Source: a bacterium (GTDB lineage: Bacteria; Patescibacteriota; Saccharimonadia; CAILAD01; GCA-016700035). Taken from it: 64,000 nucleotides of DNA. The position numbers were made by a program, and so were the translations under genes. The DNA lies in NCBI GenBank assembly GCA_016700035.1, contig CP064998.1:662699-726698 (forward strand), in the 5' to 3' direction. Under the pieces are notes generated by a model. It ran no database searches. It saw only the letters and a program-made list of their open reading frames with translations, and had not been told where the DNA came from. Below, in pieces: positions 1 through 64,000 of this stretch; position 1 is the first letter of the stretch; the number at the start of each line of letters is the position of its first letter.

Positions 1-108
1 CTTAAAATGTTGTCATAAATTGACAAATTTATAAAATCTTAGCATAATATGCTTAATATGTCCATAAGCAATATAGTTATGGGTACTCAGTTACTAATAG
101 ATTAGGCT

Positions 109-534
109 CTACAAATCCATATCTAGGTCATCAAGCCCTTCACGAGCTTTCTTTTTAATGGCCTCAACATCGTCATCAGCAGGCTCGTTTTCAGTAGCTT
201 CTTCACTAATTGATTCTGGTGCGCCAGAAGACTCCTCACTCGCCATAGAATCACCATTATATGCCACTCCTCGTTCCCGCTCCGAGCCTTCTGGATCAAC
301 AATTTTTAGGTTATAACGCGCCTCATCTTTGGCCCCCAAAACCCGCAAAAGAGTGCGAATTGCCTTAGCCGTACCTCCAGCCTTACCAATAATTTTACCC
401 ATATCTTCTGGGTTTACCGAAAGCGTTAGAAGCACACCACGATCATCAATAGTGCGCTCAAGATGCACATCATCTGGATGATCGACAATATTTTTTACTA
501 CGTATTCAATAAAATCTTTATCATGTTCAGCCAT
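109..534 (-). CDS. KH-domain RNA-binding protein (UPF0109/YlqC-like) with acidic C-terminal tail
   Basis: GKIIGKAGGTAKAIR KH motif in the translation; adjacent to rpsP as in the conserved rpsP-KH cluster. Confidence 0.75.
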   Translation of the reverse strand: MAEHDKDFIEYVVKNIVDHPDDVHLERTIDDRGVLLTLSVNPEDMGKIIGKAGGTAKAIRTLLRVLGAKDEARYNLKIVDPEGSERERGVAYNGDSMASEESSGAPESISEEATENEPADDDVEAIKKKAREGLDDLDMDL

Positions 535-654
535 ATCTGCTCCTCACCGCGGGGTATTATTGTTTCCGCTTAAGTTGTATTGTACGAGAAAGTTACTCAT
601 AAAACAAAAATCTCCACATATTTAGTGGAGATTGTGGCAATTACAAGAATTAAA

Positions 655-1086
655 TTAGGACTTAGTGTCTTCTTGAGTAGCCTCCTCGGCAGCATCGGCA
701 GCAGCTTCTTGAGCAGGAGTGTCATTCTGTACCTCCGCTGGAGCATCAACCACAGCCTCAGCCGCAACCTCTGCAGTCGGCTCAGTCTCTTCCTGAACTT
801 CTGGCTCTTTTTTGGGAGCTCGCTGTTTTTTGGCTACTTTAGCCCATTTTGGTAGCTCCATACCCTCGCGGACCATCAGTCGCAATACTGTATTTGATGG
901 CTGAGCACCCTGCCCCACTCGTGTTTCAATGCGCTCCTTATTTAGTACAAGCTCCTTAGTATGTGGATTATAATGGCCCAAAACCTCAACAAACTTACCA
1001 GTTGCAGCGCGACTTTTTTCAGCGGCAACCACTCGATATGATGCAGATTTTTTGCGACCCGTACGAGCCAAACGAATTACTAACAT
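655..1086 (-). CDS. rpsP: 30S ribosomal protein S16 with acidic, low-complexity C-terminal extension
   Basis: N-terminus MLVIRLARTGRKKSASYRVV... is the canonical S16 signature. Confidence 0.9.
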   Translation of the reverse strand: MLVIRLARTGRKKSASYRVVAAEKSRAATGKFVEVLGHYNPHTKELVLNKERIETRVGQGAQPSNTVLRLMVREGMELPKWAKVAKKQRAPKKEPEVQEETEPTAEVAAEAVVDAPAEVQNDTPAQEAAADAAEEATQEDTKS

Positions 1087-1204
1087 ACTTTCCTTACTTA
1101 TTTACCAACATTAAAGTTTTTGGCCGTAGCCAACCACCTACTTTTTACTTTGGTAGGCACGAATGAACCCCATTTTACCGACATTCTTCCAGATTGTCAA
1201 CAGA

Positions 1205-3655
1205 TTAACCCACTGCCTCGGCTTCAGCTAGCTCTACCGCCAAAACCGTAGAAGCAGTGCGCGGACTAGCCGTCACACCAAACAGCTTATCAGACTGCAC
1301 CATAGTTTCATGATTGTGTGTGATGACAAGTATTTGCGATTTTTTAGCCAACTGCTTTAGGGTCTGGCAAAAAAGCTGGGCATTTCGATCATCTAGTGCC
1401 GCATCAACCTCATCCAATACAATGAACGGACTAGGATTAACTGACAAAATTGCTGATAATAGCGCAATTGCTGAGAGAGCTTTTTCTCCACCCGAAAGTG
1501 CCGAGAGGGTAGCTACACGCTTACCGGGTGGCTGAACAGTAATTTCAATGCCATAATCATCATCTAGTTGCAGTAGCGTTAATTCTGCAGTTCCACCAGA
1601 AAATAGTTGTGCAAAATGCTTCGCAAACGATCGATTAATCCGAGCAAAATTCTTCGCAAAAGTCGACTGAATACGGCGTGTTAATTCATCTAAAACTTTC
1701 TCCAAATCTGTAATTGCTCGCTCAATATCTTGAGCCTGATCTTCGAGATAGGCTATTCGTTCCTGAAGCTGGCCATGCGCCACAACCACCGCCTCGTCTA
1801 TTTCGCCAATTAAAGTGAGCTCTGCCTCCAGACGCGTAATAGTATCTCGATTTACTTGCCTGCCAATAGTCTTAACTCGATCACCTATCTCTACTCTCCA
1901 AGTCTTGGCTTGTTGCAATAATTGCTTGAGCTCTTGCTTAAGATCCTCGCACCGGGCATCTATTCGGGATCGGTCTTCTTGCTTCATTTTACCTTGCTGA
2001 ACTACTTCTTCTAGCTGATGGGCTATCTCAACTTGCGCCTGAATAGTATCCTGACGTGATAACTTAGCCAATTTACCACGTAACTTTTCTTGCTCAACTT
2101 CATATCGATCACGCTCTGCGCATAACTTTGTAAGCTTTTCTTCCTGGACTTTAATGCGCTGTAGCAATTCTTCCTCCAATTTACTTGGTAACTCCAGCCG
2201 ACTAGACTCCAACTCTTTTTCAATGGCATGAATATCTAATTCTAACGACCGAATTCGAATTATAATCGTAGTCTGCTTTTCAACAACCTCTTCCTTTTTG
2301 GCCATCTCTCGGGCAGCCTGCTGTTGCAATTTTGCAATTTTATCGGGCGCATCAGCTAGATCTGAATCATGCGCCAATTTAACAGTGCGAATTAGTTTAT
2401 GCAATAGGATTCGTAGCTGACTACTTGATATAGCTTTATCCTCGGTTAGTTGTCGCGCGATCAACCGAGCCAAACCTAGAGCCTGCCCAATGTAGGCAGC
2501 ACGTTGATTATTGCGCAAAGCTTGGCGTAATTTTGCTAATTGCTTGGTTAAATCACGAATTTTATTATCAAATTGTGCAATTTTTTCAGTCAGTACATCC
2601 GATTTCTGAGTTTGGTCTTGTAAATCTTTTTGTAAAGCCTTTAGATTAGACTGTAATTTAGTCTTATTTTTAACCTGCTGGGACTGTGAGTTTTTACTAT
2701 TTAATTCTGCTTTTTTAAGCTCCAGCTCAACTTGAATCTGAGTAATCTGACCACTCAGCTGACTGCGCTTACTATCTAGATCAGCTAAGGCCTGGATTAA
2801 GTCGGTCTGATTCTGAGCACTCTGCTGACTATTATCGGCGAGTTTTTGAGCTTGAGCTCGTAAACCTTTCTCTGCCAAATCAAGTTTTACAATCTCTTTT
2901 TCCAGCTCAGACTTATCCTTATTCAGTTGTTTTTGCACATCTTCAACTCGCATTATCTCTTGTTGTAAAAAATACTGTTGAGCAAGCTTTAGCCCACTGG
3001 CAACTTCCCTACGACGACCAAGTCGATCTACATCTTGGCTAACCCTATCTCGTTCAGGCACTAACTCCAGTGCTTCATTGCGCAATTTCTGGGCTTGCTC
3101 CTGAGCCTGCCTTAATCGCACCAGCACGTCGGTCCGCTCCAGCTCAAAACCACGGATTCCGCTAGCTTCTTCGAACAATAGTTTTCGTTCAGCTGGACTA
3201 GCAATAATCAAATTATCCACCATACCCTGGCCAATCACTGTGTAGCTCGATGTGCCAAAGCCAGCTTGAGCCAAAATTTTTGCCAGATCTCGAGCCAGGC
3301 ATTTACGACCATTTAAGCGATACTCACTCTCGCCAGAACGATACAACTTACGCGAGATTTTAAGCTCTTCATAATCCAGCCCTTCATCCACCCGACCAGA
3401 TAACACTAAGCTGACCTCTGCCAACGAAACTTTGGCGCGGCCTTTTTCAGTGCCAGAAAAAATTAAATCTTCTGTCTTTGTAGTACGCAAGCTTCGCCCT
3501 GCCCGCTCGCCAAGCACCCAGCGAATGGCTTCGGCAATATTACTTTTGCCGGAACCATTGGGCCCCACAATTGCTGAAATACCCGGCTCCAAATCGAGCT
3601 TTACTCGATTACCAAACGATTTAAAGCCAGCAATCTCCAAACGCCTCAGATACAC
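1205..3655 (-). CDS. smc: chromosome segregation protein SMC (short, 816 aa)
   Basis: N-terminal Walker A GPNGSGKSN; long coiled coil; C-terminal LSGGEKALSAIALL signature plus FIVLDEVDAALD Walker B. Confidence 0.85.
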   Translation of the reverse strand: MYLRRLEIAGFKSFGNRVKLDLEPGISAIVGPNGSGKSNIAEAIRWVLGERAGRSLRTTKTEDLIFSGTEKGRAKVSLAEVSLVLSGRVDEGLDYEELKISRKLYRSGESEYRLNGRKCLARDLAKILAQAGFGTSSYTVIGQGMVDNLIIASPAERKLLFEEASGIRGFELERTDVLVRLRQAQEQAQKLRNEALELVPERDRVSQDVDRLGRRREVASGLKLAQQYFLQQEIMRVEDVQKQLNKDKSELEKEIVKLDLAEKGLRAQAQKLADNSQQSAQNQTDLIQALADLDSKRSQLSGQITQIQVELELKKAELNSKNSQSQQVKNKTKLQSNLKALQKDLQDQTQKSDVLTEKIAQFDNKIRDLTKQLAKLRQALRNNQRAAYIGQALGLARLIARQLTEDKAISSSQLRILLHKLIRTVKLAHDSDLADAPDKIAKLQQQAAREMAKKEEVVEKQTTIIIRIRSLELDIHAIEKELESSRLELPSKLEEELLQRIKVQEEKLTKLCAERDRYEVEQEKLRGKLAKLSRQDTIQAQVEIAHQLEEVVQQGKMKQEDRSRIDARCEDLKQELKQLLQQAKTWRVEIGDRVKTIGRQVNRDTITRLEAELTLIGEIDEAVVVAHGQLQERIAYLEDQAQDIERAITDLEKVLDELTRRIQSTFAKNFARINRSFAKHFAQLFSGGTAELTLLQLDDDYGIEITVQPPGKRVATLSALSGGEKALSAIALLSAILSVNPSPFIVLDEVDAALDDRNAQLFCQTLKQLAKKSQILVITHNHETMVQSDKLFGVTASPRTASTVLAVELAEAEAVG

Positions 3656-3753
3656 AAAATCACCCTCATCATCTACTCCTATTGTACTTGGATAGTTACT
3701 CTGGAGCTAGCAAAACTAGCCACTCAGCATAAGACTTTTGCTATACTAAGAGA

Positions 3754-5019
3754 ATGGACAGAGAAGATCCCACCCAACACGGCGATGAAGCCTCAACTCA
3801 GCAGTCAGCCCAAGTAGCCGATGCATTACGAGCCATCCGCTCGACCGCGGAAGAGGCTCCCACAACAGAGACTGATGAGACGACTAAACCCACTCAAACA
3901 GCATGGAGTCAATCACCTTGGGGTTTTCTTGGCGAGCCAACATCTGACACTCAACCAACAAGTAGTCTACCAGAAGTCCCCGCTCCAACTCCTGGTACAT
4001 CAAATGAGAAACTATCAGAGGCCGAGCGGGAAAAGCTAGAAAAAGAAGCGCGTATGCAGGCCTATGTAGAACATAAGGAGGCAATTACTACTTCTGGCTT
4101 GCAGGTCAGACTCGATACTCAAGCAATTGCCAGGCTAGTCGATACAGTTCCAGTCGAAGAAATGGTTGAGCAAAGTTACTTACGTAAAGATGAAGTCGAG
4201 GATCTCATTGCAGATCGGCGGGCAGACATTAGTCGCACTATTGAAGCTATCGCCAGGCTTCCAGAAATACTGGAGTTTAAACCAGGCATAACACTAATTG
4301 TCGGTGAAAATGGACTAGGTAAATCCACCTTAGCTAAATCCCTACGCTATGCCGCCCTCACTCATGATCGAGCTATGCAAGATGGTGATTCGATTGCAGA
4401 AGCTAGAAATTGGGTACTTAGCCCCCGTGCCCATGGTGACGCTCAATTTGAACTCAATGACTCTGGGTTGGCACCTGAAATTTCTGAGTATATCCACGTA
4501 GACTATTATGGCCACATGCCCTATATCACCCCTCACTATTACGATGCTGCCGAAATTATTGGCCGACAAAAGACCCTTAACCGTGAAGCTGGACGCACAG
4601 ATTACCGTTACGATGAACATGGACAAAGTATGCAGTATGCCGGAACGCATAGCCGTACCGGCAGATCCCACCGCCAAACAGTTGACGATCAGCTATTTGG
4701 ATACTTAAAGAGTGAAAAAGAAAGTGAAATTAAAAGAAAAAGTTATCGTTCTGCACGAGAAGATGGCAAGAAGTATCCTACAGATCTTGATACCACAGGC
4801 CCCCAAGTATATTTTATTGATGAACCTGAAACTGGCATGAGCCCCAGACGCCACAAGCAACTAGCTAATGAGATACTAGACGTCACGCACGAGGGCGCAA
4901 CCATCATACTTCCCACAAACTCCACTGTGCTATACGACTCCGACTTACCACGCATTGATTTAGAACATCCAGAGCGAGGTATTTTTCGACCAAGTGAATA
5001 TCCAGAAGATCTAAATTAG
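3754..5019 (+). CDS. P-loop ATPase of ABC/SMC-like fold with about 170-aa disordered acidic/Thr/Pro-rich N-terminus; function unknown
   Basis: Walker A LIVGENGLGKSTL and D-loop-like YFIDEPETGMSP followed by His; no LSGGQ signature seen; divergent from smc with about 100-bp spacer. Confidence 0.5.
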   Translation: MDREDPTQHGDEASTQQSAQVADALRAIRSTAEEAPTTETDETTKPTQTAWSQSPWGFLGEPTSDTQPTSSLPEVPAPTPGTSNEKLSEAEREKLEKEARMQAYVEHKEAITTSGLQVRLDTQAIARLVDTVPVEEMVEQSYLRKDEVEDLIADRRADISRTIEAIARLPEILEFKPGITLIVGENGLGKSTLAKSLRYAALTHDRAMQDGDSIAEARNWVLSPRAHGDAQFELNDSGLAPEISEYIHVDYYGHMPYITPHYYDAAEIIGRQKTLNREAGRTDYRYDEHGQSMQYAGTHSRTGRSHRQTVDDQLFGYLKSEKESEIKRKSYRSAREDGKKYPTDLDTTGPQVYFIDEPETGMSPRRHKQLANEILDVTHEGATIILPTNSTVLYDSDLPRIDLEHPERGIFRPSEYPEDLN

Positions 5020-5026
5020 CTAGCAA

Positions 5027-5578
5027 TTATAATGTGCTGACTTCTGGCATTAACTCATCTACTCTAGCAATTCTCTCGGTTGGCAATCCGCGTGGAGCTT
5101 GCTCTACAACCGTAGCATTCTTAAGTAACCCCAAAATAGTATCCATGTATTCTTTTGTGGCGTCGTAGCGTGCAGAATGACCCATTGGCCGATAATCGTA
5201 CACATACGAGTAATCGGCTTCTTGCACCGGCACAGTATCAGCCCCAGAAGAATACAAAAAATCCTGGAATCGTCGACATACTGGCATTACACCAGCTCCA
5301 GCAGCCTCCATAAACTGATACGGATTAGTTGGAGTTACTGGAGACTCTAGAGAGAGCATTAGCATATCGCCAGGATTTGCCTCATCATAACTCAGAGTTA
5401 AATGAAAAGCCTCGTCTGAATCGGGTCCTGTGTAAGTACGCAAATCAATTGATCGCAGGCCAGCCTGTGGGCTTTCAACTGGATGCCAATATCCGTCACC
5501 AACTGGCCGTACAATATTGCGTCGAAATGGATGTGAATGATCTTTCGCTTTTTCCACTAAGCCAGTTAGCACCGCCAT
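5027..5578 (-). CDS. hypothetical protein
   Basis: 183-aa ORF convergent with the ATPase gene; no recognisable motif. Confidence 0.4.
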   Translation of the reverse strand: MAVLTGLVEKAKDHSHPFRRNIVRPVGDGYWHPVESPQAGLRSIDLRTYTGPDSDEAFHLTLSYDEANPGDMLMLSLESPVTPTNPYQFMEAAGAGVMPVCRRFQDFLYSSGADTVPVQEADYSYVYDYRPMGHSARYDATKEYMDTILGLLKNATVVEQAPRGLPTERIARVDELMPEVSTL

Positions 5579-5593
5579 AGTCTGCGCAATTCG

Positions 5594-5788
5594 CTATGCC
5601 GATTCAGGCGATGCTTCTTGCTCAACACCAGACTCCCGACCACTCTCAACACCATCTGTTGACTGTTCAGCATCGCTCACTTCTGAGGCAGTAGCCTTAA
5701 GCTCATCGACCAAACTACTACTCTCTTTATCTCTGCTTGCATTTATAACATCCGACTTATCTTGCTGGGGTTCTGAACTATCTACCAT
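5594..5788 (-). CDS. small acidic hypothetical protein
   Basis: 64-aa Ser/Glu/Asp-rich ORF between rnc and the previous gene on the same strand; could be spurious. Confidence 0.25.
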   Translation of the reverse strand: MVDSSEPQQDKSDVINASRDKESSSLVDELKATASEVSDAEQSTDGVESGRESGVEQEASPESA

Positions 5789-5849
5789 ATATTCTCCTTT
5801 AGGGAAATTATACCGCCTATGCTAAAAAGAAGCTACCAACCTACCGTCG

Positions 5850-6545
5850 CTACCTATACCCCGTTAACGCCTCGGTGGCAGCGGCCTGCTGAGCATTCTG
5901 TTTGGAGTTCCCCTGCCCCTTACCGCACAAGCGCGAACCAACATACACGCCAATCGTAAAAATCTTCTCATGATCTGGACCTTCTTCAGCCAGCAGTTGA
6001 TAATGTGGCGTAACGCCTTCTTTCTCTTGTGCCAACTCCTGGAACCGACTCTTAGCATCAATATAAGTGCCTTCTTTCAGGATTGTGTCAAGCTGAGAAA
6101 TAATATGCTTGGCAATAAACTCACCAGCCACATCGTAACCATGATCCAAATACAGCGCACCAATAATCGCCTCCATCATATTCGCTAGAAGTGCCTGGCG
6201 CGTCCGACCACCACTCTTAGCCTCACCACGACTCATCATCAAATACTGACCCAGTTCCAGACGTTCAGCCACTTCTGCAAGACTCTCAGTTTTAACTAAA
6301 GCACTGCGCCAAGCCGTCATCTCGCCTTCGGGGTTATCAAAATTACGGAACAAATAGTCGGTCACCACCAGCTCTAAAACAGCATCACCCAAAAATTCCA
6401 TACGTTCGTTATGATTTATCTGATGCTTCTTATGCTCATTTAAATAACTACGATGAGTAAAGGCCTCTCGGTACAACTCATCATTAACAAAGTTAATTTC
6501 CAGAATTTTTTCAATCGCTTCTTTGTCGCGTAAAACAATACTCAT
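5850..6545 (-). CDS. rnc: ribonuclease III
   Basis: ERMEFLGDAVLELVVTDYLF RNase III signature and C-terminal dsRBD-like region. Confidence 0.9.
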   Translation of the reverse strand: MSIVLRDKEAIEKILEINFVNDELYREAFTHRSYLNEHKKHQINHNERMEFLGDAVLELVVTDYLFRNFDNPEGEMTAWRSALVKTESLAEVAERLELGQYLMMSRGEAKSGGRTRQALLANMMEAIIGALYLDHGYDVAGEFIAKHIISQLDTILKEGTYIDAKSRFQELAQEKEGVTPHYQLLAEEGPDHEKIFTIGVYVGSRLCGKGQGNSKQNAQQAAATEALTGYR

Positions 6546-7219
6546 ACTAGTTCTCGTTCTTTTATTATATCAACCGAACGGGCCATTAAGGTTTTTAGAT
6601 CTTTATATTCTAGAATTTGCTGGGCTTTCGTAGCTGGGAACCAACGGGCGCCAACAATTCCTTCACTTTCTTCAACCACAATCGGCTCGTCGGGATCCAA
6701 AGCTTCAATAAGATAAATAAAGGTTGTCATAAAAATTAGCCGCCCCTCAAAACGATAGAAGAAATGGACCTTATCAAGCTTTTCAACAATTTGGGTATTC
6801 TTCAGGCCGGTCTCTTCGCCAATCTCACGCAGGGCAGTTTGTTCTAGTGTTTCACCAGCTTCAACATGACCTTTTGGCACACTCCAGCGCCCCTTTAAGT
6901 CTTCAATCAGCAAAAATTCTACACCTTCTGCGGTAGCTCGAAACACCACACCGCCAGCCGAATATTCCCGAACGGCCCGAGCTGGTTTACGAGTATTTTT
7001 TTGATTACGACTAAAACTACCATGCGAATACGGCTTTTTAGCGCGTGTCTTTTGCGTAGTTGATTTATTCGTTATCGCCGTCGGTTGGTTCGGAGCCGTC
7101 TGGCTTATCGGGTGTTGAGCGTTCTGTTTTTTTGCTCGACGACGACCGTTGTGCAGACGTTTCTTTGCCTTCGCGGGCTTCGCGTTCTCGTTGGATTTTG
7201 TGATCTTCGGTTGGGTCAT
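6542..7219 (-). CDS. NUDIX hydrolase with basic N-terminal tail; start uncertain
   Basis: Nudix box GHVEAGETLEQTALREIGEETGL. No in-frame start exists downstream of the nusB stop, so it must overlap nusB by 155 nt or more. Confidence 0.65.
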   Translation of the reverse strand: MTQPKITKSNENAKPAKAKKRLHNGRRRAKKQNAQHPISQTAPNQPTAITNKSTTQKTRAKKPYSHGSFSRNQKNTRKPARAVREYSAGGVVFRATAEGVEFLLIEDLKGRWSVPKGHVEAGETLEQTALREIGEETGLKNTQIVEKLDKVHFFYRFEGRLIFMTTFIYLIEALDPDEPIVVEESEGIVGARWFPATKAQQILEYKDLKTLMARSVDIIKERELV

Positions 7220-7652
7220 AAAATTCACTCTGTCGATAAATAGTACCAAGCACGCCATTGATGAATCGGCTGGAGTTTTCTCCGCCGAAACTCTTGGCCA
7301 GCTCCACCGCCTCATTAATTACAACTTTTGGTGGAACTTCGCGCTTAATCATCAGCTCGTAAATTGCCAGGCGCAGAATGGTCAGGTCCATTTTTGCAAT
7401 CTGGTCGATTGGCCATTCTGGGGCGGCTGGTGCAATCATTGCATCCGTATCATCACGGTGCTTCATTGCACCCAAGGTAATGTCTCGTGCAAACTCATCA
7501 TCACCTAGCGAATCTTTATACACTGCAATATTGCGGTCTAGAATAGTATTCACATCAGACGTAAGTCCCTCAATACCAGAACGCGTACGAAACTCATACT
7601 CATACAGAGTTTGGAGTGCTACAACACGGGCAAGGTGACGATTAGAAGACAT
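7065..7652 (-). CDS. nusB: transcription antitermination factor NusB with about 50-aa acidic/basic C-terminal tail
   Basis: LARVVALQTLYEYEF and INGVLGTIYR NusB motifs. Confidence 0.8.
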   Translation of the reverse strand: MSSNRHLARVVALQTLYEYEFRTRSGIEGLTSDVNTILDRNIAVYKDSLGDDEFARDITLGAMKHRDDTDAMIAPAAPEWPIDQIAKMDLTILRLAIYELMIKREVPPKVVINEAVELAKSFGGENSSRFINGVLGTIYRQSEFYDPTEDHKIQREREAREGKETSAQRSSSSKKTERSTPDKPDGSEPTDGDNE

Positions 7653-7694
7653 GGTGCGATTAATTTACCTTATAAATAGAGCTTATGTATTAGT

Positions 7695-7865
7695 TTAGCG
7701 TCTTCCGGCCAGTCTGGCGACCCCTTTTTGGGCGGCTCGATAAAATCGGCGCGGAATTACTAGCCCACTAGTCGGCTCTGTCACTAGCTGTCCGGCTTTC
7801 AGGGCATCATGACTACGACGTTGACCTTTGGTGGCCTTAGAAGTACGCTTCTTTGGTACTGCCAT
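7695..7865 (-). CDS. rpmF: 50S ribosomal protein L32
   Basis: MAVPKKRTSKATKGQRRSH is the L32 signature. The ORF track's upstream extension is probably not translated. Confidence 0.85.
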   Translation of the reverse strand: MAVPKKRTSKATKGQRRSHDALKAGQLVTEPTSGLVIPRRFYRAAQKGVARLAGRR

Positions 7866-8080
7866 ATTTCGATCTTTCTCCTGTAATTTTAAAGATATTT
7901 TCACGCGTATGTGGCAAACGAAGACAGTGGCACATGTAGCTTTAGAATCCTATAAAGTACTAACAGTACTTCGAATGCCTTTTAACGCATGTTCGAAGGT
8001 AATTGTAACAGATTAGAGACAATTTGGCAATAAAAGCTCCAGATAAGCTCCTGCGCCTCAATAAATACCCGACAATCCTA

Positions 8081-8109
8081 TTGACAATCTAAAACCATAA
8101 CGCTAAGAT
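8081..8109 (+). promoter_or_regulatory. sigma70-type promoter TTGACA-17-TAAGAT for the secreted small protein gene
   Basis: seen directly: ttgacaatctaaaaccataacgctaagat, about 45 nt upstream of the GTG start at 8180. Confidence 0.55.
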
Positions 8110-8179
8110 TAGGCTCCCAGATAGCATCCAGGCTAACTGGGTCGCCAAAATAATGGCGAATTTACCTTGAGGGGTCAAA

Positions 8180-8503
8180 GTGAACACCAAGACAACAAGC
8201 AAGAGGCGACTCATCGTAACTCTGGCTATCCTGGCCAGCTTGCTCGGTGGATCGTTCATCTCAACTCAGACGGCTTCAGCAGGTGGCAGGCCCATCTCGC
8301 GAACCAACGGTTGGGCACCGAATTACTACGCACCTTTCGCAAATATCCACCACTGGTCGGCACCCAACACCAAGCTGTACATGCTGTGCTGGTTCGATCA
8401 CGGTGGTCGACGCTGGTTCTGGATCCAGATCTTCGACAACGGTGGCTACTACTACATGCCATCGACATACGTCAAATATCAGTCGTGGACTCCGCACTGC
8501 TAA
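8180..8503 (+). CDS. small secreted aromatic-rich protein (signal peptide, about 75-aa mature part with 2 Cys); GTG start; high GC
   Basis: N-terminal hydrophobic signal with ASA cleavage-like site; strong C/G third-position bias; own promoter and terminator. Confidence 0.5.
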   Translation: MNTKTTSKRRLIVTLAILASLLGGSFISTQTASAGGRPISRTNGWAPNYYAPFANIHHWSAPNTKLYMLCWFDHGGRRWFWIQIFDNGGYYYMPSTYVKYQSWTPHC

Positions 8504-8569
8504 TATCCTCACCCTCGGGCAACACAAGTTGTCCGAGGTATTTTTGTATATTGCCAGAATTCAATAAAA

Positions 8570-8595
8570 ACACCCCCACACACTGTGGGGGCTTG
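8570..8595. terminator. bidirectional GC-stem hairpin between convergent genes
   Basis: cccccacacactgtggggg flanked by A/T runs. Confidence 0.5.
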
Positions 8596-8613
8596 GTGTT
8601 CACCGGTCAACTA

Positions 8614-9348
8614 TTAGCTGACCAACAAACGGACTCGTGAGATAAACTCACGATGCTTCTTGACTTCCTCGAAATACGGCGAGGGAACCACAGCGCGATT
8701 GATGTCGCCAAGCATGCCGGCGATCCGCTCATCGCTAAAGTTCAGATATCGCCCGAGCTCGAGTTTGCAATCTATCCTACGGGGAAAGATGCTCTCGGGG
8801 AGGAAGCGCGTGAGGATCAGCGCTCGGACCGGAAGGAACTCCCAATCGCGCTGACTAAGCGACATCCCATCTGGCAAGAACTCCAACTCGTACGCACCCA
8901 ACTGCTCCTCAATGATATCGAGGCTCTTCTTCGCGATACCGACGATGTAGCCGATCTCCCGCCGCGACATCCAGGCCAGCTGATTTAGTGTCGTGAAGCC
9001 AAATCGACCAAGCTTAGCGTAGATTAGTCCGTTGACCGCCGACGAGAGTGGAATTGGATTGTCGTTGATGCGAGGTTTCGATGTGAAGGATTGCGCGGTA
9101 TCTACCGCCACGAAGTCCTTCTCTTGCGACATGAAGCACTCCACTTCCACGCCCGGAACCGAGCGCAAATTCTCTAGCAGAGCTTCCAAATGTGGATCGA
9201 ACTGGTGAACCAGCTCGGAACCTCGGACGTCATCGCCCGAGATACGAATACTGACGAGGAAAGGCATATGCTTCCTTAGCAAGGTTCGGGTACGAGCCTT
9301 TTGCTCATACATGGCTTTGAGATTAGCGCAACTTTGCACTTTTCCCAA
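8614..9348 (-). CDS. hypothetical protein with RpoA-CTD-like helix-hairpin-helix segment
   Basis: TTLNQLAWMSRREIGYIVGIAKKSLDIIEEQL resembles the HhH of RNA polymerase alpha C-terminal domain; moderately GC-rich. Confidence 0.4.
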   Translation of the reverse strand: MGKVQSCANLKAMYEQKARTRTLLRKHMPFLVSIRISGDDVRGSELVHQFDPHLEALLENLRSVPGVEVECFMSQEKDFVAVDTAQSFTSKPRINDNPIPLSSAVNGLIYAKLGRFGFTTLNQLAWMSRREIGYIVGIAKKSLDIIEEQLGAYELEFLPDGMSLSQRDWEFLPVRALILTRFLPESIFPRRIDCKLELGRYLNFSDERIAGMLGDINRAVVPSPYFEEVKKHREFISRVRLLVS

Positions 9349-9509
9349 TCAGAATAAATAAAATTTACTTACTTTGATTGAGATTTGTAAAGAAGTTGCC
9401 CCGTCCAAAAACCAAAGCTTTTGGACGGGAGAGGAGGACAGTGCGCCAGAGTCTTCGCAGAGATTTGCCCTACGGCGAATCTCTGCAGACCCTTTAGTGC
9501 TGTCCGACG

Positions 9510-9880
9510 TGGAGCCGGGGGGAATCGAACCCCCGTCCAGAAGGTAAATTCTTACCCTGCTACGACTATTCCCAAGATTTTGCGTGTAACGCTCACGCTT
9601 GGCTAACTGGGTTGCCAATCGGCAATACTGCCGAACTCGTCGCGTCTATTGCGTGATGTCAATCACTCTTTCGCGATCGTCAGTCGTCTGTTCCGACCGT
9701 CATTCTCCGCTTCTGTTGCCAAGCTGCGGTGAATTGGCTCCGTCCTTCTGCGCACATGGTACGAGTGACAATAATCGGGCGTGTTAGGCGGCGATTATTT
9801 TGGGTGCTCCGTTTTACGAGTCTGAGCAACTCGAGTCGCAATAGTAAGTCTTATTCCCTCTGTCGAAACCGATCGGCCCC
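9510..9880 (-). ncRNA. ssrA: tmRNA (SsrA), one-piece, about 371 nt; CCA not encoded
   Basis: Minus strand starts GGGGCCGAUCGGUUUCGACAGAGGG (tRNA-like 5' half). It ends GGACGGGGGUUCGAUUCCCCCCGGCUCCA (T-arm plus acceptor). Downstream hairpins act as terminator. Confidence 0.8.
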
Positions 9881-9890
9881 AGAAGAGTGG

Positions 9891-10190
9891 CTACACGCAG
9901 TAGCCGTTGTCGACCAAGTCCTGCACACGACAGAACTGGGCCGGAATGGAGTCGGTCGGCAGACCAAGCTCCGCATCGAAGCTACGGATGACGTAGCGCT
10001 CGACCGGATTGGGGTACATGCCCTCAGGCAGACTCCAATCACTGGCATCCAGCGCCACGAACCCCTCAACGGGGATCCTGACGTGGAGCATGAGGAGATC
10101 CGTGTGGACCCCGAGAATGCGGACGAAGCCACGATCCTCTTCCTCGCCACCCACCTCTTCGTGGGTGAGGACGTAGATCTTGTCGGACAT
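9891..10190 (-). CDS. hypothetical acidic protein (99 aa), high GC
   Basis: third codon positions almost all C/G in this frame. Confidence 0.5.
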   Translation of the reverse strand: MSDKIYVLTHEEVGGEEEDRGFVRILGVHTDLLMLHVRIPVEGFVALDASDWSLPEGMYPNPVERYVIRSFDAELGLPTDSIPAQFCRVQDLVDNGYCV

Positions 10191-10343
10191 GATCTGCCTT
10201 TCGGCTCAGGGAATCGACTTACTCGATTCACATCTATTTGAAGGTGCTGGGATTGGTCCCAGCCACAATATTCGAAACTTCATTCAAATACTATGGTTGG
10301 GACCCTCCTAAAGCCCCCAAAGGAACTCTAGGAGGGGTGGGGA

Positions 10344-10700
10344 TCAGTCCGAAGACTTGTCCTCACCACCGAGATCCTCGCAGCGCGCGGGAATCTTGAT
10401 GCTCGAGCCGGGCTCGATCTGGCTCTCCTTGGAGAGTCCGTTGCGAGCCAGGATCAGGCGACCCCACTCGGAACGGTAGTCTCCTTCGCCCATGAAGGCG
10501 GTCAAGGAGCTGGCGTACCAGTCGGGGTAGGTGGCATCGATGACGTCACCCAGCATGGGGTCGTAGTCACCGGTGGTGAACTCGTCGACCTGCGCCGAGT
10601 AGTCACACGGGAAGTCGGCAGTCATGTTGGCTGCGTTGCCGCAGCCCGCGAGAGCCACGAAGATGGTCAGGGACAGGGCGATCACGAGGATCTTGCGCAT
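10344..10700 (-). CDS. lipoprotein with C-terminal LysM-like segment, high GC
   Basis: signal peptide plus lipobox LAGC; C-terminal GRLILARNGLSKESQIEPGSSIKIP resembles the LysM C-terminal half. Confidence 0.55.
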   Translation of the reverse strand: MRKILVIALSLTIFVALAGCGNAANMTADFPCDYSAQVDEFTTGDYDPMLGDVIDATYPDWYASSLTAFMGEGDYRSEWGRLILARNGLSKESQIEPGSSIKIPARCEDLGGEDKSSD

Positions 10701-11819
10701 TTTGTATCACCTCACGACGATCCAGGCTGCGTTGGCCCGCGGGGAGACTCCCCACCAAAACTCACGAATATCATGAACTTTGGTGAGCCCCAGAACCCGA
10801 AGGTTCTGGGGAGTGCAGCACATAGGCTGCGAGATTGCCGGGGCGCTATTACCCCACAGTGCGGTCGCAAGCGGTTAAGGCCGAAGCCTAACAAAACCAC
10901 AAGCGGCACACCCGGCACAGCGACTTCCATCTTTTTTGAGAGAGGAAGGTAATGAAAGTCGCGCGAGCTTGACGTCGTCCTGTCATGGAATTGAGCTCTT
11001 TCACCGAGCTCAACCAAAGGGGAGGACAACGTCACATTATAACCGTTGGGGTCCCCTTTTCTGCCTTTGTTAACTACCCACCTCTCTCGAGGTCACCCTT
11101 TTGGGTGTCGCCGTTACTCGACGCAGGCGCAGTTTTACCAATTTTATCTCCCAGAAGCCCAGATTAGGGTTCAGCCAATCTCACTCGAGGACGCTGGTGC
11201 GTAGCTCTCGCTTCAAAAGGCCCCCGCATTACTATGCGGGTCAACGGTTAGCGAATTTGCTAGGTGGAGACGCCTCCACATAGCAGGACACCTACTCACT
11301 CCCCAAGAAGAGGCAGGTTTTCAATGCCCTTGTAATCTGGAAGCTTTATACTCCCGGCGCGAGGCCATATTTTGGCACCGCGCTGGAAGTATAAACTCCC
11401 AGGTTTTAAAGAACTAAAAACTGATGTGTGTTGGTTTAAAAAGGTCAAAACAATACGCACATACGCTCATGTGGCATAACAGCCAGCGTGGGATTGTCGG
11501 GGTTTTTAAAGCAGTTTCGTCCTTACAGGACTCATCAGCTGGAGTACACACTCCAGGACTGCCCCCACTAAAAGCAGCTGTACTGCCTTTTGATGGGGTG
11601 TGAGCTGCGCCAAGCGCTTACAAAGCCACATCTCACTGGCTCGATTTTTATGACTTTCTTGTCAGAGTTTAGTGACGGCCGGTTCTCTCCAGCCCCAAGG
11701 AGCTTCCCCCTGGAATTACGGGCCTTTTACGAGTGCCATACTCGGGTTATGCTTTTCGGATTCTTTTTCCCTCCAATAAGCTTCTGTTGCCAGGCGCTAC
11801 CACACGCCCCGCAGAACCG

Positions 11820-12020
11820 CTACTCGCGATCCCACAGCTCCCAATCGCCCGGGTGGGTCTGGTCGAGCTCATCGCAGAGCTCGATGTAGGTATGACCTGT
11901 GACGATCAACACCTCCCCGGTCGAGATCACCTCGACCAGCCAGTCACTCCGATCAAGCTCTGCGATCCGGCCAGCAGCCGGAGGACGCGGAGCACAGCGA
12001 CGGGTGTAACCTCCTGCCAT
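11820..12020 (-). CDS. small hypothetical protein (66 aa), high GC
   Basis: perfect Shine-Dalgarno AAGGAGGTG 5 nt before ATG; strong C/G third-position bias; second gene of a 2-gene operon. Confidence 0.45.
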   Translation of the reverse strand: MAGGYTRRCAPRPPAAGRIAELDRSDWLVEVISTGEVLIVTGHTYIELCDELDQTHPGDWELWDRE

Positions 12021-12068
12021 TTCACCTCCTTTCAAGGTGTCGTTGGAATGGAATGGAGTTTGCTCGGG

Positions 12069-12404
12069 CTACAAGTAGCCCGGCACTTCGAACTCCGAGT
12101 TGGTTGACTCCTCGCTTGCCACACACAGGTGGCCATCGAGGTGGCCGGCTTGAAAACCGACCTTGTAGCCGAGAATCAGCATGGCCAAGCCACGGTGGTC
12201 TTCGGGCATGTCGAACTCCTCGAGGTCACTGTAGACCATCGCGGCGACCGACACCAGATGGTGCTTGATGATCGCCTCGAGACTCTCACCATCGAGGTCT
12301 TCAGCCACGAGGATCATGCCGAGCATCTGCTCGACCGCATCATCGCTGAAGAGGTTTTCGAAATCGAGATGGTTGGTGGTGGTGCTCATAGGCCTGAACC
12401 GCAT
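12069..12404 (-). CDS. acidic hypothetical protein (about 106-111 aa), high GC
   Basis: ORF with GC3 bias; candidate promoter TTGACA-17-TAAACT about 70 nt upstream on the minus strand. Confidence 0.5.
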   Translation of the reverse strand: MRFRPMSTTTNHLDFENLFSDDAVEQMLGMILVAEDLDGESLEAIIKHHLVSVAAMVYSDLEEFDMPEDHRGLAMLILGYKVGFQAGHLDGHLCVASEESTNSEFEVPGYL

Positions 12405-12605
12405 GAGAGGAATAAGAGCGATCCAAAACTATGAGCACCAGGTATAAAATAAAGGTTCTGTTAAAAAATCTATGAAGAATTTATAACTAAAGCTGAGTTT
12501 AGCAGAAAATATATTTTTTGTCAATACTATTTGTCATTTTTTATATATTTTATACATTTTTTAGCTTTTTACCCTAAAATTTACTTTATTTTTTTGTAAA
12601 TATAT

Positions 12606-12630
12606 ATAGAAAAAGACCCACATTGGGTCT
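12606..12630 (-). terminator. rho-independent terminator (minus strand) ending the candidate ncRNA
   Basis: minus strand reads agacccaatgtgggtct followed by TTTTTC. Confidence 0.6.
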
Positions 12631-13030
12631 TACTTAAATTTGCTTATGGTAGATGTTTTGGGGCGACCCCACGTACTGCGGGGTCGCCCCTTCGCTCGTT
12701 TTGACTTTTAACTGTTTTGCTCCTCGCCACACTCCGAATCATTACGTCATCGGACTCTGGTTTTTAGAGCAAGCACCCCCGTTTTGCCGAGCAGGCTTTT
12801 GGGATGCAATCATTCGCAACTATAGACGAGACGCAGGTCGGGCACAGGTTGCAAATGATTTTCGGCGTTTAGCCACAGAGGGTGATTTCAGGTAAACTCA
12901 CCCATAGCTTCCCCTTTCGGGTCGTGTTGCGCCCGCTAATAGCAGACAGATGACAGAGTAACATCCTCCACACCTAAGTTCCAGCACCACAGAGAGATAA
13001 TCTCCGCTAGCCTTCACTAGCAACGCTTGC
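12631..13030 (-). ncRNA. candidate novel ncRNA of about 420 nt with no ORF; family unknown
   Basis: Bounded by a perfect consensus promoter (13031-13059) and a canonical terminator (12606-12630). Internal perfect 11-bp GC hairpin at 12660-12690. No minus-strand ORF with an RBS. Confidence 0.5.
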
Positions 13031-13059
13031 ATTATACTTAGATTCTAATTATTTGTCAA
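13031..13059 (-). promoter_or_regulatory. consensus sigma70 promoter TTGACA-17-TATAAT driving the ncRNA candidate
   Basis: minus strand reads TTGACAaataattagaatctaagTATAAT, immediately downstream of the trmB-like stop. Confidence 0.65.
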
Positions 13060-13072
13060 TGTTTATCAACAT

Positions 13073-13831
13073 TTATTTCTGATGCTTATTCCAGGCCAGC
13101 TCAAAAAGCTGTCGCAATACCGACACCAACTCACGACCCTCAATCACAATCCCCACCGGCTGATCTCCGGAATAGGTGACAATACTAGCTCGATCTTCAT
13201 AGAGGTTAAGATCAGCTTTTACATCTTCTGATAAACGAATAGTTTCTCTTAGAGATTCTGGATCACTCTTTAGCTCTCTCGACCCAGAGTAAAAACCTTT
13301 TCCAGTAATCTGCTTCCTTTTTCGCTTCAGTGCGTTTGATTCCGTATGATCAGGAGCGATTTTATCTAGTTCATCTAGATTTGTCATGCCATACACGACT
13401 TCATTAGGCTTAGCTTTGCGCTTAAGATATGAGCTAAGCGCCAGAATTGCCTCTGGCCCCTTAAAGAACCGTACTACCGGGGCATCATCAGCAATTTCCG
13501 ATCGATTTACTTCATTAAGCTCTTTCATCACACCCTTGAGCTGACTTTTACGAGAGTCAATTTCTTTCTCCATCACTCCAAGGTAACGATCAATCGCCTC
13601 GGGTGGTTCAGCTACGAATACGGCCTTTTTACCTTCAGTAGCCTCGGAAACTAGTCCAATATCGGCAAGTTCAGCCAAAATAACATAAGTAGTCGCACGA
13701 TTTACTTCAGCTTGTTCGGCAATACGCTGAACAGCTGCCGGCCCCAAGAAGAGAGCTGCAACATACACTTTAGCCTGCTTTTCAGTTAGGCCAACGGCTT
13801 CAAGTTTTTTGGCAAGATTTGCGATTTGCAT
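13073..13831 (-). CDS. TrmB-family transcriptional regulator
   Basis: N-terminal winged HTH LTEKQAKVYVAALFLGPAAVQRIAEQAEVNRATTYVILAELADIGLV typical of TrmB-like regulators. Confidence 0.65.
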   Translation of the reverse strand: MQIANLAKKLEAVGLTEKQAKVYVAALFLGPAAVQRIAEQAEVNRATTYVILAELADIGLVSEATEGKKAVFVAEPPEAIDRYLGVMEKEIDSRKSQLKGVMKELNEVNRSEIADDAPVVRFFKGPEAILALSSYLKRKAKPNEVVYGMTNLDELDKIAPDHTESNALKRKRKQITGKGFYSGSRELKSDPESLRETIRLSEDVKADLNLYEDRASIVTYSGDQPVGIVIEGRELVSVLRQLFELAWNKHQK

Positions 13832-13837
13832 AAACTT

Positions 13838-13866
13838 ATTATACTTACGTTGTCAATTTTTGTCAA
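13838..13866 (-). promoter_or_regulatory. sigma70 promoter TTGACA-17-TATAAT for the TrmB-like gene
   Basis: minus strand reads TTGACAaaaattgacaacgtaagTATAAT. The core closely resembles the ncRNA promoter. Confidence 0.55.
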
Positions 13867-13898
13867 CATTTTGAAGAAATGCTTAATTAAAAATACCC

Positions 13899-13931
13899 GC
13901 GTGCTCTCTCCTGGGGGAGGAAAGCACGCGG
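13899..13931 (-). terminator. rho-independent terminator of the high-GC membrane protein gene
   Basis: minus strand reads cccgcgtgctttcctcccccaggagagagcacgcggg followed by TATTTTT. Confidence 0.55.
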
Positions 13932-13973
13932 GCGGGTTACCGACCCTGTCAAGGGTCAGCAACAGAAGGTGGC

Positions 13974-14498
13974 TCAGTCGCCGGCGACAGACTGTTGCGC
14001 CTCTTCGGTGAGCTGCCGGATCTCCGTGGAGACTCGGCTGGACTTGATGGCGCCAGGCTCGTCGGCCTTGGCTGGAACGGCGAGGAATTCACCATCAACC
14101 AGGGATGTGCCAGTGGTACCCGTCAGGAGGCGTGACAGACGCACCCATTCAGTCTGGTACCGGGCGAGCTCGAGAGATTTGGCCTCATCCGAGAGACTGT
14201 CCTCTCGTACTCGTGCTTCAATGAGTGTGTTCGGGAACACCGCCAGTGCGGCGCTCTCAAGACTGTCGCCCTCCCGCGCCTGCAGGATGATGGCGTGGTC
14301 GTAGACCTTGCCGATGTCCTCGGCAGTGTTAACCGTCGGGGAATCGGCCTGAATCAGCATAAAGATAGCAAGGATCACAAAGACTCCTGCAACCACACCG
14401 CTGATCCACCAGACTCGGTGGCCCTTGCTACCTTCATCGAGTGGGCGAAGCGTAGTGCTCTGGCGCTCGGTCTTGCGAGACTCTTCGGTTATGGGCAT
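13974..14498 (-). CDS. membrane-anchored hypothetical protein, high GC
   Basis: single TM helix WWISGVVAGVFVILAIFMLI; strong SD AGGAGG; promoter TTGACA-17-TATAAA at 14550-14578. Confidence 0.55.
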   Translation of the reverse strand: MPITEESRKTERQSTTLRPLDEGSKGHRVWWISGVVAGVFVILAIFMLIQADSPTVNTAEDIGKVYDHAIILQAREGDSLESAALAVFPNTLIEARVREDSLSDEAKSLELARYQTEWVRLSRLLTGTTGTSLVDGEFLAVPAKADEPGAIKSSRVSTEIRQLTEEAQQSVAGD

Positions 14499-14598
14499 AG
14501 CTGACCTCCTAATGGGTCGTCAGATACTGCATGGTGCAATAACCCGCTATTTATAGCAAAAAGCTAGTTTTTTGTCAAGGAGATTTAACATCCACCCC

Positions 14599-17028
14599 TT
14601 AATGAGCGGTTACAAAGTTGACTAACCTATCCGGCACCACAATAACTTTGATGACCTGCAAGCCATGCGTCCAGTTATGCTCGGCATCTAGACCACGCGC
14701 CTGATCCTCTATAGCACCAGGTAACTTACCTGCCTCCATCACAAACTCACCGCGCAACTTGCCATTTACCTGCACTGCAATTGTTACTAATTCATCACGA
14801 GTTTTAGCTTCATCAAAAGTAGGCCAAGCTTCCAGATGTACACTTTCCTCTTCACCCAACTCCTGCCATAATTCTTCGGCCAAAAATGGCGCAAAGGGCG
14901 CCAAAAGGCGGACGAATGTTTGCACATGCTCACGCCAAAGCTCAACCGAAACATCGCTCGCTCGCTGAACCTTAGTGAGTAGGGTGATGTACTCCATCAT
15001 CGAGGCAATGGCAGTATTAAATCGAGTACTCTCTAGATCCTCAGTAATTTTTTTGACCAGCTTATGTAGGGACGTATCGAGTGCTGTCTCACTCGTGGCG
15101 TCAATAACATTGGGTTCATATTGAGCCGAAATTGTGCCATAAACTTTCTGCAAAAAGCGGTATGTCCCCTCAAACCGTTGCGGATCCCACGGCCCACCAT
15201 CTTCCCACGGCCCCATAAACATCAGGTACAGACGCACCGCATCAGCGCCGTATTTTTCGACATACTGCATCGGGTCTATCACATTACCTTTAGATTTGCT
15301 CATCTTATTACCATCCGGACCGAGAATCATACCCTGATTAATTAGCTTGGTAAACGGCTCCTGAAAATCTATTAAGCCAGCATCATACAAAAACTTAGCG
15401 ATAAAGCGCGCGTACAGCAAGTGCAGAATAGCATGCTCCACCCCACCCATGTAGCGATCGACTGGCAACCAGGTCTTAACTGCTTCTGGATCGAATGCAC
15501 CATCTTGATACTGTGTATTTGGATAGCGTAAGAAGTACCAGCTTGAATCAACAAAAGTATCCATCGTGTCGGTTTCGCGACGAGCATTGGTATTGCCACA
15601 CTTGGGGCAAGTGGCCTTCACGTAATCTGGATGAGTGTGTAGAGGCGAGCGACCAGACTTATCAAACTCCTGCCCCAACGGCAAGACAACCGGGAGCTGA
15701 TCTTCAGGAACTGGTACCACGCCACATTCTTCGCAGTAAATAATCGGAATCGGAGCGCCCCAATAGCGCTGACGTGAGATTAGCCAGTCACGCAAACGGT
15801 AATTAGTTGTGGCCTTTCCAAAACCCCCCTTATGAAGCCACTCCACAATCTTTTTCTTAGCTTCTGGGCTTTTGAGGCCATCAAACTGGCCCGAATTTTG
15901 CATCACACCATCACCGGCGTAAGGCTCGGATGCCTTATCTTGATTGGTAATTACCTCGATAATCTGCAAATTATACTTCTTAGCAAAAGCATGGTCACGC
16001 TCATCATGAGCCGGGACCGCCATGATAGCCCCAGTGCCATAGCCCATTAAGACATAATCTGCCACCCAAACTGGAATTTTTTCGGCATTAGCCGGATTAA
16101 CCACATAGCCACCGGTAAAGACACCAGTCTTTTCCTTGGCCTCCATACGGTCAACATCGGTGCGAGTACCGGCCCATTGTTGGTATTTTTCAACTTCGGA
16201 GCGCTGTTCTTCAGTTATTAGGTCTGCCACCAATGGATGTTCTGGCGCCACCACCATAAAAGTTGATCCAAAAATTGTATCTGGTCGAGTAGTAAATACC
16301 TCCAGCGTACCATCTGCACCATAGACCTTAAATTCTAGATGCGCACCAGCACTACGACCAATCCAGTTACGTTGCTGTTGGCAGACTCGCTCTGGCCAAT
16401 CTAATTCATCCAAATCTTCTAGAAGTCTATCGGCGTAGTCGGTAATAGTAAGATACCACTGCTTTAAATTCTTACGCTCCACTTTTGTACCGCAACGCTC
16501 ACATTCACCATGTACAACTTGCTCATTAGCAAGCACGGTCTGGCAGCTCGGACACCAATTCACCACCCCATCTCGACGAACAGCCTTGCCGGCGTGATAA
16601 AGCTTCAAGAAAAGCCACTGCGTCCACTTATAATAATCGGGCTTAGAAGTATTAATGATACGATCCAAGTCATACATTCCACCCAAAATCTTGTATTGAT
16701 CATGAAAGCTAGCGGTATTTTTATCGGTCCACTCGTCGGCAGGAATACCGTTTTTAATAGCTGCATTCTCAGCTGGCAAGCCAAAAGCATCGTAACCCAA
16801 GGGTTGCAATACATCTTTACCGCGCATCCGCTCAAACCGGCCCAACGTATCGGCCGGTGCAAAATTATACCAGTGCCCAACATGCAAATTGCCCGACGGG
16901 TATGGAAACATCACCAGATTATAAAATGGTGATTTTGGGTCCTTGGACGTTTTGTATATGCCAGACTTTTCCCACACTGCTCGCCATTTAGCCTCAGTGG
17001 CTCGTGGATCATAGCTTGCCTTACTCAT
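14599..17028 (-). CDS. leuS: leucyl-tRNA synthetase
   Basis: HVGHWYNF HIGH motif, KMSKS present, CP1 editing domain, 809 aa. Confidence 0.95.
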   Translation of the reverse strand: MSKASYDPRATEAKWRAVWEKSGIYKTSKDPKSPFYNLVMFPYPSGNLHVGHWYNFAPADTLGRFERMRGKDVLQPLGYDAFGLPAENAAIKNGIPADEWTDKNTASFHDQYKILGGMYDLDRIINTSKPDYYKWTQWLFLKLYHAGKAVRRDGVVNWCPSCQTVLANEQVVHGECERCGTKVERKNLKQWYLTITDYADRLLEDLDELDWPERVCQQQRNWIGRSAGAHLEFKVYGADGTLEVFTTRPDTIFGSTFMVVAPEHPLVADLITEEQRSEVEKYQQWAGTRTDVDRMEAKEKTGVFTGGYVVNPANAEKIPVWVADYVLMGYGTGAIMAVPAHDERDHAFAKKYNLQIIEVITNQDKASEPYAGDGVMQNSGQFDGLKSPEAKKKIVEWLHKGGFGKATTNYRLRDWLISRQRYWGAPIPIIYCEECGVVPVPEDQLPVVLPLGQEFDKSGRSPLHTHPDYVKATCPKCGNTNARRETDTMDTFVDSSWYFLRYPNTQYQDGAFDPEAVKTWLPVDRYMGGVEHAILHLLYARFIAKFLYDAGLIDFQEPFTKLINQGMILGPDGNKMSKSKGNVIDPMQYVEKYGADAVRLYLMFMGPWEDGGPWDPQRFEGTYRFLQKVYGTISAQYEPNVIDATSETALDTSLHKLVKKITEDLESTRFNTAIASMMEYITLLTKVQRASDVSVELWREHVQTFVRLLAPFAPFLAEELWQELGEEESVHLEAWPTFDEAKTRDELVTIAVQVNGKLRGEFVMEAGKLPGAIEDQARGLDAEHNWTHGLQVIKVIVVPDRLVNFVTAH

Positions 17029-17067
17029 GGGCGCAATTATACCTGATTATCAGGAGTAAATCGAGGC

Positions 17068-17742
17068 TTACACGGTGTTTGGCTTTTGGGCTTCCACATA
17101 GAAAGTATGCCAATGTTTAGCCACGCCATCGTGGGTTTTACCATCCTCCTCTTCTTCACGAACCTGAATACTATCAAAATCAGTCAGTAATTTTTCTATA
17201 TCTTCCCTGCTATGAAAGTTCATCTTCTTATAGGCGCGTGAACCGTCAGCCAAAGTTTTTCGAGCCCAGTCGTCACGATTGCCAATCAAAATAACCGATA
17301 GTTTCCCACCCGGCTTTAGAGATTCTCTAAGTACCACCCATAAACGGGCAAAATCTTCGGGTGGAGTGAATTGCAGGCTCAAATAGGCGACAGCTAGATC
17401 TATCGACTCGTGTTCTAGGTGAGCCGCAAGTTCTTCGTTCGCAACTTTTAGAAACTCCAGGCGCTCAACATCATGCCCAAAATCGTTCACATCCAGCTGT
17501 AAAGATGCTGCTGCGTTTTCCGCACCATCTGTTATGTCGGTTGCAATTACATGTCCAAAACCAGCGTCTAACAGTGCTTTGGTCTCTATCATGTTACCGG
17601 TGCCAATCTCCAACGCAGTTTTGCCCTCAAACGACTCCCCATCCTGTCGCATCGCATCCAAAAGCTGCATCAGTTCTGGTCGCGGAGCCCTTCCTTGGTG
17701 ATGTTCATAGTATTCTCCCCATTGTGTATTGCGCTCTACCAT
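17068..17742 (-). CDS. class I SAM-dependent methyltransferase
   Basis: motif I LEIGTGNMIETKALLDAGFGHVIATDI. Confidence 0.7.
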   Translation of the reverse strand: MVERNTQWGEYYEHHQGRAPRPELMQLLDAMRQDGESFEGKTALEIGTGNMIETKALLDAGFGHVIATDITDGAENAAASLQLDVNDFGHDVERLEFLKVANEELAAHLEHESIDLAVAYLSLQFTPPEDFARLWVVLRESLKPGGKLSVILIGNRDDWARKTLADGSRAYKKMNFHSREDIEKLLTDFDSIQVREEEEDGKTHDGVAKHWHTFYVEAQKPNTV

Positions 17743-17749
17743 AGAACAT

Positions 17750-18370
17750 CTAGGCGTGGTAACTAAAAATTGCCCAAAAATTTGCGTACTCTACCAAATA
17801 ATGATCAGGTACAGTAGTCGGCCCCGATCTTTGCACGGGGTCATGCACAAAAAATACCCTATCTTGCGCGCGATAGCCAGAAATCACCACTTGATGATTT
17901 TCTTTATTATCAGAAAAGCCCGACTTTACACTCACAATTACCGGGTTACCTAACTCTAAGGAATCGTGCAATGACAACAAGAATTTATCCGCCAGCGAAC
18001 GACGGTCCGACTCCATATTAATCTGATAATTGACAGCTGTCATTTGTGCAGAGTCATACCCTTCGTTATCTTCAAAAAATGTCGAGTCTTGTGATGGAGC
18101 AGTCCAATTTCGGCGCCAAGCCACTAGCCCGTAGCTAGTCAGTACCCTTACTTGGCCGGGATGCCACCAGTCATTATGACTATTAATCGCCCCATAACTC
18201 TCAGCTCGCCGAAAAATCTCAGACGCCATCACATGGTGACCAAGCTGGGATTCAATAATCATCTCTAAACAAGCCAACCCACAACGCTGACGAGGTTCCA
18301 TAAGCTGCACGTGTAGAAGTTCAGGATTTTCTTGCCAACTATGATGAATATTTATTTTTGTGTCGTTCAT
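17750..18370 (-). CDS. papain-like cysteine peptidase domain protein (C39-like)
   Basis: QRCGLACLEMII matches the Q..CG.AC catalytic Cys motif of peptidase C39-like domains; His in HQVVISGY. Confidence 0.5.
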   Translation of the reverse strand: MNDTKINIHHSWQENPELLHVQLMEPRQRCGLACLEMIIESQLGHHVMASEIFRRAESYGAINSHNDWWHPGQVRVLTSYGLVAWRRNWTAPSQDSTFFEDNEGYDSAQMTAVNYQINMESDRRSLADKFLLSLHDSLELGNPVIVSVKSGFSDNKENHQVVISGYRAQDRVFFVHDPVQRSGPTTVPDHYLVEYANFWAIFSYHA

Positions 18371-19653
18371 AAACTAAAACTCTTTTTCTTTTTACGCTTC
18401 CAAGCCTTAGACTGTCGTGCCAGCTCTTTAGCGGGCAGTAAGCCAGGCGCCAAAAGAATACGGCTCGTTTCTTCAGTAAAGACACCATTTTGTGAACCTT
18501 TTATAAAGACCAGATCTCCCTTGGTAAGCTGTTTTTTAAGATAGTGTCCAGCCTCGTAAGGAGTGCGGAACTGCTTAATATGAGCTCGATCCATACCGGC
18601 ATCTTCGGCGGCTGGACCAATATATTGCCCGGCAACCTTTCCAACTGTAACGAGCATATCAATATTTTTTGTAGCAACATACTGACCTACTTCACGGTGT
18701 AAATCAGCCGATGCCACACCAAGCTCATTCATACTGCCAAGCACGGCGATGTATCGTTTGGCTGATATATCTTTAAGGGCATCAAGACCTGCCTGTACGG
18801 CTTTGGGGCTTGAATTGTATGAATCATCAATCATAGCGGCACCATTAACCGCACCCAATAAGCGCATCCGCCCCACCGGAGACTCAATCTTACCGAGGGC
18901 TAGGGCTATTTTTGCAAAATCCATACCCAGCTCTCTAGCAACACAGGCCGACCCCAGCAATGCACTCAAGCTATGTTGTGCAATAAGTTGGGTCCGTACA
19001 GTCTGGTGTTCTTTACCAATATGTAATTCAGCCACCAACTTACCGCTACGCAATCGCTCAACATTATCAAATCTGACCGCTCCGTAGGCTACTCCGTAAG
19101 CTACGGCTCCTTTGCGACGCTCCATCACAGCTCGCACTTCAGAAAAATCAGCATTATAAAAAACTTGCTTTGCCTCACTCACCAACGCCACCGCGTCATC
19201 ACGCAGTGTATCGAGCGAACTAAAACGCTCCATATGCGCCGGACTTACCCCTGTTAATACACCAATTTCTGGCTGCATCAACCGCACCCACGGCATCATC
19301 ATTGCTCGTTCATCTTCAGCAATCTCTAGCACCACCAAATCATATGGGTAATTATCAATCATGCCTGAGATCTGCTGAAAAACCACCCGCCAGGCCGCCG
19401 GACTAGATATTCGATCTGGTGCCTTCAAGCCAAATAATGCAAGTGGCACGCCAAACTCGGTATTATAACTATCTTCTGAATAGCAAACTTTATGTCCACC
19501 AGCTTCAAGGGTTTTACCAATCGCCACCTTGGTACTAGTTTTACCAACTGTACCTGTTACTATTACAACCTTTATGCTGTGTACCGATAAAAGGCGTTGC
19601 ACATAGCGTCGCAACTGCCGTACAACAATTTTTCCCGCTACCTTTTTTATCAT
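18367..19653 (-). CDS. murF: UDP-N-acetylmuramoyl-tripeptide--D-alanyl-D-alanine ligase
   Basis: Mur ligase P-loop VIVTGTVGKTSTK; directly downstream of ddl. Confidence 0.8.
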   Translation of the reverse strand: MIKKVAGKIVVRQLRRYVQRLLSVHSIKVVIVTGTVGKTSTKVAIGKTLEAGGHKVCYSEDSYNTEFGVPLALFGLKAPDRISSPAAWRVVFQQISGMIDNYPYDLVVLEIAEDERAMMMPWVRLMQPEIGVLTGVSPAHMERFSSLDTLRDDAVALVSEAKQVFYNADFSEVRAVMERRKGAVAYGVAYGAVRFDNVERLRSGKLVAELHIGKEHQTVRTQLIAQHSLSALLGSACVARELGMDFAKIALALGKIESPVGRMRLLGAVNGAAMIDDSYNSSPKAVQAGLDALKDISAKRYIAVLGSMNELGVASADLHREVGQYVATKNIDMLVTVGKVAGQYIGPAAEDAGMDRAHIKQFRTPYEAGHYLKKQLTKGDLVFIKGSQNGVFTEETSRILLAPGLLPAKELARQSKAWKRKKKKSFSL

Positions 19654-20690
19654 TAAGATAATTCTACCACTTCTGGCCGTGTCAGTGCATGTTGAACCAG
19701 CTCATTTACTAAACTGCTAAAATCTATACCTGCCACAGCGGCAGATTGCGTAAAGAGACTATGGTTAGTTAGCTCGGGTAGCGTATTCGCCTCCAGCACC
19801 CACAGTCGACGTCGAGCCAAAATCATATCGACCCGACTGTACCCTTGTAGCTTTAATATTTTATGCACCCCAAAGGCATACTGCATAATTGCCTTCTGGG
19901 TTGAGCTAGAAAATGGTGCTGGTGTAATCACTTCCGTAACTTTAGCCGTATACTTTGCGCGGTAATCAAAGAAGCTCTTTTTGGCATATCGAATCAATGT
20001 TGGCGGTAGCGCCATAGTCGTGCCATCACGCTCTAAAATACCACAACTAACTTCATGGCCAGCTACATACTGTTGCACAATCACCCGATCATATTTGGCG
20101 CTTGCCAGCTCCAGAGCTTCGGTCAGCTCATTAACCGTGCGAGCTATCGATACGCCAATTGAGCTACCGCTTGCATTGGGCTTAATAATAACCGGCAAGC
20201 CATAAGCTGCTACTGACTGCCTGATAATACGCGCCCGGGCCGCTACCCAGCGAGACCGTTCAATCATTGTATAATCTGGTACCGCTATACCAGATCGGCG
20301 CAAAACTTGACTGGTAGCATGCTTATCAAAAGCCAGTCGGCTAGCCCGTACGCCACTCCCTTGATAGGGCAATCCCGCTTGATCTAAGAGGCGCTGAATA
20401 CCACCATCCTCACCAAATTTACCATGCATGGCTATTATCGCCACGTCTATTAAATGAGGTAGCCGCTCAACAGCGTCCCGTACGCCAAAAGCCTCATCGT
20501 ATTCATTAGCCCGATAAGCTTCGGGGTTGGCATAGACATACCAGCTCTGGTCCGGTGTCACTAATATTGGCCTTATCATATAGCCTAACTGTTCCAGCGC
20601 CAATAAGATATTATCCGCCGTCGCCCGTGACACTTCATATTCGGGAGATGGACCCCCAATCAATACCCCTACTCTCACCCCTGTTTGCAT
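19653..20690 (-). CDS. ddl: D-alanine--D-alanine ligase
   Basis: N-terminal VGVLIGGPSPEYEVS and ATP-grasp fold motifs. Confidence 0.9.
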   Translation of the reverse strand: MQTGVRVGVLIGGPSPEYEVSRATADNILLALEQLGYMIRPILVTPDQSWYVYANPEAYRANEYDEAFGVRDAVERLPHLIDVAIIAMHGKFGEDGGIQRLLDQAGLPYQGSGVRASRLAFDKHATSQVLRRSGIAVPDYTMIERSRWVAARARIIRQSVAAYGLPVIIKPNASGSSIGVSIARTVNELTEALELASAKYDRVIVQQYVAGHEVSCGILERDGTTMALPPTLIRYAKKSFFDYRAKYTAKVTEVITPAPFSSSTQKAIMQYAFGVHKILKLQGYSRVDMILARRRLWVLEANTLPELTNHSLFTQSAAVAGIDFSSLVNELVQHALTRPEVVELS

Positions 20691-20717
20691 GCCCTATAGT
20701 ATAACTTGCTTTATTTG

Positions 20718-21083
20718 CTATCTACCAGCCCGACGCGCCTTTGGCAGACACCAAGCGACTACTCGTAAAATAATAATTGGCGTAAGGCCCACTACTGCCA
20801 TAGCTATTATTAACATCTGCACGTAATTTAGTCGTAAAAATGCCAATACCACAGTAGATGTCATGAGAATAATTAGTAGAACCGACCATCCAACCAATCT
20901 TATCTGCCTATCTACTGGCTTATTGGTGTGTTCGGGCTTAACTAAATTATTAAAATTAGACAGGGATCGTAACTGCTTTAAAAATTTCTTTCTGTCATAG
21001 CTCGCCTCAGAAGCCAAGACACTCACGCCATCCATAAATTGAGGACTATACATTGATAAATAATTACGTAGCCAGGCCTGCAT
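20718..21083 (-). CDS. hypothetical membrane protein
   Basis: 121-aa ORF with two predicted TM helices. Confidence 0.4.
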   Translation of the reverse strand: MQAWLRNYLSMYSPQFMDGVSVLASEASYDRKKFLKQLRSLSNFNNLVKPEHTNKPVDRQIRLVGWSVLLIILMTSTVVLAFLRLNYVQMLIIAMAVVGLTPIIILRVVAWCLPKARRAGR

Positions 21084-21163
21084 AGTAATTATTATAACTT
21101 AGAGAGATATAACTAAAAGGTCATCAAATTTGTAGCCGGGAACTCAAGAACCCCGACCAACAC

Positions 21164-21613
21164 TTGGTTGACCGGGGTTCTAAAGTTGTCTCGGTGGTGG
21201 ACCTACTAGGTCGTCTTTCGCGGTCACAGTTGTATCTGGAAAAGCGAACCATAAACGGATTCAATACGAACGTGAGATGGATCGGGGCGAAGGGATCGCC
21301 TGTCGAGGGTGGTTCTGCGGTACATACCCTCTCTTCATCTCGCCATCGGCACTTGTCGTCAAGCGAGGCAGCAGAGCTCGTGGCCCGATACCGAGCCGGA
21401 GAGAAGATCAAGGATCTCGCGGTCAGCTACAAAATCCACCGCTCCACTGTGATGGCACACTTACGTAGAGGTGGCGAGCTGAAGCACAAGGGCTGGACCG
21501 AGGAGACCACGGCGGAGGCCAGGAAGCTCAGAGCTGCCGGCCTAACGATCGTGGAGATCGCAGCCAGACTTGGACGACCACCGTCGACGGTCCAGAGACG
21601 GCTGAACCAGTAG
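21164..21613 (+). CDS. tandem-HTH protein resembling an IS-transposase N-terminal fragment; high GC
   Basis: two HTH-like segments AELVARYRAGEKIKDLAVSYKIHRSTVMAHLRR and LRAAGLTIVEIAARLGRPPSTVQRRL; no catalytic domain follows. Confidence 0.45.
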   Translation: MVDRGSKVVSVVDLLGRLSRSQLYLEKRTINGFNTNVRWIGAKGSPVEGGSAVHTLSSSRHRHLSSSEAAELVARYRAGEKIKDLAVSYKIHRSTVMAHLRRGGELKHKGWTEETTAEARKLRAAGLTIVEIAARLGRPPSTVQRRLNQ

Positions 21614-21618
21614 CACTA

Positions 21619-21855
21619 TCACCCTTTCTTGATTCTCGCCTTGAGTCTCCGGTTTTCTTCTGCAAGCTCTGCCACTTCTTCGACTTTGCTCCAGTATTCC
21701 TTTGCGTGCCTCGCGTTCTCTTCCTTTTCTCGTGCTCTCCTAAGATTGTGCTCCTTAGCGTTACTCTTGAGGACGCGATCAACAACAAACCCAGTGGCAA
21801 GTATCCCTATTAGAAGCCCCCACCAGAACTCTGCAATGGACAAAACGTCTATCAT
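21619..21855 (-). CDS. small membrane-anchored coiled-coil protein
   Basis: N-terminal TM plus Lys/Glu/Arg-rich helix. Confidence 0.35.
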   Translation of the reverse strand: MIDVLSIAEFWWGLLIGILATGFVVDRVLKSNAKEHNLRRAREKEENARHAKEYWSKVEEVAELAEENRRLKARIKKG

Positions 21856-21966
21856 AATTCAATTCTAAGTCATTATTGCCAAAATGAGTAGATACCTGTC
21901 ACCAATAGGAAGCCCACCCAGCTCGAACTGCTGCCCTCAACTGTATGGAGGAGCGACTCAGCATGC

Positions 21967-22305
21967 CTAGAGGACACTGCGCAGTGATTCCACGCCGTGA
22001 CCAGAAGTCAACTTCGCGAGATTCTCCACCTCTTGAAGTGCTTCATCGTGCCCATATATTGGAGCGCCGTTTCCAGTTGGATATGAATTCCACTCGACGA
22101 ATTCAGCCTCTGCACCATCTCGCATTATCGAAGTTAGATTGTCGAGTATCGAGCTCACAGCAAGATGCTTTGCAGGATGAGATTTCTCCTGCACCCGTGC
22201 AACAATTTCGATTTGCTCACGAAGATCGATCAGATCGTCAAGTACGATGAGCTGCCTCCTTAAGTCATTCAACAAGAACTCCCTATTCGACTCCTTAAGA
22301 TTCAT
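21967..22305 (-). CDS. hypothetical protein
   Basis: 112-aa ORF, no motif recognised. Confidence 0.35.
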   Translation of the reverse strand: MNLKESNREFLLNDLRRQLIVLDDLIDLREQIEIVARVQEKSHPAKHLAVSSILDNLTSIMRDGAEAEFVEWNSYPTGNGAPIYGHDEALQEVENLAKLTSGHGVESLRSVL

Positions 22306-22358
22306 GCGGGACCACCTCCTTATCCTATTTATATGCAGTTGTGCCTAATTATACTCTT

Positions 22359-22940
22359 CTAGGCAGTCTCGGCACGCTTCTGCTGGTTCAGTTGACTCAC
22401 CTTGTATCCAGATATATTTAGGATCTCAGCAGTTTCAGAGAGCGTGAATCCCTCTTCGAGAAGCTCAGCTACAAGTCCTTGTCGCCTTTCATTAACAACA
22501 CTCATCCGCGCATAGAATTCATCACGGCGCCCCCAGCCGCGCTGTTCAGCCCATATGCTTGGTACAAAGTAGGGCTCTTCTCGGCGAGGTCCCGCCAGAT
22601 GCTGGTATCCAAGTAAGGATGCAACGAACTTGAGGAGCAATATCAACACCACCCTCTCATCTACCGTTAGCTTAAGTTGTTTGAGCGTTGACTCAATATA
22701 GCTAAGCTGGACTTCTAGGTAGTCGATGAACTGCTGACTAGCATTCAGAGCAAGAACATCCTTACGGAATTTTCTCAGTAGCTTTCGACACTCTTTTCGG
22801 AAGAGAATTGGATCATTGAATTCAGATGCAGTGCCGTAGTACTTCTTCTCGCCAAAGACTTGGCGAAACAGGTTCTCTGCTAGCATCGGTAGCGAACTGG
22901 CCGCTAAAGGAATCGGCTCTTCTTTCATGTATGTATTCAA
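22359..22940 (-). CDS. hypothetical protein with C-terminal sigma70-region-4/LuxR-like HTH
   Basis: C-terminal FTLSETAEILNISGYKVSQL. Confidence 0.45.
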   Translation of the reverse strand: MNTYMKEEPIPLAASSLPMLAENLFRQVFGEKKYYGTASEFNDPILFRKECRKLLRKFRKDVLALNASQQFIDYLEVQLSYIESTLKQLKLTVDERVVLILLLKFVASLLGYQHLAGPRREEPYFVPSIWAEQRGWGRRDEFYARMSVVNERRQGLVAELLEEGFTLSETAEILNISGYKVSQLNQQKRAETA

Positions 22941-23087
22941 TTATAGCCTATAGCCCCAAAACCTTGACAATGCATGTAAGAACTGCGAAGACGAAAATAG
23001 ACCCTTGCAAAGGGCCTACATACTGAATACTATCTGTCCCACAGCTTCTGAAAGATGCCAGAAGTCGGGTTTCTATTGGTGTCTTAC

Positions 23088-23164
<77 letters not shown>

Positions 23165-23394
23165 AAGATAATCACGCACCCCTATCATAACATCAATGTT
23201 CTAACGTACTGTTTTGGCTAGAGCGCTTGGGCTTTAAGGCACGACTAGCATCGTGACAGCCAACTTGAGCTATAGCCCCAAGATAATCACGCACCCCTAT
23301 CATAACATCAATGTTCTAACGTACTGTTTTGGCTAGAGCGCTTGGGCTTTAAGGCACGACTAGCATCGTGACAGCCAACTTGAGCTATAGCCCC
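23165..23394. repeat. two tandem 115-bp units immediately 5' of tRNA-Ala, each ending with a copy of the tRNA's first 22 nt
   Basis: ccccaagataatcacgcacccc recurs at 23161, 23276 and 23391. Each unit carries a TTGATG-17-GATTAT promoter-like box and an inverted 16-nt D-arm fragment. Confidence 0.85.
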
Positions 23395-23532
23395 AAAGAT
23401 TAAATGATTATGATCCTCCCCAAATAAGGAGCCTGAGGCACCTCCATAGAACTGCTCTATTTTGTCAAACTTAACTATAAATATCAACTAATAAGTGCCC
23501 CGCCCCTCTAAAGAGAGATGAGGCACAAGTTA

Positions 23533-23868
23533 CTACGAGACAGCCGAAAGATGTCCGTGCGTAACGGGCCGCTTCTTGCCCGGTGGTTGACGCTTGCGTG
23601 GTTTGCGCCTATCCGCGTGCTTCTGCTTCGAGACTGGCGCCTCATCGACGGCAGTTGGCAAGCGCAAATTGTCCTTCAATCGGTAACCCATCCAGCAATC
23701 CTTATTACAGAATGCTGGTGGCTTGGTGAGCGGGCTGTTCTCATAGTCGTACAGAGTTCGACCAACCGCACCGCACTCTGCGCAAGCTGTGGCGTCGGGG
23801 CGAATCTCTCGCACCGTCCGATAGGTCTTGGTGACACGGACGGCCAGGAAACCTTTTATAGGTGCCAA
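23533..23868 (-). CDS. small zinc-ribbon-like basic protein, high GC
   Basis: CAECG...CNKDC Cys pairs; Lys/Arg/Pro-rich tail. Confidence 0.4.
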   Translation of the reverse strand: MAPIKGFLAVRVTKTYRTVREIRPDATACAECGAVGRTLYDYENSPLTKPPAFCNKDCWMGYRLKDNLRLPTAVDEAPVSKQKHADRRKPRKRQPPGKKRPVTHGHLSAVS

Positions 23869-23991
23869 TGGTGCTCTTTCCTATGGGGTACAAAAACTAT
23901 CGCATAATATATCTTTACTCACAATAAGTCAATTGCTAAAACTATTAATAAGCACTTTCCCAATTACTATACAATTCCTATACTTGATGAA

Positions 23992-24537
23992 CTATTGCCT
24001 GCTCGCTGACAATACAACATGCTTATTGGTCCGAGCCACCACCTGATAGTTTTTAAAGGCAGACTGCAGGCTTCGTTGCACCCAAGGCTTAAGACGAGCC
24101 TCAACGACAATCATCAAAGTGCCTCCCCGCTCAAGACGTCCATGACTCTCAGAGATCATATTTTCCACCACTTCCCGGCCACGGTGCGTCGGTGGGTTAC
24201 TGACAATTAAATTGGTCTCTTTTGTATCCACATCATCAAAACCATGGCTGGCTACTATCATTAAGTTTTTTAACTTATTCAATGCAATATTCTTTTGTGC
24301 CACCCTAACTGCGCCAATATCACTATCGAGGCCAATTACAGTTGCTTCGGGCCTATTGGCTGCCAACCACAGTGCCATGGCGCCCCAGCCACAGCCCCAG
24401 TCGAGCGCGTTAGTATATTCAATATCTGAAAGTTGCTCCAAAAGCAACCGTGTGCCACGATCTAAACCTTTAGGACTAAACAAATCTGGGCTAGCATGAC
24501 AGGTTATTTTGATATTATTTACTTCAAAATCTACCAC
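23992..24537 (-). CDS. rRNA methyltransferase, RsmC/RlmG-like small-domain methyltransferase
   Basis: LDWGCGWGAMALWLA motif I and VSNPPTHRG motif IV. Confidence 0.7.
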   Translation of the reverse strand: MVDFEVNNIKITCHASPDLFSPKGLDRGTRLLLEQLSDIEYTNALDWGCGWGAMALWLAANRPEATVIGLDSDIGAVRVAQKNIALNKLKNLMIVASHGFDDVDTKETNLIVSNPPTHRGREVVENMISESHGRLERGGTLMIVVEARLKPWVQRSLQSAFKNYQVVARTNKHVVLSASRQ

Positions 24538-25793
24538 GTCAGCTCACTATCTCCAACTACAATTGTAGTTTTACCTTCTGGTGCACCAAGCTGTTTTAGT
24601 CGACGAAATACGCCAGCTCGACTCATGGCTCGGCGCAGACGCTCCACCGCTTGATCTTGGCTGAAATTCGTTCGCCCAATCCAACGATCAGCCACCACAC
24701 CTTTTAATACAAATCGATCATCGGCTTCGGGTTCCAAATACCAATCTACCACCGACTCAACTGGCACATCGATAATCTGCTCTTCAATAACCTCCTCTTC
24801 GGGCTGAGCGGCATTAATGCAATGCGTAACGGCATTAAGCAAATCATCAACCCCTCGATGTTCTTGAGCAGAAATAACGACGACATTTTTCTGCGCCACA
24901 CCAGCTACTTGTGCCAACTGTCTGCGCTTCACCTTAAGCTCATCTTCAGTCAAATAACTTGCCTTTGATAGAGCCACTACAACCGGTTTTTTAGCCAGCT
25001 TATCCGAATAGCCTGCTAGCTCCTTGCGGATCGTTGTGTAACTTTTAGCGATATTCACATCTGTAGCATCCACTAAATGCACCAAAGCTCGAGTTCGCTC
25101 AACATGGCGCAAGAATGCATCACCCAGACCCTTCCCTTCTGAAGCCCCTTCAATCAATCCTGGAATATCAGCGAAAACCAGTTCACGGTCGTGAAATCGC
25201 ACCACACCGAGATTGGGCGTCAACGTAGTAAATGCGTAATCGGCAATTTTGGGGCGGGCTGAACTAACAACTGATAATAGTGTTGATTTTCCAGCATTGG
25301 GTAGCCCCACCAAACCAACATCCGCAATAAGTTTTAGCTCAAACACCAACTCAGCAGTACCTCCCGGCAAACCTAACTCAGCAAATTTTGGCGCCTGGTA
25401 GGTAGAGCTTACAAAATGCGTATTACCTCGACCACCATTGCCACCCCGCGCAACAATGGCCGTCTGGCCGTCTTCGGTAAGATCAGCAACCACATCATCA
25501 CCATGACGAATAATCGTACCTGGAGGCACAATAAGGGTAAAATCTTGTCCATTTTTACCTGAACGTTTATTTGGCCCACCAGCTACACCAGCCTCAGCTT
25601 TCCAGAGTTTTTTAACTCGGTAATCGGACAGTGTTGAGCTATTGTGGCTAGCTTGCACTACCACATCACCACCGCGCCCACCATCACCACCATCTGGGCC
25701 ACCCTTAGGATTATGACGCGTACGATGAAACGAAGCCCGGCCATCACCACCGCGCCCCGCTTGAACATTAACCTGTGCATAATCGAGAAACAT
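24531..25793 (-). CDS. obg: GTPase Obg
   Basis: Gly-rich Obg fold N-terminus GRGGDGRASFHR...GGDGGRGGDV and G1 motif GLPNAGKSTL. Confidence 0.95.
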   Translation of the reverse strand: MFLDYAQVNVQAGRGGDGRASFHRTRHNPKGGPDGGDGGRGGDVVVQASHNSSTLSDYRVKKLWKAEAGVAGGPNKRSGKNGQDFTLIVPPGTIIRHGDDVVADLTEDGQTAIVARGGNGGRGNTHFVSSTYQAPKFAELGLPGGTAELVFELKLIADVGLVGLPNAGKSTLLSVVSSARPKIADYAFTTLTPNLGVVRFHDRELVFADIPGLIEGASEGKGLGDAFLRHVERTRALVHLVDATDVNIAKSYTTIRKELAGYSDKLAKKPVVVALSKASYLTEDELKVKRRQLAQVAGVAQKNVVVISAQEHRGVDDLLNAVTHCINAAQPEEEVIEEQIIDVPVESVVDWYLEPEADDRFVLKGVVADRWIGRTNFSQDQAVERLRRAMSRAGVFRRLKQLGAPEGKTTIVVGDSELTW

Positions 25794-25956
25794 AATAATA
25801 TATTACTAACTTAAAACTTTGACAGTATAACAGATTTATGGTTATATTGCACTAAGCTTGCACCTATTTGCATCGGGGGGACTATGCAGACCAAAAACTA
25901 TTGCTTATTTATTGCCTATCTATCATGCGCTTCTCTTAAGATGAAAAGTCATACCC

Positions 25957-26217
25957 ATGGATCTGCTTAAGGGCATAGTCGCCATTCTAATTGGCTTAGT
26001 GATATTGCGGATTAGCTGGCACAAACAGCTAGTGGTATATGCTCTAATTGTCACTGACACTAAGCGAATCATCGCACAAAACCCCCATGCCGATCTCGAC
26101 TCCGATGCTGACTTCGTCAAGCATCAAGATCGCTACCGAGGGTGGCTACTTATCGTCATCTCATCACTATGCATTATCATGTATGGTGGTGGCCTGGTGC
26201 TAGCCAGTATTCTCTAA
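25957..26217 (+). CDS. small membrane protein
   Basis: two TM helices; followed by the terminator at 26222-26260. Confidence 0.4.
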   Translation: MDLLKGIVAILIGLVILRISWHKQLVVYALIVTDTKRIIAQNPHADLDSDADFVKHQDRYRGWLLIVISSLCIIMYGGGLVLASIL

Positions 26218-26221
26218 ACAA

Positions 26222-26260
26222 AACCGACCCGATGAAAATGTTCTGGGTCGGCTTCTTTTA
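26222..26260 (+). terminator. rho-independent terminator
   Basis: ccgacccgatgaaaatgttctgggtcgg followed by CTTCTTTTA. Confidence 0.6.
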
Positions 26261-26272
26261 TGGTTAGCTTTT

Positions 26273-27415
26273 TTAATAGATGTAGCGGAAAGTACTAGCT
26301 GGTACGGTTCGCGAACTAACTCGGTTCCAACCACCGTTATAGTTCATCTCTGAAACAGTCACCATACCACCGTTAACACTCTCAACGTAGGCCACATGAC
26401 CATATCCGCCCCAGCCGTCAGCTGTTTGAGCAATTGCACCAGCCTGAGGTGCGGCACCAACTGCATAACCTGAAGCGATTGCGTTATAGTACCACTGACT
26501 AGCATTACCCCAGTTACCGGGAATAGACCGTCGGCTTGCTACATAATAAGTGCAGTATCCACGCGTATAGCTATTACCACCAAAAGTCGGCTTAAAGTTG
26601 GCGATGGTTGGCTTAGGCTGAGCGGCAACGCTGGCAAGCCGTGTAACTGGCGCAGGATCTGGACTATTATCTGGCTTAATACCATCTGGGATGATAATCT
26701 TTTGCCCAACCGCTAGTGGTTTGCCCTCTAGCTGGTTAAAGCTATCTATAAGATTAGCACTAGCCTGATAGCGTGAAGCTAGCTCTTCAAGAGTTTCACC
26801 ACCAGTGACAGAATACAGCAGACCATTAACCGGCAATATCGTAAGCTTCGAGCCAGGCTTTAGGACTGCATCGGTCGCTAAGTCATTTGCCCACAGCACT
26901 GTATCACTAGTAACGCCATATTTTTGTGCGATTGCCGAGACGGTTTCACCACCAGCTACTGTATGGATGCTAACCGTTCGATTCGCAACACCACCACTGG
27001 CAATTGGCGCCCTCTTAGAAAGGAATGACTCGCCAGTTGTAGCTAGCTTAGCTTGACCAGCCACAGTTACAGCTCGTTCCTTTACATCGGCCGCAATTAG
27101 CGAATGGCTCTGTTCAGCCAATATCGCCCCAGCCGCCAACATCGTTGATTGATCCTCAGTCGAAGTGGCTCCGCGCCCTCCACCCTTAAGGCCAGTAATA
27201 CTTTCGGCTTGAATTTTACCAGCTGCAACAATAAAAATTGCACCAGCCACAACTAGGGCATGCGAGGCCAGACGCCAGGCGCCACCATGAGAAATTGATT
27301 TTTTTACTTTAGTCCCGTGGCCCATCAAAAATGAATGGGCTGGGCTTTGATTTGTACCCTCTTCAGTCTGAGGGGTGTTTGTGTAAGAAGAAGTCTTCGC
27401 CACTCCATTTAGCAC
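26273..27415 (-). CDS. secreted peptidoglycan hydrolase with two LysM domains and C-terminal CHAP domain
   Basis: LysM consensus (YSVTGGETLEELASRY...GQKIIIP) twice; CHAP Cys in YTRGYCTYYV with downstream His. Confidence 0.8.
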   Translation of the reverse strand: MLNGVAKTSSYTNTPQTEEGTNQSPAHSFLMGHGTKVKKSISHGGAWRLASHALVVAGAIFIVAAGKIQAESITGLKGGGRGATSTEDQSTMLAAGAILAEQSHSLIAADVKERAVTVAGQAKLATTGESFLSKRAPIASGGVANRTVSIHTVAGGETVSAIAQKYGVTSDTVLWANDLATDAVLKPGSKLTILPVNGLLYSVTGGETLEELASRYQASANLIDSFNQLEGKPLAVGQKIIIPDGIKPDNSPDPAPVTRLASVAAQPKPTIANFKPTFGGNSYTRGYCTYYVASRRSIPGNWGNASQWYYNAIASGYAVGAAPQAGAIAQTADGWGGYGHVAYVESVNGGMVTVSEMNYNGGWNRVSSRTVPASTFRYIY

Positions 27416-27852
27416 ACCAGCTGTGTGGTTTGCAGATGAAGCGATGCTTGGGCTTATTCTACAAATAGAGCACTCCGTTGCTTGCGACTGTCGGTTTCAC
27501 TTTTGGTTATTGTTATAAAAGTAACCCGCCGATATTCAAGCTTTATATTAACTGTCTTCGCAGTCGGTCTCCACTGGTAGTGGACAAACGCACAATCGAC
27601 CTAAAGTTATTGTATTCGTGCGTCGTATCAGACTGGATAGACAGGAGTTTTTTGAGAAGCAAACTGTGGGGTAAGCGGAGGGACACCAAGATTAGGCTTA
27701 CAACTCCACCACAGGCTTTCAAAAAGCTACGTTCGCTATACTAACAAAGCCCCGTAGCACTGTCAACAAGCCGATTCATATCTGTAAAATTAGCTACTTT
27801 ACTAAAAATACCCTGATATACGGACCACTCAGTAATCCACAGCTTTTTACAA

Positions 27853-28950
27853 TTACTGTAAGTGTTTTTTAATATTAGCCTGGTGTTCGGCATAGGTTTG
27901 AGCAAAATAAACTTGCCTATCTTTACCGATAAAAAAGTAATAATCATTTGGCTGGGCGTATATTACCGCCTTAATTGAGTCAAGACTTGGGTTGCAAATT
28001 GGCGTTGGTGGCAGACCCTTTGTGCGATAGGTATTGTACGGCGAATTAATCGTCAAATCTTGGGCTGATGGCACAACTTTACCGGTAGCATAATTGATGG
28101 TTGGGTCGCTCTCCAAGCGCATTCCATCATTTAGTCGGTTATAAAAAACGGCTGCAATTTTTGCCCGGTCGTCACTTTTAGCTGCCTCTTTTTCCACCAT
28201 TGAAGCCAAGATTAACCGTTGATATGGTGTGAGACGAGCAACATACGGATGCACCGTTTTACCAGCTTCAGGCGCCGGATTAACTAAATAGCTTAGTGCT
28301 TCAGACTTAAAAGTTGCGAGCATCTTCTGAGCCAATACACTTGCGTCTTGATTTTTAAGAATCTCATAAGTATCAGGGAAATAAACCCCTTCCGGGTTGG
28401 TCTCGCTAGTTGGTGCCTCAAGTTGACGTAATAACTGGTTAGCTTCTGGCTGAGTTCTGGCGAGCGACTCAAATTCCTGACCCGTAAAACCTGTATCTTT
28501 TTCTAAAGCAACACCAATCTGCTTAATAGTCTTACCTTCAGCAATAGTAATTTGCCGAGAAGCAATTTTGCCGGAAGCCAGATAATCAACAATTTGAACC
28601 GTCGACATCCCTGAAGCAAGCATATACGGCCCTGGCTTGAGCTGGCCACGCGCTGGACCAAGCCGAGCATACAAGCTAAAAAGTGTGGTGTTTGAGATAA
28701 TCGCACTACTCTTCAAATCCTGAGCAATAGAGTCGATCGAACTACCTTCTTTAATCGTAATAAGCTTTGGTGCGCCCATGCCAGACGATGTATTAATCGA
28801 ATATAATGCCCAACCAAAAATCAGAACCGTCATTATTATCCCTAGTGAAACTATAATCACTAGCGTTTTAGCTATTTTTCGTGCCCCATCAGGACGTTTT
28901 GCAGTAGCATGGCTCGAGCCTAAATTTTGGCTCCGTGGCTGTTGTGGCAT
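27853..28950 (-). CDS. mltG: endolytic murein transglycosylase MltG/YceG; start taken at MPQQ to abut ruvX
   Basis: N-terminal TM; YceG motifs VEKEA...SPYNTYRTKGLPPTPICNP. Confidence 0.85.
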   Translation of the reverse strand: MPQQPRSQNLGSSHATAKRPDGARKIAKTLVIIVSLGIIMTVLIFGWALYSINTSSGMGAPKLITIKEGSSIDSIAQDLKSSAIISNTTLFSLYARLGPARGQLKPGPYMLASGMSTVQIVDYLASGKIASRQITIAEGKTIKQIGVALEKDTGFTGQEFESLARTQPEANQLLRQLEAPTSETNPEGVYFPDTYEILKNQDASVLAQKMLATFKSEALSYLVNPAPEAGKTVHPYVARLTPYQRLILASMVEKEAAKSDDRAKIAAVFYNRLNDGMRLESDPTINYATGKVVPSAQDLTINSPYNTYRTKGLPPTPICNPSLDSIKAVIYAQPNDYYFFIGKDRQVYFAQTYAEHQANIKKHLQ

Positions 28951-28954
28951 TATT

Positions 28955-29398
28955 TTATTCGACCATGCTTTCCATGTAGTCATCGAGCAAAACTGTCGCC
29001 GCCATAGCATCCAACTGAGCTTTCTCTTCGTCACGGGTGAGCCTACCTAATCGTGCTCGAGCTCGCTCAGAGGTAGAAAACTCATCATGTAAAATTATAT
29101 GCAATCCCGAAACATCCGCTAACTCACCAGCAAAATTACGGGCCTTGCGAGTCTGAGCTGTCTCATTGCCGTTAATATCACGCGGTAAGCCAACTATTAT
29201 AGTTTCTACTTTCTGTTTTCTGGCCTGATCAATAATATGGGTAAAAGTATTTGCGTCCTGCTGCAATACACATACTGGCTCGGCTCGCGTTGCACCCCCG
29301 GGCTTGATGGCAATACCCACTCGCACATCGCCAGTATCTACGCCTAAAAATGACTCCCTGATAGCCTCCTCAATGTGCTCTGCCCCCATATTGCTCAT
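28955..29398 (-). CDS. ruvX: Holliday junction resolvase-like RNase RuvX/YqgF
   Basis: VGIAIK...TIIVGLPRDINGNE motifs. Confidence 0.9.
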   Translation of the reverse strand: MSNMGAEHIEEAIRESFLGVDTGDVRVGIAIKPGGATRAEPVCVLQQDANTFTHIIDQARKQKVETIIVGLPRDINGNETAQTRKARNFAGELADVSGLHIILHDEFSTSERARARLGRLTRDEEKAQLDAMAATVLLDDYMESMVE

Positions 29399-30996
29399 TT
29401 AGTAACCGATATTTTGACCTGAATATTATTAACTGGGATTGGCATATTTGGCACCAATGGCCAGCCATCGACTGTTGCGCCGGTAACATTAGGGTGCTGC
29501 TTGGCGATATCAGCTACTTCTTTCTTAGCTTTTCCAGCAACATCCTGCTTGAGAGCTTCGGTATCAATCGGTTGACCGATATAGGCAACTGCAGATAGCC
29601 CATAACTATAGCCGGTTTTAGTTTGCCCTTTGGGGGAGTATTTAGCCTGATCAAGACCAGCATCCAGAACCTTTGAGCCATCTTTTAGCTCAGGTGCTAG
29701 AGCGGTCTCCACCACCCCTACTAAATCATCTTCACTTGCTACAAGGACTGTATATTTAGCCTTCACATTGACCGTTACATTTGACGCCTCTGTACCAACT
29801 GGCGGATTAGAAGATTGTGTCATAACAGCAGCGGTAAGCGTGTCGTCAAAAACTTTTTCGCTATCACTAGCTTGATCTTTTAAGTCTGATAGAGCTTCGG
29901 CTTTTGACCCCTCAAGCAAGGTCTTTACAGTAGAATCAACATCAGCCTGTGACACCACTTTTACCACCTTCGAAACCCCGCCAGATGTTGTGCCAGCACC
30001 AGAGATCCGTGAAGAAAGACCAACCACAGTGAAGGTAGTATTAGAGAAATTATAAGAATCACCATTTTCCGATGCCGTAACAGCTACAGTGACAGACTTT
30101 GAATTGCAAACTGTACCGCCGCCCGAAAATTCACCTTCCGGAAGGGTAGCCGAAGCATTAGTGACAAATATCTTACCAGCAGTTGTAACCTTCGACCCCG
30201 CTGGTAGTGTGCGCGAATTGGAGTCTTCACAGTTCTTAAGTGCCACCGATCCACTGGCCTTGGAACCAACATCTTTCTCACCAGTAGCTTCAACACTCTG
30301 GGAAAGATCTTTGGTAGACTCCAAAGTCTTGGCGACAATCACATTGCCCGATGCCGTTCCGGTAGTAACTAGAGTAAACTGCGTATTAACATCGCGCCGG
30401 TCGGCCACAGCCTGAACATTAACCGTAACCGTTTGCACAAAAGCCGTCAGCAGCCAGATCACAATAATTGCACCAAGCCCCGACAAACCAATCCAAATCC
30501 ATTTTTGGAACTTATTATAATTCGGCACTTTGCCCCGACCAGAATTCTTAGTTGATTTTGCTTTTTTAGCTTTTTTCTTTTTATCTCCCGGTTCATCAAA
30601 GCGTTGAATAGGTAAATCATCCCTATCATCCTTGCTAGCATCTTGAGTGTCAGCCACCAATGGTGACTCCGTTGCGGTAGACGGCTTCGATAGCTTTGGT
30701 GCTGGATCAACCTCCGGGATACTAGCCTCGGCTTTAACATTTTTAGCAACTGGAATACCAACCTTGCCAGCAAGTGCTGTGGCCGACTTATCTCCCGTGA
30801 CTAAAACTAGTTTCTTCTTTTTTGCGCTGGCTCCCTTTTTTAGAAGTTTAAGATTAACAATACTCTGCAAAAGTGGAGATCGAGGCGGCACAACAATACG
30901 TACAGTGCTAGACTCGGCTTTTTTAAGCTTTGTAATTGCTTCGGTTATCTCAGCGTCATGCTCAAGATAAATAATACTTTCTTCATGTTCTGCCAT
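29395..30996 (-). CDS. hypothetical membrane protein: cytoplasmic about 85-aa N-domain, Lys-rich linker, TM, large Thr/Ser/Val-rich extracellular region
   Basis: ORF architecture only; downstream of the FtsA-like gene on the same strand. Confidence 0.5.
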   Translation of the reverse strand: MAEHEESIIYLEHDAEITEAITKLKKAESSTVRIVVPPRSPLLQSIVNLKLLKKGASAKKKKLVLVTGDKSATALAGKVGIPVAKNVKAEASIPEVDPAPKLSKPSTATESPLVADTQDASKDDRDDLPIQRFDEPGDKKKKAKKAKSTKNSGRGKVPNYNKFQKWIWIGLSGLGAIIVIWLLTAFVQTVTVNVQAVADRRDVNTQFTLVTTGTASGNVIVAKTLESTKDLSQSVEATGEKDVGSKASGSVALKNCEDSNSRTLPAGSKVTTAGKIFVTNASATLPEGEFSGGGTVCNSKSVTVAVTASENGDSYNFSNTTFTVVGLSSRISGAGTTSGGVSKVVKVVSQADVDSTVKTLLEGSKAEALSDLKDQASDSEKVFDDTLTAAVMTQSSNPPVGTEASNVTVNVKAKYTVLVASEDDLVGVVETALAPELKDGSKVLDAGLDQAKYSPKGQTKTGYSYGLSAVAYIGQPIDTEALKQDVAGKAKKEVADIAKQHPNVTGATVDGWPLVPNMPIPVNNIQVKISVTK

Positions 30997-31133
30997 AAGC
31001 TTTTATACACCTCATTATACAAGAAGTCGGCAAATAAAAAAGAAATGTAGCCAACTACAAGATAAATAATGAACCCATCTATACAATTAATCTAGATAAG
31101 GCACTAAGCTATTACCGCTCATTGGCGATAAAT

Positions 31134-32417
31134 CTAGATTGATAGAGTACGACTTAAGCGTTGCAAGAGTTGTTCGCCCTTCGGCTCACTGCCAACAATA
31201 TCTAGTGCTAAGTTTGCCAGCCCCATTGTAGTGATGTCCTGTGGGCTGGTTAGTCGGCCGGTATGATCCAGTACTCGATTTACATCGGCCGGTGCTACAA
31301 AATCAATCTTTGGCTTCCGAGCAAACGGCAAATCTTTATACCATTCCGTTTGCAGGGCTTTTTTAATTTCTGGTAAACCCGATCCGCCGCCACATAGTAG
31401 AATACGATTTGGCAAGTGATCTAGCTCATCAAACTCCGATAGCGAAAGCTCTACACCAGATAGCCAAACCTCCACATCCGTCTCAAGCGCCTCAGCTACA
31501 GCCGATTCTTCCGATTTTATCAGCGTTCCAGCCGAATGCTCTAGCTTCAGCTTCTCAGCTTCTTCATGGCTCACACTGAGGCTTTGAGCAATACGCTTAG
31601 TAAAGCTACGGCCACCAATCGCAAACATTTTTGTACCCACTACACCACCATTATTTACTACTGCAATATCCGATGTACCGCCACCAATATCTATAAAAAT
31701 TGCCGAAAACTCGGTCGAATCATCGGCCCCCACACTTTTAGCAACCGCAAACGGCTCAGCTGCAATATTGATTAGATTTAAATCTAAATCGCGCGCCACC
31801 GACTGCAAAGCTCCCAAGTGAACCATTGGAGCAAAGGCCGTAAAGACCGCAATTGACACATCCTGACCCTGAAAACCGATGGGGTTTGTTACTCGATACC
31901 CATCAATTGTCACATCCACCACGGCGGCATTAACCAACTTAACTTGCATATCACTACTGCCAGTCTCCCAGGACAATTGATCGCGCACCTTATCAAAAGC
32001 TGTCCTCTGAACCCGCTCAATAATGTCTTTTAGCTCCACCATATCGATCTGTACTTCTGGGCGTGCTCGACGATAACTGACCGTCGTACTCATGCCTCGC
32101 ACTAACTCGCCTGCAATCCCAATAACCGTATTACGCGCCACCACGCCAGCCATCTTTTCCGCCATCCGTAGAGCCTTATCGCAATTATCAACCACTCCAG
32201 CAATGTCGGTAACCGCCCCACCAGCCATATCGGTCAAGCGCTGATGCTGTTTAGCCGCACCGATTATTTCAACATGATCTCCCTTCACCTCACCAATTAA
32301 GGCTTTAACAAATTCCGTTCCAATATCCAAAGAAACAATGTACGGATCCTGCTTGGTTGTAGACCCGCGCTGAGATAGCTTCTTGAAGTTTGGTATCTTA
32401 GGTAGCTTAAGCGCCAT
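31134..32417 (-). CDS. actin-like ATPase, FtsA-like (PilM cannot be excluded)
   Basis: actin-fold phosphate motifs VSLDIGTEFVKALIGE and FIDIGGGTSDIAV; 427 aa. Confidence 0.6.
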   Translation of the reverse strand: MALKLPKIPNFKKLSQRGSTTKQDPYIVSLDIGTEFVKALIGEVKGDHVEIIGAAKQHQRLTDMAGGAVTDIAGVVDNCDKALRMAEKMAGVVARNTVIGIAGELVRGMSTTVSYRRARPEVQIDMVELKDIIERVQRTAFDKVRDQLSWETGSSDMQVKLVNAAVVDVTIDGYRVTNPIGFQGQDVSIAVFTAFAPMVHLGALQSVARDLDLNLINIAAEPFAVAKSVGADDSTEFSAIFIDIGGGTSDIAVVNNGGVVGTKMFAIGGRSFTKRIAQSLSVSHEEAEKLKLEHSAGTLIKSEESAVAEALETDVEVWLSGVELSLSEFDELDHLPNRILLCGGGSGLPEIKKALQTEWYKDLPFARKPKIDFVAPADVNRVLDHTGRLTSPQDITTMGLANLALDIVGSEPKGEQLLQRLSRTLSI

Positions 32418-32449
32418 ATGTCAATATTCTACCACGTAGCACCCCACTC

Positions 32450-33355
32450 TTGAAAAAGAGCTTTCTATGCGAGATAATCACGCCTGACTTTGTACCTATC
32501 AAAAGAAAGGGAATCGGTCCAATGCACAGTGTTGGCTATAGCTATCACAAGCATGAAGATCCCCCTGTGGTGCGTGAGGTAAAATGGCTACTCGACCAAT
32601 CTGCCTTTTGGCTCCTTGGCTGGTGGCTGCTCATCATGAAGCACTACTGGCCTGGTTCGGCTCGTGTTGTCAACCAGGTGCCAAATGCTATGTCGGTGTT
32701 TCGTATCATCGTCTCACCCTTCGTGGCCTACCAGCTCGGTATGGCGATCCTTGATGGTAATAGCAACTCGGCCTGGATGTGGCTGGGGATTACTGGTGGA
32801 TTAATCGCCCTGGATGGGCTGGATGGCCCACTAGCCCGACGTCTAGATGCCGTGTCCGATTTTGGTAAAGCCATCGACCCGGCCGCCGATAAGCTACTCA
32901 TACTGGTGCTGGCTGTGACCTACTGCGTGGTGGTTTGGCAGCTACAGGGTTGGGCTACATTCGTACCACTTTGTGGCGCCATTCTGTGGGTAATTTGGGT
33001 TGAGTTCAAGCTCATCCTCATTGCGCGCGATACCAAAGCTACTGTAGATATTCTGGGCGACCAAGAATTGCCCGGTGCGAATGTCTTCGGTAAAATAAAG
33101 TTCACCATCCAGTCGCTATCATTTGTACTGGCCTATGTGCTTCTTATCGTCAATCCCGACACTCCAATCGGTGCGCTGTGGTTGACCTTCATGCTCATTG
33201 TGGCTCGCTTCTTTGCCGATAAGAGCCTGCACCAGCACCGCATCGATTTGTGGCAACTGCAGAATCTCGCTCGTAAACGCAAGCTGGATATCCCAGATAC
33301 CCGTTCTGCCAAAGAGCTGATCCGCTGGTCAACTCGACACCACAAGATAGCCTAA
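32450..33355 (+). CDS. CDP-alcohol phosphatidyltransferase (PgsA-like); start uncertain
   Basis: DGLDGPLARRLDAVSDFGKAIDPAADKL is the D-G-x2-A-R...G-x3-D-x3-D signature. Confidence 0.7.
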   Translation: MKKSFLCEIITPDFVPIKRKGIGPMHSVGYSYHKHEDPPVVREVKWLLDQSAFWLLGWWLLIMKHYWPGSARVVNQVPNAMSVFRIIVSPFVAYQLGMAILDGNSNSAWMWLGITGGLIALDGLDGPLARRLDAVSDFGKAIDPAADKLLILVLAVTYCVVVWQLQGWATFVPLCGAILWVIWVEFKLILIARDTKATVDILGDQELPGANVFGKIKFTIQSLSFVLAYVLLIVNPDTPIGALWLTFMLIVARFFADKSLHQHRIDLWQLQNLARKRKLDIPDTRSAKELIRWSTRHHKIA

Positions 33356-33363
33356 GGGGGATC

Positions 33364-33507
33364 ATGAGAAAAAAGTGGAAGTACATGCTGCTCACCACAG
33401 CCGGTGCACTTGCCCTGATGGGGATTAGCGCAATAGCTGGGGCGATCGGCTCCGGAATGGCTGGTTATGGTATGCCATATCGCCAGCCCGAAAGCAGTCA
33501 GAAGTGA
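33364..33507 (+). CDS. 47-aa single-TM peptide (below ORF-track cutoff)
   Basis: strong SD AAGGGGG 4 nt before ATG; Gly/Ala-rich TM; stop overlaps next start (GTGA). Confidence 0.4.
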   Translation: MRKKWKYMLLTTAGALALMGISAIAGAIGSGMAGYGMPYRQPESSQK

Positions 33508-33794
33508 GTCAGCCAGGAGAATATATCACCTGTAGAGCTTTAGACATCAGGCCAAATGATACAATTCTCTACCGGGGCAGTGTATTTCATGTAGAGAATA
33601 CGAAATACCTCCCAACTACTCGTACCGTTGGGCTCACGCTCACTTCTAGTATCACTGGTATGACACATTTTCTGAAAGTCGATCGTAGCGAGCGGATAAC
33701 GCGCTACTACGACAAAAGCCCTGAAGACATCTTGCATCACAGCAATCGTACCCGTACCACTCGAGCACGCCTCAATAGAGAGGAGGACACATGA
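33504..33794 (+). CDS. hypothetical 96-aa protein, translationally coupled to both neighbours
   Basis: GTG start overlapping the previous stop; its stop overlaps the next ATG (ATGA). Confidence 0.3.
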   Translation: MSQPGEYITCRALDIRPNDTILYRGSVFHVENTKYLPTTRTVGLTLTSSITGMTHFLKVDRSERITRYYDKSPEDILHHSNRTRTTRARLNREEDT

Positions 33795-33889
33795 AGAAAT
33801 GGATTGCCATTGGTATCATCCTAGTAGCAGGCTACGTTGGCCTGCGTTGGATTGCCAACCACTTACTCGATGAAGAGTCTGACATCTAA
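33791..33889 (+). CDS. 32-aa single-TM peptide
   Basis: SD AGGAGGA 4 nt before ATG; MKKWIAIGIILVAGYVGLRWIANHLLDEESDI; followed by a bidirectional terminator. Confidence 0.35.
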   Translation: MKKWIAIGIILVAGYVGLRWIANHLLDEESDI

Positions 33890-33903
33890 GTATTCCAAGT
33901 TAC

Positions 33904-33937
33904 CCGCACAATTAATTCCAGTGCGGGTTTTTTATTC
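33904..33937. terminator. bidirectional rho-independent terminator (small-ORF operon and alaS)
   Basis: cccgcacaattaattccagtgcggg followed by TTTTTTATT. Confidence 0.6.
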
Positions 33938-35842
33938 TAGAACGGCTTTAATTCGACGTACCCCAGCCGAAGAACTTTCTTCTTTGGTAATACGAAACTT
34001 ACCAAGCTCTCCAGTGCGAGGCACGTGTGGTCCACCGCAGATCTCGCGGCTATACCAATCACCATCCGCATCGCCAACAGTATAGACCTTCACAATATCT
34101 GGATATTTTTCACCAAAAGCACCCAGCGCACCAGCCTCAAAAGCTTCATCCTTACTCATCTCGGCAAAACTGACTGGCAAATTACGCTCAATCACACCAT
34201 TCACTATCTTTTCGACTTCGGCAATTTGTTCTAGTGTCATCTTTTCAGTATGAGAAAAATCAAACCGCAATCGCTCTGGAGTAATATTGCTCCCGCGCTG
34301 CACCACATGATCACCCAAAACATTGCGTAGTGCCCGATACATCAAATGAGTGGCGGTATGGTACTGTACAGTTTTAGCCGAATGGTCAGCCAACCCACCC
34401 TTAAACTGGCCAACCGTAGCGGTGCGTGAGCGCTCTTTTTGCTCTCCTAAAAGCCGCTCAAACTCCTCCCGCCAATCGCTTGCTACTACTACCGCCTCTT
34501 TTTCTGCTTCTTCCAAACTTAGCTCCACCGGAAAACCATAAGTATCAGACAATTGAAAAATGAGTTTGCCAGTTAGCTTGGTGCGTTTTCCAGTTGGCAC
34601 AGGTGGACGCTGCGAGAAATCAAGCTCCGAGGTACGCTTTTCAAACTCCCTCAAACCACGCTCTAAGGTTTTACGGAAAGCTTCTTCTTCGGCCTGCAAC
34701 ACATTCAGCACATCTTTGGCCCGTTCTACCACCTCAACATAATCATCCTTATAAATATCAATTACTACTGGCACAATGGATGCTATCAAACCCGACTGCA
34801 CACCCAGCTCTAAACCACCACGAATTGCACGCCGAATTAAGCGTCGCATCACATAGCCCTGCGCCGTATTACTTGGCCTTACTCCATCCACCGCCATAAA
34901 AGTCGCACCACGTACATGGTCAGCAATAATCCGCATGGCCGACTCCTTACCTTCATAAGCCGTATCGGTCAACTCCATAAGCTTTTCCATAATTGGCCAC
35001 AGTAAGCTGGTACGATAAACATCTGGCGAGTCAATTGTGGCGGCAGCCAGGCGCTCTAACCCGCCACCAAAATCAATATTCTTATGTCGAAGCTCATCAA
35101 AGCCCGACTCAGTCTTGATGTATTGCATAAAAACTGAGTTACCAATTTCCATAAATCGAGGGCTATCACTAGCTGGGTGGGGCTGACCAAAGCTTGAGTC
35201 ATGGTAAGCTTCACCAAAATCATAAAAAACCTCGCTATCTGGGCCACCCGGCTCACCAACTGGCATACTCTCTGGTGTTCCAGCCCTACTCCACCAATTT
35301 TCCTTAGCATCATAGTAGAAAATCCGTCCACCCTGCATGCCATCGCGATCACCATTTTCTGCCGACCCAATATCAATAATCTTAGCCTCCACCCCAGATG
35401 CTTCAAACAGACCCTGCCAAACATTAGCCGCCTCTTCATCACGTGGGATGCCGAGCTTTTCATCGCCAGCAAAGCAACTCACATAGATTTTATGCGGATC
35501 AAGCTTTAATTCGGTTATTAAAAACTCCCAAAACCAGCGGATTTGCTGTTCTTTAAAATAGTCACCCAAAGACCAATTGCCCAACATCTCAAAAAATGTC
35601 GTGTGACTAGTATCACCCACTTCATCAATATCTTGAGCACGAATACAGGTTTGTGAGTCAGTGAGACGCCTACCCTCTGGATGTGGTTCACCCAATAAAT
35701 AAGGCACCATCGGTTGCATACCAGACCCAGTAAAAAGGGTTGTGGGATCACCATCTGGTACAATATTTGCCCGTGGCACAACTACATGGTCTTGGCGAGC
35801 CATAAATTCTAAATATTTCTTACGGACCTCTTGAGCGTTCAT
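33932..35842 (-). CDS. alaS: alanyl-tRNA synthetase, 636 aa, lacking the C-terminal C-Ala domain
   Basis: class II catalytic core, editing-domain HTATHLMYRALRNVLGDHVVQ and CGGPHV zinc motif. Confidence 0.95.
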   Translation of the reverse strand: MNAQEVRKKYLEFMARQDHVVVPRANIVPDGDPTTLFTGSGMQPMVPYLLGEPHPEGRRLTDSQTCIRAQDIDEVGDTSHTTFFEMLGNWSLGDYFKEQQIRWFWEFLITELKLDPHKIYVSCFAGDEKLGIPRDEEAANVWQGLFEASGVEAKIIDIGSAENGDRDGMQGGRIFYYDAKENWWSRAGTPESMPVGEPGGPDSEVFYDFGEAYHDSSFGQPHPASDSPRFMEIGNSVFMQYIKTESGFDELRHKNIDFGGGLERLAAATIDSPDVYRTSLLWPIMEKLMELTDTAYEGKESAMRIIADHVRGATFMAVDGVRPSNTAQGYVMRRLIRRAIRGGLELGVQSGLIASIVPVVIDIYKDDYVEVVERAKDVLNVLQAEEEAFRKTLERGLREFEKRTSELDFSQRPPVPTGKRTKLTGKLIFQLSDTYGFPVELSLEEAEKEAVVVASDWREEFERLLGEQKERSRTATVGQFKGGLADHSAKTVQYHTATHLMYRALRNVLGDHVVQRGSNITPERLRFDFSHTEKMTLEQIAEVEKIVNGVIERNLPVSFAEMSKDEAFEAGALGAFGEKYPDIVKVYTVGDADGDWYSREICGGPHVPRTGELGKFRITKEESSSAGVRRIKAVLE

Positions 35843-36138
35843 TGTGCCTCCTCGCTATTTAGCAAAAAGAACGGCGCACAAGCTAACTGAGCTTTTTCTT
35901 GTACCAAACCATAACCTAAGCTATGTTGCAAAGCAAAAAAAGAATAGGTAGCCGTGGATTTTCTTTGTAGTTCAGTCCGGGGGACACGATGAATATACTG
36001 ATTCATATCTGTTGATTATACCCGACTAATGTTATTTTGTGGAGTTTTAATATTGACTTTTTTATGATTTTATGTTACTCTTATACGGTTCTGGCAAGTC
36101 CGCTAGACCCCCGACCCCAGCAAAGGGAGCACCAAAAA

Positions 36139-36426
36139 ATGACCAAGAAGCGAGCCATCGTGGCGCTGTTGAGTGCCATCGCCGTGATCATCGGCGTCAT
36201 CATCTTCGGCGGTAGCGCCGGCGCCACGTCGTACTACGACGACAGCTACGGGTGCTACGAAACCCCGGAGACCACAACCACAACCGAGGTCGCCACGACC
36301 ACGGTGCTCGAGACGACCACGACGACCTCCATGCCGTCAACAACGACGACCGCGCCTGAGACAACCACGACCGCGCCGGATCTTGCCCACACCAGAGCTG
36401 ATCCCACCAGTCGTCATCGTGCGTGA
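36139..36426 (+). CDS. membrane-anchored or secreted Thr-rich low-complexity protein, high GC; possibly frameshifted
   Basis: SD AAAGGGAG; N-terminal TM; TTTTTEVATTTVLETTTTTSMPSTTTTAPETTTTAP repeats; terminator at 36518-36555. Confidence 0.45.
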   Translation: MTKKRAIVALLSAIAVIIGVIIFGGSAGATSYYDDSYGCYETPETTTTTEVATTTVLETTTTTSMPSTTTTAPETTTTAPDLAHTRADPTSRHRA

Positions 36427-36576
36427 AACTCCCCCGACAGCACCTACTCCGGCCTCGCCGGCCACAGACTTGCCCGGTAAGGCACTCAAGTTCACCGGCT
36501 AAGCATTGCTTCTACCCCAAAGGGGCGCCCATCTCAGGGCGCCCCTTCAACTTTATCTAACACTAAACGGCTCTAT

Positions 36577-37200
36577 TCAAGAGTTACTTGGAAACCCAGA
36601 TGGAATACTATACTTCGTTCTATCGCTAGCTGGAATCGGCCCCAGTCCCTGATACACCAAATACCATTGGTCATTAACCTTCTTGAGGTAATAACTAGGT
36701 GACTCATTATCACCCTTACAAATATAGGTAAGCTGAGCAAAATCTCCCTCAACTAGAGTCAGGGTAAATTTTTCTAAAGTTTTACCAGTAAGAGCACATT
36801 GATCAGACGCCCACTGCTTGAGCAATTCTTCATCGGTCTTCTTGGGTGCTTCAGTAGCTTCTTTGCTAGATTTTTCCAGCTCACTAACCTTAGTCTCAGC
36901 TTCGGCTAGCTTCTTTTCGGTAGCTGCCTTATCGGTTTGAGCTTGCGACACCTGCGCTTGAGCTGACCGTGCTTGCCACCACAAATAACCAAAGGCCGCC
37001 GTACTCGCCATCAGAATAAGAATCAGCAAGACCACCAACACCGCCTTACCCTTACTTGGCTTGCCCACATTTGATGCTGGCATACCCATCGGAGTCGAGC
37101 TAGCTGTGGCGCTCGGAGCGCTCGATACTGGTGGAACATTTGATCCAGATATGTTTGGCTCCACCGGCCTGGAAAGTGGTTCTGGTATTTTATCGTGCAT
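36577..37200 (-). CDS. membrane-anchored protein (TM with GYLWW motif, coiled coil, C-terminal domain); paralog of next gene
   Basis: shared architecture and motif GYLWWQ/GYLWWT with 37202-38161. Confidence 0.5.
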   Translation of the reverse strand: MHDKIPEPLSRPVEPNISGSNVPPVSSAPSATASSTPMGMPASNVGKPSKGKAVLVVLLILILMASTAAFGYLWWQARSAQAQVSQAQTDKAATEKKLAEAETKVSELEKSSKEATEAPKKTDEELLKQWASDQCALTGKTLEKFTLTLVEGDFAQLTYICKGDNESPSYYLKKVNDQWYLVYQGLGPIPASDRTKYSIPSGFPSNS

Positions 37201-37201
37201 A

Positions 37202-38161
37202 CTAATTCTGCTCCTTTAATGATTTCACAAACCCTTGTACGGCAGGCTTTTCTGCAGTCACTACCGACTGCACAGTAGAATCAGCCGAGCAAGCCGATTG
37301 ACTAGGCTCATACACATAAAAAGTATCGCCCAGTTTTAGTACCGACTCGCCATCAACTTCCACGTCATCAATCTTCCCATCCTTATAGATATCCCCAGCC
37401 TTATAGCTTGTCAGAGCGCCAAGTGGACTAAATTCTGCCGTACATTTGGGTGCCGCATTACTGACCTTGCGCTCTGCCTCCACTACTTTTGTTGATGAAA
37501 AAGTAATAACCTGGTGCACCTGCTTATTTACATCGTTTGTTTCACGGAAGCGATAGGTAACAGTTTTGACATTATCACCAAAAGCATAGGTCAACCCCAG
37601 CTCGGGCACCAGCCGAGTATCGCTAGCTGTAGATGTCGCCGTTGATGTAGATTCACCAGACAAACCTTTATTAGCTTCGGTGAGCTTATTAACCTCAGTC
37701 TGCAGGGTGGAAACTTGTTGCTTTTGAGTCCACCACAGATAACCAAAAATACCAGTTGCAATCAGCGCCACTACCAAAAGAAAGATTAGAAAACCCTTAC
37801 CTCCACCTTTTCCACCCTCTGATCGTTCGGCTTCTAGAGCTGGTGGGATATTTCCATCATCAATCACCTCTGGCGTGATAATTTCTGGCTCTGGCTTAGT
37901 ACTTGCTTTGGGTGCTACTTTTCTTTGCCCATTCTTAACCCCCACTTTCACCGTATCAGCTTGAGGCGTGTTGGTAATTTTATCTGCACCAAGCTCTTCT
38001 GCTATGTCGGCCATAGTTTTTGATTCTTCCTTTTTATTATGATCAAGCCGAATCTCATCTTCGCCCTCTGGCTTATCATCATCTGGTTTTGGCATATACG
38101 CCATCGAACCATCAGCTATGCTGGGTCCGTTTGCTTTTGATTTATCCCCAAGAATTCCCAT
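37202..38161 (-). CDS. membrane-anchored protein, paralog of previous gene
   Basis: same TM-coiled-coil-globular layout; adjacent on the same strand with 1-nt spacer. Confidence 0.5.
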   Translation of the reverse strand: MGILGDKSKANGPSIADGSMAYMPKPDDDKPEGEDEIRLDHNKKEESKTMADIAEELGADKITNTPQADTVKVGVKNGQRKVAPKASTKPEPEIITPEVIDDGNIPPALEAERSEGGKGGGKGFLIFLLVVALIATGIFGYLWWTQKQQVSTLQTEVNKLTEANKGLSGESTSTATSTASDTRLVPELGLTYAFGDNVKTVTYRFRETNDVNKQVHQVITFSSTKVVEAERKVSNAAPKCTAEFSPLGALTSYKAGDIYKDGKIDDVEVDGESVLKLGDTFYVYEPSQSACSADSTVQSVVTAEKPAVQGFVKSLKEQN

Positions 38162-38281
38162 AGAAAAATATTCCTTATTTCACTATGCAGTGTAGCATAA
38201 GGGGTTTCGGAGAGTACAGTACTTGATTTTTAATGTAAATAGTTGCAAAATATGAGCATTCGCGACGTAATAAGGAGTGCG

Positions 38282-38527
38282 ATGAGTACCTTCGACCCCG
38301 AGCTCTATGAAGATCTCTACGATCATTTCGGTCACGACGACAGCGACGATACCTATGGCCTAACAACTTGGTTTGAATCTCATGAGGCAGAGGAGATCGT
38401 TCAATTCTGTATGATGCACAACATCTGCCCAGTAGAGCTCGCATACCGGGGTATCAACGCAATCATGCACGCCACCATATCATCCGACGCACTAGCTGTC
38501 GTCTTGCGTATTCCCCCGTGTAACTAA
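38282..38527 (+). CDS. small acidic hypothetical protein, high GC
   Basis: SD AAGGAG before ATG at 38282; terminator hairpin cgccacacatcgatgtggcg plus T-run at 38534-38563. Confidence 0.4.
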   Translation: MSTFDPELYEDLYDHFGHDDSDDTYGLTTWFESHEAEEIVQFCMMHNICPVELAYRGINAIMHATISSDALAVVLRIPPCN

Positions 38528-38563
38528 AGTAGCTTACGCCACACATCGATGTGGCGTTTTTAC

Positions 38564-39605
38564 TTAAATAACTCCACCACCAAGAACGGCCTCGCCATCA
38601 TAAATGACAGCATGCTGGCCCGATGCCACACCACGATGAGCACCGGCCAATAAGTTAATTCGCCAAACTCCATCAGCTTGTTCGTGTAACGTGCAGGTCA
38701 ATAGTTCCCCCAAATGACGAATCCGGACTAAGTACTGTTTAGCTGACTCTGGCTCCTGCCACCAAACAGTGTCGCTAATATCATAATAACTGCGCCTCAA
38801 CTGCGATGGATCTGCCGTAACTACAATACTATTGGTCGCAAGGTCTTTTGATAACACATAGTATGGGGTTCCGCCGCCCACACCCAAGCCATGGCGCTGG
38901 CCGATTGTATACAACACCGCACCATGATGTATACCTAACTCTTTTCCGGACTCATCAAGGATGGGGCCTTTGAAGATCCATAAATTCACCTAAAAAATCT
39001 TTTAACGGCACCTTACCCACAAAACACAGGCCCATACTTTCACGTCGATTAGCCGTTGGTAGTCCATATTTTTTAGCCAGCCCCCTCACTTCAGTTTTTT
39101 CATACTCTCCCAGCGGAAAAAGTACTTGTCGCGCAGACTGAGTCGGCATTCGATACAAGAAATATGTTTGATCCTTTTTCTTATCGATAGCCTGCATAAG
39201 TCGACCCTCCAACATGCGAGCATAATGACCAGTGGCCACAAAATCAGCTCCATCGGCTCGACACAAATTATAAAACAGAGAAAATTTTATATCTTCATTG
39301 CATAGTATATCAGGATTTGGAGTCAGACCTCGCGCATATGCCTGCACCATCACATCAACCACCCGCTGACGATACTCCTCTTGCAAATCAAAAACTTTGA
39401 GCTCAATGCCAAGATGTGCAGCCACACTTTTTGCCGAACGCAAGTCATCTTCCCACGGACACTGATTGCCAGCAATATCTTGAGTCCAATTTTTCATATA
39501 TGCGCCCACCACATGATGACCCTGTTCTAAAAGTAGAGCGGCCGTAACGCTCGAATCAACTCCGCCGGAAAGCCCAACATAGACAGTTTTTTGTGGATGT
39601 CTCAT
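38564..39605 (-). pseudogene. mnmA: tRNA 2-thiouridylase MnmA split by a 1-nt frameshift near 38955-38990
   Basis: Upstream ORF carries the PP-loop SGGVDSS and ends ...LKDFLGEFMDLQRPHP*. Downstream ORF continues IFKGPILDESGKELGIHHG...GQRHGLGVGG. The junction lies in an A4/T6 homopolymer context. Confidence 0.7.
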
Positions 39606-39635
39606 AGTTGACTATCTTATCTAAATATTTTACTA

Positions 39636-40037
39636 TTGACAAGCTATTTGTACCCTACCCAACGGAGTAATGTCCGCATGTCAACCCATACCCCTTGGCT
39701 CCAACACCCCAACGCCGTCGATCGCAGGTACTTCGTTGCCAGCAGTCACGATGGAGCCTACCACTGCAAGACCAATCGTGGCCAGATCGAAATCTGGCAC
39801 CGTAGCGCAAGTTACGCCGTCCTGCCCGGGGGCAAGAGACGCGTTAATAGCTATGACACCCAAGATCCAGCCAATGCCCAACTGGTTGAAAACACCAGAA
39901 AAGATCCTCGTCATGCCATCGCAGCCCACCTGGGTTGCAAGATTGACGACGTCTATGCCGAGGATGAGCCCGATATCCTGCGCAATATCAGTCCTTTCCC
40001 CAAGGCTGGGATCGGATCGGTCGGTCAAAACTCCTAA
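39636..40037 (+). CDS. hypothetical protein, high GC
   Basis: Of three overlapping frames here, only this one has strong C-ending third positions. A terminator hairpin plus T-run follows at 40050-40083. Confidence 0.5.
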   Translation: MTSYLYPTQRSNVRMSTHTPWLQHPNAVDRRYFVASSHDGAYHCKTNRGQIEIWHRSASYAVLPGGKRRVNSYDTQDPANAQLVENTRKDPRHAIAAHLGCKIDDVYAEDEPDILRNISPFPKAGIGSVGQNS

Positions 40038-40106
40038 TCCTCAAGGAGATACCCATCACTTCACGGTGGTGGGCTTTTTAATTACAATTTTCATTAAATC
40101 AAAAAA

Positions 40107-40763
40107 CTATTGATAATTACCGGTCGCATAGATATAGCCAATCTTGACTAGCTCCGATACTGTTATCCAAACCCCAAACGGCGTTGCCCACCAAGTTGAC
40201 TTACTCCAGGCATTATCAAAACTTGAACTATTTTCAATCGTATAGCCAGCACCCAATACTTGGCTGAAAGTTATGAGCGTCCGGCGCTGATGATAGGGTG
40301 AAGTTACTAGGATGATCGACTTAATATTATGCTCTTCAAAGATTTTTTTGGAATTAACGGCATTTTCATAGGTTGTTTTAGCATCTTCATCAATAATAAT
40401 TGCCTCGCTTGGCACACCCGATCGACGAGCCAGGTCGGCCATTTCACGAGCATTTGATGGGCCATCATCAAGAGCGGCACCAGAAAAAATAATTACTGGT
40501 GCAAGATTTTTCTTATACAGTTCTATTCCGTGCTTAGCCCGTGTCTGAGTTTGCCCACCGGAAACAACCACAATAGCGTCAACTGGACTAGTCGAATCTT
40601 GTGGCGAAAGATAAATAGATGCACCAAAAATAACCCCAACCAACACTCCGAAGAAGACAAACAGACCAACTAAAAAGCCAATAAACTTTCTAGTCCGACT
40701 ACGTCGCTTACGCTCTTTCTTACTATGAAAAAACATAGCTTTATTGTACGACGATTTTGGCAA
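40107..40763 (-). CDS. DUF218 (YdcF/SanA/ElyC-like) membrane-anchored protein
   Basis: N-terminal TM then VVSGG...IIFSGAA...TSPYHQRR motifs typical of DUF218. Confidence 0.65.
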   Translation of the reverse strand: MPKSSYNKAMFFHSKKERKRRSRTRKFIGFLVGLFVFFGVLVGVIFGASIYLSPQDSTSPVDAIVVVSGGQTQTRAKHGIELYKKNLAPVIIFSGAALDDGPSNAREMADLARRSGVPSEAIIIDEDAKTTYENAVNSKKIFEEHNIKSIILVTSPYHQRRTLITFSQVLGAGYTIENSSSFDNAWSKSTWWATPFGVWITVSELVKIGYIYATGNYQ

Positions 40764-41898
40764 TTGTGCTGGCTAGCTTAGCTACATCAGATTGCGTCGT
40801 CTCGCGCCCCAATGAAATCCGCAAACTCCCTTGAGCTTGAGTGCGAGTTAACCCCAAAGCCATCAGAACATGGCTTGGTTCGTTAGACGATTCGGTACAG
40901 GCCGCCCCAGTTGCTACTGCAAATCCAGCCGCATCGAGTGCTAGCACTAAATCTTCACCATCAAAACCTGGGAAAGCAACATTCAAAATACCAGCTAGAT
41001 GGCGCTTCTTGTAGCCATTAAAGATAATATTTGGGATTTTTTGTAACTCACGCCACAATTCATCGCGCAACAATTTTAGTCTTGCAACTTCTTTTTTTCG
41101 TAATTTTTCAGCTATAGTAGCGGCCACGGCAAAGCCAACTGCTAGCTCCGTGGCTGGTGTACCAGAGCGCAGACTAAACTCCTGCTGGCCACCAACAATT
41201 AATGGAGTAAGCGGAGTACCACGACGGACATAGAGAGCTCCAATACCGGCCGGACCATAGGCTTTGGTGCTTGATAGCGTCATCAAATCGACCCCCAAGC
41301 GGTCGGTCGATAATGGTAAAAATCCCAATGCAGCCGATGCATCGGTATGAAAAATGATTGGCGTAGCTATACCGCGCGCTTGTCGATCAACTCGAATCTT
41401 ACGCACTAGCTGACCAATCTCGGCAATAGGCTGAATTGTGCCAATTTCACTGGTAGCCATCGCAATCGAAATAAGCACCGTATCATCATTTATATACTGA
41501 GTAGCCAACTCAAGATCCACCATCCCAGTTTCCGATACTTCAATTTCTTGCACTTTGTAGCCACTAGCCTGTGCTACCTGCATACAAGATCGTACTGCCG
41601 CATGCTCTGTAGGTGCGGTGATAATATGTGCCCGATTCTGACCAGATGCTGTTAATGACCCAAAAATCGCTAAATTATCCGACTCAGTAGCTCCACTGGT
41701 AAAAATAATCTCTCGGGCCTGAGCACCAAGCACGCTGGCAATCTGCTTGCGAGCATCATCTAGCGCCTCGCGAGCCGCTCGTCCTTCAGCATGTAGACTG
41801 GCCGGATTGGCAAACTGCGCGCGCGCCGACTGCATAGCCTGCGCCACTTTATCATCAAGCGGTGTGGCGGCGGCATAATCAAAATAGTAGCGCTTCAT
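40741..41898 (-). CDS. cysteine desulfurase (class V aminotransferase, IscS/NifS-like)
   Basis: PLP-Lys region SSTKAYGPAGIGALYV and C-terminal catalytic Cys loop ATGAACTESS. Confidence 0.85.
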   Translation of the reverse strand: MKRYYFDYAAATPLDDKVAQAMQSARAQFANPASLHAEGRAAREALDDARKQIASVLGAQAREIIFTSGATESDNLAIFGSLTASGQNRAHIITAPTEHAAVRSCMQVAQASGYKVQEIEVSETGMVDLELATQYINDDTVLISIAMATSEIGTIQPIAEIGQLVRKIRVDRQARGIATPIIFHTDASAALGFLPLSTDRLGVDLMTLSSTKAYGPAGIGALYVRRGTPLTPLIVGGQQEFSLRSGTPATELAVGFAVAATIAEKLRKKEVARLKLLRDELWRELQKIPNIIFNGYKKRHLAGILNVAFPGFDGEDLVLALDAAGFAVATGAACTESSNEPSHVLMALGLTRTQAQGSLRISLGRETTQSDVAKLASTIAKIVVQ

Positions 41899-42677
41899 AA
41901 ATTAATCCCAAATAACTGCTCGGCATTATGGTCTGTTTGATGCGCTAATTTATCCACATCTACCCCACGCAACGTCGCCAAAAACTCCACAATCGCCGGA
42001 ATATAGGCCGGCTCATTACGTTTGCCTCGGTATGGCACCGGTGCTAGATATGGACAATCTGTTTCAACCAACAGACGCTCGGCTGGAATCAGCTTAGCAG
42101 CCACTAGTTGTGCTTCATCTTTAGTGAACGTCATGATGCCATTTAAGCCAAAAAACAACTCTCCAGGATGCTCGAGCGCCGTCTCAACCTCTGCTTGAGT
42201 ACCAGTAAAGCTATGAATTACGCCACCCGCCTCTGGATAATCGCGCAAAACCGCAAAAAAGTCCGACCAAGCATCTCGAACATGAAAAATTAACGGTAAA
42301 TGATGCTCCAGCGCAATTTCAATCTGGGCTCGCAATGCCCGATCTTGTTCGGACTTAGTGGCAAGATTACGATAATAATCTAGTCCACACTCGCCAATTG
42401 CCACAACTTCCTCAGCCAAGTCAGCAATTGCATCGAGGGCAGTATCACCAGCGCCAGCCTCATGCGGATGTAAGCCAGCCGTAGCATAGAGCCGAACACC
42501 AGTAGCACGCACACTATATTCGGGCTTCTGCGCAAAAGCTAGAGCTCGACGACTATCATCTGGCGTGACGCCAACATTAATAATTGTATCCACGCCAGCT
42601 TCGTGGGCCCTATTGAGGGTCGACAGGGCATCGGTAAAGGCATCGGTAAAATGTAAGTGGGCGTGAGTGTCAATCAT
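41895..42677 (-). CDS. tatD: TatD-family metal-dependent hydrolase
   Basis: MIDTHAHLHF start and GECGLDY motif. Confidence 0.85.
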   Translation of the reverse strand: MIDTHAHLHFTDAFTDALSTLNRAHEAGVDTIINVGVTPDDSRRALAFAQKPEYSVRATGVRLYATAGLHPHEAGAGDTALDAIADLAEEVVAIGECGLDYYRNLATKSEQDRALRAQIEIALEHHLPLIFHVRDAWSDFFAVLRDYPEAGGVIHSFTGTQAEVETALEHPGELFFGLNGIMTFTKDEAQLVAAKLIPAERLLVETDCPYLAPVPYRGKRNEPAYIPAIVEFLATLRGVDVDKLAHQTDHNAEQLFGINL

Positions 42678-43092
42678 GCTTTAAGCTCTGCACTTCGTGT
42701 ATAGCTTCGCCATTACGAAAATCTGTAAAACGAGCCCAGTCTATTTTTACGCGTACATATTGCTGGGTGGGCAAGCTGGCATATTTGCTCGAACCCGGAT
42801 TCCGCTTAATGTGAGTCCGCATGACTCGCTCCCTATCATCACCATCAAGAATGTCGGCCTTCCCCTCTAGCTGAGCCGTCCAACTACCCCAACCAATCAC
42901 TAAAGCCACCCGAGGATTATTTAAAATATTCTGAATTTTACGCGTGGTGGATTCCGATGCAAAATAAATTTCACGCAAATCCTCATTATAAGAAAAAGAT
43001 ACTACGGCCGCTTCTGGCGACGGCTTGCCGTGTGTTGCTACCACCATATGGCTAGCCGTCTCCAGCTCAGTAAATAATTGATTAGGCGTCAT
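42670..43092 (-). CDS. pyridoxamine 5'-phosphate oxidase-like FMN-binding split-barrel protein; start taken at MTPNQ
   Basis: general-stress-protein-26-like pattern; the ORF-track extension overlaps metG. Confidence 0.5.
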   Translation of the reverse strand: MTPNQLFTELETASHMVVATHGKPSPEAAVVSFSYNEDLREIYFASESTTRKIQNILNNPRVALVIGWGSWTAQLEGKADILDGDDRERVMRTHIKRNPGSSKYASLPTQQYVRVKIDWARFTDFRNGEAIHEVQSLKHD

Positions 43093-44548
43093 GCCCTGAC
43101 TCTTTTTCAAGGCGTGGAAACAAAACCCCAACTCGCATATCAACCTGACCATCAGCAAATATTTTATGCATTTTTTCTGATGTAGCTGGAAGAAACGGCT
43201 TGAGCGAGACGGCAATCTGCAAAATATTATGAATCCAGTCATCCAATAGGTTTTGCACCGCGTCTAAATTAGTCTTGGCTAGCTGCCAAGGTTCATTTTT
43301 ATCAATCGATTCATTTAATGCATCGAGCTGACTCCAAATATCCTGTAATATATCGTCAAATCTAGCATCTTCGAGTCTTTCAAGCTGGGGAGTACGCAAT
43401 TCACTTAAATGGGTAAAATGACCATCGCAATACTTGGTTGACATACTAGCCACGCGCTGCACCAGATTACCAAGATTATTTACTAGATCGGCCGTATAAA
43501 CTGCATAAAAACGATCCATACTAAATTCACCATCAGCATCGTGTGGAATGTAGCGCAAAAGATAATAACGTAGCGCTTCAGCGCCATATTGATCGATAAT
43601 CTCTCCCGGCTCCACCGAATTGCCAAGACTCTTGCTCATCTTTACACCACCTGGAGCATTAATAAAGCCATGTACATAAAGGGCTTTTGGCGTAGTCAAA
43701 CCAGCACTCATCAGCATAATTGGCCAATATACCGAATGAAACCGATTGATATCCTTACCAACAATATGCAAATTGGCCGGCCACCATTTTGCAAAATCCT
43801 TATCATTCGGATAGCCAACACCGGTGATGTAATTGGCTAAGGCATCAAACCAAACATACATTACATGTGTACTGTCGTCTGGCACCTCCACACCCCACTC
43901 CAACTGACTTTTAGGCCGCGAAATAGAGAGATCTGCAAGCTTATTATTTTTTAAAAAGCTCAGAATCTCGTTTTTGCGTAAGGTTGGAAAAATTCTGTAT
44001 TCATCCGACTCTAAAAGTGCAATTAATCGCTCTTGATAGGGTGCTAGGCGTAAGAAATAACTCTCAATTGCCAACTCTTCAAGCTCACGATTGGGATGTA
44101 GTGGGCATTTATCTTCTACTGCGTCCTTAGCAGTATAAAAAAGCTCACAAGCCACGCAATACAGCCCGGTATACGTACCCTTATAAATATCTTTTTGACA
44201 GGCCCGCCACAAGGCTTGAGCGCCTTGCTTGTGATGGGTATCGGTTGTACGTACAAAGGCATCGTAATCAATATGTAAGTCACGTGCTAACTGCACAAAA
44301 CTCTCGCTCATCTCATTAACAAAGTTTAATGGCTCTACACCGGCTTCGTGGGCGGCTTCATATAACTTCTGACCATGTTCATCAGTGCCAACTTGCAGAT
44401 ACACATGAAGGCCTTTTTGTCGGTGCCAACGAGCTAAGGTATCAGCCTGGATAAATTCCATAGCATGCCCCAGGTGTGGCCGAGCATTGGCATAAGGAAT
44501 GGAGGTAGTTATATAGTAGTTATTTCGGGTTGGATTGGTCATGATCAA
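43082..44548 (-). CDS. metG: methionyl-tRNA synthetase (short form)
   Basis: HLGHAMEF HIGH motif and KMSKS. Confidence 0.9.
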   Translation of the reverse strand: MIMTNPTRNNYYITTSIPYANARPHLGHAMEFIQADTLARWHRQKGLHVYLQVGTDEHGQKLYEAAHEAGVEPLNFVNEMSESFVQLARDLHIDYDAFVRTTDTHHKQGAQALWRACQKDIYKGTYTGLYCVACELFYTAKDAVEDKCPLHPNRELEELAIESYFLRLAPYQERLIALLESDEYRIFPTLRKNEILSFLKNNKLADLSISRPKSQLEWGVEVPDDSTHVMYVWFDALANYITGVGYPNDKDFAKWWPANLHIVGKDINRFHSVYWPIMLMSAGLTTPKALYVHGFINAPGGVKMSKSLGNSVEPGEIIDQYGAEALRYYLLRYIPHDADGEFSMDRFYAVYTADLVNNLGNLVQRVASMSTKYCDGHFTHLSELRTPQLERLEDARFDDILQDIWSQLDALNESIDKNEPWQLAKTNLDAVQNLLDDWIHNILQIAVSLKPFLPATSEKMHKIFADGQVDMRVGVLFPRLEKESGHDA

Positions 44549-46514
44549 CTGGGTTTTCTACTGTAGTCTGTGGAGGCATATAGTCTTGCGATTTACTCTC
44601 GGCAATAATTTTTGCCATATACTCACGCTTATCCGCCAGATCATCTACAGGGCGCTTTCTAAAGCGTAATTTTATCAGAATTAGCCCAATTATTCCAGAT
44701 ATAACAATGCAAATTACAATAAATGGCCACCACTGAGCTGGGCCAGTTGACACCGCCAGCACCGTATCGCCACCATTGGATTTCTGCACAAACAATAACT
44801 CCGCAGTCTTAGCGTACTCTCCACCCCAAACCGCAATATTCTGGTTAAACTGCTGGCGTGGAGCAAGTGAGCCGAGATTAACATTATTAGTATCTCCACC
44901 GTGCTTTATTTGTGCTACATAATTATCACCAGCCACATTCTGAGGAGCCATCACCGCATAATGCGACACCGACAAGCCCGGAAAAATAACGTATGAGCTC
45001 ACCTCTGCGGTGCCCGTCCGATCAGCATCTGGAAAACTTTCGGCATAGCTAATGGTGGTGTTTTCGTACTGATAGTTCATATCTTGCCGGCCCACCATAA
45101 CTGCTGATGGCGTATCATCCCGTTCTCCCCACAATGCAAATGTAAAGTGATCTAAATCACTCTTGCCGAAGTTATCAAACTTTTCACCCCAGGTTGGGTC
45201 CAAATTCATCCAGCCAATACCAGGCACATAAACCTCCACCCAACTATGCAGTGAGTCGGCCACCGCCTTCGATTGTTTTAAATTACCAGCATAAGCGTAA
45301 CCAACTGGCATGCGAGCCGGAATATTCTGACTGCGCAAGAGAGCAACCAACAAATCTGAATATTCTAGGCAAACGGCATTATCTGGGTTAGCTAAGGCCT
45401 TATCGCTACCCTGTCGGATATTGTAGCGAATCTTTTCATTATTGTAGCTCAAGGTATCCACCGTTAGCTTATAGAGGTTGCGCACCTTATCAATCACCTT
45501 ATCCGTACCAGCCACCGCCTGAGCTGCCTTTACCTGCAGCTGTGGGCTGGTGCTCTGCCAATACTGAGTCTGTTTGGTGTATTTTTGAGCTATTTCTGTC
45601 GGAATATCAGCCATACTCCCACTGGCCGATAAATTATATTCCAAGTAATTAATTTGGGCTGCAATATCAGTATTTACCACCACTTTAGTTTGGGCCGGCA
45701 CATCGTAATCAGCTAGCACATTGCCATCACCATCTAATCGAGTGGCAACTGGTTCTGGCGATAGACTCTTAATGAATATCTTTTGTGAGCTCGTATCGGG
45801 TGGGAGAGCAACTGTGTAACGCTTAGTTTGCGAAGTATTATTATTGAGCGGAAAAGCAAAATTAGCCTCATAAATGGTCGATTCGCCAAATAATAACGAA
45901 ACCGAACGTTTTAAATCGGCCGTCTTGGGAAAAGTGTAGCGCACCAGATCACCATCTACACCATTAAGCTCGGGTGCTACACCAGTTGAAAATACCTTTC
46001 CAAAATCCTGAGGCACCGAAACACTAACGGTATAGTTCTCGTCAGCTCCAATTTGTGCCAACGACGGTACATATAGTGTGCGCGAAGAACCCTTTACATC
46101 CATCAGCTCCGCCGTGTCATAGCTGACCACAAACTCCAGCGCCGTAGTTGTTGCGTCCCGCGTATTAAAGTCTACTGTAATTTCCTTATAATCGTAGTTA
46201 TAGCCTAGACTATTGCTGGATTTCTGCTCGGCTTTGGTAGCTATCTTCTCGCCCGAAGGGTAGGTGGCCTGGAGATTTTGCACATCATTAGTTGGGGCTG
46301 AAATACGAATCAGATCCAGTATTTTATCTGGCCGATTATAAGTAACTTTATATTTTGCTACCACCGTGGTGGTGCCAGAATCTTGCAGCTTATAGTTGAG
46401 GTCAATATCATAAGTAAAATCAGCCGCCGCCTGAGAATGGCGAGCAACTAACAAGATACCAATTATCAGAAAAAATATTACCGCAAGAGGTAACCAGCGA
46501 AAGCGCTTAGACAT
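44520..46514 (-). CDS. secreted/membrane-anchored transglutaminase-like cysteine protease domain protein
   Basis: signal peptide; transglutaminase core NAVCLEYSDLLVALLRSQNIPAR with downstream His/Asp; C-terminal TM. Confidence 0.65.
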   Translation of the reverse strand: MSKRFRWLPLAVIFFLIIGILLVARHSQAAADFTYDIDLNYKLQDSGTTTVVAKYKVTYNRPDKILDLIRISAPTNDVQNLQATYPSGEKIATKAEQKSSNSLGYNYDYKEITVDFNTRDATTTALEFVVSYDTAELMDVKGSSRTLYVPSLAQIGADENYTVSVSVPQDFGKVFSTGVAPELNGVDGDLVRYTFPKTADLKRSVSLLFGESTIYEANFAFPLNNNTSQTKRYTVALPPDTSSQKIFIKSLSPEPVATRLDGDGNVLADYDVPAQTKVVVNTDIAAQINYLEYNLSASGSMADIPTEIAQKYTKQTQYWQSTSPQLQVKAAQAVAGTDKVIDKVRNLYKLTVDTLSYNNEKIRYNIRQGSDKALANPDNAVCLEYSDLLVALLRSQNIPARMPVGYAYAGNLKQSKAVADSLHSWVEVYVPGIGWMNLDPTWGEKFDNFGKSDLDHFTFALWGERDDTPSAVMVGRQDMNYQYENTTISYAESFPDADRTGTAEVSSYVIFPGLSVSHYAVMAPQNVAGDNYVAQIKHGGDTNNVNLGSLAPRQQFNQNIAVWGGEYAKTAELLFVQKSNGGDTVLAVSTGPAQWWPFIVICIVISGIIGLILIKLRFRKRPVDDLADKREYMAKIIAESKSQDYMPPQTTVENPVDHDQSNPK

Positions 46515-46630
46515 ACACTTATAATAGCATAGCCATTATCTGTTGAGTCTCTAAAAATATGCTTCCAAGTTGTTTTTTTTTTGCAAATAGGTGAGAATTA
46601 GACGGAAACCACCTAATAAGGAGACTTTTC

Positions 46631-47356
46631 ATGAGTGAGCACACCTCAGACCCAAATGCCGACTATCTAAACCGTCATCCCGATGCCGAGCCCGATCCAG
46701 ATCGCGCCAATACCGCGGCCTATGCCCGTAAAAATATTGAGGACTTAATCGAGATCGCGAAAGCCAATGGACAGAATGACGTAGAAGGCTATCTTAAGAA
46801 AGCTGCCGACGAAAAAGAATCAACTGAAGTTAGTGTATATGACTATATCCAAGAAAAAATAAAAGATACTACACGACAGACAACCGAGAACCTTGTAAAG
46901 GTGGCCGACGGCCAGCGCGTCGATGCAGTAAAGATTGAGAGCATGGATACAACTGTCGATCCGGAGAGGAAATTCCGCAACCAAGAAAATGCTGAGGAAA
47001 TTCTAAAAGGAGTTCTCGAAAAATTTAGCGCATCCATTAGACCTGATCTTTCAGGATACACTTCTAAATATATGAAAGCTGGTTTTTGTGCTGAAGATTT
47101 ATTAGAATTTATCAAAACTCGCATGTATCGCGGAATGGGTCTTCAAGAAGTTCAAGAAGATTTCTTGCAAGAAAACTATCTTTCTGTAGATAAAGAAAAA
47201 GACACAAGAGATCGCCTGCAAGTCTATAACACACCCTATGGTGTTTTGCTCGCAGTCATTGACAATTATGCCGGAAATACGTCTCAATTGCCAGATTGGC
47301 ATAGCACAGAAATACATGTGGTGCGACCCGCCATACGCAAACCCCTCACAGAATGA
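46631..47356 (+). CDS. hypothetical protein
   Basis: 241-aa ORF, no motif recognised. Confidence 0.45.
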   Translation: MSEHTSDPNADYLNRHPDAEPDPDRANTAAYARKNIEDLIEIAKANGQNDVEGYLKKAADEKESTEVSVYDYIQEKIKDTTRQTTENLVKVADGQRVDAVKIESMDTTVDPERKFRNQENAEEILKGVLEKFSASIRPDLSGYTSKYMKAGFCAEDLLEFIKTRMYRGMGLQEVQEDFLQENYLSVDKEKDTRDRLQVYNTPYGVLLAVIDNYAGNTSQLPDWHSTEIHVVRPAIRKPLTE

Positions 47357-47376
47357 CTATTTAGAATAAAAGCTTG

Positions 47377-48195
47377 CTACGAATTTGCGAATACGTCGTA
47401 AAGTCGCTTCCACTCCTCCATCGACAGCTCCTGAGCTCGCACCGTAGCAGACAAGCCAAGCTTGAGTAACCTTTTTTCAATTTCCGCTGGCTCAACGCGT
47501 AACCCCGCCGCCAGCGTATTCTTAAGCTGTTTACGCTTTTGCGAGAAGCCAAATTTTACGAGCCGCATAAAATCTCGCTCGTTCACATCTAGTGTTAAGT
47601 CATCTGAAAGATCAACATGCACCACTGCCGAATCCACTTTTGGGGCTGGCCAAAAACTCTCTGGTGGCACCAATCGTACAATCTGAGCCCGACCATGCAA
47701 CTGCACCGCCACTGAGAGAGCACTCATCTGTCCCGGTTTGGCACACATTCGCTCGGCCACTTCCTTCTGCATCAAAAGTGTCATGGAAATTGGGCCGGAT
47801 GGGGAAGTAATGAGGCGGCGAATCAACGCACCGGTAATGGAGTAGGGGATATTCGCCACAACCTTATAGGGGAGAGCAGTCCCCCGCGGGGGGAGTGGTA
47901 ATTCCAGCGCATCGCCGCGTACTACGGTAAGGTTTTCTGCCCCTTGCGACTCGATAATATCCGCCAGTTTTTCATCTAGCTCAAAAACTACCACCTGCCC
48001 TGCCCTTTGCACCAGCGCACTGGTTAGCACCCCAAGGCCTGGCCCTACTTCCAAAACTGTATCCGCGCCTCGAATATCGGCCACCTCCAACATATCGTGG
48101 ATAACCGACTCATCATGCAGAAAATGCTGGCCTAAACCTTTGTTGGGGCGAATGTCATACTTTGTCAGTAATATTTTTAACTGAGACCTATCCAT
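47377..48195 (-). CDS. rsmA: 16S rRNA (adenine1518/1519-N6)-dimethyltransferase
   Basis: GQHFL and LEVGPGLGVLT motifs; start taken at the second Met to abut the upstream gene. Confidence 0.85.
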   Translation of the reverse strand: MDRSQLKILLTKYDIRPNKGLGQHFLHDESVIHDMLEVADIRGADTVLEVGPGLGVLTSALVQRAGQVVVFELDEKLADIIESQGAENLTVVRGDALELPLPPRGTALPYKVVANIPYSITGALIRRLITSPSGPISMTLLMQKEVAERMCAKPGQMSALSVAVQLHGRAQIVRLVPPESFWPAPKVDSAVVHVDLSDDLTLDVNERDFMRLVKFGFSQKRKQLKNTLAAGLRVEPAEIEKRLLKLGLSATVRAQELSMEEWKRLYDVFANS

Positions 48196-48197
48196 AT

Positions 48198-49334
48198 CTA
48201 GCGCAAATAGCGTCCACAGACTGGCCAAGGCTGAGCGCCACGTCGTGCATAAAGAGCTTGAGCGGCTGCATCTTGAACCTCTGGCGGAGCATCAGCCGGA
48301 TCGTAATAACCACCATAATTATTCCAAGTACTGTAATTAAACTGATAGGCACCACGATATAATGGATTGCGCTTATTAGCGTAATTTCCGCCAGCCTCGC
48401 AAAAACGTAACTGAGCCCACTGTTCGGGTGACGGCTGACCACTTCGAACCGGAATCTTTGTACCGCGCACTACAATAGTATCAATGGATGCAACCAAGAT
48501 TTTCTCATCTAGGACACTACGCTTATCGGGCTGGCCAGGAGTCTTTTCCACCAAATATGTCACCTGCTTACGACCAGCCACTCCCGATCGACGCGTTTCA
48601 CTCTTACCAGCCTCCATATTGGCATCATAAATAGTCTGAGTAGCCGGCGCTATATCCTCAAGCACCACCTGTGTTTCCTGAACTATCTTCGATAGGACCA
48701 CCCGAGCACCAGGCGTAAGTGGGGTTTCGGCAGTCATACCCTGTAAATCTTCGGGGCTATATTCAACTTTCTTCTCACTTAATAATTCACCTACCGTACT
48801 AGACTGAGTTCGAATATTATATAGCTCACCAGAAACCACTAATTGTACCGGCACAGCACGATCTACCACCACCTTATACCCTAGAGTTCGACTAGGCTGA
48901 AAATCATGTACCTGCTCGAGCTCAGCCTTATCTTCTGGGTACAGAGTAACACCGGCGGCGGCGGCTATCTTGCGGGCCGAGCGATAACCAGTCACAACCT
49001 GAGTAAACTTGCCACTATCCACTACCACTGCAGGGGCAGCTCGATAAACATTGATGTTATAGTTTGGCTGATCAACCACCGTATCTAGCTCAGGCTCCAC
49101 CACATCACCACGCCCTACTTCAACACCATTTTCAATTAGTATATCCTTCACTGTCGAGCCACTCGAAACCACATTACGCTGTGCGCCATCCACGTAAATT
49201 TGCACCACCCGTTTTTCATCAGCAAATACCCGAAAACTATGCTTAGTTTGAGCGGTTAAAGCTAGACTGACAGCCAGCACTGTAACAACGGTAGCAACAA
49301 TTGCGGCTGAGCGCTGGATCCCTGCACGCTCCAA
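48198..49334 (-). CDS. Rpf/YabE-like cell-wall protein: TM, DUF348-like and G5-like regions, C-terminal lysozyme-like Rpf domain
   Basis: C-terminal WAQLRFCEAGGNYANKRNPLYRGAYQFNYSTWNNYGG matches the resuscitation-promoting-factor catalytic domain pattern. Confidence 0.7.
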   Translation of the reverse strand: MERAGIQRSAAIVATVVTVLAVSLALTAQTKHSFRVFADEKRVVQIYVDGAQRNVVSSGSTVKDILIENGVEVGRGDVVEPELDTVVDQPNYNINVYRAAPAVVVDSGKFTQVVTGYRSARKIAAAAGVTLYPEDKAELEQVHDFQPSRTLGYKVVVDRAVPVQLVVSGELYNIRTQSSTVGELLSEKKVEYSPEDLQGMTAETPLTPGARVVLSKIVQETQVVLEDIAPATQTIYDANMEAGKSETRRSGVAGRKQVTYLVEKTPGQPDKRSVLDEKILVASIDTIVVRGTKIPVRSGQPSPEQWAQLRFCEAGGNYANKRNPLYRGAYQFNYSTWNNYGGYYDPADAPPEVQDAAAQALYARRGAQPWPVCGRYLR

Positions 49335-49624
49335 GTGATACAGGCTAAGGTCTAATTTAATTCGAGTATTTATAGTATGCGGATGATTTGCGAGTTGACG
49401 AAAATAGCGAGCTACGAACCGTTCGCGCTTCGCTATTAATTCCCTACCTACAGATTGGATTTTTAGACGCCACCCGGAAGTTACGTCGTTTTCATGAGTA
49501 CGGATACTCTTATTACCTCATCTCACTATTTTTTTAACAAAACAGTTTGTTTTACTAGAAACAAATTATACGGTTTTCAGGTATAAACGTCAATCTTAAG
49601 CGGTTTGGAATATATGTACTTACT

Positions 49625-49660
49625 TTTAAAAAGTCAGCTCGTTTTCACGAACTGACCTAG
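49625..49660 (-). terminator. rho-independent terminator of the zinc-ribbon gene (minus strand)
   Basis: minus strand reads gtcagttcgtgaaaacgagctgac followed by TTTTT. Confidence 0.5.
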
Positions 49661-49998
49661 ATATTGTGCTGAGCAGCGGAAGCGATCTCACAATCCAATA
49701 TACTTGCCAGAGCCTGATGAAAATCCAGCACATCATCATGCGTGATGGCTGGCGCTATATCCGAACGCTTGGGGTCCAGTAGCTCATCTGGCATCTTCCA
49801 AATCCTCTTTGGGCAACCAGCCGCCAGGAGGATATCTACCACATTTGGTGGAGTATGGCGAACTGCCAGCAAGCCACAAAATGAGCAGAAAAAGCTATAA
49901 ACAGATTCGTTGGTAGCTTCACAGCTGGAGATGACAACCTGGTCTGAGCTAAGCTCAACATCTCCGCAACTAAAACAAGTCACCTTGATTAGAGCCAT
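49657..49998 (-). CDS. Cys-rich zinc-ribbon protein; start taken at MALIKVTCFSCGD
   Basis: CxxC...CxxC pairs. Confidence 0.4.
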   Translation of the reverse strand: MALIKVTCFSCGDVELSSDQVVISSCEATNESVYSFFCSFCGLLAVRHTPPNVVDILLAAGCPKRIWKMPDELLDPKRSDIAPAITHDDVLDFHQALASILDCEIASAAQHNI

Positions 49999-50178
49999 AT
50001 CAATCCCCTCTCTTAGGTGCACTATATAAGTGCAATTGTACACGCCATATAACCGGATTCATATATAAAATGCTAGTGTTAGACATTTTTATAAGCCTGT
50101 GGCATAATATTTACCCAGAACAAGTGGCCCTTGGGGGCTATTTTTTATGATTTATTAAAGTATTAAACTTGGAAAATT

Positions 50179-52002
50179 ATGTACGACGCTCAACACATTC
50201 GCAACATTGCCATAGTCGCCCACGTAGACCATGGTAAAACCACCCTGGTGGATGGCCTATTAAAACAATCTAAAACCTTCGCCGACCACCAAGCCGAGAT
50301 GCAGCAAACTACTATTTTAGACTCTGGCGATCTAGAGCGTGAGCGTGGCATCACTATTACTGCTAAAACTACCGCTGTGGAGTATCAAGGCACCAAAATT
50401 AACATTATTGACACTCCTGGACACGCTGATTTTTCCGGTGAAGTTGAGCGGACTCTTTCCATGGCCGATGGAGTTATCTTAGTTGTTGACGCTCAAGAAG
50501 GGCCAATGCCCCAAACCAAATTCGTTCTCACTCGCGCCCTCAAGCTCGGACTTACACCCATTGTAGTAATTAATAAAATTGATAAGCGCGACCAGCGCGT
50601 TAAAGAGGTGGAAGATGAAATTGGTCATCTATTTTTAGACTTAGCTACTTCCGACGATCAGCTTGATTATCCAACTTATTATGCTATTGGGCGAGAAGGG
50701 AAAGCCTGGACCTCCATGCCCAACAACCCATCAGCTAATGCTGACCTCACGCCTGTTTTTGAAGCCATCATCGAGTACATTCCAGCTCCAAAAGTGGAGG
50801 CTGGCAAGCCGTTTCAAATGCTGGTGACTTCTTTAGCTTGGGATTCGTACCAGGGCAAATATGCAATTGGCCGAATTCAACGGGGCCAGATAAAGGCTGG
50901 TGATGTCATAGTTCGTATTGCCACCGACGGAACCGAGCACAAGACTAAGGTTGATAAAATCTTTGTTTCTCGTGGGCTTGAACGCGTGGAAGTAACCTCC
51001 GCCAATGCCGGAGAAATCGCCCAGCTAACCGGCATTGCCGACGCTCACATTGGTGAAACATTGGCCGATATAAATGAGCCAACTGCCCTTCCAGTGATGG
51101 AAATTGAAGCCCCTACCCTGCAGATTGCCCTCTCGCCGAACACTTCACCATTTGCCGGCAAGGAAGGTAAATTTACCACCTCGCGCCAGATTGCCGGGCG
51201 CCTGCAGAAAGAACTCGAAACCAACGTCAGCTTACGAGTTGAAGAACAGGGTACCACTTTCCTCGTTTCAGGACGTGGTGAACTCCATCTCTCGGTACTA
51301 ATTGAAACACTCCGGCGTGAGGGCTACGAGTTTGAGGTTGGTCGTCCAACCGTGGTGTACAAAGAAGAAAATGGCAAAAAACTCGAACCCATCGAAGAGC
51401 TGATGGTGGAAGTACCGGAAGAATTTACCGGCACGGTGAATGCCGAACTCGGTCGTCGTCGGGCTGAATTAAAAGACATGCAACCCACCACCAAGGGCGT
51501 GACACAACTCGTCTTCCACCTGCCGACTCGCGCGCTTTTGGGCTTGCGCAACTTACTCCTCACTGCCACCAAGGGTACGGTAATTATGAACAGCCTACTT
51601 ATTGGCTATGAGCCTGTTGGCGCCCCGCTGGCTAAGCTCCGTAATGGTGTTTTGGTATCGGCCGAAAACGGCAATGCAGTGACCTACTCCTTAAAAACCG
51701 TCGAGGAACGTGGCACAGCTTTTATCGGTCCGGGCACTAAAGTGTACGAAGGCATGATAATTGGCCTCAACCGCCGTTCTGATGATATGGAAATTAATGT
51801 TTGCAAAGAAAAGAAGCTAACCAACGTGCGTGCCAGCTCGACCGACATGACCACGCAACTCACACCTTTCACAGAGCTTTCGCTCGAAGAGGCGCTAGAT
51901 TTTATTGAAAATGATGAACTCCTCGAAGTCACTCCAGAGTCTATTCGTATGCGCAAGCGTTTTCTCAAAGCTGGCGAACGCAAGAAGGCCGCAAAGAGCT
52001 AA
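50179..52002 (+). CDS. typA: translational GTPase TypA/BipA
   Basis: [18 protein letters not shown]1 motif and BipA-type domain order, 607 aa. Confidence 0.9.
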
Positions 52003-52013
52003 GTGCTCAGCGG

Positions 52014-55000
52014 CTAAAGTTTTTTCAACGGTGCAAAATTTAAATTCAAACGCTTAATCCCCACTCGCTCAAACGAGACCTGCACATCATGATCTTCAAT
52101 GTCTAACACCTTCCCCACCCCAAACATGGCGTGCTCCACTGTGTCACCAATTTCCAGCTCCACTACATGCTCCAGCTCATCTGGAAACGGGTCACTTCGG
52201 TAGCCAGCATCACGATTCTTATCTGAACCAAATCTTGGCAAACCAACCCCCAGTCTATGACCCCCAATAATTAAGCCGGCCTCTGAGTAATCTGGTGGAA
52301 TCTCCATAATAAAGCGCGAGATAGTATTGCGCTGAGTGGAGCCATACAATAAACGCATCGTGGCATGTGTGAGGTATAAACGCTCACGAGCCCTGGTCAT
52401 TCCCACATAGCAAAGTCGTCGCTCTTCCTCTAGCTCGGCCGGTTCAAATAAAGTGCGGGAATGCGGAAGAATTCCCTCCTCCATACCAATCATAAACACC
52501 ACTCGAAACTCCAGCCCTTTGGCGGCATGCAACGTCATAAGAGTAACCGCATCAGTACTCGTCTCCCATCCGTCCAAGTCGGTTACGAGTGAAATTTCCG
52601 ACAAAAACTCCTCCAGTGCCGTAGTGCCAAAGCCACGTGCCACGCCCAGAAATTCCTGCACGTTTTCAATTCGATCACCAGCCGTTAAAGATCCGTCATT
52701 AAGCGCATCTAAATAGCCAGTTTTTTTCAAAATTAACTCAGCTAGCTCAGCTACCGGCAAACGCTCCGAAGACTCCCGAAAATCATGGATGAGAGTAGCA
52801 AACCCCTCGAAAGCTGCTTTGGCTTTTGGTGTTAGGCCTGGAATTTCTCCAGCACTGGCACAAGCCGTGAGGATATCTAGATCGTGCAAAGACGCATAAT
52901 CACTCATTACCGCCAGAGACTTATCCCCCAGCCCCCGAGCTGGCACATTTACAATCCGGCGCCAACTCACGGTGTCCTGTGGGTTAGCCACAAATCGCAT
53001 ATAAGCCAAGGTGTCTTTAATCTCTTTACGCTCATAGAAACGCAGACCACCAACGATTTGATACGGCATATTGTAGCGTAAAAATGATTCTTCCAAACTG
53101 CGTGACTGAGCGTTTGTGCGATACAATACTGCACAATCAGAATACTTATAACCCTGCTCGGCCACCAACTTATCGATCGCCTGAATAACAAACTGCCCTT
53201 CAGCCTGCTCATCCGCAACCTGCTGAATAATAATTTTTTCACCCTGGCCCAGTTGAGTAAAGAGTTGCTTATCGGTACGTACTGTATTTTTAGTAATAAC
53301 CGAATGGGCAGCATCTAATATGTGCTGGGTAGAACGGTAATTCTGTTCCAGCTTGATGACTTTAGCGTTCGGATAGTCTGACTCAAAATTTAATATATTC
53401 TCATAATTTGCGCCCCGCCACGAGTAAATTGAATTATGCACAGCCACCCCATCTACTATATAATTATGCACTTTGCTAATATCCAAGTCGTAAACAAATC
53501 CTTGGTATGATTCACGCTCCACCTTGACAATACGATCGTCAATGAGCTGGCCACGAGCGTTGAGAGTTGGCAAAACCATGTCCTTATATACCTGACCAGC
53601 CAACATAAAGGAAAATTTTTGGGCTGTCAGAAAACCATATTTTGTTACCCGCATAGCTGGGTTCGCAAAACTAAGTAGGGTGGCCTCGAGAGAGCCATAG
53701 TCCAGACTATGTATTTCTGCTCGATGTGTGCCGGCTCTGCCAGACCTTACCCGTAAACCAGCCTGAGTAAGAATCTCTAGAGCAATTTTGCTTGTGGTAT
53801 TCACCGATAGCCGGCTGGCCGACCATGGGCTTATCCGACTAACTCGCTTATCCCCAAAAAGCACCAAATTAACATTTACGCGGCTCTGCTCGCCTCGAGT
53901 TGTAGCCTGTGGTGAAAAATGCGGATAATCATAATCCAATCTAAAATCTGCCATAAGTGACTTAGCCCTCTCGGTTGTGTCAATCTCTTGATACAACGTA
54001 TTGATCTGCTGTTGCGATAGGCTCATCGAGCGATTTGGCAAGGCATGAAAGACCATCATTGGTATGCCGTATTTATAGGCCAGCAAAGACTCTTGCAGTA
54101 TCGCATCAGATCGGTTTTGCGTAACGGCTAAAACCCACATACTATCCGCTCGTTCTTGATTGGCTCGCACCCTCAGGCCGGTATCGTACTTCTTGCCGTC
54201 AAACCGTGTTCCTCGAGCTATACCAATACGAAACCCAAACTGCTGTGCATACATTAAGTACACAAAATACGATTCGGTCATACCCCAGCGAGCAAACAAA
54301 ATATGGTTCGGCGTTATCCGTAGCAGTTTACCCGACTCAGTCATAATCTTGATGAGTTCTCCAGAATATTTAAACCGCTTTCTTTTCTGTACCGAAAAGA
54401 ACTGAGTATTCCCATGCCCACTTGCCGATCGCACCTCGTCCCCTTGCGCCACTTGCTCAATCGCCTTCCAGCCAGTCTTGGTCTCAATCTGACTGCCGGT
54501 CGGAATACATTGCCAGTCATCGCCAACTACGCAAATATTGTTGTGAGCCACTGCTAACATTTGGATAAGACGATATTGGGCATGGTTTGTATCTTGATAC
54601 TCGTCTACTAAAATATAGGCAAACTGCTTCTGGTAGCGCTCCAAAACTTCAGTATTTTCCTCAAACAGTCGCACTGTTTGCATAATAATATCGTCAAAAT
54701 CCATCGCGCCATTCTCACGCAAACGGCGTCGATACTCTGGATAGACTCGCGCAGCTGTCTCCTGCATTCTGCCTTGAGCAAGCTTAGCGTATTCGCCAGG
54801 TAAAATCAGCTCATTCTTAGCCGATGAAATGGCTGAGCGAATGGCCTGCGGAGAAAAGACTTTTTCTTCAATGCCCAGATCTTTACAAACCAGCTTCACC
54901 ACCGCCTGTGCATCGGCCTCATCATAAATAACAAAGCTCTGCGGATAGCCAATCTGCATAGCCTCCCGACGCAATATTCGAACAGCAATCGAGTGGAAAG

Positions 55001-55271
55001 TCCCCAAAAAAGGCAGATAACTCCGGTCATCACTGTCTCGACCCAATAGGCTATTAATCCGTTGACGCATCTCCGTTGCCGCCTTATTGGTAAAAGTAAC
55101 CGCCAAAATATTGGATGGATGTATTTTCTTTTCTTCCACCAAATAAGCTATGCGATGAGTCAGCGTCTTAGTTTTACCAGAACCTGCCCCGGCTAGCATT
55201 AATACCGGGCCATCAACCGTTAAAACCCCTTCGCGCTGGGCCTCATTCAAATCCTGCAAGAGTGCGTGCAT
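52014..55271 (-). CDS. pcrA: ATP-dependent DNA helicase PcrA/UvrD interrupted by an in-frame intein
   Basis: AGAGSGKT Walker A, DEYQDTN motif II, motif III split as VVGDDWQ | intein | SIYSWRGA; start taken at MHALLQDL. Confidence 0.85.
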   Translation of the reverse strand: MHALLQDLNEAQREGVLTVDGPVLMLAGAGSGKTKTLTHRIAYLVEEKKIHPSNILAVTFTNKAATEMRQRINSLLGRDSDDRSYLPFLGTFHSIAVRILRREAMQIGYPQSFVIYDEADAQAVVKLVCKDLGIEEKVFSPQAIRSAISSAKNELILPGEYAKLAQGRMQETAARVYPEYRRRLRENGAMDFDDIIMQTVRLFEENTEVLERYQKQFAYILVDEYQDTNHAQYRLIQMLAVAHNNICVVGDDWQCIPTGSQIETKTGWKAIEQVAQGDEVRSASGHGNTQFFSVQKRKRFKYSGELIKIMTESGKLLRITPNHILFARWGMTESYFVYLMYAQQFGFRIGIARGTRFDGKKYDTGLRVRANQERADSMWVLAVTQNRSDAILQESLLAYKYGIPMMVFHALPNRSMSLSQQQINTLYQEIDTTERAKSLMADFRLDYDYPHFSPQATTRGEQSRVNVNLVLFGDKRVSRISPWSASRLSVNTTSKIALEILTQAGLRVRSGRAGTHRAEIHSLDYGSLEATLLSFANPAMRVTKYGFLTAQKFSFMLAGQVYKDMVLPTLNARGQLIDDRIVKVERESYQGFVYDLDISKVHNYIVDGVAVHNSIYSWRGANYENILNFESDYPNAKVIKLEQNYRSTQHILDAAHSVITKNTVRTDKQLFTQLGQGEKIIIQQVADEQAEGQFVIQAIDKLVAEQGYKYSDCAVLYRTNAQSRSLEESFLRYNMPYQIVGGLRFYERKEIKDTLAYMRFVANPQDTVSWRRIVNVPARGLGDKSLAVMSDYASLHDLDILTACASAGEIPGLTPKAKAAFEGFATLIHDFRESSERLPVAELAELILKKTGYLDALNDGSLTAGDRIENVQEFLGVARGFGTTALEEFLSEISLVTDLDGWETSTDAVTLMTLHAAKGLEFRVVFMIGMEEGILPHSRTLFEPAELEEERRLCYVGMTRARERLYLTHATMRLLYGSTQRNTISRFIMEIPPDYSEAGLIIGGHRLGVGLPRFGSDKNRDAGYRSDPFPDELEHVVELEIGDTVEHAMFGVGKVLDIEDHDVQVSFERVGIKRLNLNFAPLKKL
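53433..54509 (-). mobile_element. intein (about 359 aa) in helicase motif III of PcrA/UvrD; coordinates from residue arithmetic
   Basis: Starts with Cys after VVGDDWQ (block A CIPTGSQIET) and has block B ITPNHILF. Block F is FVYDLDISKVHNYIV and block G is VAVHN followed by +1 Ser. Removing it restores VVGDDWQSIYSWRGA. Confidence 0.8.
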
Positions 55272-55373
55272 AATTACCATTCTACCTGAACAAAGCATAA
55301 GCCGAAAGTCTTACGAAAACCTTTATGCTTAAGGTGTTTTTAGTGCGCAAAAAATGTATACTAAAAAATAAGT

Positions 55374-56363
55374 ATGGACCCGAATACACCAACAGATAGC
55401 ATGCCAACCCCAACTGGTGAAAAAGAATTTGCCAAGCTCGGTAACCACCCAGAGCTGCCACCAGCCGAACGGCAAAAGCGTAAAATCATAAAACTATCCA
55501 TCATTGCTGGGGCAGTAGTTTTAGTATTTGTCCTGGTACCAGTACTAATTCTAACAATTGCTAAGAATACCAAGCCAAAAGCTACCGATAATAATCTTGT
55601 AATAACTACTAAACCATCCGTTGATCCCAGTACGGTATCAAGCTTGGGGCCAGAACGAGTTTTTATACGTAATGCCGCCAGTTTTAATGTTCCGTACAAT
55701 CTTGCCATCACTGTCCCAACCGCCTGGGATGCTGCTTTTACAGATGCCCCAAGTAGGTCTTATCCGTGGGAAAATAGCACTCTCATCCAAGCACTTACCT
55801 CTAAGTTCTCACCGCTCTCAAACTCTAATACTAGTATTGTTTCCGGCAACTACATAGCAATTATTGATGTGACCGACTGGCTTAAGACGGACAAAAATGT
55901 TGTACCAATGACAATTCAGCAAAAACAGCAATGGTTTAATAATCTAGTTGGCATTAATCCGCAAAATTATGTCAATATCTCTAACCAAACAACCAATCCT
56001 CGGCTTAGTTCAGAAGCAGGTGGTCGCCAACATCTCACTCCCGTGGCTGTAGCTGAAAACCGCCTGCGCGGCATCAGCTACATCACTAATCGCTCAATGA
56101 ATGCCTACACGCCAGAGATTATTACTATGTTAGCAGGCACGTACGAGGGTAAAAATATTATTATTTACAGCCAGCACAATGTGCGCGATACCGCCTGGGC
56201 TAACATAAATGAACTACGTGAGCGAAGCGACCAGGAAACAAACGCCCAAACCAACAACACAACAGCCGACTTCCAGCGTGGCCTTTTGGGAGCCGACACC
56301 ATAGCCATTCATGATGAATATCTCAAAGCGATCAATACCGTATCACTAAAGCTAGCCGAATAA
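55374..56363 (+). CDS. membrane-anchored hypothetical protein with large extracellular domain
   Basis: N-terminal TM after about 40 residues; Asn/Thr-rich body. Confidence 0.45.
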   Translation: MDPNTPTDSMPTPTGEKEFAKLGNHPELPPAERQKRKIIKLSIIAGAVVLVFVLVPVLILTIAKNTKPKATDNNLVITTKPSVDPSTVSSLGPERVFIRNAASFNVPYNLAITVPTAWDAAFTDAPSRSYPWENSTLIQALTSKFSPLSNSNTSIVSGNYIAIIDVTDWLKTDKNVVPMTIQQKQQWFNNLVGINPQNYVNISNQTTNPRLSSEAGGRQHLTPVAVAENRLRGISYITNRSMNAYTPEIITMLAGTYEGKNIIIYSQHNVRDTAWANINELRERSDQETNAQTNNTTADFQRGLLGADTIAIHDEYLKAINTVSLKLAE

Positions 56364-56364
56364 T

Positions 56365-56886
56365 CTAGCTGGTACGAGTTTTTACAATGTGCTCACGTGC
56401 TCCAGCAGCATCGGTCCAGCCATCAAAATGAACATCTACACCAGTCCAGTCATTTTTCCAGTCTTTGTAGTGAGTGTAAAAATGCTCAATGTATTTTTTA
56501 AACGTATCACCTAACTGATCAACTTCGGTTAGATAATCTTTGGTGCTGTCTTTAACCGGTACACAAATTAGCTTCTCATCACCCTCACCGTCATCCACCA
56601 TTCGTACCATTCCAATGGCTCGACATGGCACAACCACTCCTGGAAATAGAGGCTCATCAATTATCACTAAGGCATCTAGCGGATCGCCATCATCACACAG
56701 CGTATCTGGCACATAGCCATAATCGTATGGATAACCAAAGGCCACATTATTAACACGGTCTAGAAATACCGCCCCCGTATCCTTATCAACTTCATATTTA
56801 TTCTTTAGCTGACCGCGCGGAATTTCAATAACCACATTGACCACTTCCGGCGCTTTTTTACCAATCCCAACATTTTTTAAAGACAT
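56365..56886 (-). CDS. ppa: inorganic pyrophosphatase
   Basis: YEVDKDTG...DGDPLDALVI family I PPase motifs. Confidence 0.9.
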   Translation of the reverse strand: MSLKNVGIGKKAPEVVNVVIEIPRGQLKNKYEVDKDTGAVFLDRVNNVAFGYPYDYGYVPDTLCDDGDPLDALVIIDEPLFPGVVVPCRAIGMVRMVDDGEGDEKLICVPVKDSTKDYLTEVDQLGDTFKKYIEHFYTHYKDWKNDWTGVDVHFDGWTDAAGAREHIVKTRTS

Positions 56887-56942
56887 ATTTTTCTCCAGAT
56901 ATTTACTTCTATAGGTTAGATAATTCTCGAGATTATTTCAAG

Positions 56943-57220
56943 CTATAGGGCTAGCGCGAGCCATGCAAGACATGCCGCCCCCACAAGTAACCAGCGCCAC
57001 ACAAGCGGCTGTCTCCATATCAACACCATAACTATCACATAAGCCACGACCAACCAAACCATGTAATTAAATCTTTCAAGCAACTGCGGATCAAGCCGTC
57101 CTCCGGCAAAGTCGCCAACACTAAAGAATCTATAAAGAGCCGACAATAACACCAGTCCAATAGCTAAAATTACCGAACAAACCGATGTAAGCACTGATAA
57201 TATTCTACTGTATTTGGACC
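56943..57220 (-). CDS. possible small membrane protein; start unresolved; ORF-track version overlaps the tpiA 3' end
   Basis: hydrophobic helices only. Confidence 0.25.
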
Positions 57221-57223
57221 AAA

Positions 57224-57991
57224 CTATGATGTAGCTGCCTTTTCGACAATCGCCGCAAAACTCTTGTAGTTGGTACTCGCACCACCCACCAGCAGACCCT
57301 GGCAATCGTGAAGTTTTAGATAACTTAAGGCATTACTGGCATTAACACTACCACCATACAAGAGCGGAATGGCATTGGTGAGGGCTGAGCCATGTATTGT
57401 CGATAGGCACTTTCGGATATACTCAAACATCTCACGCGCATCAGTTGGCCGAGCATTTTCACCGCTACCAATAGCCCAAACTGGCTCGTAGGCAATAATT
57501 ACATCGGCTAGTTCTTCGGGGGTTAAAAGTGAGAGCCCCGTTTCAAGCTGATCGGCCACCACTTGTTTGGCATGACCAGACTCCCGTTCGTGCCGAGTTT
57601 CGCCAATGCATAGAATTGGCGTTAAGTCATGCCGACGCGTGGCGGCAACTTTTTGCGCCACCAAGCCATCTCGCTCCTTAAATGTATGGCGACGCTCAGA
57701 GTGACCACACAAAACATAACTCACTAAATCCGCCACCATAGCAATGCTAATTTCACCAGTAAAAGCTCCTTCATCCATTGGATAAGCGTTCTGCACTCCA
57801 AGAGCAAACTTATCATGCTCGGATAATTCATTGCGTACCGTCGTAATATCGACTGATGGTGGGCATAACACCACTTGTACATCGGCTGGCACACGACCAA
57901 CTTCTTTTTTTAACCGGTTCACTAGCAAGCTAGCTTCTGCCGGTGAGCAGTACATTTTCCAGTTACCAACAATGTAAGTCTTTTTTGCCAT
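57224..57991 (-). CDS. tpiA: triosephosphate isomerase
   Basis: GNWKMY start region and AYEPVWAIGSG, GGSV motifs. Confidence 0.9.
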   Translation of the reverse strand: MAKKTYIVGNWKMYCSPAEASLLVNRLKKEVGRVPADVQVVLCPPSVDITTVRNELSEHDKFALGVQNAYPMDEGAFTGEISIAMVADLVSYVLCGHSERRHTFKERDGLVAQKVAATRRHDLTPILCIGETRHERESGHAKQVVADQLETGLSLLTPEELADVIIAYEPVWAIGSGENARPTDAREMFEYIRKCLSTIHGSALTNAIPLLYGGSVNASNALSYLKLHDCQGLLVGGASTNYKSFAAIVEKAATS

Positions 57992-58025
57992 AATGCTTAT
58001 GTTCTATTGTAGCATTTTATCAATT

Positions 58026-58466
58026 CTAAAAAAGTGCAATTGCCAACAGACGTGACACCATAAATTGCCCAAATAAAATAATCCCCGTATAGATTACCAG
58101 AAATCGCCAGCGCACTCCCTGCCGATAAGCTAGGCGCATTGCAAACAGCCCCAAGGCCAATAAGCTGAATACCAGAGCTAGCTGTAATGCCACATAGATC
58201 TTGCCATTTGGCTCGCACCATAGTGGTAATGTATAAGCCTGTTCATAGCCACAGTTTGCCAATAACGCCAGCACAAAAGACCAAGCCAACCAAAACTCAA
58301 TTAGTAAGAAGGGTGTAAAAAATATTGCCTGCCACCAGCGGGTATATTTTGGCAGCCTTTTTGGTGGAAGTGGCACATTTGCCACATATTTACCACTCCC
58401 CGATCCTTTGCGAACCTGTCGTGATTTATGGCCTGACCGCAACTTAGATACTTTTTTAGCCACCAT
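58026..58466 (-). CDS. hypothetical membrane protein with basic N-terminus
   Basis: 3-4 predicted TM helices. Confidence 0.45.
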   Translation of the reverse strand: MVAKKVSKLRSGHKSRQVRKGSGSGKYVANVPLPPKRLPKYTRWWQAIFFTPFLLIEFWLAWSFVLALLANCGYEQAYTLPLWCEPNGKIYVALQLALVFSLLALGLFAMRLAYRQGVRWRFLVIYTGIILFGQFMVSRLLAIALF

Positions 58467-58467
58467 A

Positions 58468-59883
58468 TTACGCCACCAAGAGCCTTACTGTATCGGTTTT
58501 TCCAGACACCCCAACATGCGTTCCAAAGGCCGACACCACCATGTCACCTTTATTTAATGCGCCACGACGCCGGAAATCGGCAATAACCTCGACATGGATC
58601 AAGCGATTCTTAGGCACCAGAAAAGCTTTACCGCCCCACACTATCGATAGCTGATTGCAGATTCGCTCATCTGGACTAGCCATAATAATCGCTGCATTCG
58701 GTCGCATTGAAGAAATTGACAATGCTGTTGAACCAGTCAGAGTTTCAGCCACTATCAGCTTAGCACCAACATGATTAGCTAGCGTAATAGAGGCTAGATT
58801 AACGGCATCCTGCGCACTATGGGCAGCAGTCAAGAGGCTTGAAGTACCAAGCTGCCGACTCTCCACCAAATAAGCTTCCGAGGATAAGATAATCCGCTTC
58901 ATCATCTGCACAGTCTCAACCGGAAATGCCCCTGTAGCAGTCTCACCCGAGAGCATCACCGCATCCACCCCTAGAGATACTGCCGTAGCCACATCATTCA
59001 CCTCGGCTCGAGTTGGCTGTAAGCTATTAGTCATCGTCTCCAGCATCTGAGTGGCCATAATAACTGGTCGCTTTTTCTCGCGACAAATCCTAATAATCTT
59101 CCGCCCTACAATTGGCACCAGCTCCGGGCTAGTCTCGGTGGCTAAATCACCGCGCGCTATCATCACTACATCTGACGCTTCGATAATTTCATATAAGTTA
59201 TCAACCGCTGGTGCTGTTTCAATTTTTGCAATAATCCGTACATTTTGCTTGGATTTTTTAATAATCGCTCGCAGTCGCTCTATATCTTCTGCAGTATGGA
59301 TAAAAGATAAGGCTATGTAATCAATGTCTTGGGTTAGGCCAAACTTCACATCAGCCAAGTCTTTCTCGGTCAGTTTCGACCCCTCCATGAGTGTATCGGG
59401 TAAATTAATGCCGTGTTGCGAACCAAATTTACCACCACTCAAGACACGCGCTTTAACTACACCAGATCGAGCCGAAACTATCTCTGTTGTCACCTGCCCA
59501 TCACGTAATAATAGACGTTCACCTTTTTTTACTTCACCAGTAAAATCGTACTGAATTGGGATTTGACCGACCTTGGTTGTACCTTCCAGCGCAAACTCCA
59601 ACGTATCCCCAGCTGACACCGAAAGCATCTGCTCCACCGTGCCAATACGGATTTTTGGCCCCTGTAAATCTTGAATAATTGCCACCGAGCGCTTAAGTTT
59701 ATGGGCTGCCACACGAACTTTTTTGATTACCTCAGCATGCCAGCTATGACGGTTATGAGAAAAATTTAATCGTACTCCGTTCACACCAGATTTTAACAAG
59801 GCTTCAATCTTTTCTTCGCTAGCCGGACCAATCGTGGCGATAATTTTAGTCTTTTTATATTGACTGGCATCGATCTTGCTCAT
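58468..59883 (-). CDS. pyk: pyruvate kinase (471 aa; start at MSKIDASQYKKTKIIATIGP, ATG confirmed at 59881-59883)
   Basis: KIIATIGPAS and RLNFSHN motifs. The ORF-track N-terminal extension is non-homologous. Confidence 0.9.
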   Translation of the reverse strand: MSKIDASQYKKTKIIATIGPASEEKIEALLKSGVNGVRLNFSHNRHSWHAEVIKKVRVAAHKLKRSVAIIQDLQGPKIRIGTVEQMLSVSAGDTLEFALEGTTKVGQIPIQYDFTGEVKKGERLLLRDGQVTTEIVSARSGVVKARVLSGGKFGSQHGINLPDTLMEGSKLTEKDLADVKFGLTQDIDYIALSFIHTAEDIERLRAIIKKSKQNVRIIAKIETAPAVDNLYEIIEASDVVMIARGDLATETSPELVPIVGRKIIRICREKKRPVIMATQMLETMTNSLQPTRAEVNDVATAVSLGVDAVMLSGETATGAFPVETVQMMKRIILSSEAYLVESRQLGTSSLLTAAHSAQDAVNLASITLANHVGAKLIVAETLTGSTALSISSMRPNAAIIMASPDERICNQLSIVWGGKAFLVPKNRLIHVEVIADFRRRGALNKGDMVVSAFGTHVGVSGKTDTVRLLVA

Positions 59884-59992
59884 GCCTATATTGTACAGCA
59901 ACATGGACAATCTGCGCTTGTATTGACAAAACATAACTTTTTTGCTATAATAGTTTAGTTCATCGTACCCAAAAACACCCCTAGGAGTTGGC

Positions 59993-60403
59993 ATGCCGCC
60001 ACGTTCCCCCATCCCTCGCCGTGTCGACACCGGCGAACGCGACTTCGTTCGCGAAAGCAAAGTGCAGTTGCGTCGTGAGCGGCGCATCGAGCGCTGGCTC
60101 ATCATCAGCTGCATCGTAGCCATGGCTATCGGTGCGCTCTTGCTACTAGCAGCTAGCAACGCCGTGAGCTGCACCGGCCAGCAGACCGTGAAGGTCTACA
60201 CCGGCGACACTCTCAACACCCTCATTCTGGGCAATGTTGAGGGTGCCATGGACGACTCGGTATCGTTCGAGCAGGTTCGCTACCTCATCACTGAGGAGCA
60301 GCCAAAGCTCAACGGCACCATCTACCATGGTGATGCGGTGCAACTTCCGACAAGCTGTCGGAGCGCTGGTTTCACCTCTGGCTGGGAAAAGAGCAGATCG
60401 TAA
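59993..60403 (+). CDS. membrane-anchored LysM-like domain protein, high GC
   Basis: TM IISCIVAMAIGALLLLAA; VKVYTGDTLNTLILGNV...YHGDAVQLP LysM-like; strong GC-stem terminator at 60412-60458. Confidence 0.5.
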   Translation: MPPRSPIPRRVDTGERDFVRESKVQLRRERRIERWLIISCIVAMAIGALLLLAASNAVSCTGQQTVKVYTGDTLNTLILGNVEGAMDDSVSFEQVRYLITEEQPKLNGTIYHGDAVQLPTSCRSAGFTSGWEKSRS

Positions 60404-60411
60404 AAAGCTCT

Positions 60412-60458
60412 AGCCCCACCCGCCCTTCCTCTTAAAAAGAAGGGCGGGGTTTTTAATT
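60412..60458. terminator. bidirectional rho-independent terminator
   Basis: ccccacccgcccttcctcttaaaaagaagggcggggt followed by TTTTAATT. Confidence 0.6.
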
Positions 60459-61476
60459 AAGCTTTCGGGATTTTTACCAAAAATGTTGTCCCCACACCTA
60501 GCTCACTATGCGCCTCGATAAACCCACCATGGGCTTCCACTATCTGTTTTGCAATCGATAAACCGATACCAAACCCCTCCACCTTCTGTTTAGTCCGACT
60601 GGTGTCAGCACGATAAAATCGTTCAAAAATGTGCTCCAGCTGACTGGCTTTTATCCCTTCCCCCTCATCTGCCACCATCATTACCGCATGCTTCCCTTCG
60701 GTATAAGTTTTTAGCCAAATTGTCTTACCAACTTGACTATATTTTACGGCATTATCCAACAAAATTACTGCTAACTCAGCTAGATTCTCCTGATCGCCTC
60801 GGCAAAAAACTCTTGCTAGCTCTGGCTCAATTTTGATCTTACGCGCTCGAGCTGGCTTATCCATTCGATCCATAGCTAGCTCGACCACATTGGCCAGATT
60901 AAGCTTTTTTACAGTCTCTAACTCACCCGCACTACGGGCTAGTCGCAATAAACCTTCAGCCAAACTGCGCACTCGTACCACCTCTTCTAGGTTACTCTTA
61001 AGCACCTCTTTAGCCTCAGCAGTAGTTAATTTACTATCACGCAGAGCCACCTCAGTTTCGGTCTGCATCACCGCCAGTGGGGTGCGTAATTCATGCGAGG
61101 CATCAGCACTAAACCGGGTTTGAGCTTCCAGTGCTTCTTCAATTGGGCGAATTGTCCGACGGGCAAAAAAGTAGCTCACACCACCACCGGCTACCAAAAT
61201 TATGATATTAAACAGCAAGAGATTAGCGCGGATATTTACTTCACCCTGACGCAGACGATCTTGGCGAAACGCATTGTAGCTATTCTCGTTGCCAAAATAT
61301 AGCGATGACCCCATCGAAGACGGTCGGCGCAAACCACGCTCTAGCTCAGATAAAGACACACGATACACAAAGATACTAAATGTTAAGCTAAGTAGCATAA
61401 TAAAGCCCAAGTACCAAGCCGTCAGCTTAAGCGCAGGCGTCCAAGTAAATGAAGGCTTTTCAACGACTTTTGTCAC
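60457..61476 (-). CDS. sensor histidine kinase
   Basis: two N-terminal TMs, H-box SHELRTPL, G-box GFGIGLSIAKQIVEAHGG. Confidence 0.85.
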   Translation of the reverse strand: MTKVVEKPSFTWTPALKLTAWYLGFIMLLSLTFSIFVYRVSLSELERGLRRPSSMGSSLYFGNENSYNAFRQDRLRQGEVNIRANLLLFNIIILVAGGGVSYFFARRTIRPIEEALEAQTRFSADASHELRTPLAVMQTETEVALRDSKLTTAEAKEVLKSNLEEVVRVRSLAEGLLRLARSAGELETVKKLNLANVVELAMDRMDKPARARKIKIEPELARVFCRGDQENLAELAVILLDNAVKYSQVGKTIWLKTYTEGKHAVMMVADEGEGIKASQLEHIFERFYRADTSRTKQKVEGFGIGLSIAKQIVEAHGGFIEAHSELGVGTTFLVKIPKA

Positions 61477-62153
61477 GCGCCCTCAACACCAATAGAGTAG
61501 CCAAAGCCACGCGCCGTATGAATAAGCTTTGGTTCCGAAAAAGGCTGATCAATTTTACGCCTGAGATAGCCAATAAAGACCTCCACATTATTTGGCAATA
61601 TATCAGCATCATATTCCCATACGTGGTCGATAATTTTTTCTTTTGAAAGCACTTGCCCTTCATTGCGCATTAAGTATTCTAAAAGCGCAAATTCTTTTGC
61701 CGAAAGCTTAATTTTTTGACCCGAGCGATGAGCCGTAAAAGCAGTTGGATTTAGCTCTAAATCGGCAATTTTTAGAATTGTATCTGTAGCCTGACTGGGA
61801 CGGCGCAAAAGGGCGTGCAGACGAGCCAAAAGCTCCTCAAACGCAAAAGGCTTAACTAAATAATCATCTGCTCCAGCATTGAGGCCGGCCACTCGATCAC
61901 GAACCTGATCTTTAGCAGTTAGCATTAAAATGGGTGTTTTATCACCGGCCTCGCGCAAGCGCCGACAAACCTCCATGCCATCCAGCTCCGGCAACATGCG
62001 GTCCAATATAATCACATCATATTCGTCAGCTTCGGCAGCCGATAAGCCAGCTTCTCCATCTAGGGCCGTCTCAACCGAAAAACGCTCCTGCTCCAAGCCT
62101 CGCTGCAGAGCTCGAGCAATCTTCTCCTCATCTTCGATAACTAAAATTTTCAT
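61473..62153 (-). CDS. OmpR-family response regulator
   Basis: receiver MKILVIEDE...D54-like ILDRMLP; winged-helix C-terminal domain. Confidence 0.9.
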   Translation of the reverse strand: MKILVIEDEEKIARALQRGLEQERFSVETALDGEAGLSAAEADEYDVIILDRMLPELDGMEVCRRLREAGDKTPILMLTAKDQVRDRVAGLNAGADDYLVKPFAFEELLARLHALLRRPSQATDTILKIADLELNPTAFTAHRSGQKIKLSAKEFALLEYLMRNEGQVLSKEKIIDHVWEYDADILPNNVEVFIGYLRRKIDQPFSEPKLIHTARGFGYSIGVEGA

Positions 62154-62247
62154 ACACCTATATTCTACTCTAAATCTGAGAAATAACTTAAATTAGCAAG
62201 CCGACCCATAATATGGGTCGGCCTATATGGTAAGACGAATTTGTTAT

Positions 62248-62760
62248 TTACTCATTCTGGTTGGGAGCATCTGACGATGGACCATCACCATGCCTCCCAC
62301 TTGGGCCATCGAGCCTGTGGCCGCGCCCACCAAACATCATGTATTCGGTTGGAATATCATTTTCTTCAGCCCACTTTTGCAACTCTTCACGTTCGGCCTT
62401 CATCACCGACCTCCGCTCTTCCTCGGTTTTATTCTTCATTTCTTCACGCTTAACTTCACGATTCAACTCGAACTCTTTCATCTTAGCAACAATCTTGTCT
62501 TTCTGCCCTAACGTTAACTCACCGGTATCTACTGCCTCCTGCAGTCGCTCCTCGGCTTTTTTTTGCCTCTCTATATGACGTGCCTCATGATTTTCATCAA
62601 TCACTTTCTGCACATCATCCTTATTTAAATTAAATTTGGTGGCAATCTGTTCGGCTAAGTTAGTACTATTTTCGCTCTGTGCAACCACCGTACCTACGCC
62701 TACTACTGAAGCTATCCCCAGAGAAGCCACTACAGTAGCTATTGCTTTCTTCTTATTCAT
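62248..62760 (-). CDS. secreted coiled-coil protein with LTXXQ motif (CpxP/Spy-like); start taken at MNKKK
   Basis: signal peptide; ELTLGQKDKIV contains LTxxQ; sits upstream of RR-HK on the same strand. Confidence 0.5.
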   Translation of the reverse strand: MNKKKAIATVVASLGIASVVGVGTVVAQSENSTNLAEQIATKFNLNKDDVQKVIDENHEARHIERQKKAEERLQEAVDTGELTLGQKDKIVAKMKEFELNREVKREEMKNKTEEERRSVMKAEREELQKWAEENDIPTEYMMFGGRGHRLDGPSGRHGDGPSSDAPNQNE

Positions 62761-62865
62761 ATATTTTCTCCGTTCAACAGTTCTAAAAATACAATGCGAA
62801 CCTGAAAAACCACTTAAGGCGCAGTAGACAAAACTCACAAAACCAACATTGTCGCCCGATCCAGG

Positions 62866-64000
62866 CTACTCATCCCTAAGCGCATCAATCGGATTGATGC
62901 GCCCTGCTCTTCGCGCAGGGAAATATGATACAACCACGCCCACCAACATCATAAATAAAGTAACCGCAAAAGGTAGCCACAATGGCACATGGAATATCGA
63001 GAATTTTTCATCAAATCCCCTGGTATGAGCGATGTTATTCATAAACACATCCAGTACGCCCCCGGCAAACATTGCAAGCACCACCCCTACAATCGAGCCA
63101 ATAAGTGACAACAAAAGACTCTCCACAATAAGCATACGACGGATGTCCCTATTGCGAAGACCAACTGCAATCATAAGCCCGATTTCGCGAGTTCGTTCTA
63201 ATAATGATATTGTCAACGTATTAAACATACCCAATATAGCAACGATCATCCCTATGGAACCAATACCAACAAGTATAGTATTTAGATATTTAAACAGCTC
63301 CTGAATTTGCGCAATTGTATCCAGTGGGCTAGAGGTTTCAAGACCGACACTTTCTATTCTCTTCCGCAAATCTGGTACCGCATCCACATTCGTGGCAAGT
63401 AATTTTACCTGCTTATATTGATCAGCATTATTGCCGGTAAATACACTGTCAGAAAAATATATTTCACTACCTGTGCCCGACTCAATAACGCCAATAACTA
63501 TACTGTCGTGGGTCTTACTTTTTGATGGATCACTATCAATTGCGTCTTCGAGCGTAATCTTCAGTTGTTTATCGATTGCCGTCTTATATTCAGTAACCCC
63601 CATGGCCTTCAAGGCTGCCGTATTCACAACGACTTCCTGTGGTTTCGACCGGTCTATGAGCCGACCGACCTCAATATCTACCTGTGACACGCCATAATAC
63701 CCGGCATCGACACCGAAGACCACACTGTCAACTTCACTTCCATCCAGGCTGATCTTTCCCGAACCGGCGTAGAGCCCACCAATTTTATCAACATTAGGTA
63801 AGTGCCTTATTTTTTGAAGACTATCCGAGTTTAATTTTACGATGTCACTATTAGCACTCGTGACATCAACCGTCTTTACCGACTGATTGCCAATCACCTG
63901 ATGTGTGACTAAATTCTGCAAACCCAATCCTAATGATAGCAAGAAGAAAATTGAACCAAGCCCAATAACCACACCCCCGACGGTCAATAGAGTACGCAAT
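62866..64000 (-). CDS. ABC transporter permease, MacB/FtsX-like; N-terminus runs off the window
   Basis: TM1, large periplasmic domain, then 3 C-terminal TMs ending PIDALRDE. The apparent start at 63999 is a TTG artefact of the window edge. Confidence 0.65.
   Translation of the reverse strand, partial: LRTLLTVGGVVIGLGSIFFLLSLGLGLQNLVTHQVIGNQSVKTVDVTSANSDIVKLNSDSLQKIRHLPNVDKIGGLYAGSGKISLDGSEVDSVVFGVDAGYYGVSQVDIEVGRLIDRSKPQEVVVNTAALKAMGVTEYKTAIDKQLKITLEDAIDSDPSKSKTHDSIVIGVIESGTGSEIYFSDSVFTGNNADQYKQVKLLATNVDAVPDLRKRIESVGLETSSPLDTIAQIQELFKYLNTILVGIGSIGMIVAILGMFNTLTISLLERTREIGLMIAVGLRNRDIRRMLIVESLLLSLIGSIVGVVLAMFAGGVLDVFMNNIAHTRGFDEKFSIFHVPLWLPFAVTLFMMLVGVVVSYFPARRAGRINPIDALRDE

Follow-up and report, generated by a model that had tools for sequence, protein, structure and literature searches.

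Small genes with high-GC codon usage between housekeeping operons of a Saccharibacteria genome form an old, slowly turning-over class

The window analysed here, a stretch of ~64 kb of DNA (46.9% GC) from the genome of a tiny bacterium of parasitic type, a member of the Saccharibacteria (Patescibacteria), contains a set of small genes that make up a second codon-usage class, the usage being of a generic "high-GC" kind, with chiefly NNC for NNT, and limited to the coding body. This class is old and stable, with same-locus orthologues across saturated synonymous divergence, and it turns over slowly, through gain and loss of whole units and through allele replacement. The explanation that we prefer, and that we hold to be probable though with considerable reserve, is that the bias of this old class stands at a gene-specific equilibrium reached through selection on the coding sequences or transcripts, with slow turnover and without a cassette mechanism. 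The original prediction had read these genes as pieces taken up repeatedly from a high-GC donor, with later promoter domestication, or else as cassettes moved by an unrecognised mechanism; it holds in part, in that the coding bodies look foreign, the signals around them are of the resident type and some units vary in presence among relatives, but recent uptake and cassettes find no support.

Codon usage and layout of the units

The window was compared with roughly 150 kb of relatives' loci; the names borne by homologues are Candidatus Saccharibacteria and Patescibacteria. Among the relatives, L083 is 92% identical to the window, L093 is a 99.2% strain and L101 is distant. The core reference set, made up of the genes of the window of at least 200 aa (n = 37), has a GC3 of 0.42±0.06 and a C3/(C3+T3) of 0.32±0.09. 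Twelve small genes, seven scattered ones that were listed originally and five beside the tmRNA gene (8180-8503, 8614-9348, 9891-10190, 10344-10700 and 12069-12404), are strong outliers, with GC3 of 0.59-0.84 and C3/(C3+T3) at z = 2.8-5.5. The seven listed genes and the RNA-gene segments are as follows.

i1, 13974-14498, minus strand, GC3 0.69, z = 4.1; unit 13896..14578 with promoter TTGACA (14578-14573)-17-TATAAA (14555-14550), AGGAGG at 14510-14505 and terminator at 13932-13896
i2, 21164-21613, plus strand, GC3 0.65, z = 3.6; a GC-rich ORF encoding two helix-turn-helix motifs like those of resolvases and transposases
i3, 23533-23868, minus strand, GC3 0.62, z = 2.8; unit 23533..23932 with promoter TTGACT-17-TATTAT (23932-23904), ribosome-binding site GGAAAGAG at 23881-23874 and a TTG start
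i4, 36139-36426 as read, plus strand, GC3 0.79, z = 5.3; unit 36139..36545, signal/TM anchor and Thr-rich repeats, terminator at 36522-36545
i5, 38282-38527, plus strand, GC3 0.59, z = 3.6; unit 38272..38557 with ribosome-binding site AAGGAG at 38272-38277, an acidic product of 81 aa and a bidirectional terminator at 38536-38557
i6, 39678-40037, plus strand, GC3 0.62, z = 3.6; unit 39608..40073 with promoter-like TTGACT-17-TACTAT at 39608-39636, GGAG at 39664-39667, a product of 119 aa and terminator at 40052-40073
i7, 59993-60403, plus strand, GC3 0.72, z = 4.4; unit 59923..60449 with TTGACA at 59923-59928, TATAAT at 59946-59951, AGGAG at 59983-59987 and terminator at 60419-60449
tmRNA-adjacent segment, 7905..12540, minus strand, same compositional class, with the tmRNA gene at 9507-9880 and genes at 8180-8503 (plus strand), 8614-9348, 9891-10190, 10344-10700 (lipoprotein), 11820-12020 and 12069-12404
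hammerhead ribozyme type III (RF00008), 11509-11564, within the tmRNA-adjacent segment
tRNA-Ala(GGC), 23088-23164, minus strand; segment 23088..23380, bordering the variable segment that holds i2

Per-gene GC3 makes outliers of all seven listed genes, in agreement with the claim that they share the compositional signature of the tmRNA-region genes (for 39636-40037 the outlying usage stands, but the start is more likely the ATG at 39678), and the same GC-rich islands are recovered by a 150-nt scan of the window. The shift is mostly from T3 to C3 (C3 0.43 in the outliers versus 0.16 in the core, T3 0.18 versus 0.36), and the amino-acid composition remains almost that of the core; the label "C-ending codons" given to these genes is therefore correct, and G-ending codons (AAG, GAG, CAG) are also commoner in them. 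The RSCU of the pooled outlier genes correlates with that of high-GC genomes of the Actinomycetota/Chloroflexota type (r = 0.82-0.88), as against r = -0.06 with the window's own core, and no GC3 gradient extends from the outlier genes into the flanking genes.

The units are real, autonomous single-gene transcription units placed between conserved housekeeping operons. For five of the seven listed genes a separate set of signals was identified, made up of a sigma-70-like promoter, a ribosome-binding site and a GC-stem terminator, and the GC-stem terminators that had been described were found, as hairpins followed by a T-run, downstream of five (i1, i4, i5, i6 and i7), with GC raised in these 3' untranslated hairpins too. 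The promoter and AGGAGG earlier reported for i1 were confirmed; in i1 and i7 the promoters have the form TTGACA-17/18-TATAAT/A with TGn, accompanied by AGGAG(G), and the promoter is conserved in relatives. Both parts of the earlier description, a foreign-looking coding body and resident-type signals around it, are thus upheld.

Products of the units and the segments beside RNA genes

The products are small lineage-restricted proteins, several of them of the envelope, and they are unrelated to one another save for a weak LysM-like resemblance among three. The envelope products are 13974-14498 (membrane-anchored, LysM-like), 59993-60403 (a TM protein of the same predicted topology), 36139-36502 (Thr-rich, anchored) and, beside the tmRNA gene, a lipoprotein and a secreted protein. 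An enrichment for secreted, membrane and LysM products had been proposed, and membrane or surface location does hold for three of the seven listed genes, but not for the remaining four.

The i1 product of 174 aa has a variable N-terminus, one TM helix and an ectodomain that is highly conserved, not diversified; its structure model resembles LysM structures, with a long helical insertion, and the protein is predicted on this basis to be membrane-anchored and LysM-like. The family is narrow, with 20 word-index matches and profile matches to 10 of 1.84 billion representatives. The i7 product (136 aa) has an Arg-rich N-terminus, a TM helix and a putative beta-alpha-alpha-beta ectodomain, of which the model is poor (pLDDT 53), and six homologues were found. 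Neither protein matches Pfam at E<=0.1, LysM PF01476 included, and for neither family was a homologue outside the clade found among billions of proteins. The name LysM given earlier to 59993-60403 is not borne out by the Pfam scan or the poor model; the predicted LysM-like fold belongs to 13974-14498. The window has its canonical LysM+CHAP protein at 26273-27415.

Two Pfam families match i2 (HTH_23 at 7.5e-11 and HTH_7 at 5.9e-10). No plausible start, ribosome-binding site or promoter is seen, and a hairpin covers the first codons. In L083 only the last ~74 nt of i2 are recognisable, the segment from tRNA-Ala to a 121-aa gene holding other genes, and i2 is most likely a decayed fragment (pseudogene) of an HTH gene in a variable segment adjacent to tRNA-Ala. 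The 111-aa product of i3 is zinc-ribbon-like (CxxC...CxxxC) with a basic tail, and no family match was obtained in the Pfam scan or in phage, plasmid and profile libraries; in the 120 nt covered by L083, third codon positions take five of the six substitutions. The i4 ORF, which carries Thr-codon repeats, is interrupted by a +1 frameshift near 36385, the ancestral frame running to 36502 (...KFTG*). The coding status of i5 is suggested by its composition and signals only, while the sense frame of i6 has a pN/pS of 0.62 versus 0.99 for the antisense ORF chosen by the gene caller in L093.

Within the tmRNA-adjacent segment, the gene 8180-8503 has a homologue of 110 aa in Streptomyces (44% identical over 61 aa, pairwise E 1e-17). 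A hammerhead ribozyme in this segment is, judging from its sequence, conserved: the window copy reaches 40.9 bits, short of the gathering score of 48.5, and the copies of L089 and L096 reach 50.4 and 51.3 bits, with an invariant catalytic core and hairpin stems that covary. Upstream of tRNA-Ala there are two perfect 115-nt tandem units carrying tRNA fragments (5'-end and inverted tRNA-Ala only). Adjacency to an RNA gene together with variability among relatives is seen only for the block at 7.9-12.5 kb and the segment at 21.1-23.1 kb, at neither of which was an integrase domain or a direct repeat of the tRNA or tmRNA 3' end found.

Persistence, turnover and the origin of the bias

Four units (i1, i4, i6 and i7) are found at unchanged loci even in relatives whose proteins are only ~50-58% identical, and their orthologues keep GC3 of 0.62-0.91 despite saturated core synonymous sites. 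The GC3 of i1 is 0.67-0.90 in L083, L089, L086, L096, L098, L099 and L100, where the flanking LeuRS and TrmB genes have 0.37-0.62 and core pS is 0.7-0.85; in eight lineages i1 exceeds its neighbours in GC3 by about 0.2 to 0.45, and the bias is uniform lengthwise, in variable and conserved parts alike. The i7 locus, convergent with a histidine kinase gene, is shared with L090 (GC3 0.75) and with the distant L101 (0.62 versus 0.39 for the kinase). L094 has orthologues of i4, at the same locus (12795-13181, 128 aa, GC3 0.91, end ...SFTG*), and of i6 (9569-9928, 119 aa, GC3 0.69). The stationarity of the bias was assessed from GC3 in 3-8 lineages and by a back-of-envelope decay argument. Purifying selection is measured for several members of the class, including 13974 (dN/dS 0.11) and 59993 (0.23 versus L090); in the tmRNA segment dN/dS versus L083 is 0.10-0.45, with three genes at 0.10-0.14, and the pN/pS of i4 is 0.56.

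Turnover takes place against this background. Unit i3 is present in L083 and i5 in L093, but i5 is absent from L094 and L095, where MnmA is directly followed by the conserved promoter of a 319-aa gene; L094 carries an extra GC-rich unit that is not in the window. In L003 and L086 the interval from LeuRS to rpmF lacks the tmRNA-adjacent segment, and in the lipoprotein gene 10344-10700 allele replacement is limited to the mature part, the window allele being 29-32% identical to those of L083 and L089, two alleles that are alike. The proposed variability of insertion sites among relatives is thus seen for i5 and largely for i2, but i1, i4, i6 and i7 are syntenic; presence at the same loci with matching GC, which was to count against uptake, is found as to loci for four of the seven, while their GC does not converge. 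Since relatives retain most units, with site and codon style unchanged, they are long-term residents and not recent imports or jumping cassettes.

One can suppose that each unit was imported by itself and fairly recently, as a piece the size of a gene, from a high-GC source such as an actinobacterial host, that it landed between genes and later gained a promoter of the resident type, and that its body is still unameliorated. The codon usage, close to that of high-GC genomes and uncorrelated with the core, the Streptomyces homologue of 8180-8503, the differences in presence of i5 and of the extra unit in L094 and the differing i2 segments of 92%-identical genomes are all points that fit a foreign origin, and cultured Saccharibacteria live on high-GC Actinobacteria, a lifestyle in keeping with such transfer. 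We nevertheless consider recent import unlikely, and repeated recent uptake as originally proposed is contradicted by the four units of seven that remain syntenic across saturated divergence with undiminished bias. In addition, the amino-acid composition is core-like and not actinobacterial, and the GC-rich stretch starts at the start codon, which is unexpected for an imported fragment. A donor had been expected from protein comparisons, and one tmRNA-region protein does have its Streptomyces homologue, but the 13974 and 59993 families, searched for among billions of proteins, yielded no donor; for i3-i6 the donor searches covered phage, plasmid and profile libraries, and no homologue of any unit was found in phages. 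The movement of one cassette family between intergenic sites by unrecognised recombination appears extremely unlikely. The uniform architecture (promoter, small GC-rich CDS, GC hairpin), the presence or absence of whole units with precise boundaries beside conserved promoters, the location of some units near tRNA or tmRNA genes and the 13-mer TTTTTAATTAAGC downstream of the i1 and i7 terminators might suggest it; this 13-mer, however, is not conserved in the i1 relatives and at i7 overlaps the 3' end of the convergent kinase gene, its stop codon included. The synteny of most units extends to deep relatives, and no examined unit lies at different loci in different strains. Terminal inverted repeats, target duplications and attC-like sites were all looked for in vain, the aligned flanks have nothing in common but consensus features of promoters and terminators, no recombinase domain apart from the HTH fragment i2 occurs among the scanned ORFs, viral and phage collections hold no relatives, and near-identical copies of IS or MITE type are absent, the units being unrelated in sequence.

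Highly expressed genes of bacteria in general favour TTC, TAC, AAC, ATC, GGC/GGT and CGC/CGT, which are also preferred by the outlier genes, so one might think of very highly expressed genes, with Shine-Dalgarno sites and terminators that are strong, in which NNC is optimal for G34 tRNAs, the core drifting to NNT under AT-biased mutation. The near-consensus promoters of i1 and i7 with AGGAG(G), the promoter kept in relatives, the stability of the bias over time and the sharp gene boundaries agree with this. We would still give ordinary translational selection only a small chance, for C/(C+T) is only 0.12 and 0.0 in the ribosomal protein genes S16 and L32 and 0.22-0.30 in the glycolytic and pyrophosphatase genes, and GC is also raised at AAG, GAG and CAG and in the untranslated hairpins. 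That both C- and G-ending codons rise, and that allele replacement occurred within the mature part of 10344-10700, could reflect frequent recombination of surface-protein genes between strains with biased repair raising GC3. Effects of GC-biased gene conversion reported for bacteria are far below the +0.3 GC3 seen here, no gradient reaches the flanking core genes that must anchor recombination, and the conserved i1 ectodomain is not diversified; this process is very unlikely to be the cause.

The retention of the bias at shared loci across saturated divergence, together with the lack of a GC3 rise in the flanks, we take to rule out neutral amelioration as well as recent uptake, and the bias would then be actively maintained. 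By exclusion, this leads back to selection on the coding sequences or transcripts, which would hold each gene at its own GC3 equilibrium; the bias would then not be the fading trace of an import. For some members ultimate ancestry from high-GC bacteria, maybe actinobacterial hosts, is possible, but it would be ancient. A more specific and rather improbable idea is that the high-GC style is a selected "second dialect" marking envelope and host-interaction genes, codon usage and not promoters defining a long-kept regulon. Translation might then respond to tRNA supply or to wobble-base modification (for example queuosine or other host-derived factors) or, more radically, the genes might be tuned to the high-GC host.

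Significance and comparison with known systems

It is routine to infer recent horizontal transfer from atypical composition, and host-derived transfer is often invoked for Saccharibacteria/CPR. Here atypical composition marks old, syntenic genes under purifying selection. If the pattern is genome-wide, composition-based calls of horizontal transfer in these genomes would be misleading, and the bias would be a simple signature for finding lineage-specific envelope proteins (LysM-like anchors, Thr-rich surface proteins, lipoproteins), which probably mediate the epibiotic lifestyle. It also poses the question of what would hold each such gene at its own GC3 equilibrium in a reduced genome where ordinary translational selection is not seen.

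As small lineage-restricted genes of atypical codon usage between core operons, some of variable presence, the units resemble the islets of horizontal transfer considered under Lawrence-Ochman amelioration. AT-richness is the rule, however, for acquired genes and ORFans, whereas these are GC-rich genes in a lower-GC genome, and their bias is undecayed, being kept by fixed-locus orthologues across saturated synonymous divergence. The likeness to tRNA/tmRNA-linked genomic islands lies in the largest GC-rich block, which surrounds the tmRNA gene and is absent there in L086 and L003, and in the i2 segment adjoining tRNA-Ala; in contrast to such islands, no integrase and no 3'-end repeat were found, the tmRNA gene has genes to either side of it and four of the seven listed units are far from any RNA gene. 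Integron gene cassettes, too, consist of one small ORF with an inverted repeat behind it, and their functions are unrelated, but here the repeats are ordinary hairpin and T-run terminators with no shared sequence, and each unit has its own promoter and is scattered rather than arrayed, without an integrase. With small membrane-anchored LysM proteins of the YneA/ChiZ type i1 has in common its predicted layout, in which a short N-terminal stretch in the cytoplasm leads through a single TM helix to a beta-alpha-alpha-beta ectodomain, and i7 is similar by predicted topology; i1 differs in lacking a Pfam LysM match and in its long helical insertion. Finally, in comparison with the TTA/bldA-dependent genes of Streptomyces, no dedicated tRNA or modification is linked to the units and the whole coding body, not one rare codon, is in the other codon dialect; what the two have in common is a subset of genes marked by an evolutionarily persistent choice of synonymous codons.

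Codon usage of the small GC-rich genes

The GC content of the window is 46.9% and the majority of its genes lie on the minus strand. Its housekeeping genes encode LeuRS, Ddl, a Mur ligase, Obg, AlaRS, MnmA, a cysteine desulfurase-like aminotransferase, KsgA, BipA, an intein-bearing UvrD/PcrA, pyrophosphatase, TIM and pyruvate kinase, and a two-component pair is also encoded. Since homologues of the window proteins carry the names Candidatus Saccharibacteria or Patescibacteria, and the nearest species representative in a LeuRS search (L003; L numbers denote corresponding loci in relatives) is only 63% identical, the source organism is, judging by sequence, a small-genome bacterium of the Saccharibacteria type. 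Parts of the window recur at 100% identity in independent assemblies. An assembly chimera was ruled out: independent assemblies from NCBI, JGI, ENA and Logan show the units listed below with the same surroundings. The MnmA gene (38564-39605, minus strand) consists of two overlapping ORFs, 38955-39605 and 38564-38989, and is unbroken (347-348 aa) in L093, the locus of a 99.2% strain, and in other relatives; the split is either a frameshift of this genome or an assembly error. The intein/Hint domains of the UvrD/PcrA-type helicase (52014-55298, minus strand; 1094 aa) are assigned from the Pfam annotation of identical-length orthologues in L090-L092.

With the window genes of at least 200 aa taken as the core reference (n=37; GC3 0.42±0.06, C3/(C3+T3) 0.32±0.09), 12 genes, each shorter than 250 aa, stand 2.8-5.5 SD above the core, namely the seven units i1-i7 and five genes adjoining the tmRNA gene. 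A 150-nt GC scan of the window picks out the same places, so that the compositional outliers of the original prediction are confirmed by per-gene GC3, C3/(C3+T3) and GC content alike. These genes and the RNA features beside them are as follows.

8180-8503, tmRNA-region gene, small secreted protein
8614-9348, tmRNA-region gene
9507-9880, minus strand, tmRNA gene
9891-10190, tmRNA-region gene
10344-10700, tmRNA-region gene, lipoprotein
11509-11564, minus strand, predicted type III hammerhead ribozyme (in relatives: L089, 12586-12640; L096, 4767-4821; L083, ~12935-13000)
12069-12404, tmRNA-region gene
13974-14498, minus strand, i1, predicted LysM-like protein
21164-21613, plus strand, i2, two HTH motifs
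23088-23164, minus strand, tRNA-Ala(GGC)
23533-23868, minus strand, i3, basic, zinc-ribbon-like protein
36139-36426, plus strand, i4, anchored, Thr-rich protein
38282-38527, plus strand, i5, predicted acidic, small protein
39678-40037, plus strand, i6, starting probably at ATG 39678
59993-60403, plus strand, i7, putative LysM-like protein

At pooled third positions the class has C at 0.43 and T at 0.18, versus 0.16 and 0.36 in the core: TTC, TAC, ATC, GTC, CTC, GCC, ACC and GGC are used in place of their T-ending partners, and AAG/GAG in place of AAA/GAA. The difference is almost wholly synonymous, and an amino-acid-driven GC content was ruled out, as the amino acid composition of the class is nearly core-like. 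Plus-strand core genes do have somewhat higher C3 (0.42-0.54), but this replication-strand effect does not account for the bias because the bias is equally strong in class members on the minus strand. The pooled codon usage of the class correlates at 0.82-0.88 with that of high-GC Actinomycetota, Chloroflexota and similar genomes, versus -0.06 with the core genes of the window itself. The window, L093 and L094 copies of the CDP-alcohol phosphatidyltransferase gene (32450-33355, plus strand) have an intermediate GC3 of 0.58-0.62, and the gene of a Cys-rich 128-aa protein (49657-50043, minus strand) has a GC3 of 0.48 in the window versus 0.58 for its L094 counterpart. The separation of the two codon classes is therefore imperfect. 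A description of this pattern was not found in literature searches.

Coding status, signals and products

Purifying selection is seen in i1 (dN/dS 0.11 against a 92%-identical relative), in i7 (0.23) and in the tmRNA-region genes 8180-8503, 8614-9348 and 9891-10190 (0.10-0.14). In i3, five of the six substitutions relative to L083 fall at third positions of the minus-strand frame. The plus strand of i6 carries the conserved frame, which matches L094 at 47% identity (E 5e-28) and has a pN/pS of 0.62 vs 0.99 for the antisense ORF. An orthologue of i4 is present in L094; in the window and in L093 a +1 frameshift at about 36385 interrupts this gene. The stop of the ancestral frame lies at 36502, ahead of a terminator at 36522-36545. 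Unit i5 is a gene predicted from its composition and signals. A promoter-like site and a ribosome-binding site are recognisable for each of i1, i3, i4, i5, i6 and i7, and all of these except i3 have a strong hairpin and T-run terminator. No plausible start, ribosome-binding site or promoter was found for i2, a hairpin covers its first codons, and i2 is most likely a remnant. The 5' leader of i1 (14520-14548, minus strand; GGGTTATTGCACCWTGCAGTA, with a TGCA..TGCA palindrome) is kept together with the promoter in L083 and L089 and may be a regulatory site.

A structured-RNA nature of the units was ruled out: an Rfam scan at gathering and E-value thresholds returned the tmRNA, the tRNA-Ala and one hammerhead, with no match inside the seven, and dN/dS shows coding. 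The predicted layout of i7 is the same as that of i1, with a beta-alpha-alpha-beta topology in what is a poor model. Compared as profiles, i1, i7 and the lipoprotein gave probabilities of 31-52%, a weak resemblance that is only suggestive.

Persistence of the bias and turnover of the genes in relatives

Comparison with relatives provides the decisive evidence. Unit i1 is found immediately after LeuRS in L083 (~92% nucleotide identity), L089 (~74%), L086 (~70%), L099 and L100, adjoins TrmB in L098, and in L096, a more distant relative, closely follows the tmRNA gene. Its GC3 is 0.67-0.90 across the window and these relatives, and that of the flanking LeuRS and TrmB genes is 0.37-0.62. Core synonymous sites are saturated between these genomes (pS 0.7-0.85), and it is inferred from a simple two-state decay argument that a neutral import older than these splits should now lie within a few hundredths of the core GC3. 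Contrary to this expectation, the offset of i1 over its flanking genes is roughly constant across lineages. Other units behave alike: GC3 in L094 is 0.91 for i4 and 0.69 for i6, and i7 has 0.75 in L090 and 0.62 in L101, where it is convergent with a kinase gene of GC3 0.39 (76% protein identity to the kinase of the window). Because the offset is constant, the bias is even along the whole of i1 (fast-evolving N-terminus and highly conserved ectodomain alike) and no GC3 rise was seen at the near ends of the flanking genes, the bias is gene-specific, sharply bounded and stationary.

Gene content itself is variable. The window and L093 have i5, which L094 and L095 lack; in the latter two, the next gene, with its conserved promoter and leader (CCTTATGCTACACTGCATAGTGAAATAAGGAAT), comes directly after MnmA. 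An additional GC-rich unit of L094, encoding a 102-aa membrane protein and equipped with a promoter (TTGACA-17-TATAAT) and terminator of its own, corresponds to a mere 138-nt spacer in the window. Gene content between tRNA-Ala and the 121-aa gene differs between the window and L083, and in L086 and L003 the stretch from LeuRS to rpmF lacks the whole TrmB-tmRNA block. This LeuRS-rpmF (L32) interval (7905-13900 in the window) is expandable: it measures ~170 nt in L003, holds only the i1 homologue in L086, and in the window contains i1, TrmB, the tmRNA gene and GC-rich genes, the order differing in L096. A further strain-variable segment, 3687-5863, carries a 421-aa AAA-ATPase gene (AAA_15/AAA_21/AAA_23 matches) and a 183-aa gene, versus an alpha/beta-hydrolase gene in L083; its codon usage is core-like, not GC-rich.

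The lipoprotein gene has conserved flanks and a conserved signal peptide; its mature part has only 29-32% amino acid identity to the L083 and L089 alleles, which are alike. The replaced part (~10318-10640, minus strand) is a very divergent allele, and a non-coding element of ~85 nt just downstream (10233-10317) shows 86-89% conservation even in the relative of 74% identity. Immediately upstream of tRNA-Ala, 23151-23380 consists of two perfect 115-nt tandem units, one of which is present in L083; each starts with the first 14 nt of tRNA-Ala and also contains tRNA positions ~15-32 in inverted form. The tag peptide predicted for the tmRNA by ARAGORN, ATSSAVLPIGNPVSQA, is unusual in lacking the usual hydrophobic Ala-rich tail; that predicted in L083 is VTSSAVLPVGNPVSQA, and L096 has another tag. 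The predicted hammerhead ribozyme lies in non-coding sequence of the GC-rich block beside the tmRNA gene and shares the strand of that gene. Its score in the window is 40.9 bits, against a gathering score of 48.5, and two relatives reach 50.4 and 51.3 bits; neither the CUGAUGAG...CGAAAC core nor the GUC site varies, and covariation is seen in both hairpin stems.

Origin and maintenance of the class

The units had been proposed to be single-gene cassettes, taken up repeatedly from a high-GC donor or moved by an unrecognised mechanism. High-GC-like codon usage, the presence/absence of i5 and one Streptomyces homologue support this in part. The latter, of equal size and encoded by a Streptomyces plasmid, matches 8180-8503 at 44% identity over 61 aa and is the sole outside link found for the class. 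For i1, i4, i6 and i7, four of the seven, recent import is excluded: they have orthologues at the same loci with the bias retained. The 20 homologues of i1 all share one architecture, searching 1.84 billion representatives with a profile added only a handful more, and i7 has six. A phage, plasmid or viral origin was ruled out by PHROGs and NCBIfam scans, which gave only generic HTH matches for i2, and by phage tblastn and IMG/VR searches, which returned no matches or relatives.

Evidence for a cassette mechanism was not found. A single paralogous family was ruled out by an all-against-all BLASTP of the units without matches, and the expected short flanking motif dissolved into generic promoter and terminator features; the promoter likeness of i1, i7 and 12069-12404 likewise reduces to a -35, an extended -10 and A/T tracts. 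An exact 13-mer, TTTTTAATTAAGC, follows the terminators of both i1 and i7, but it is coincidental: it is not kept in relatives of i1 and at i7 overlaps the last codons and stop codon of the kinase gene. No terminal inverted or direct repeats or duplications were found at the unit ends, and no recombinase domain in the ORFs scanned.

Ordinary translational selection is unlikely to cause the bias because the genes for ribosomal proteins S16 and L32, the glycolytic genes and the pyrophosphatase gene have no NNC preference. Regional GC-biased gene conversion is also unlikely because the boundaries are sharp, with no GC3 gradient into the flanks. Ancient import from high-GC bacteria is a possible ultimate origin that cannot alone account for persistence of the bias. 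The best reading is that these small, autonomous genes, many with envelope-related products, form an old class whose high-GC-type codon usage is probably held at its own equilibrium. The class would represent accessory genes of atypical composition that persist rather than ameliorate.
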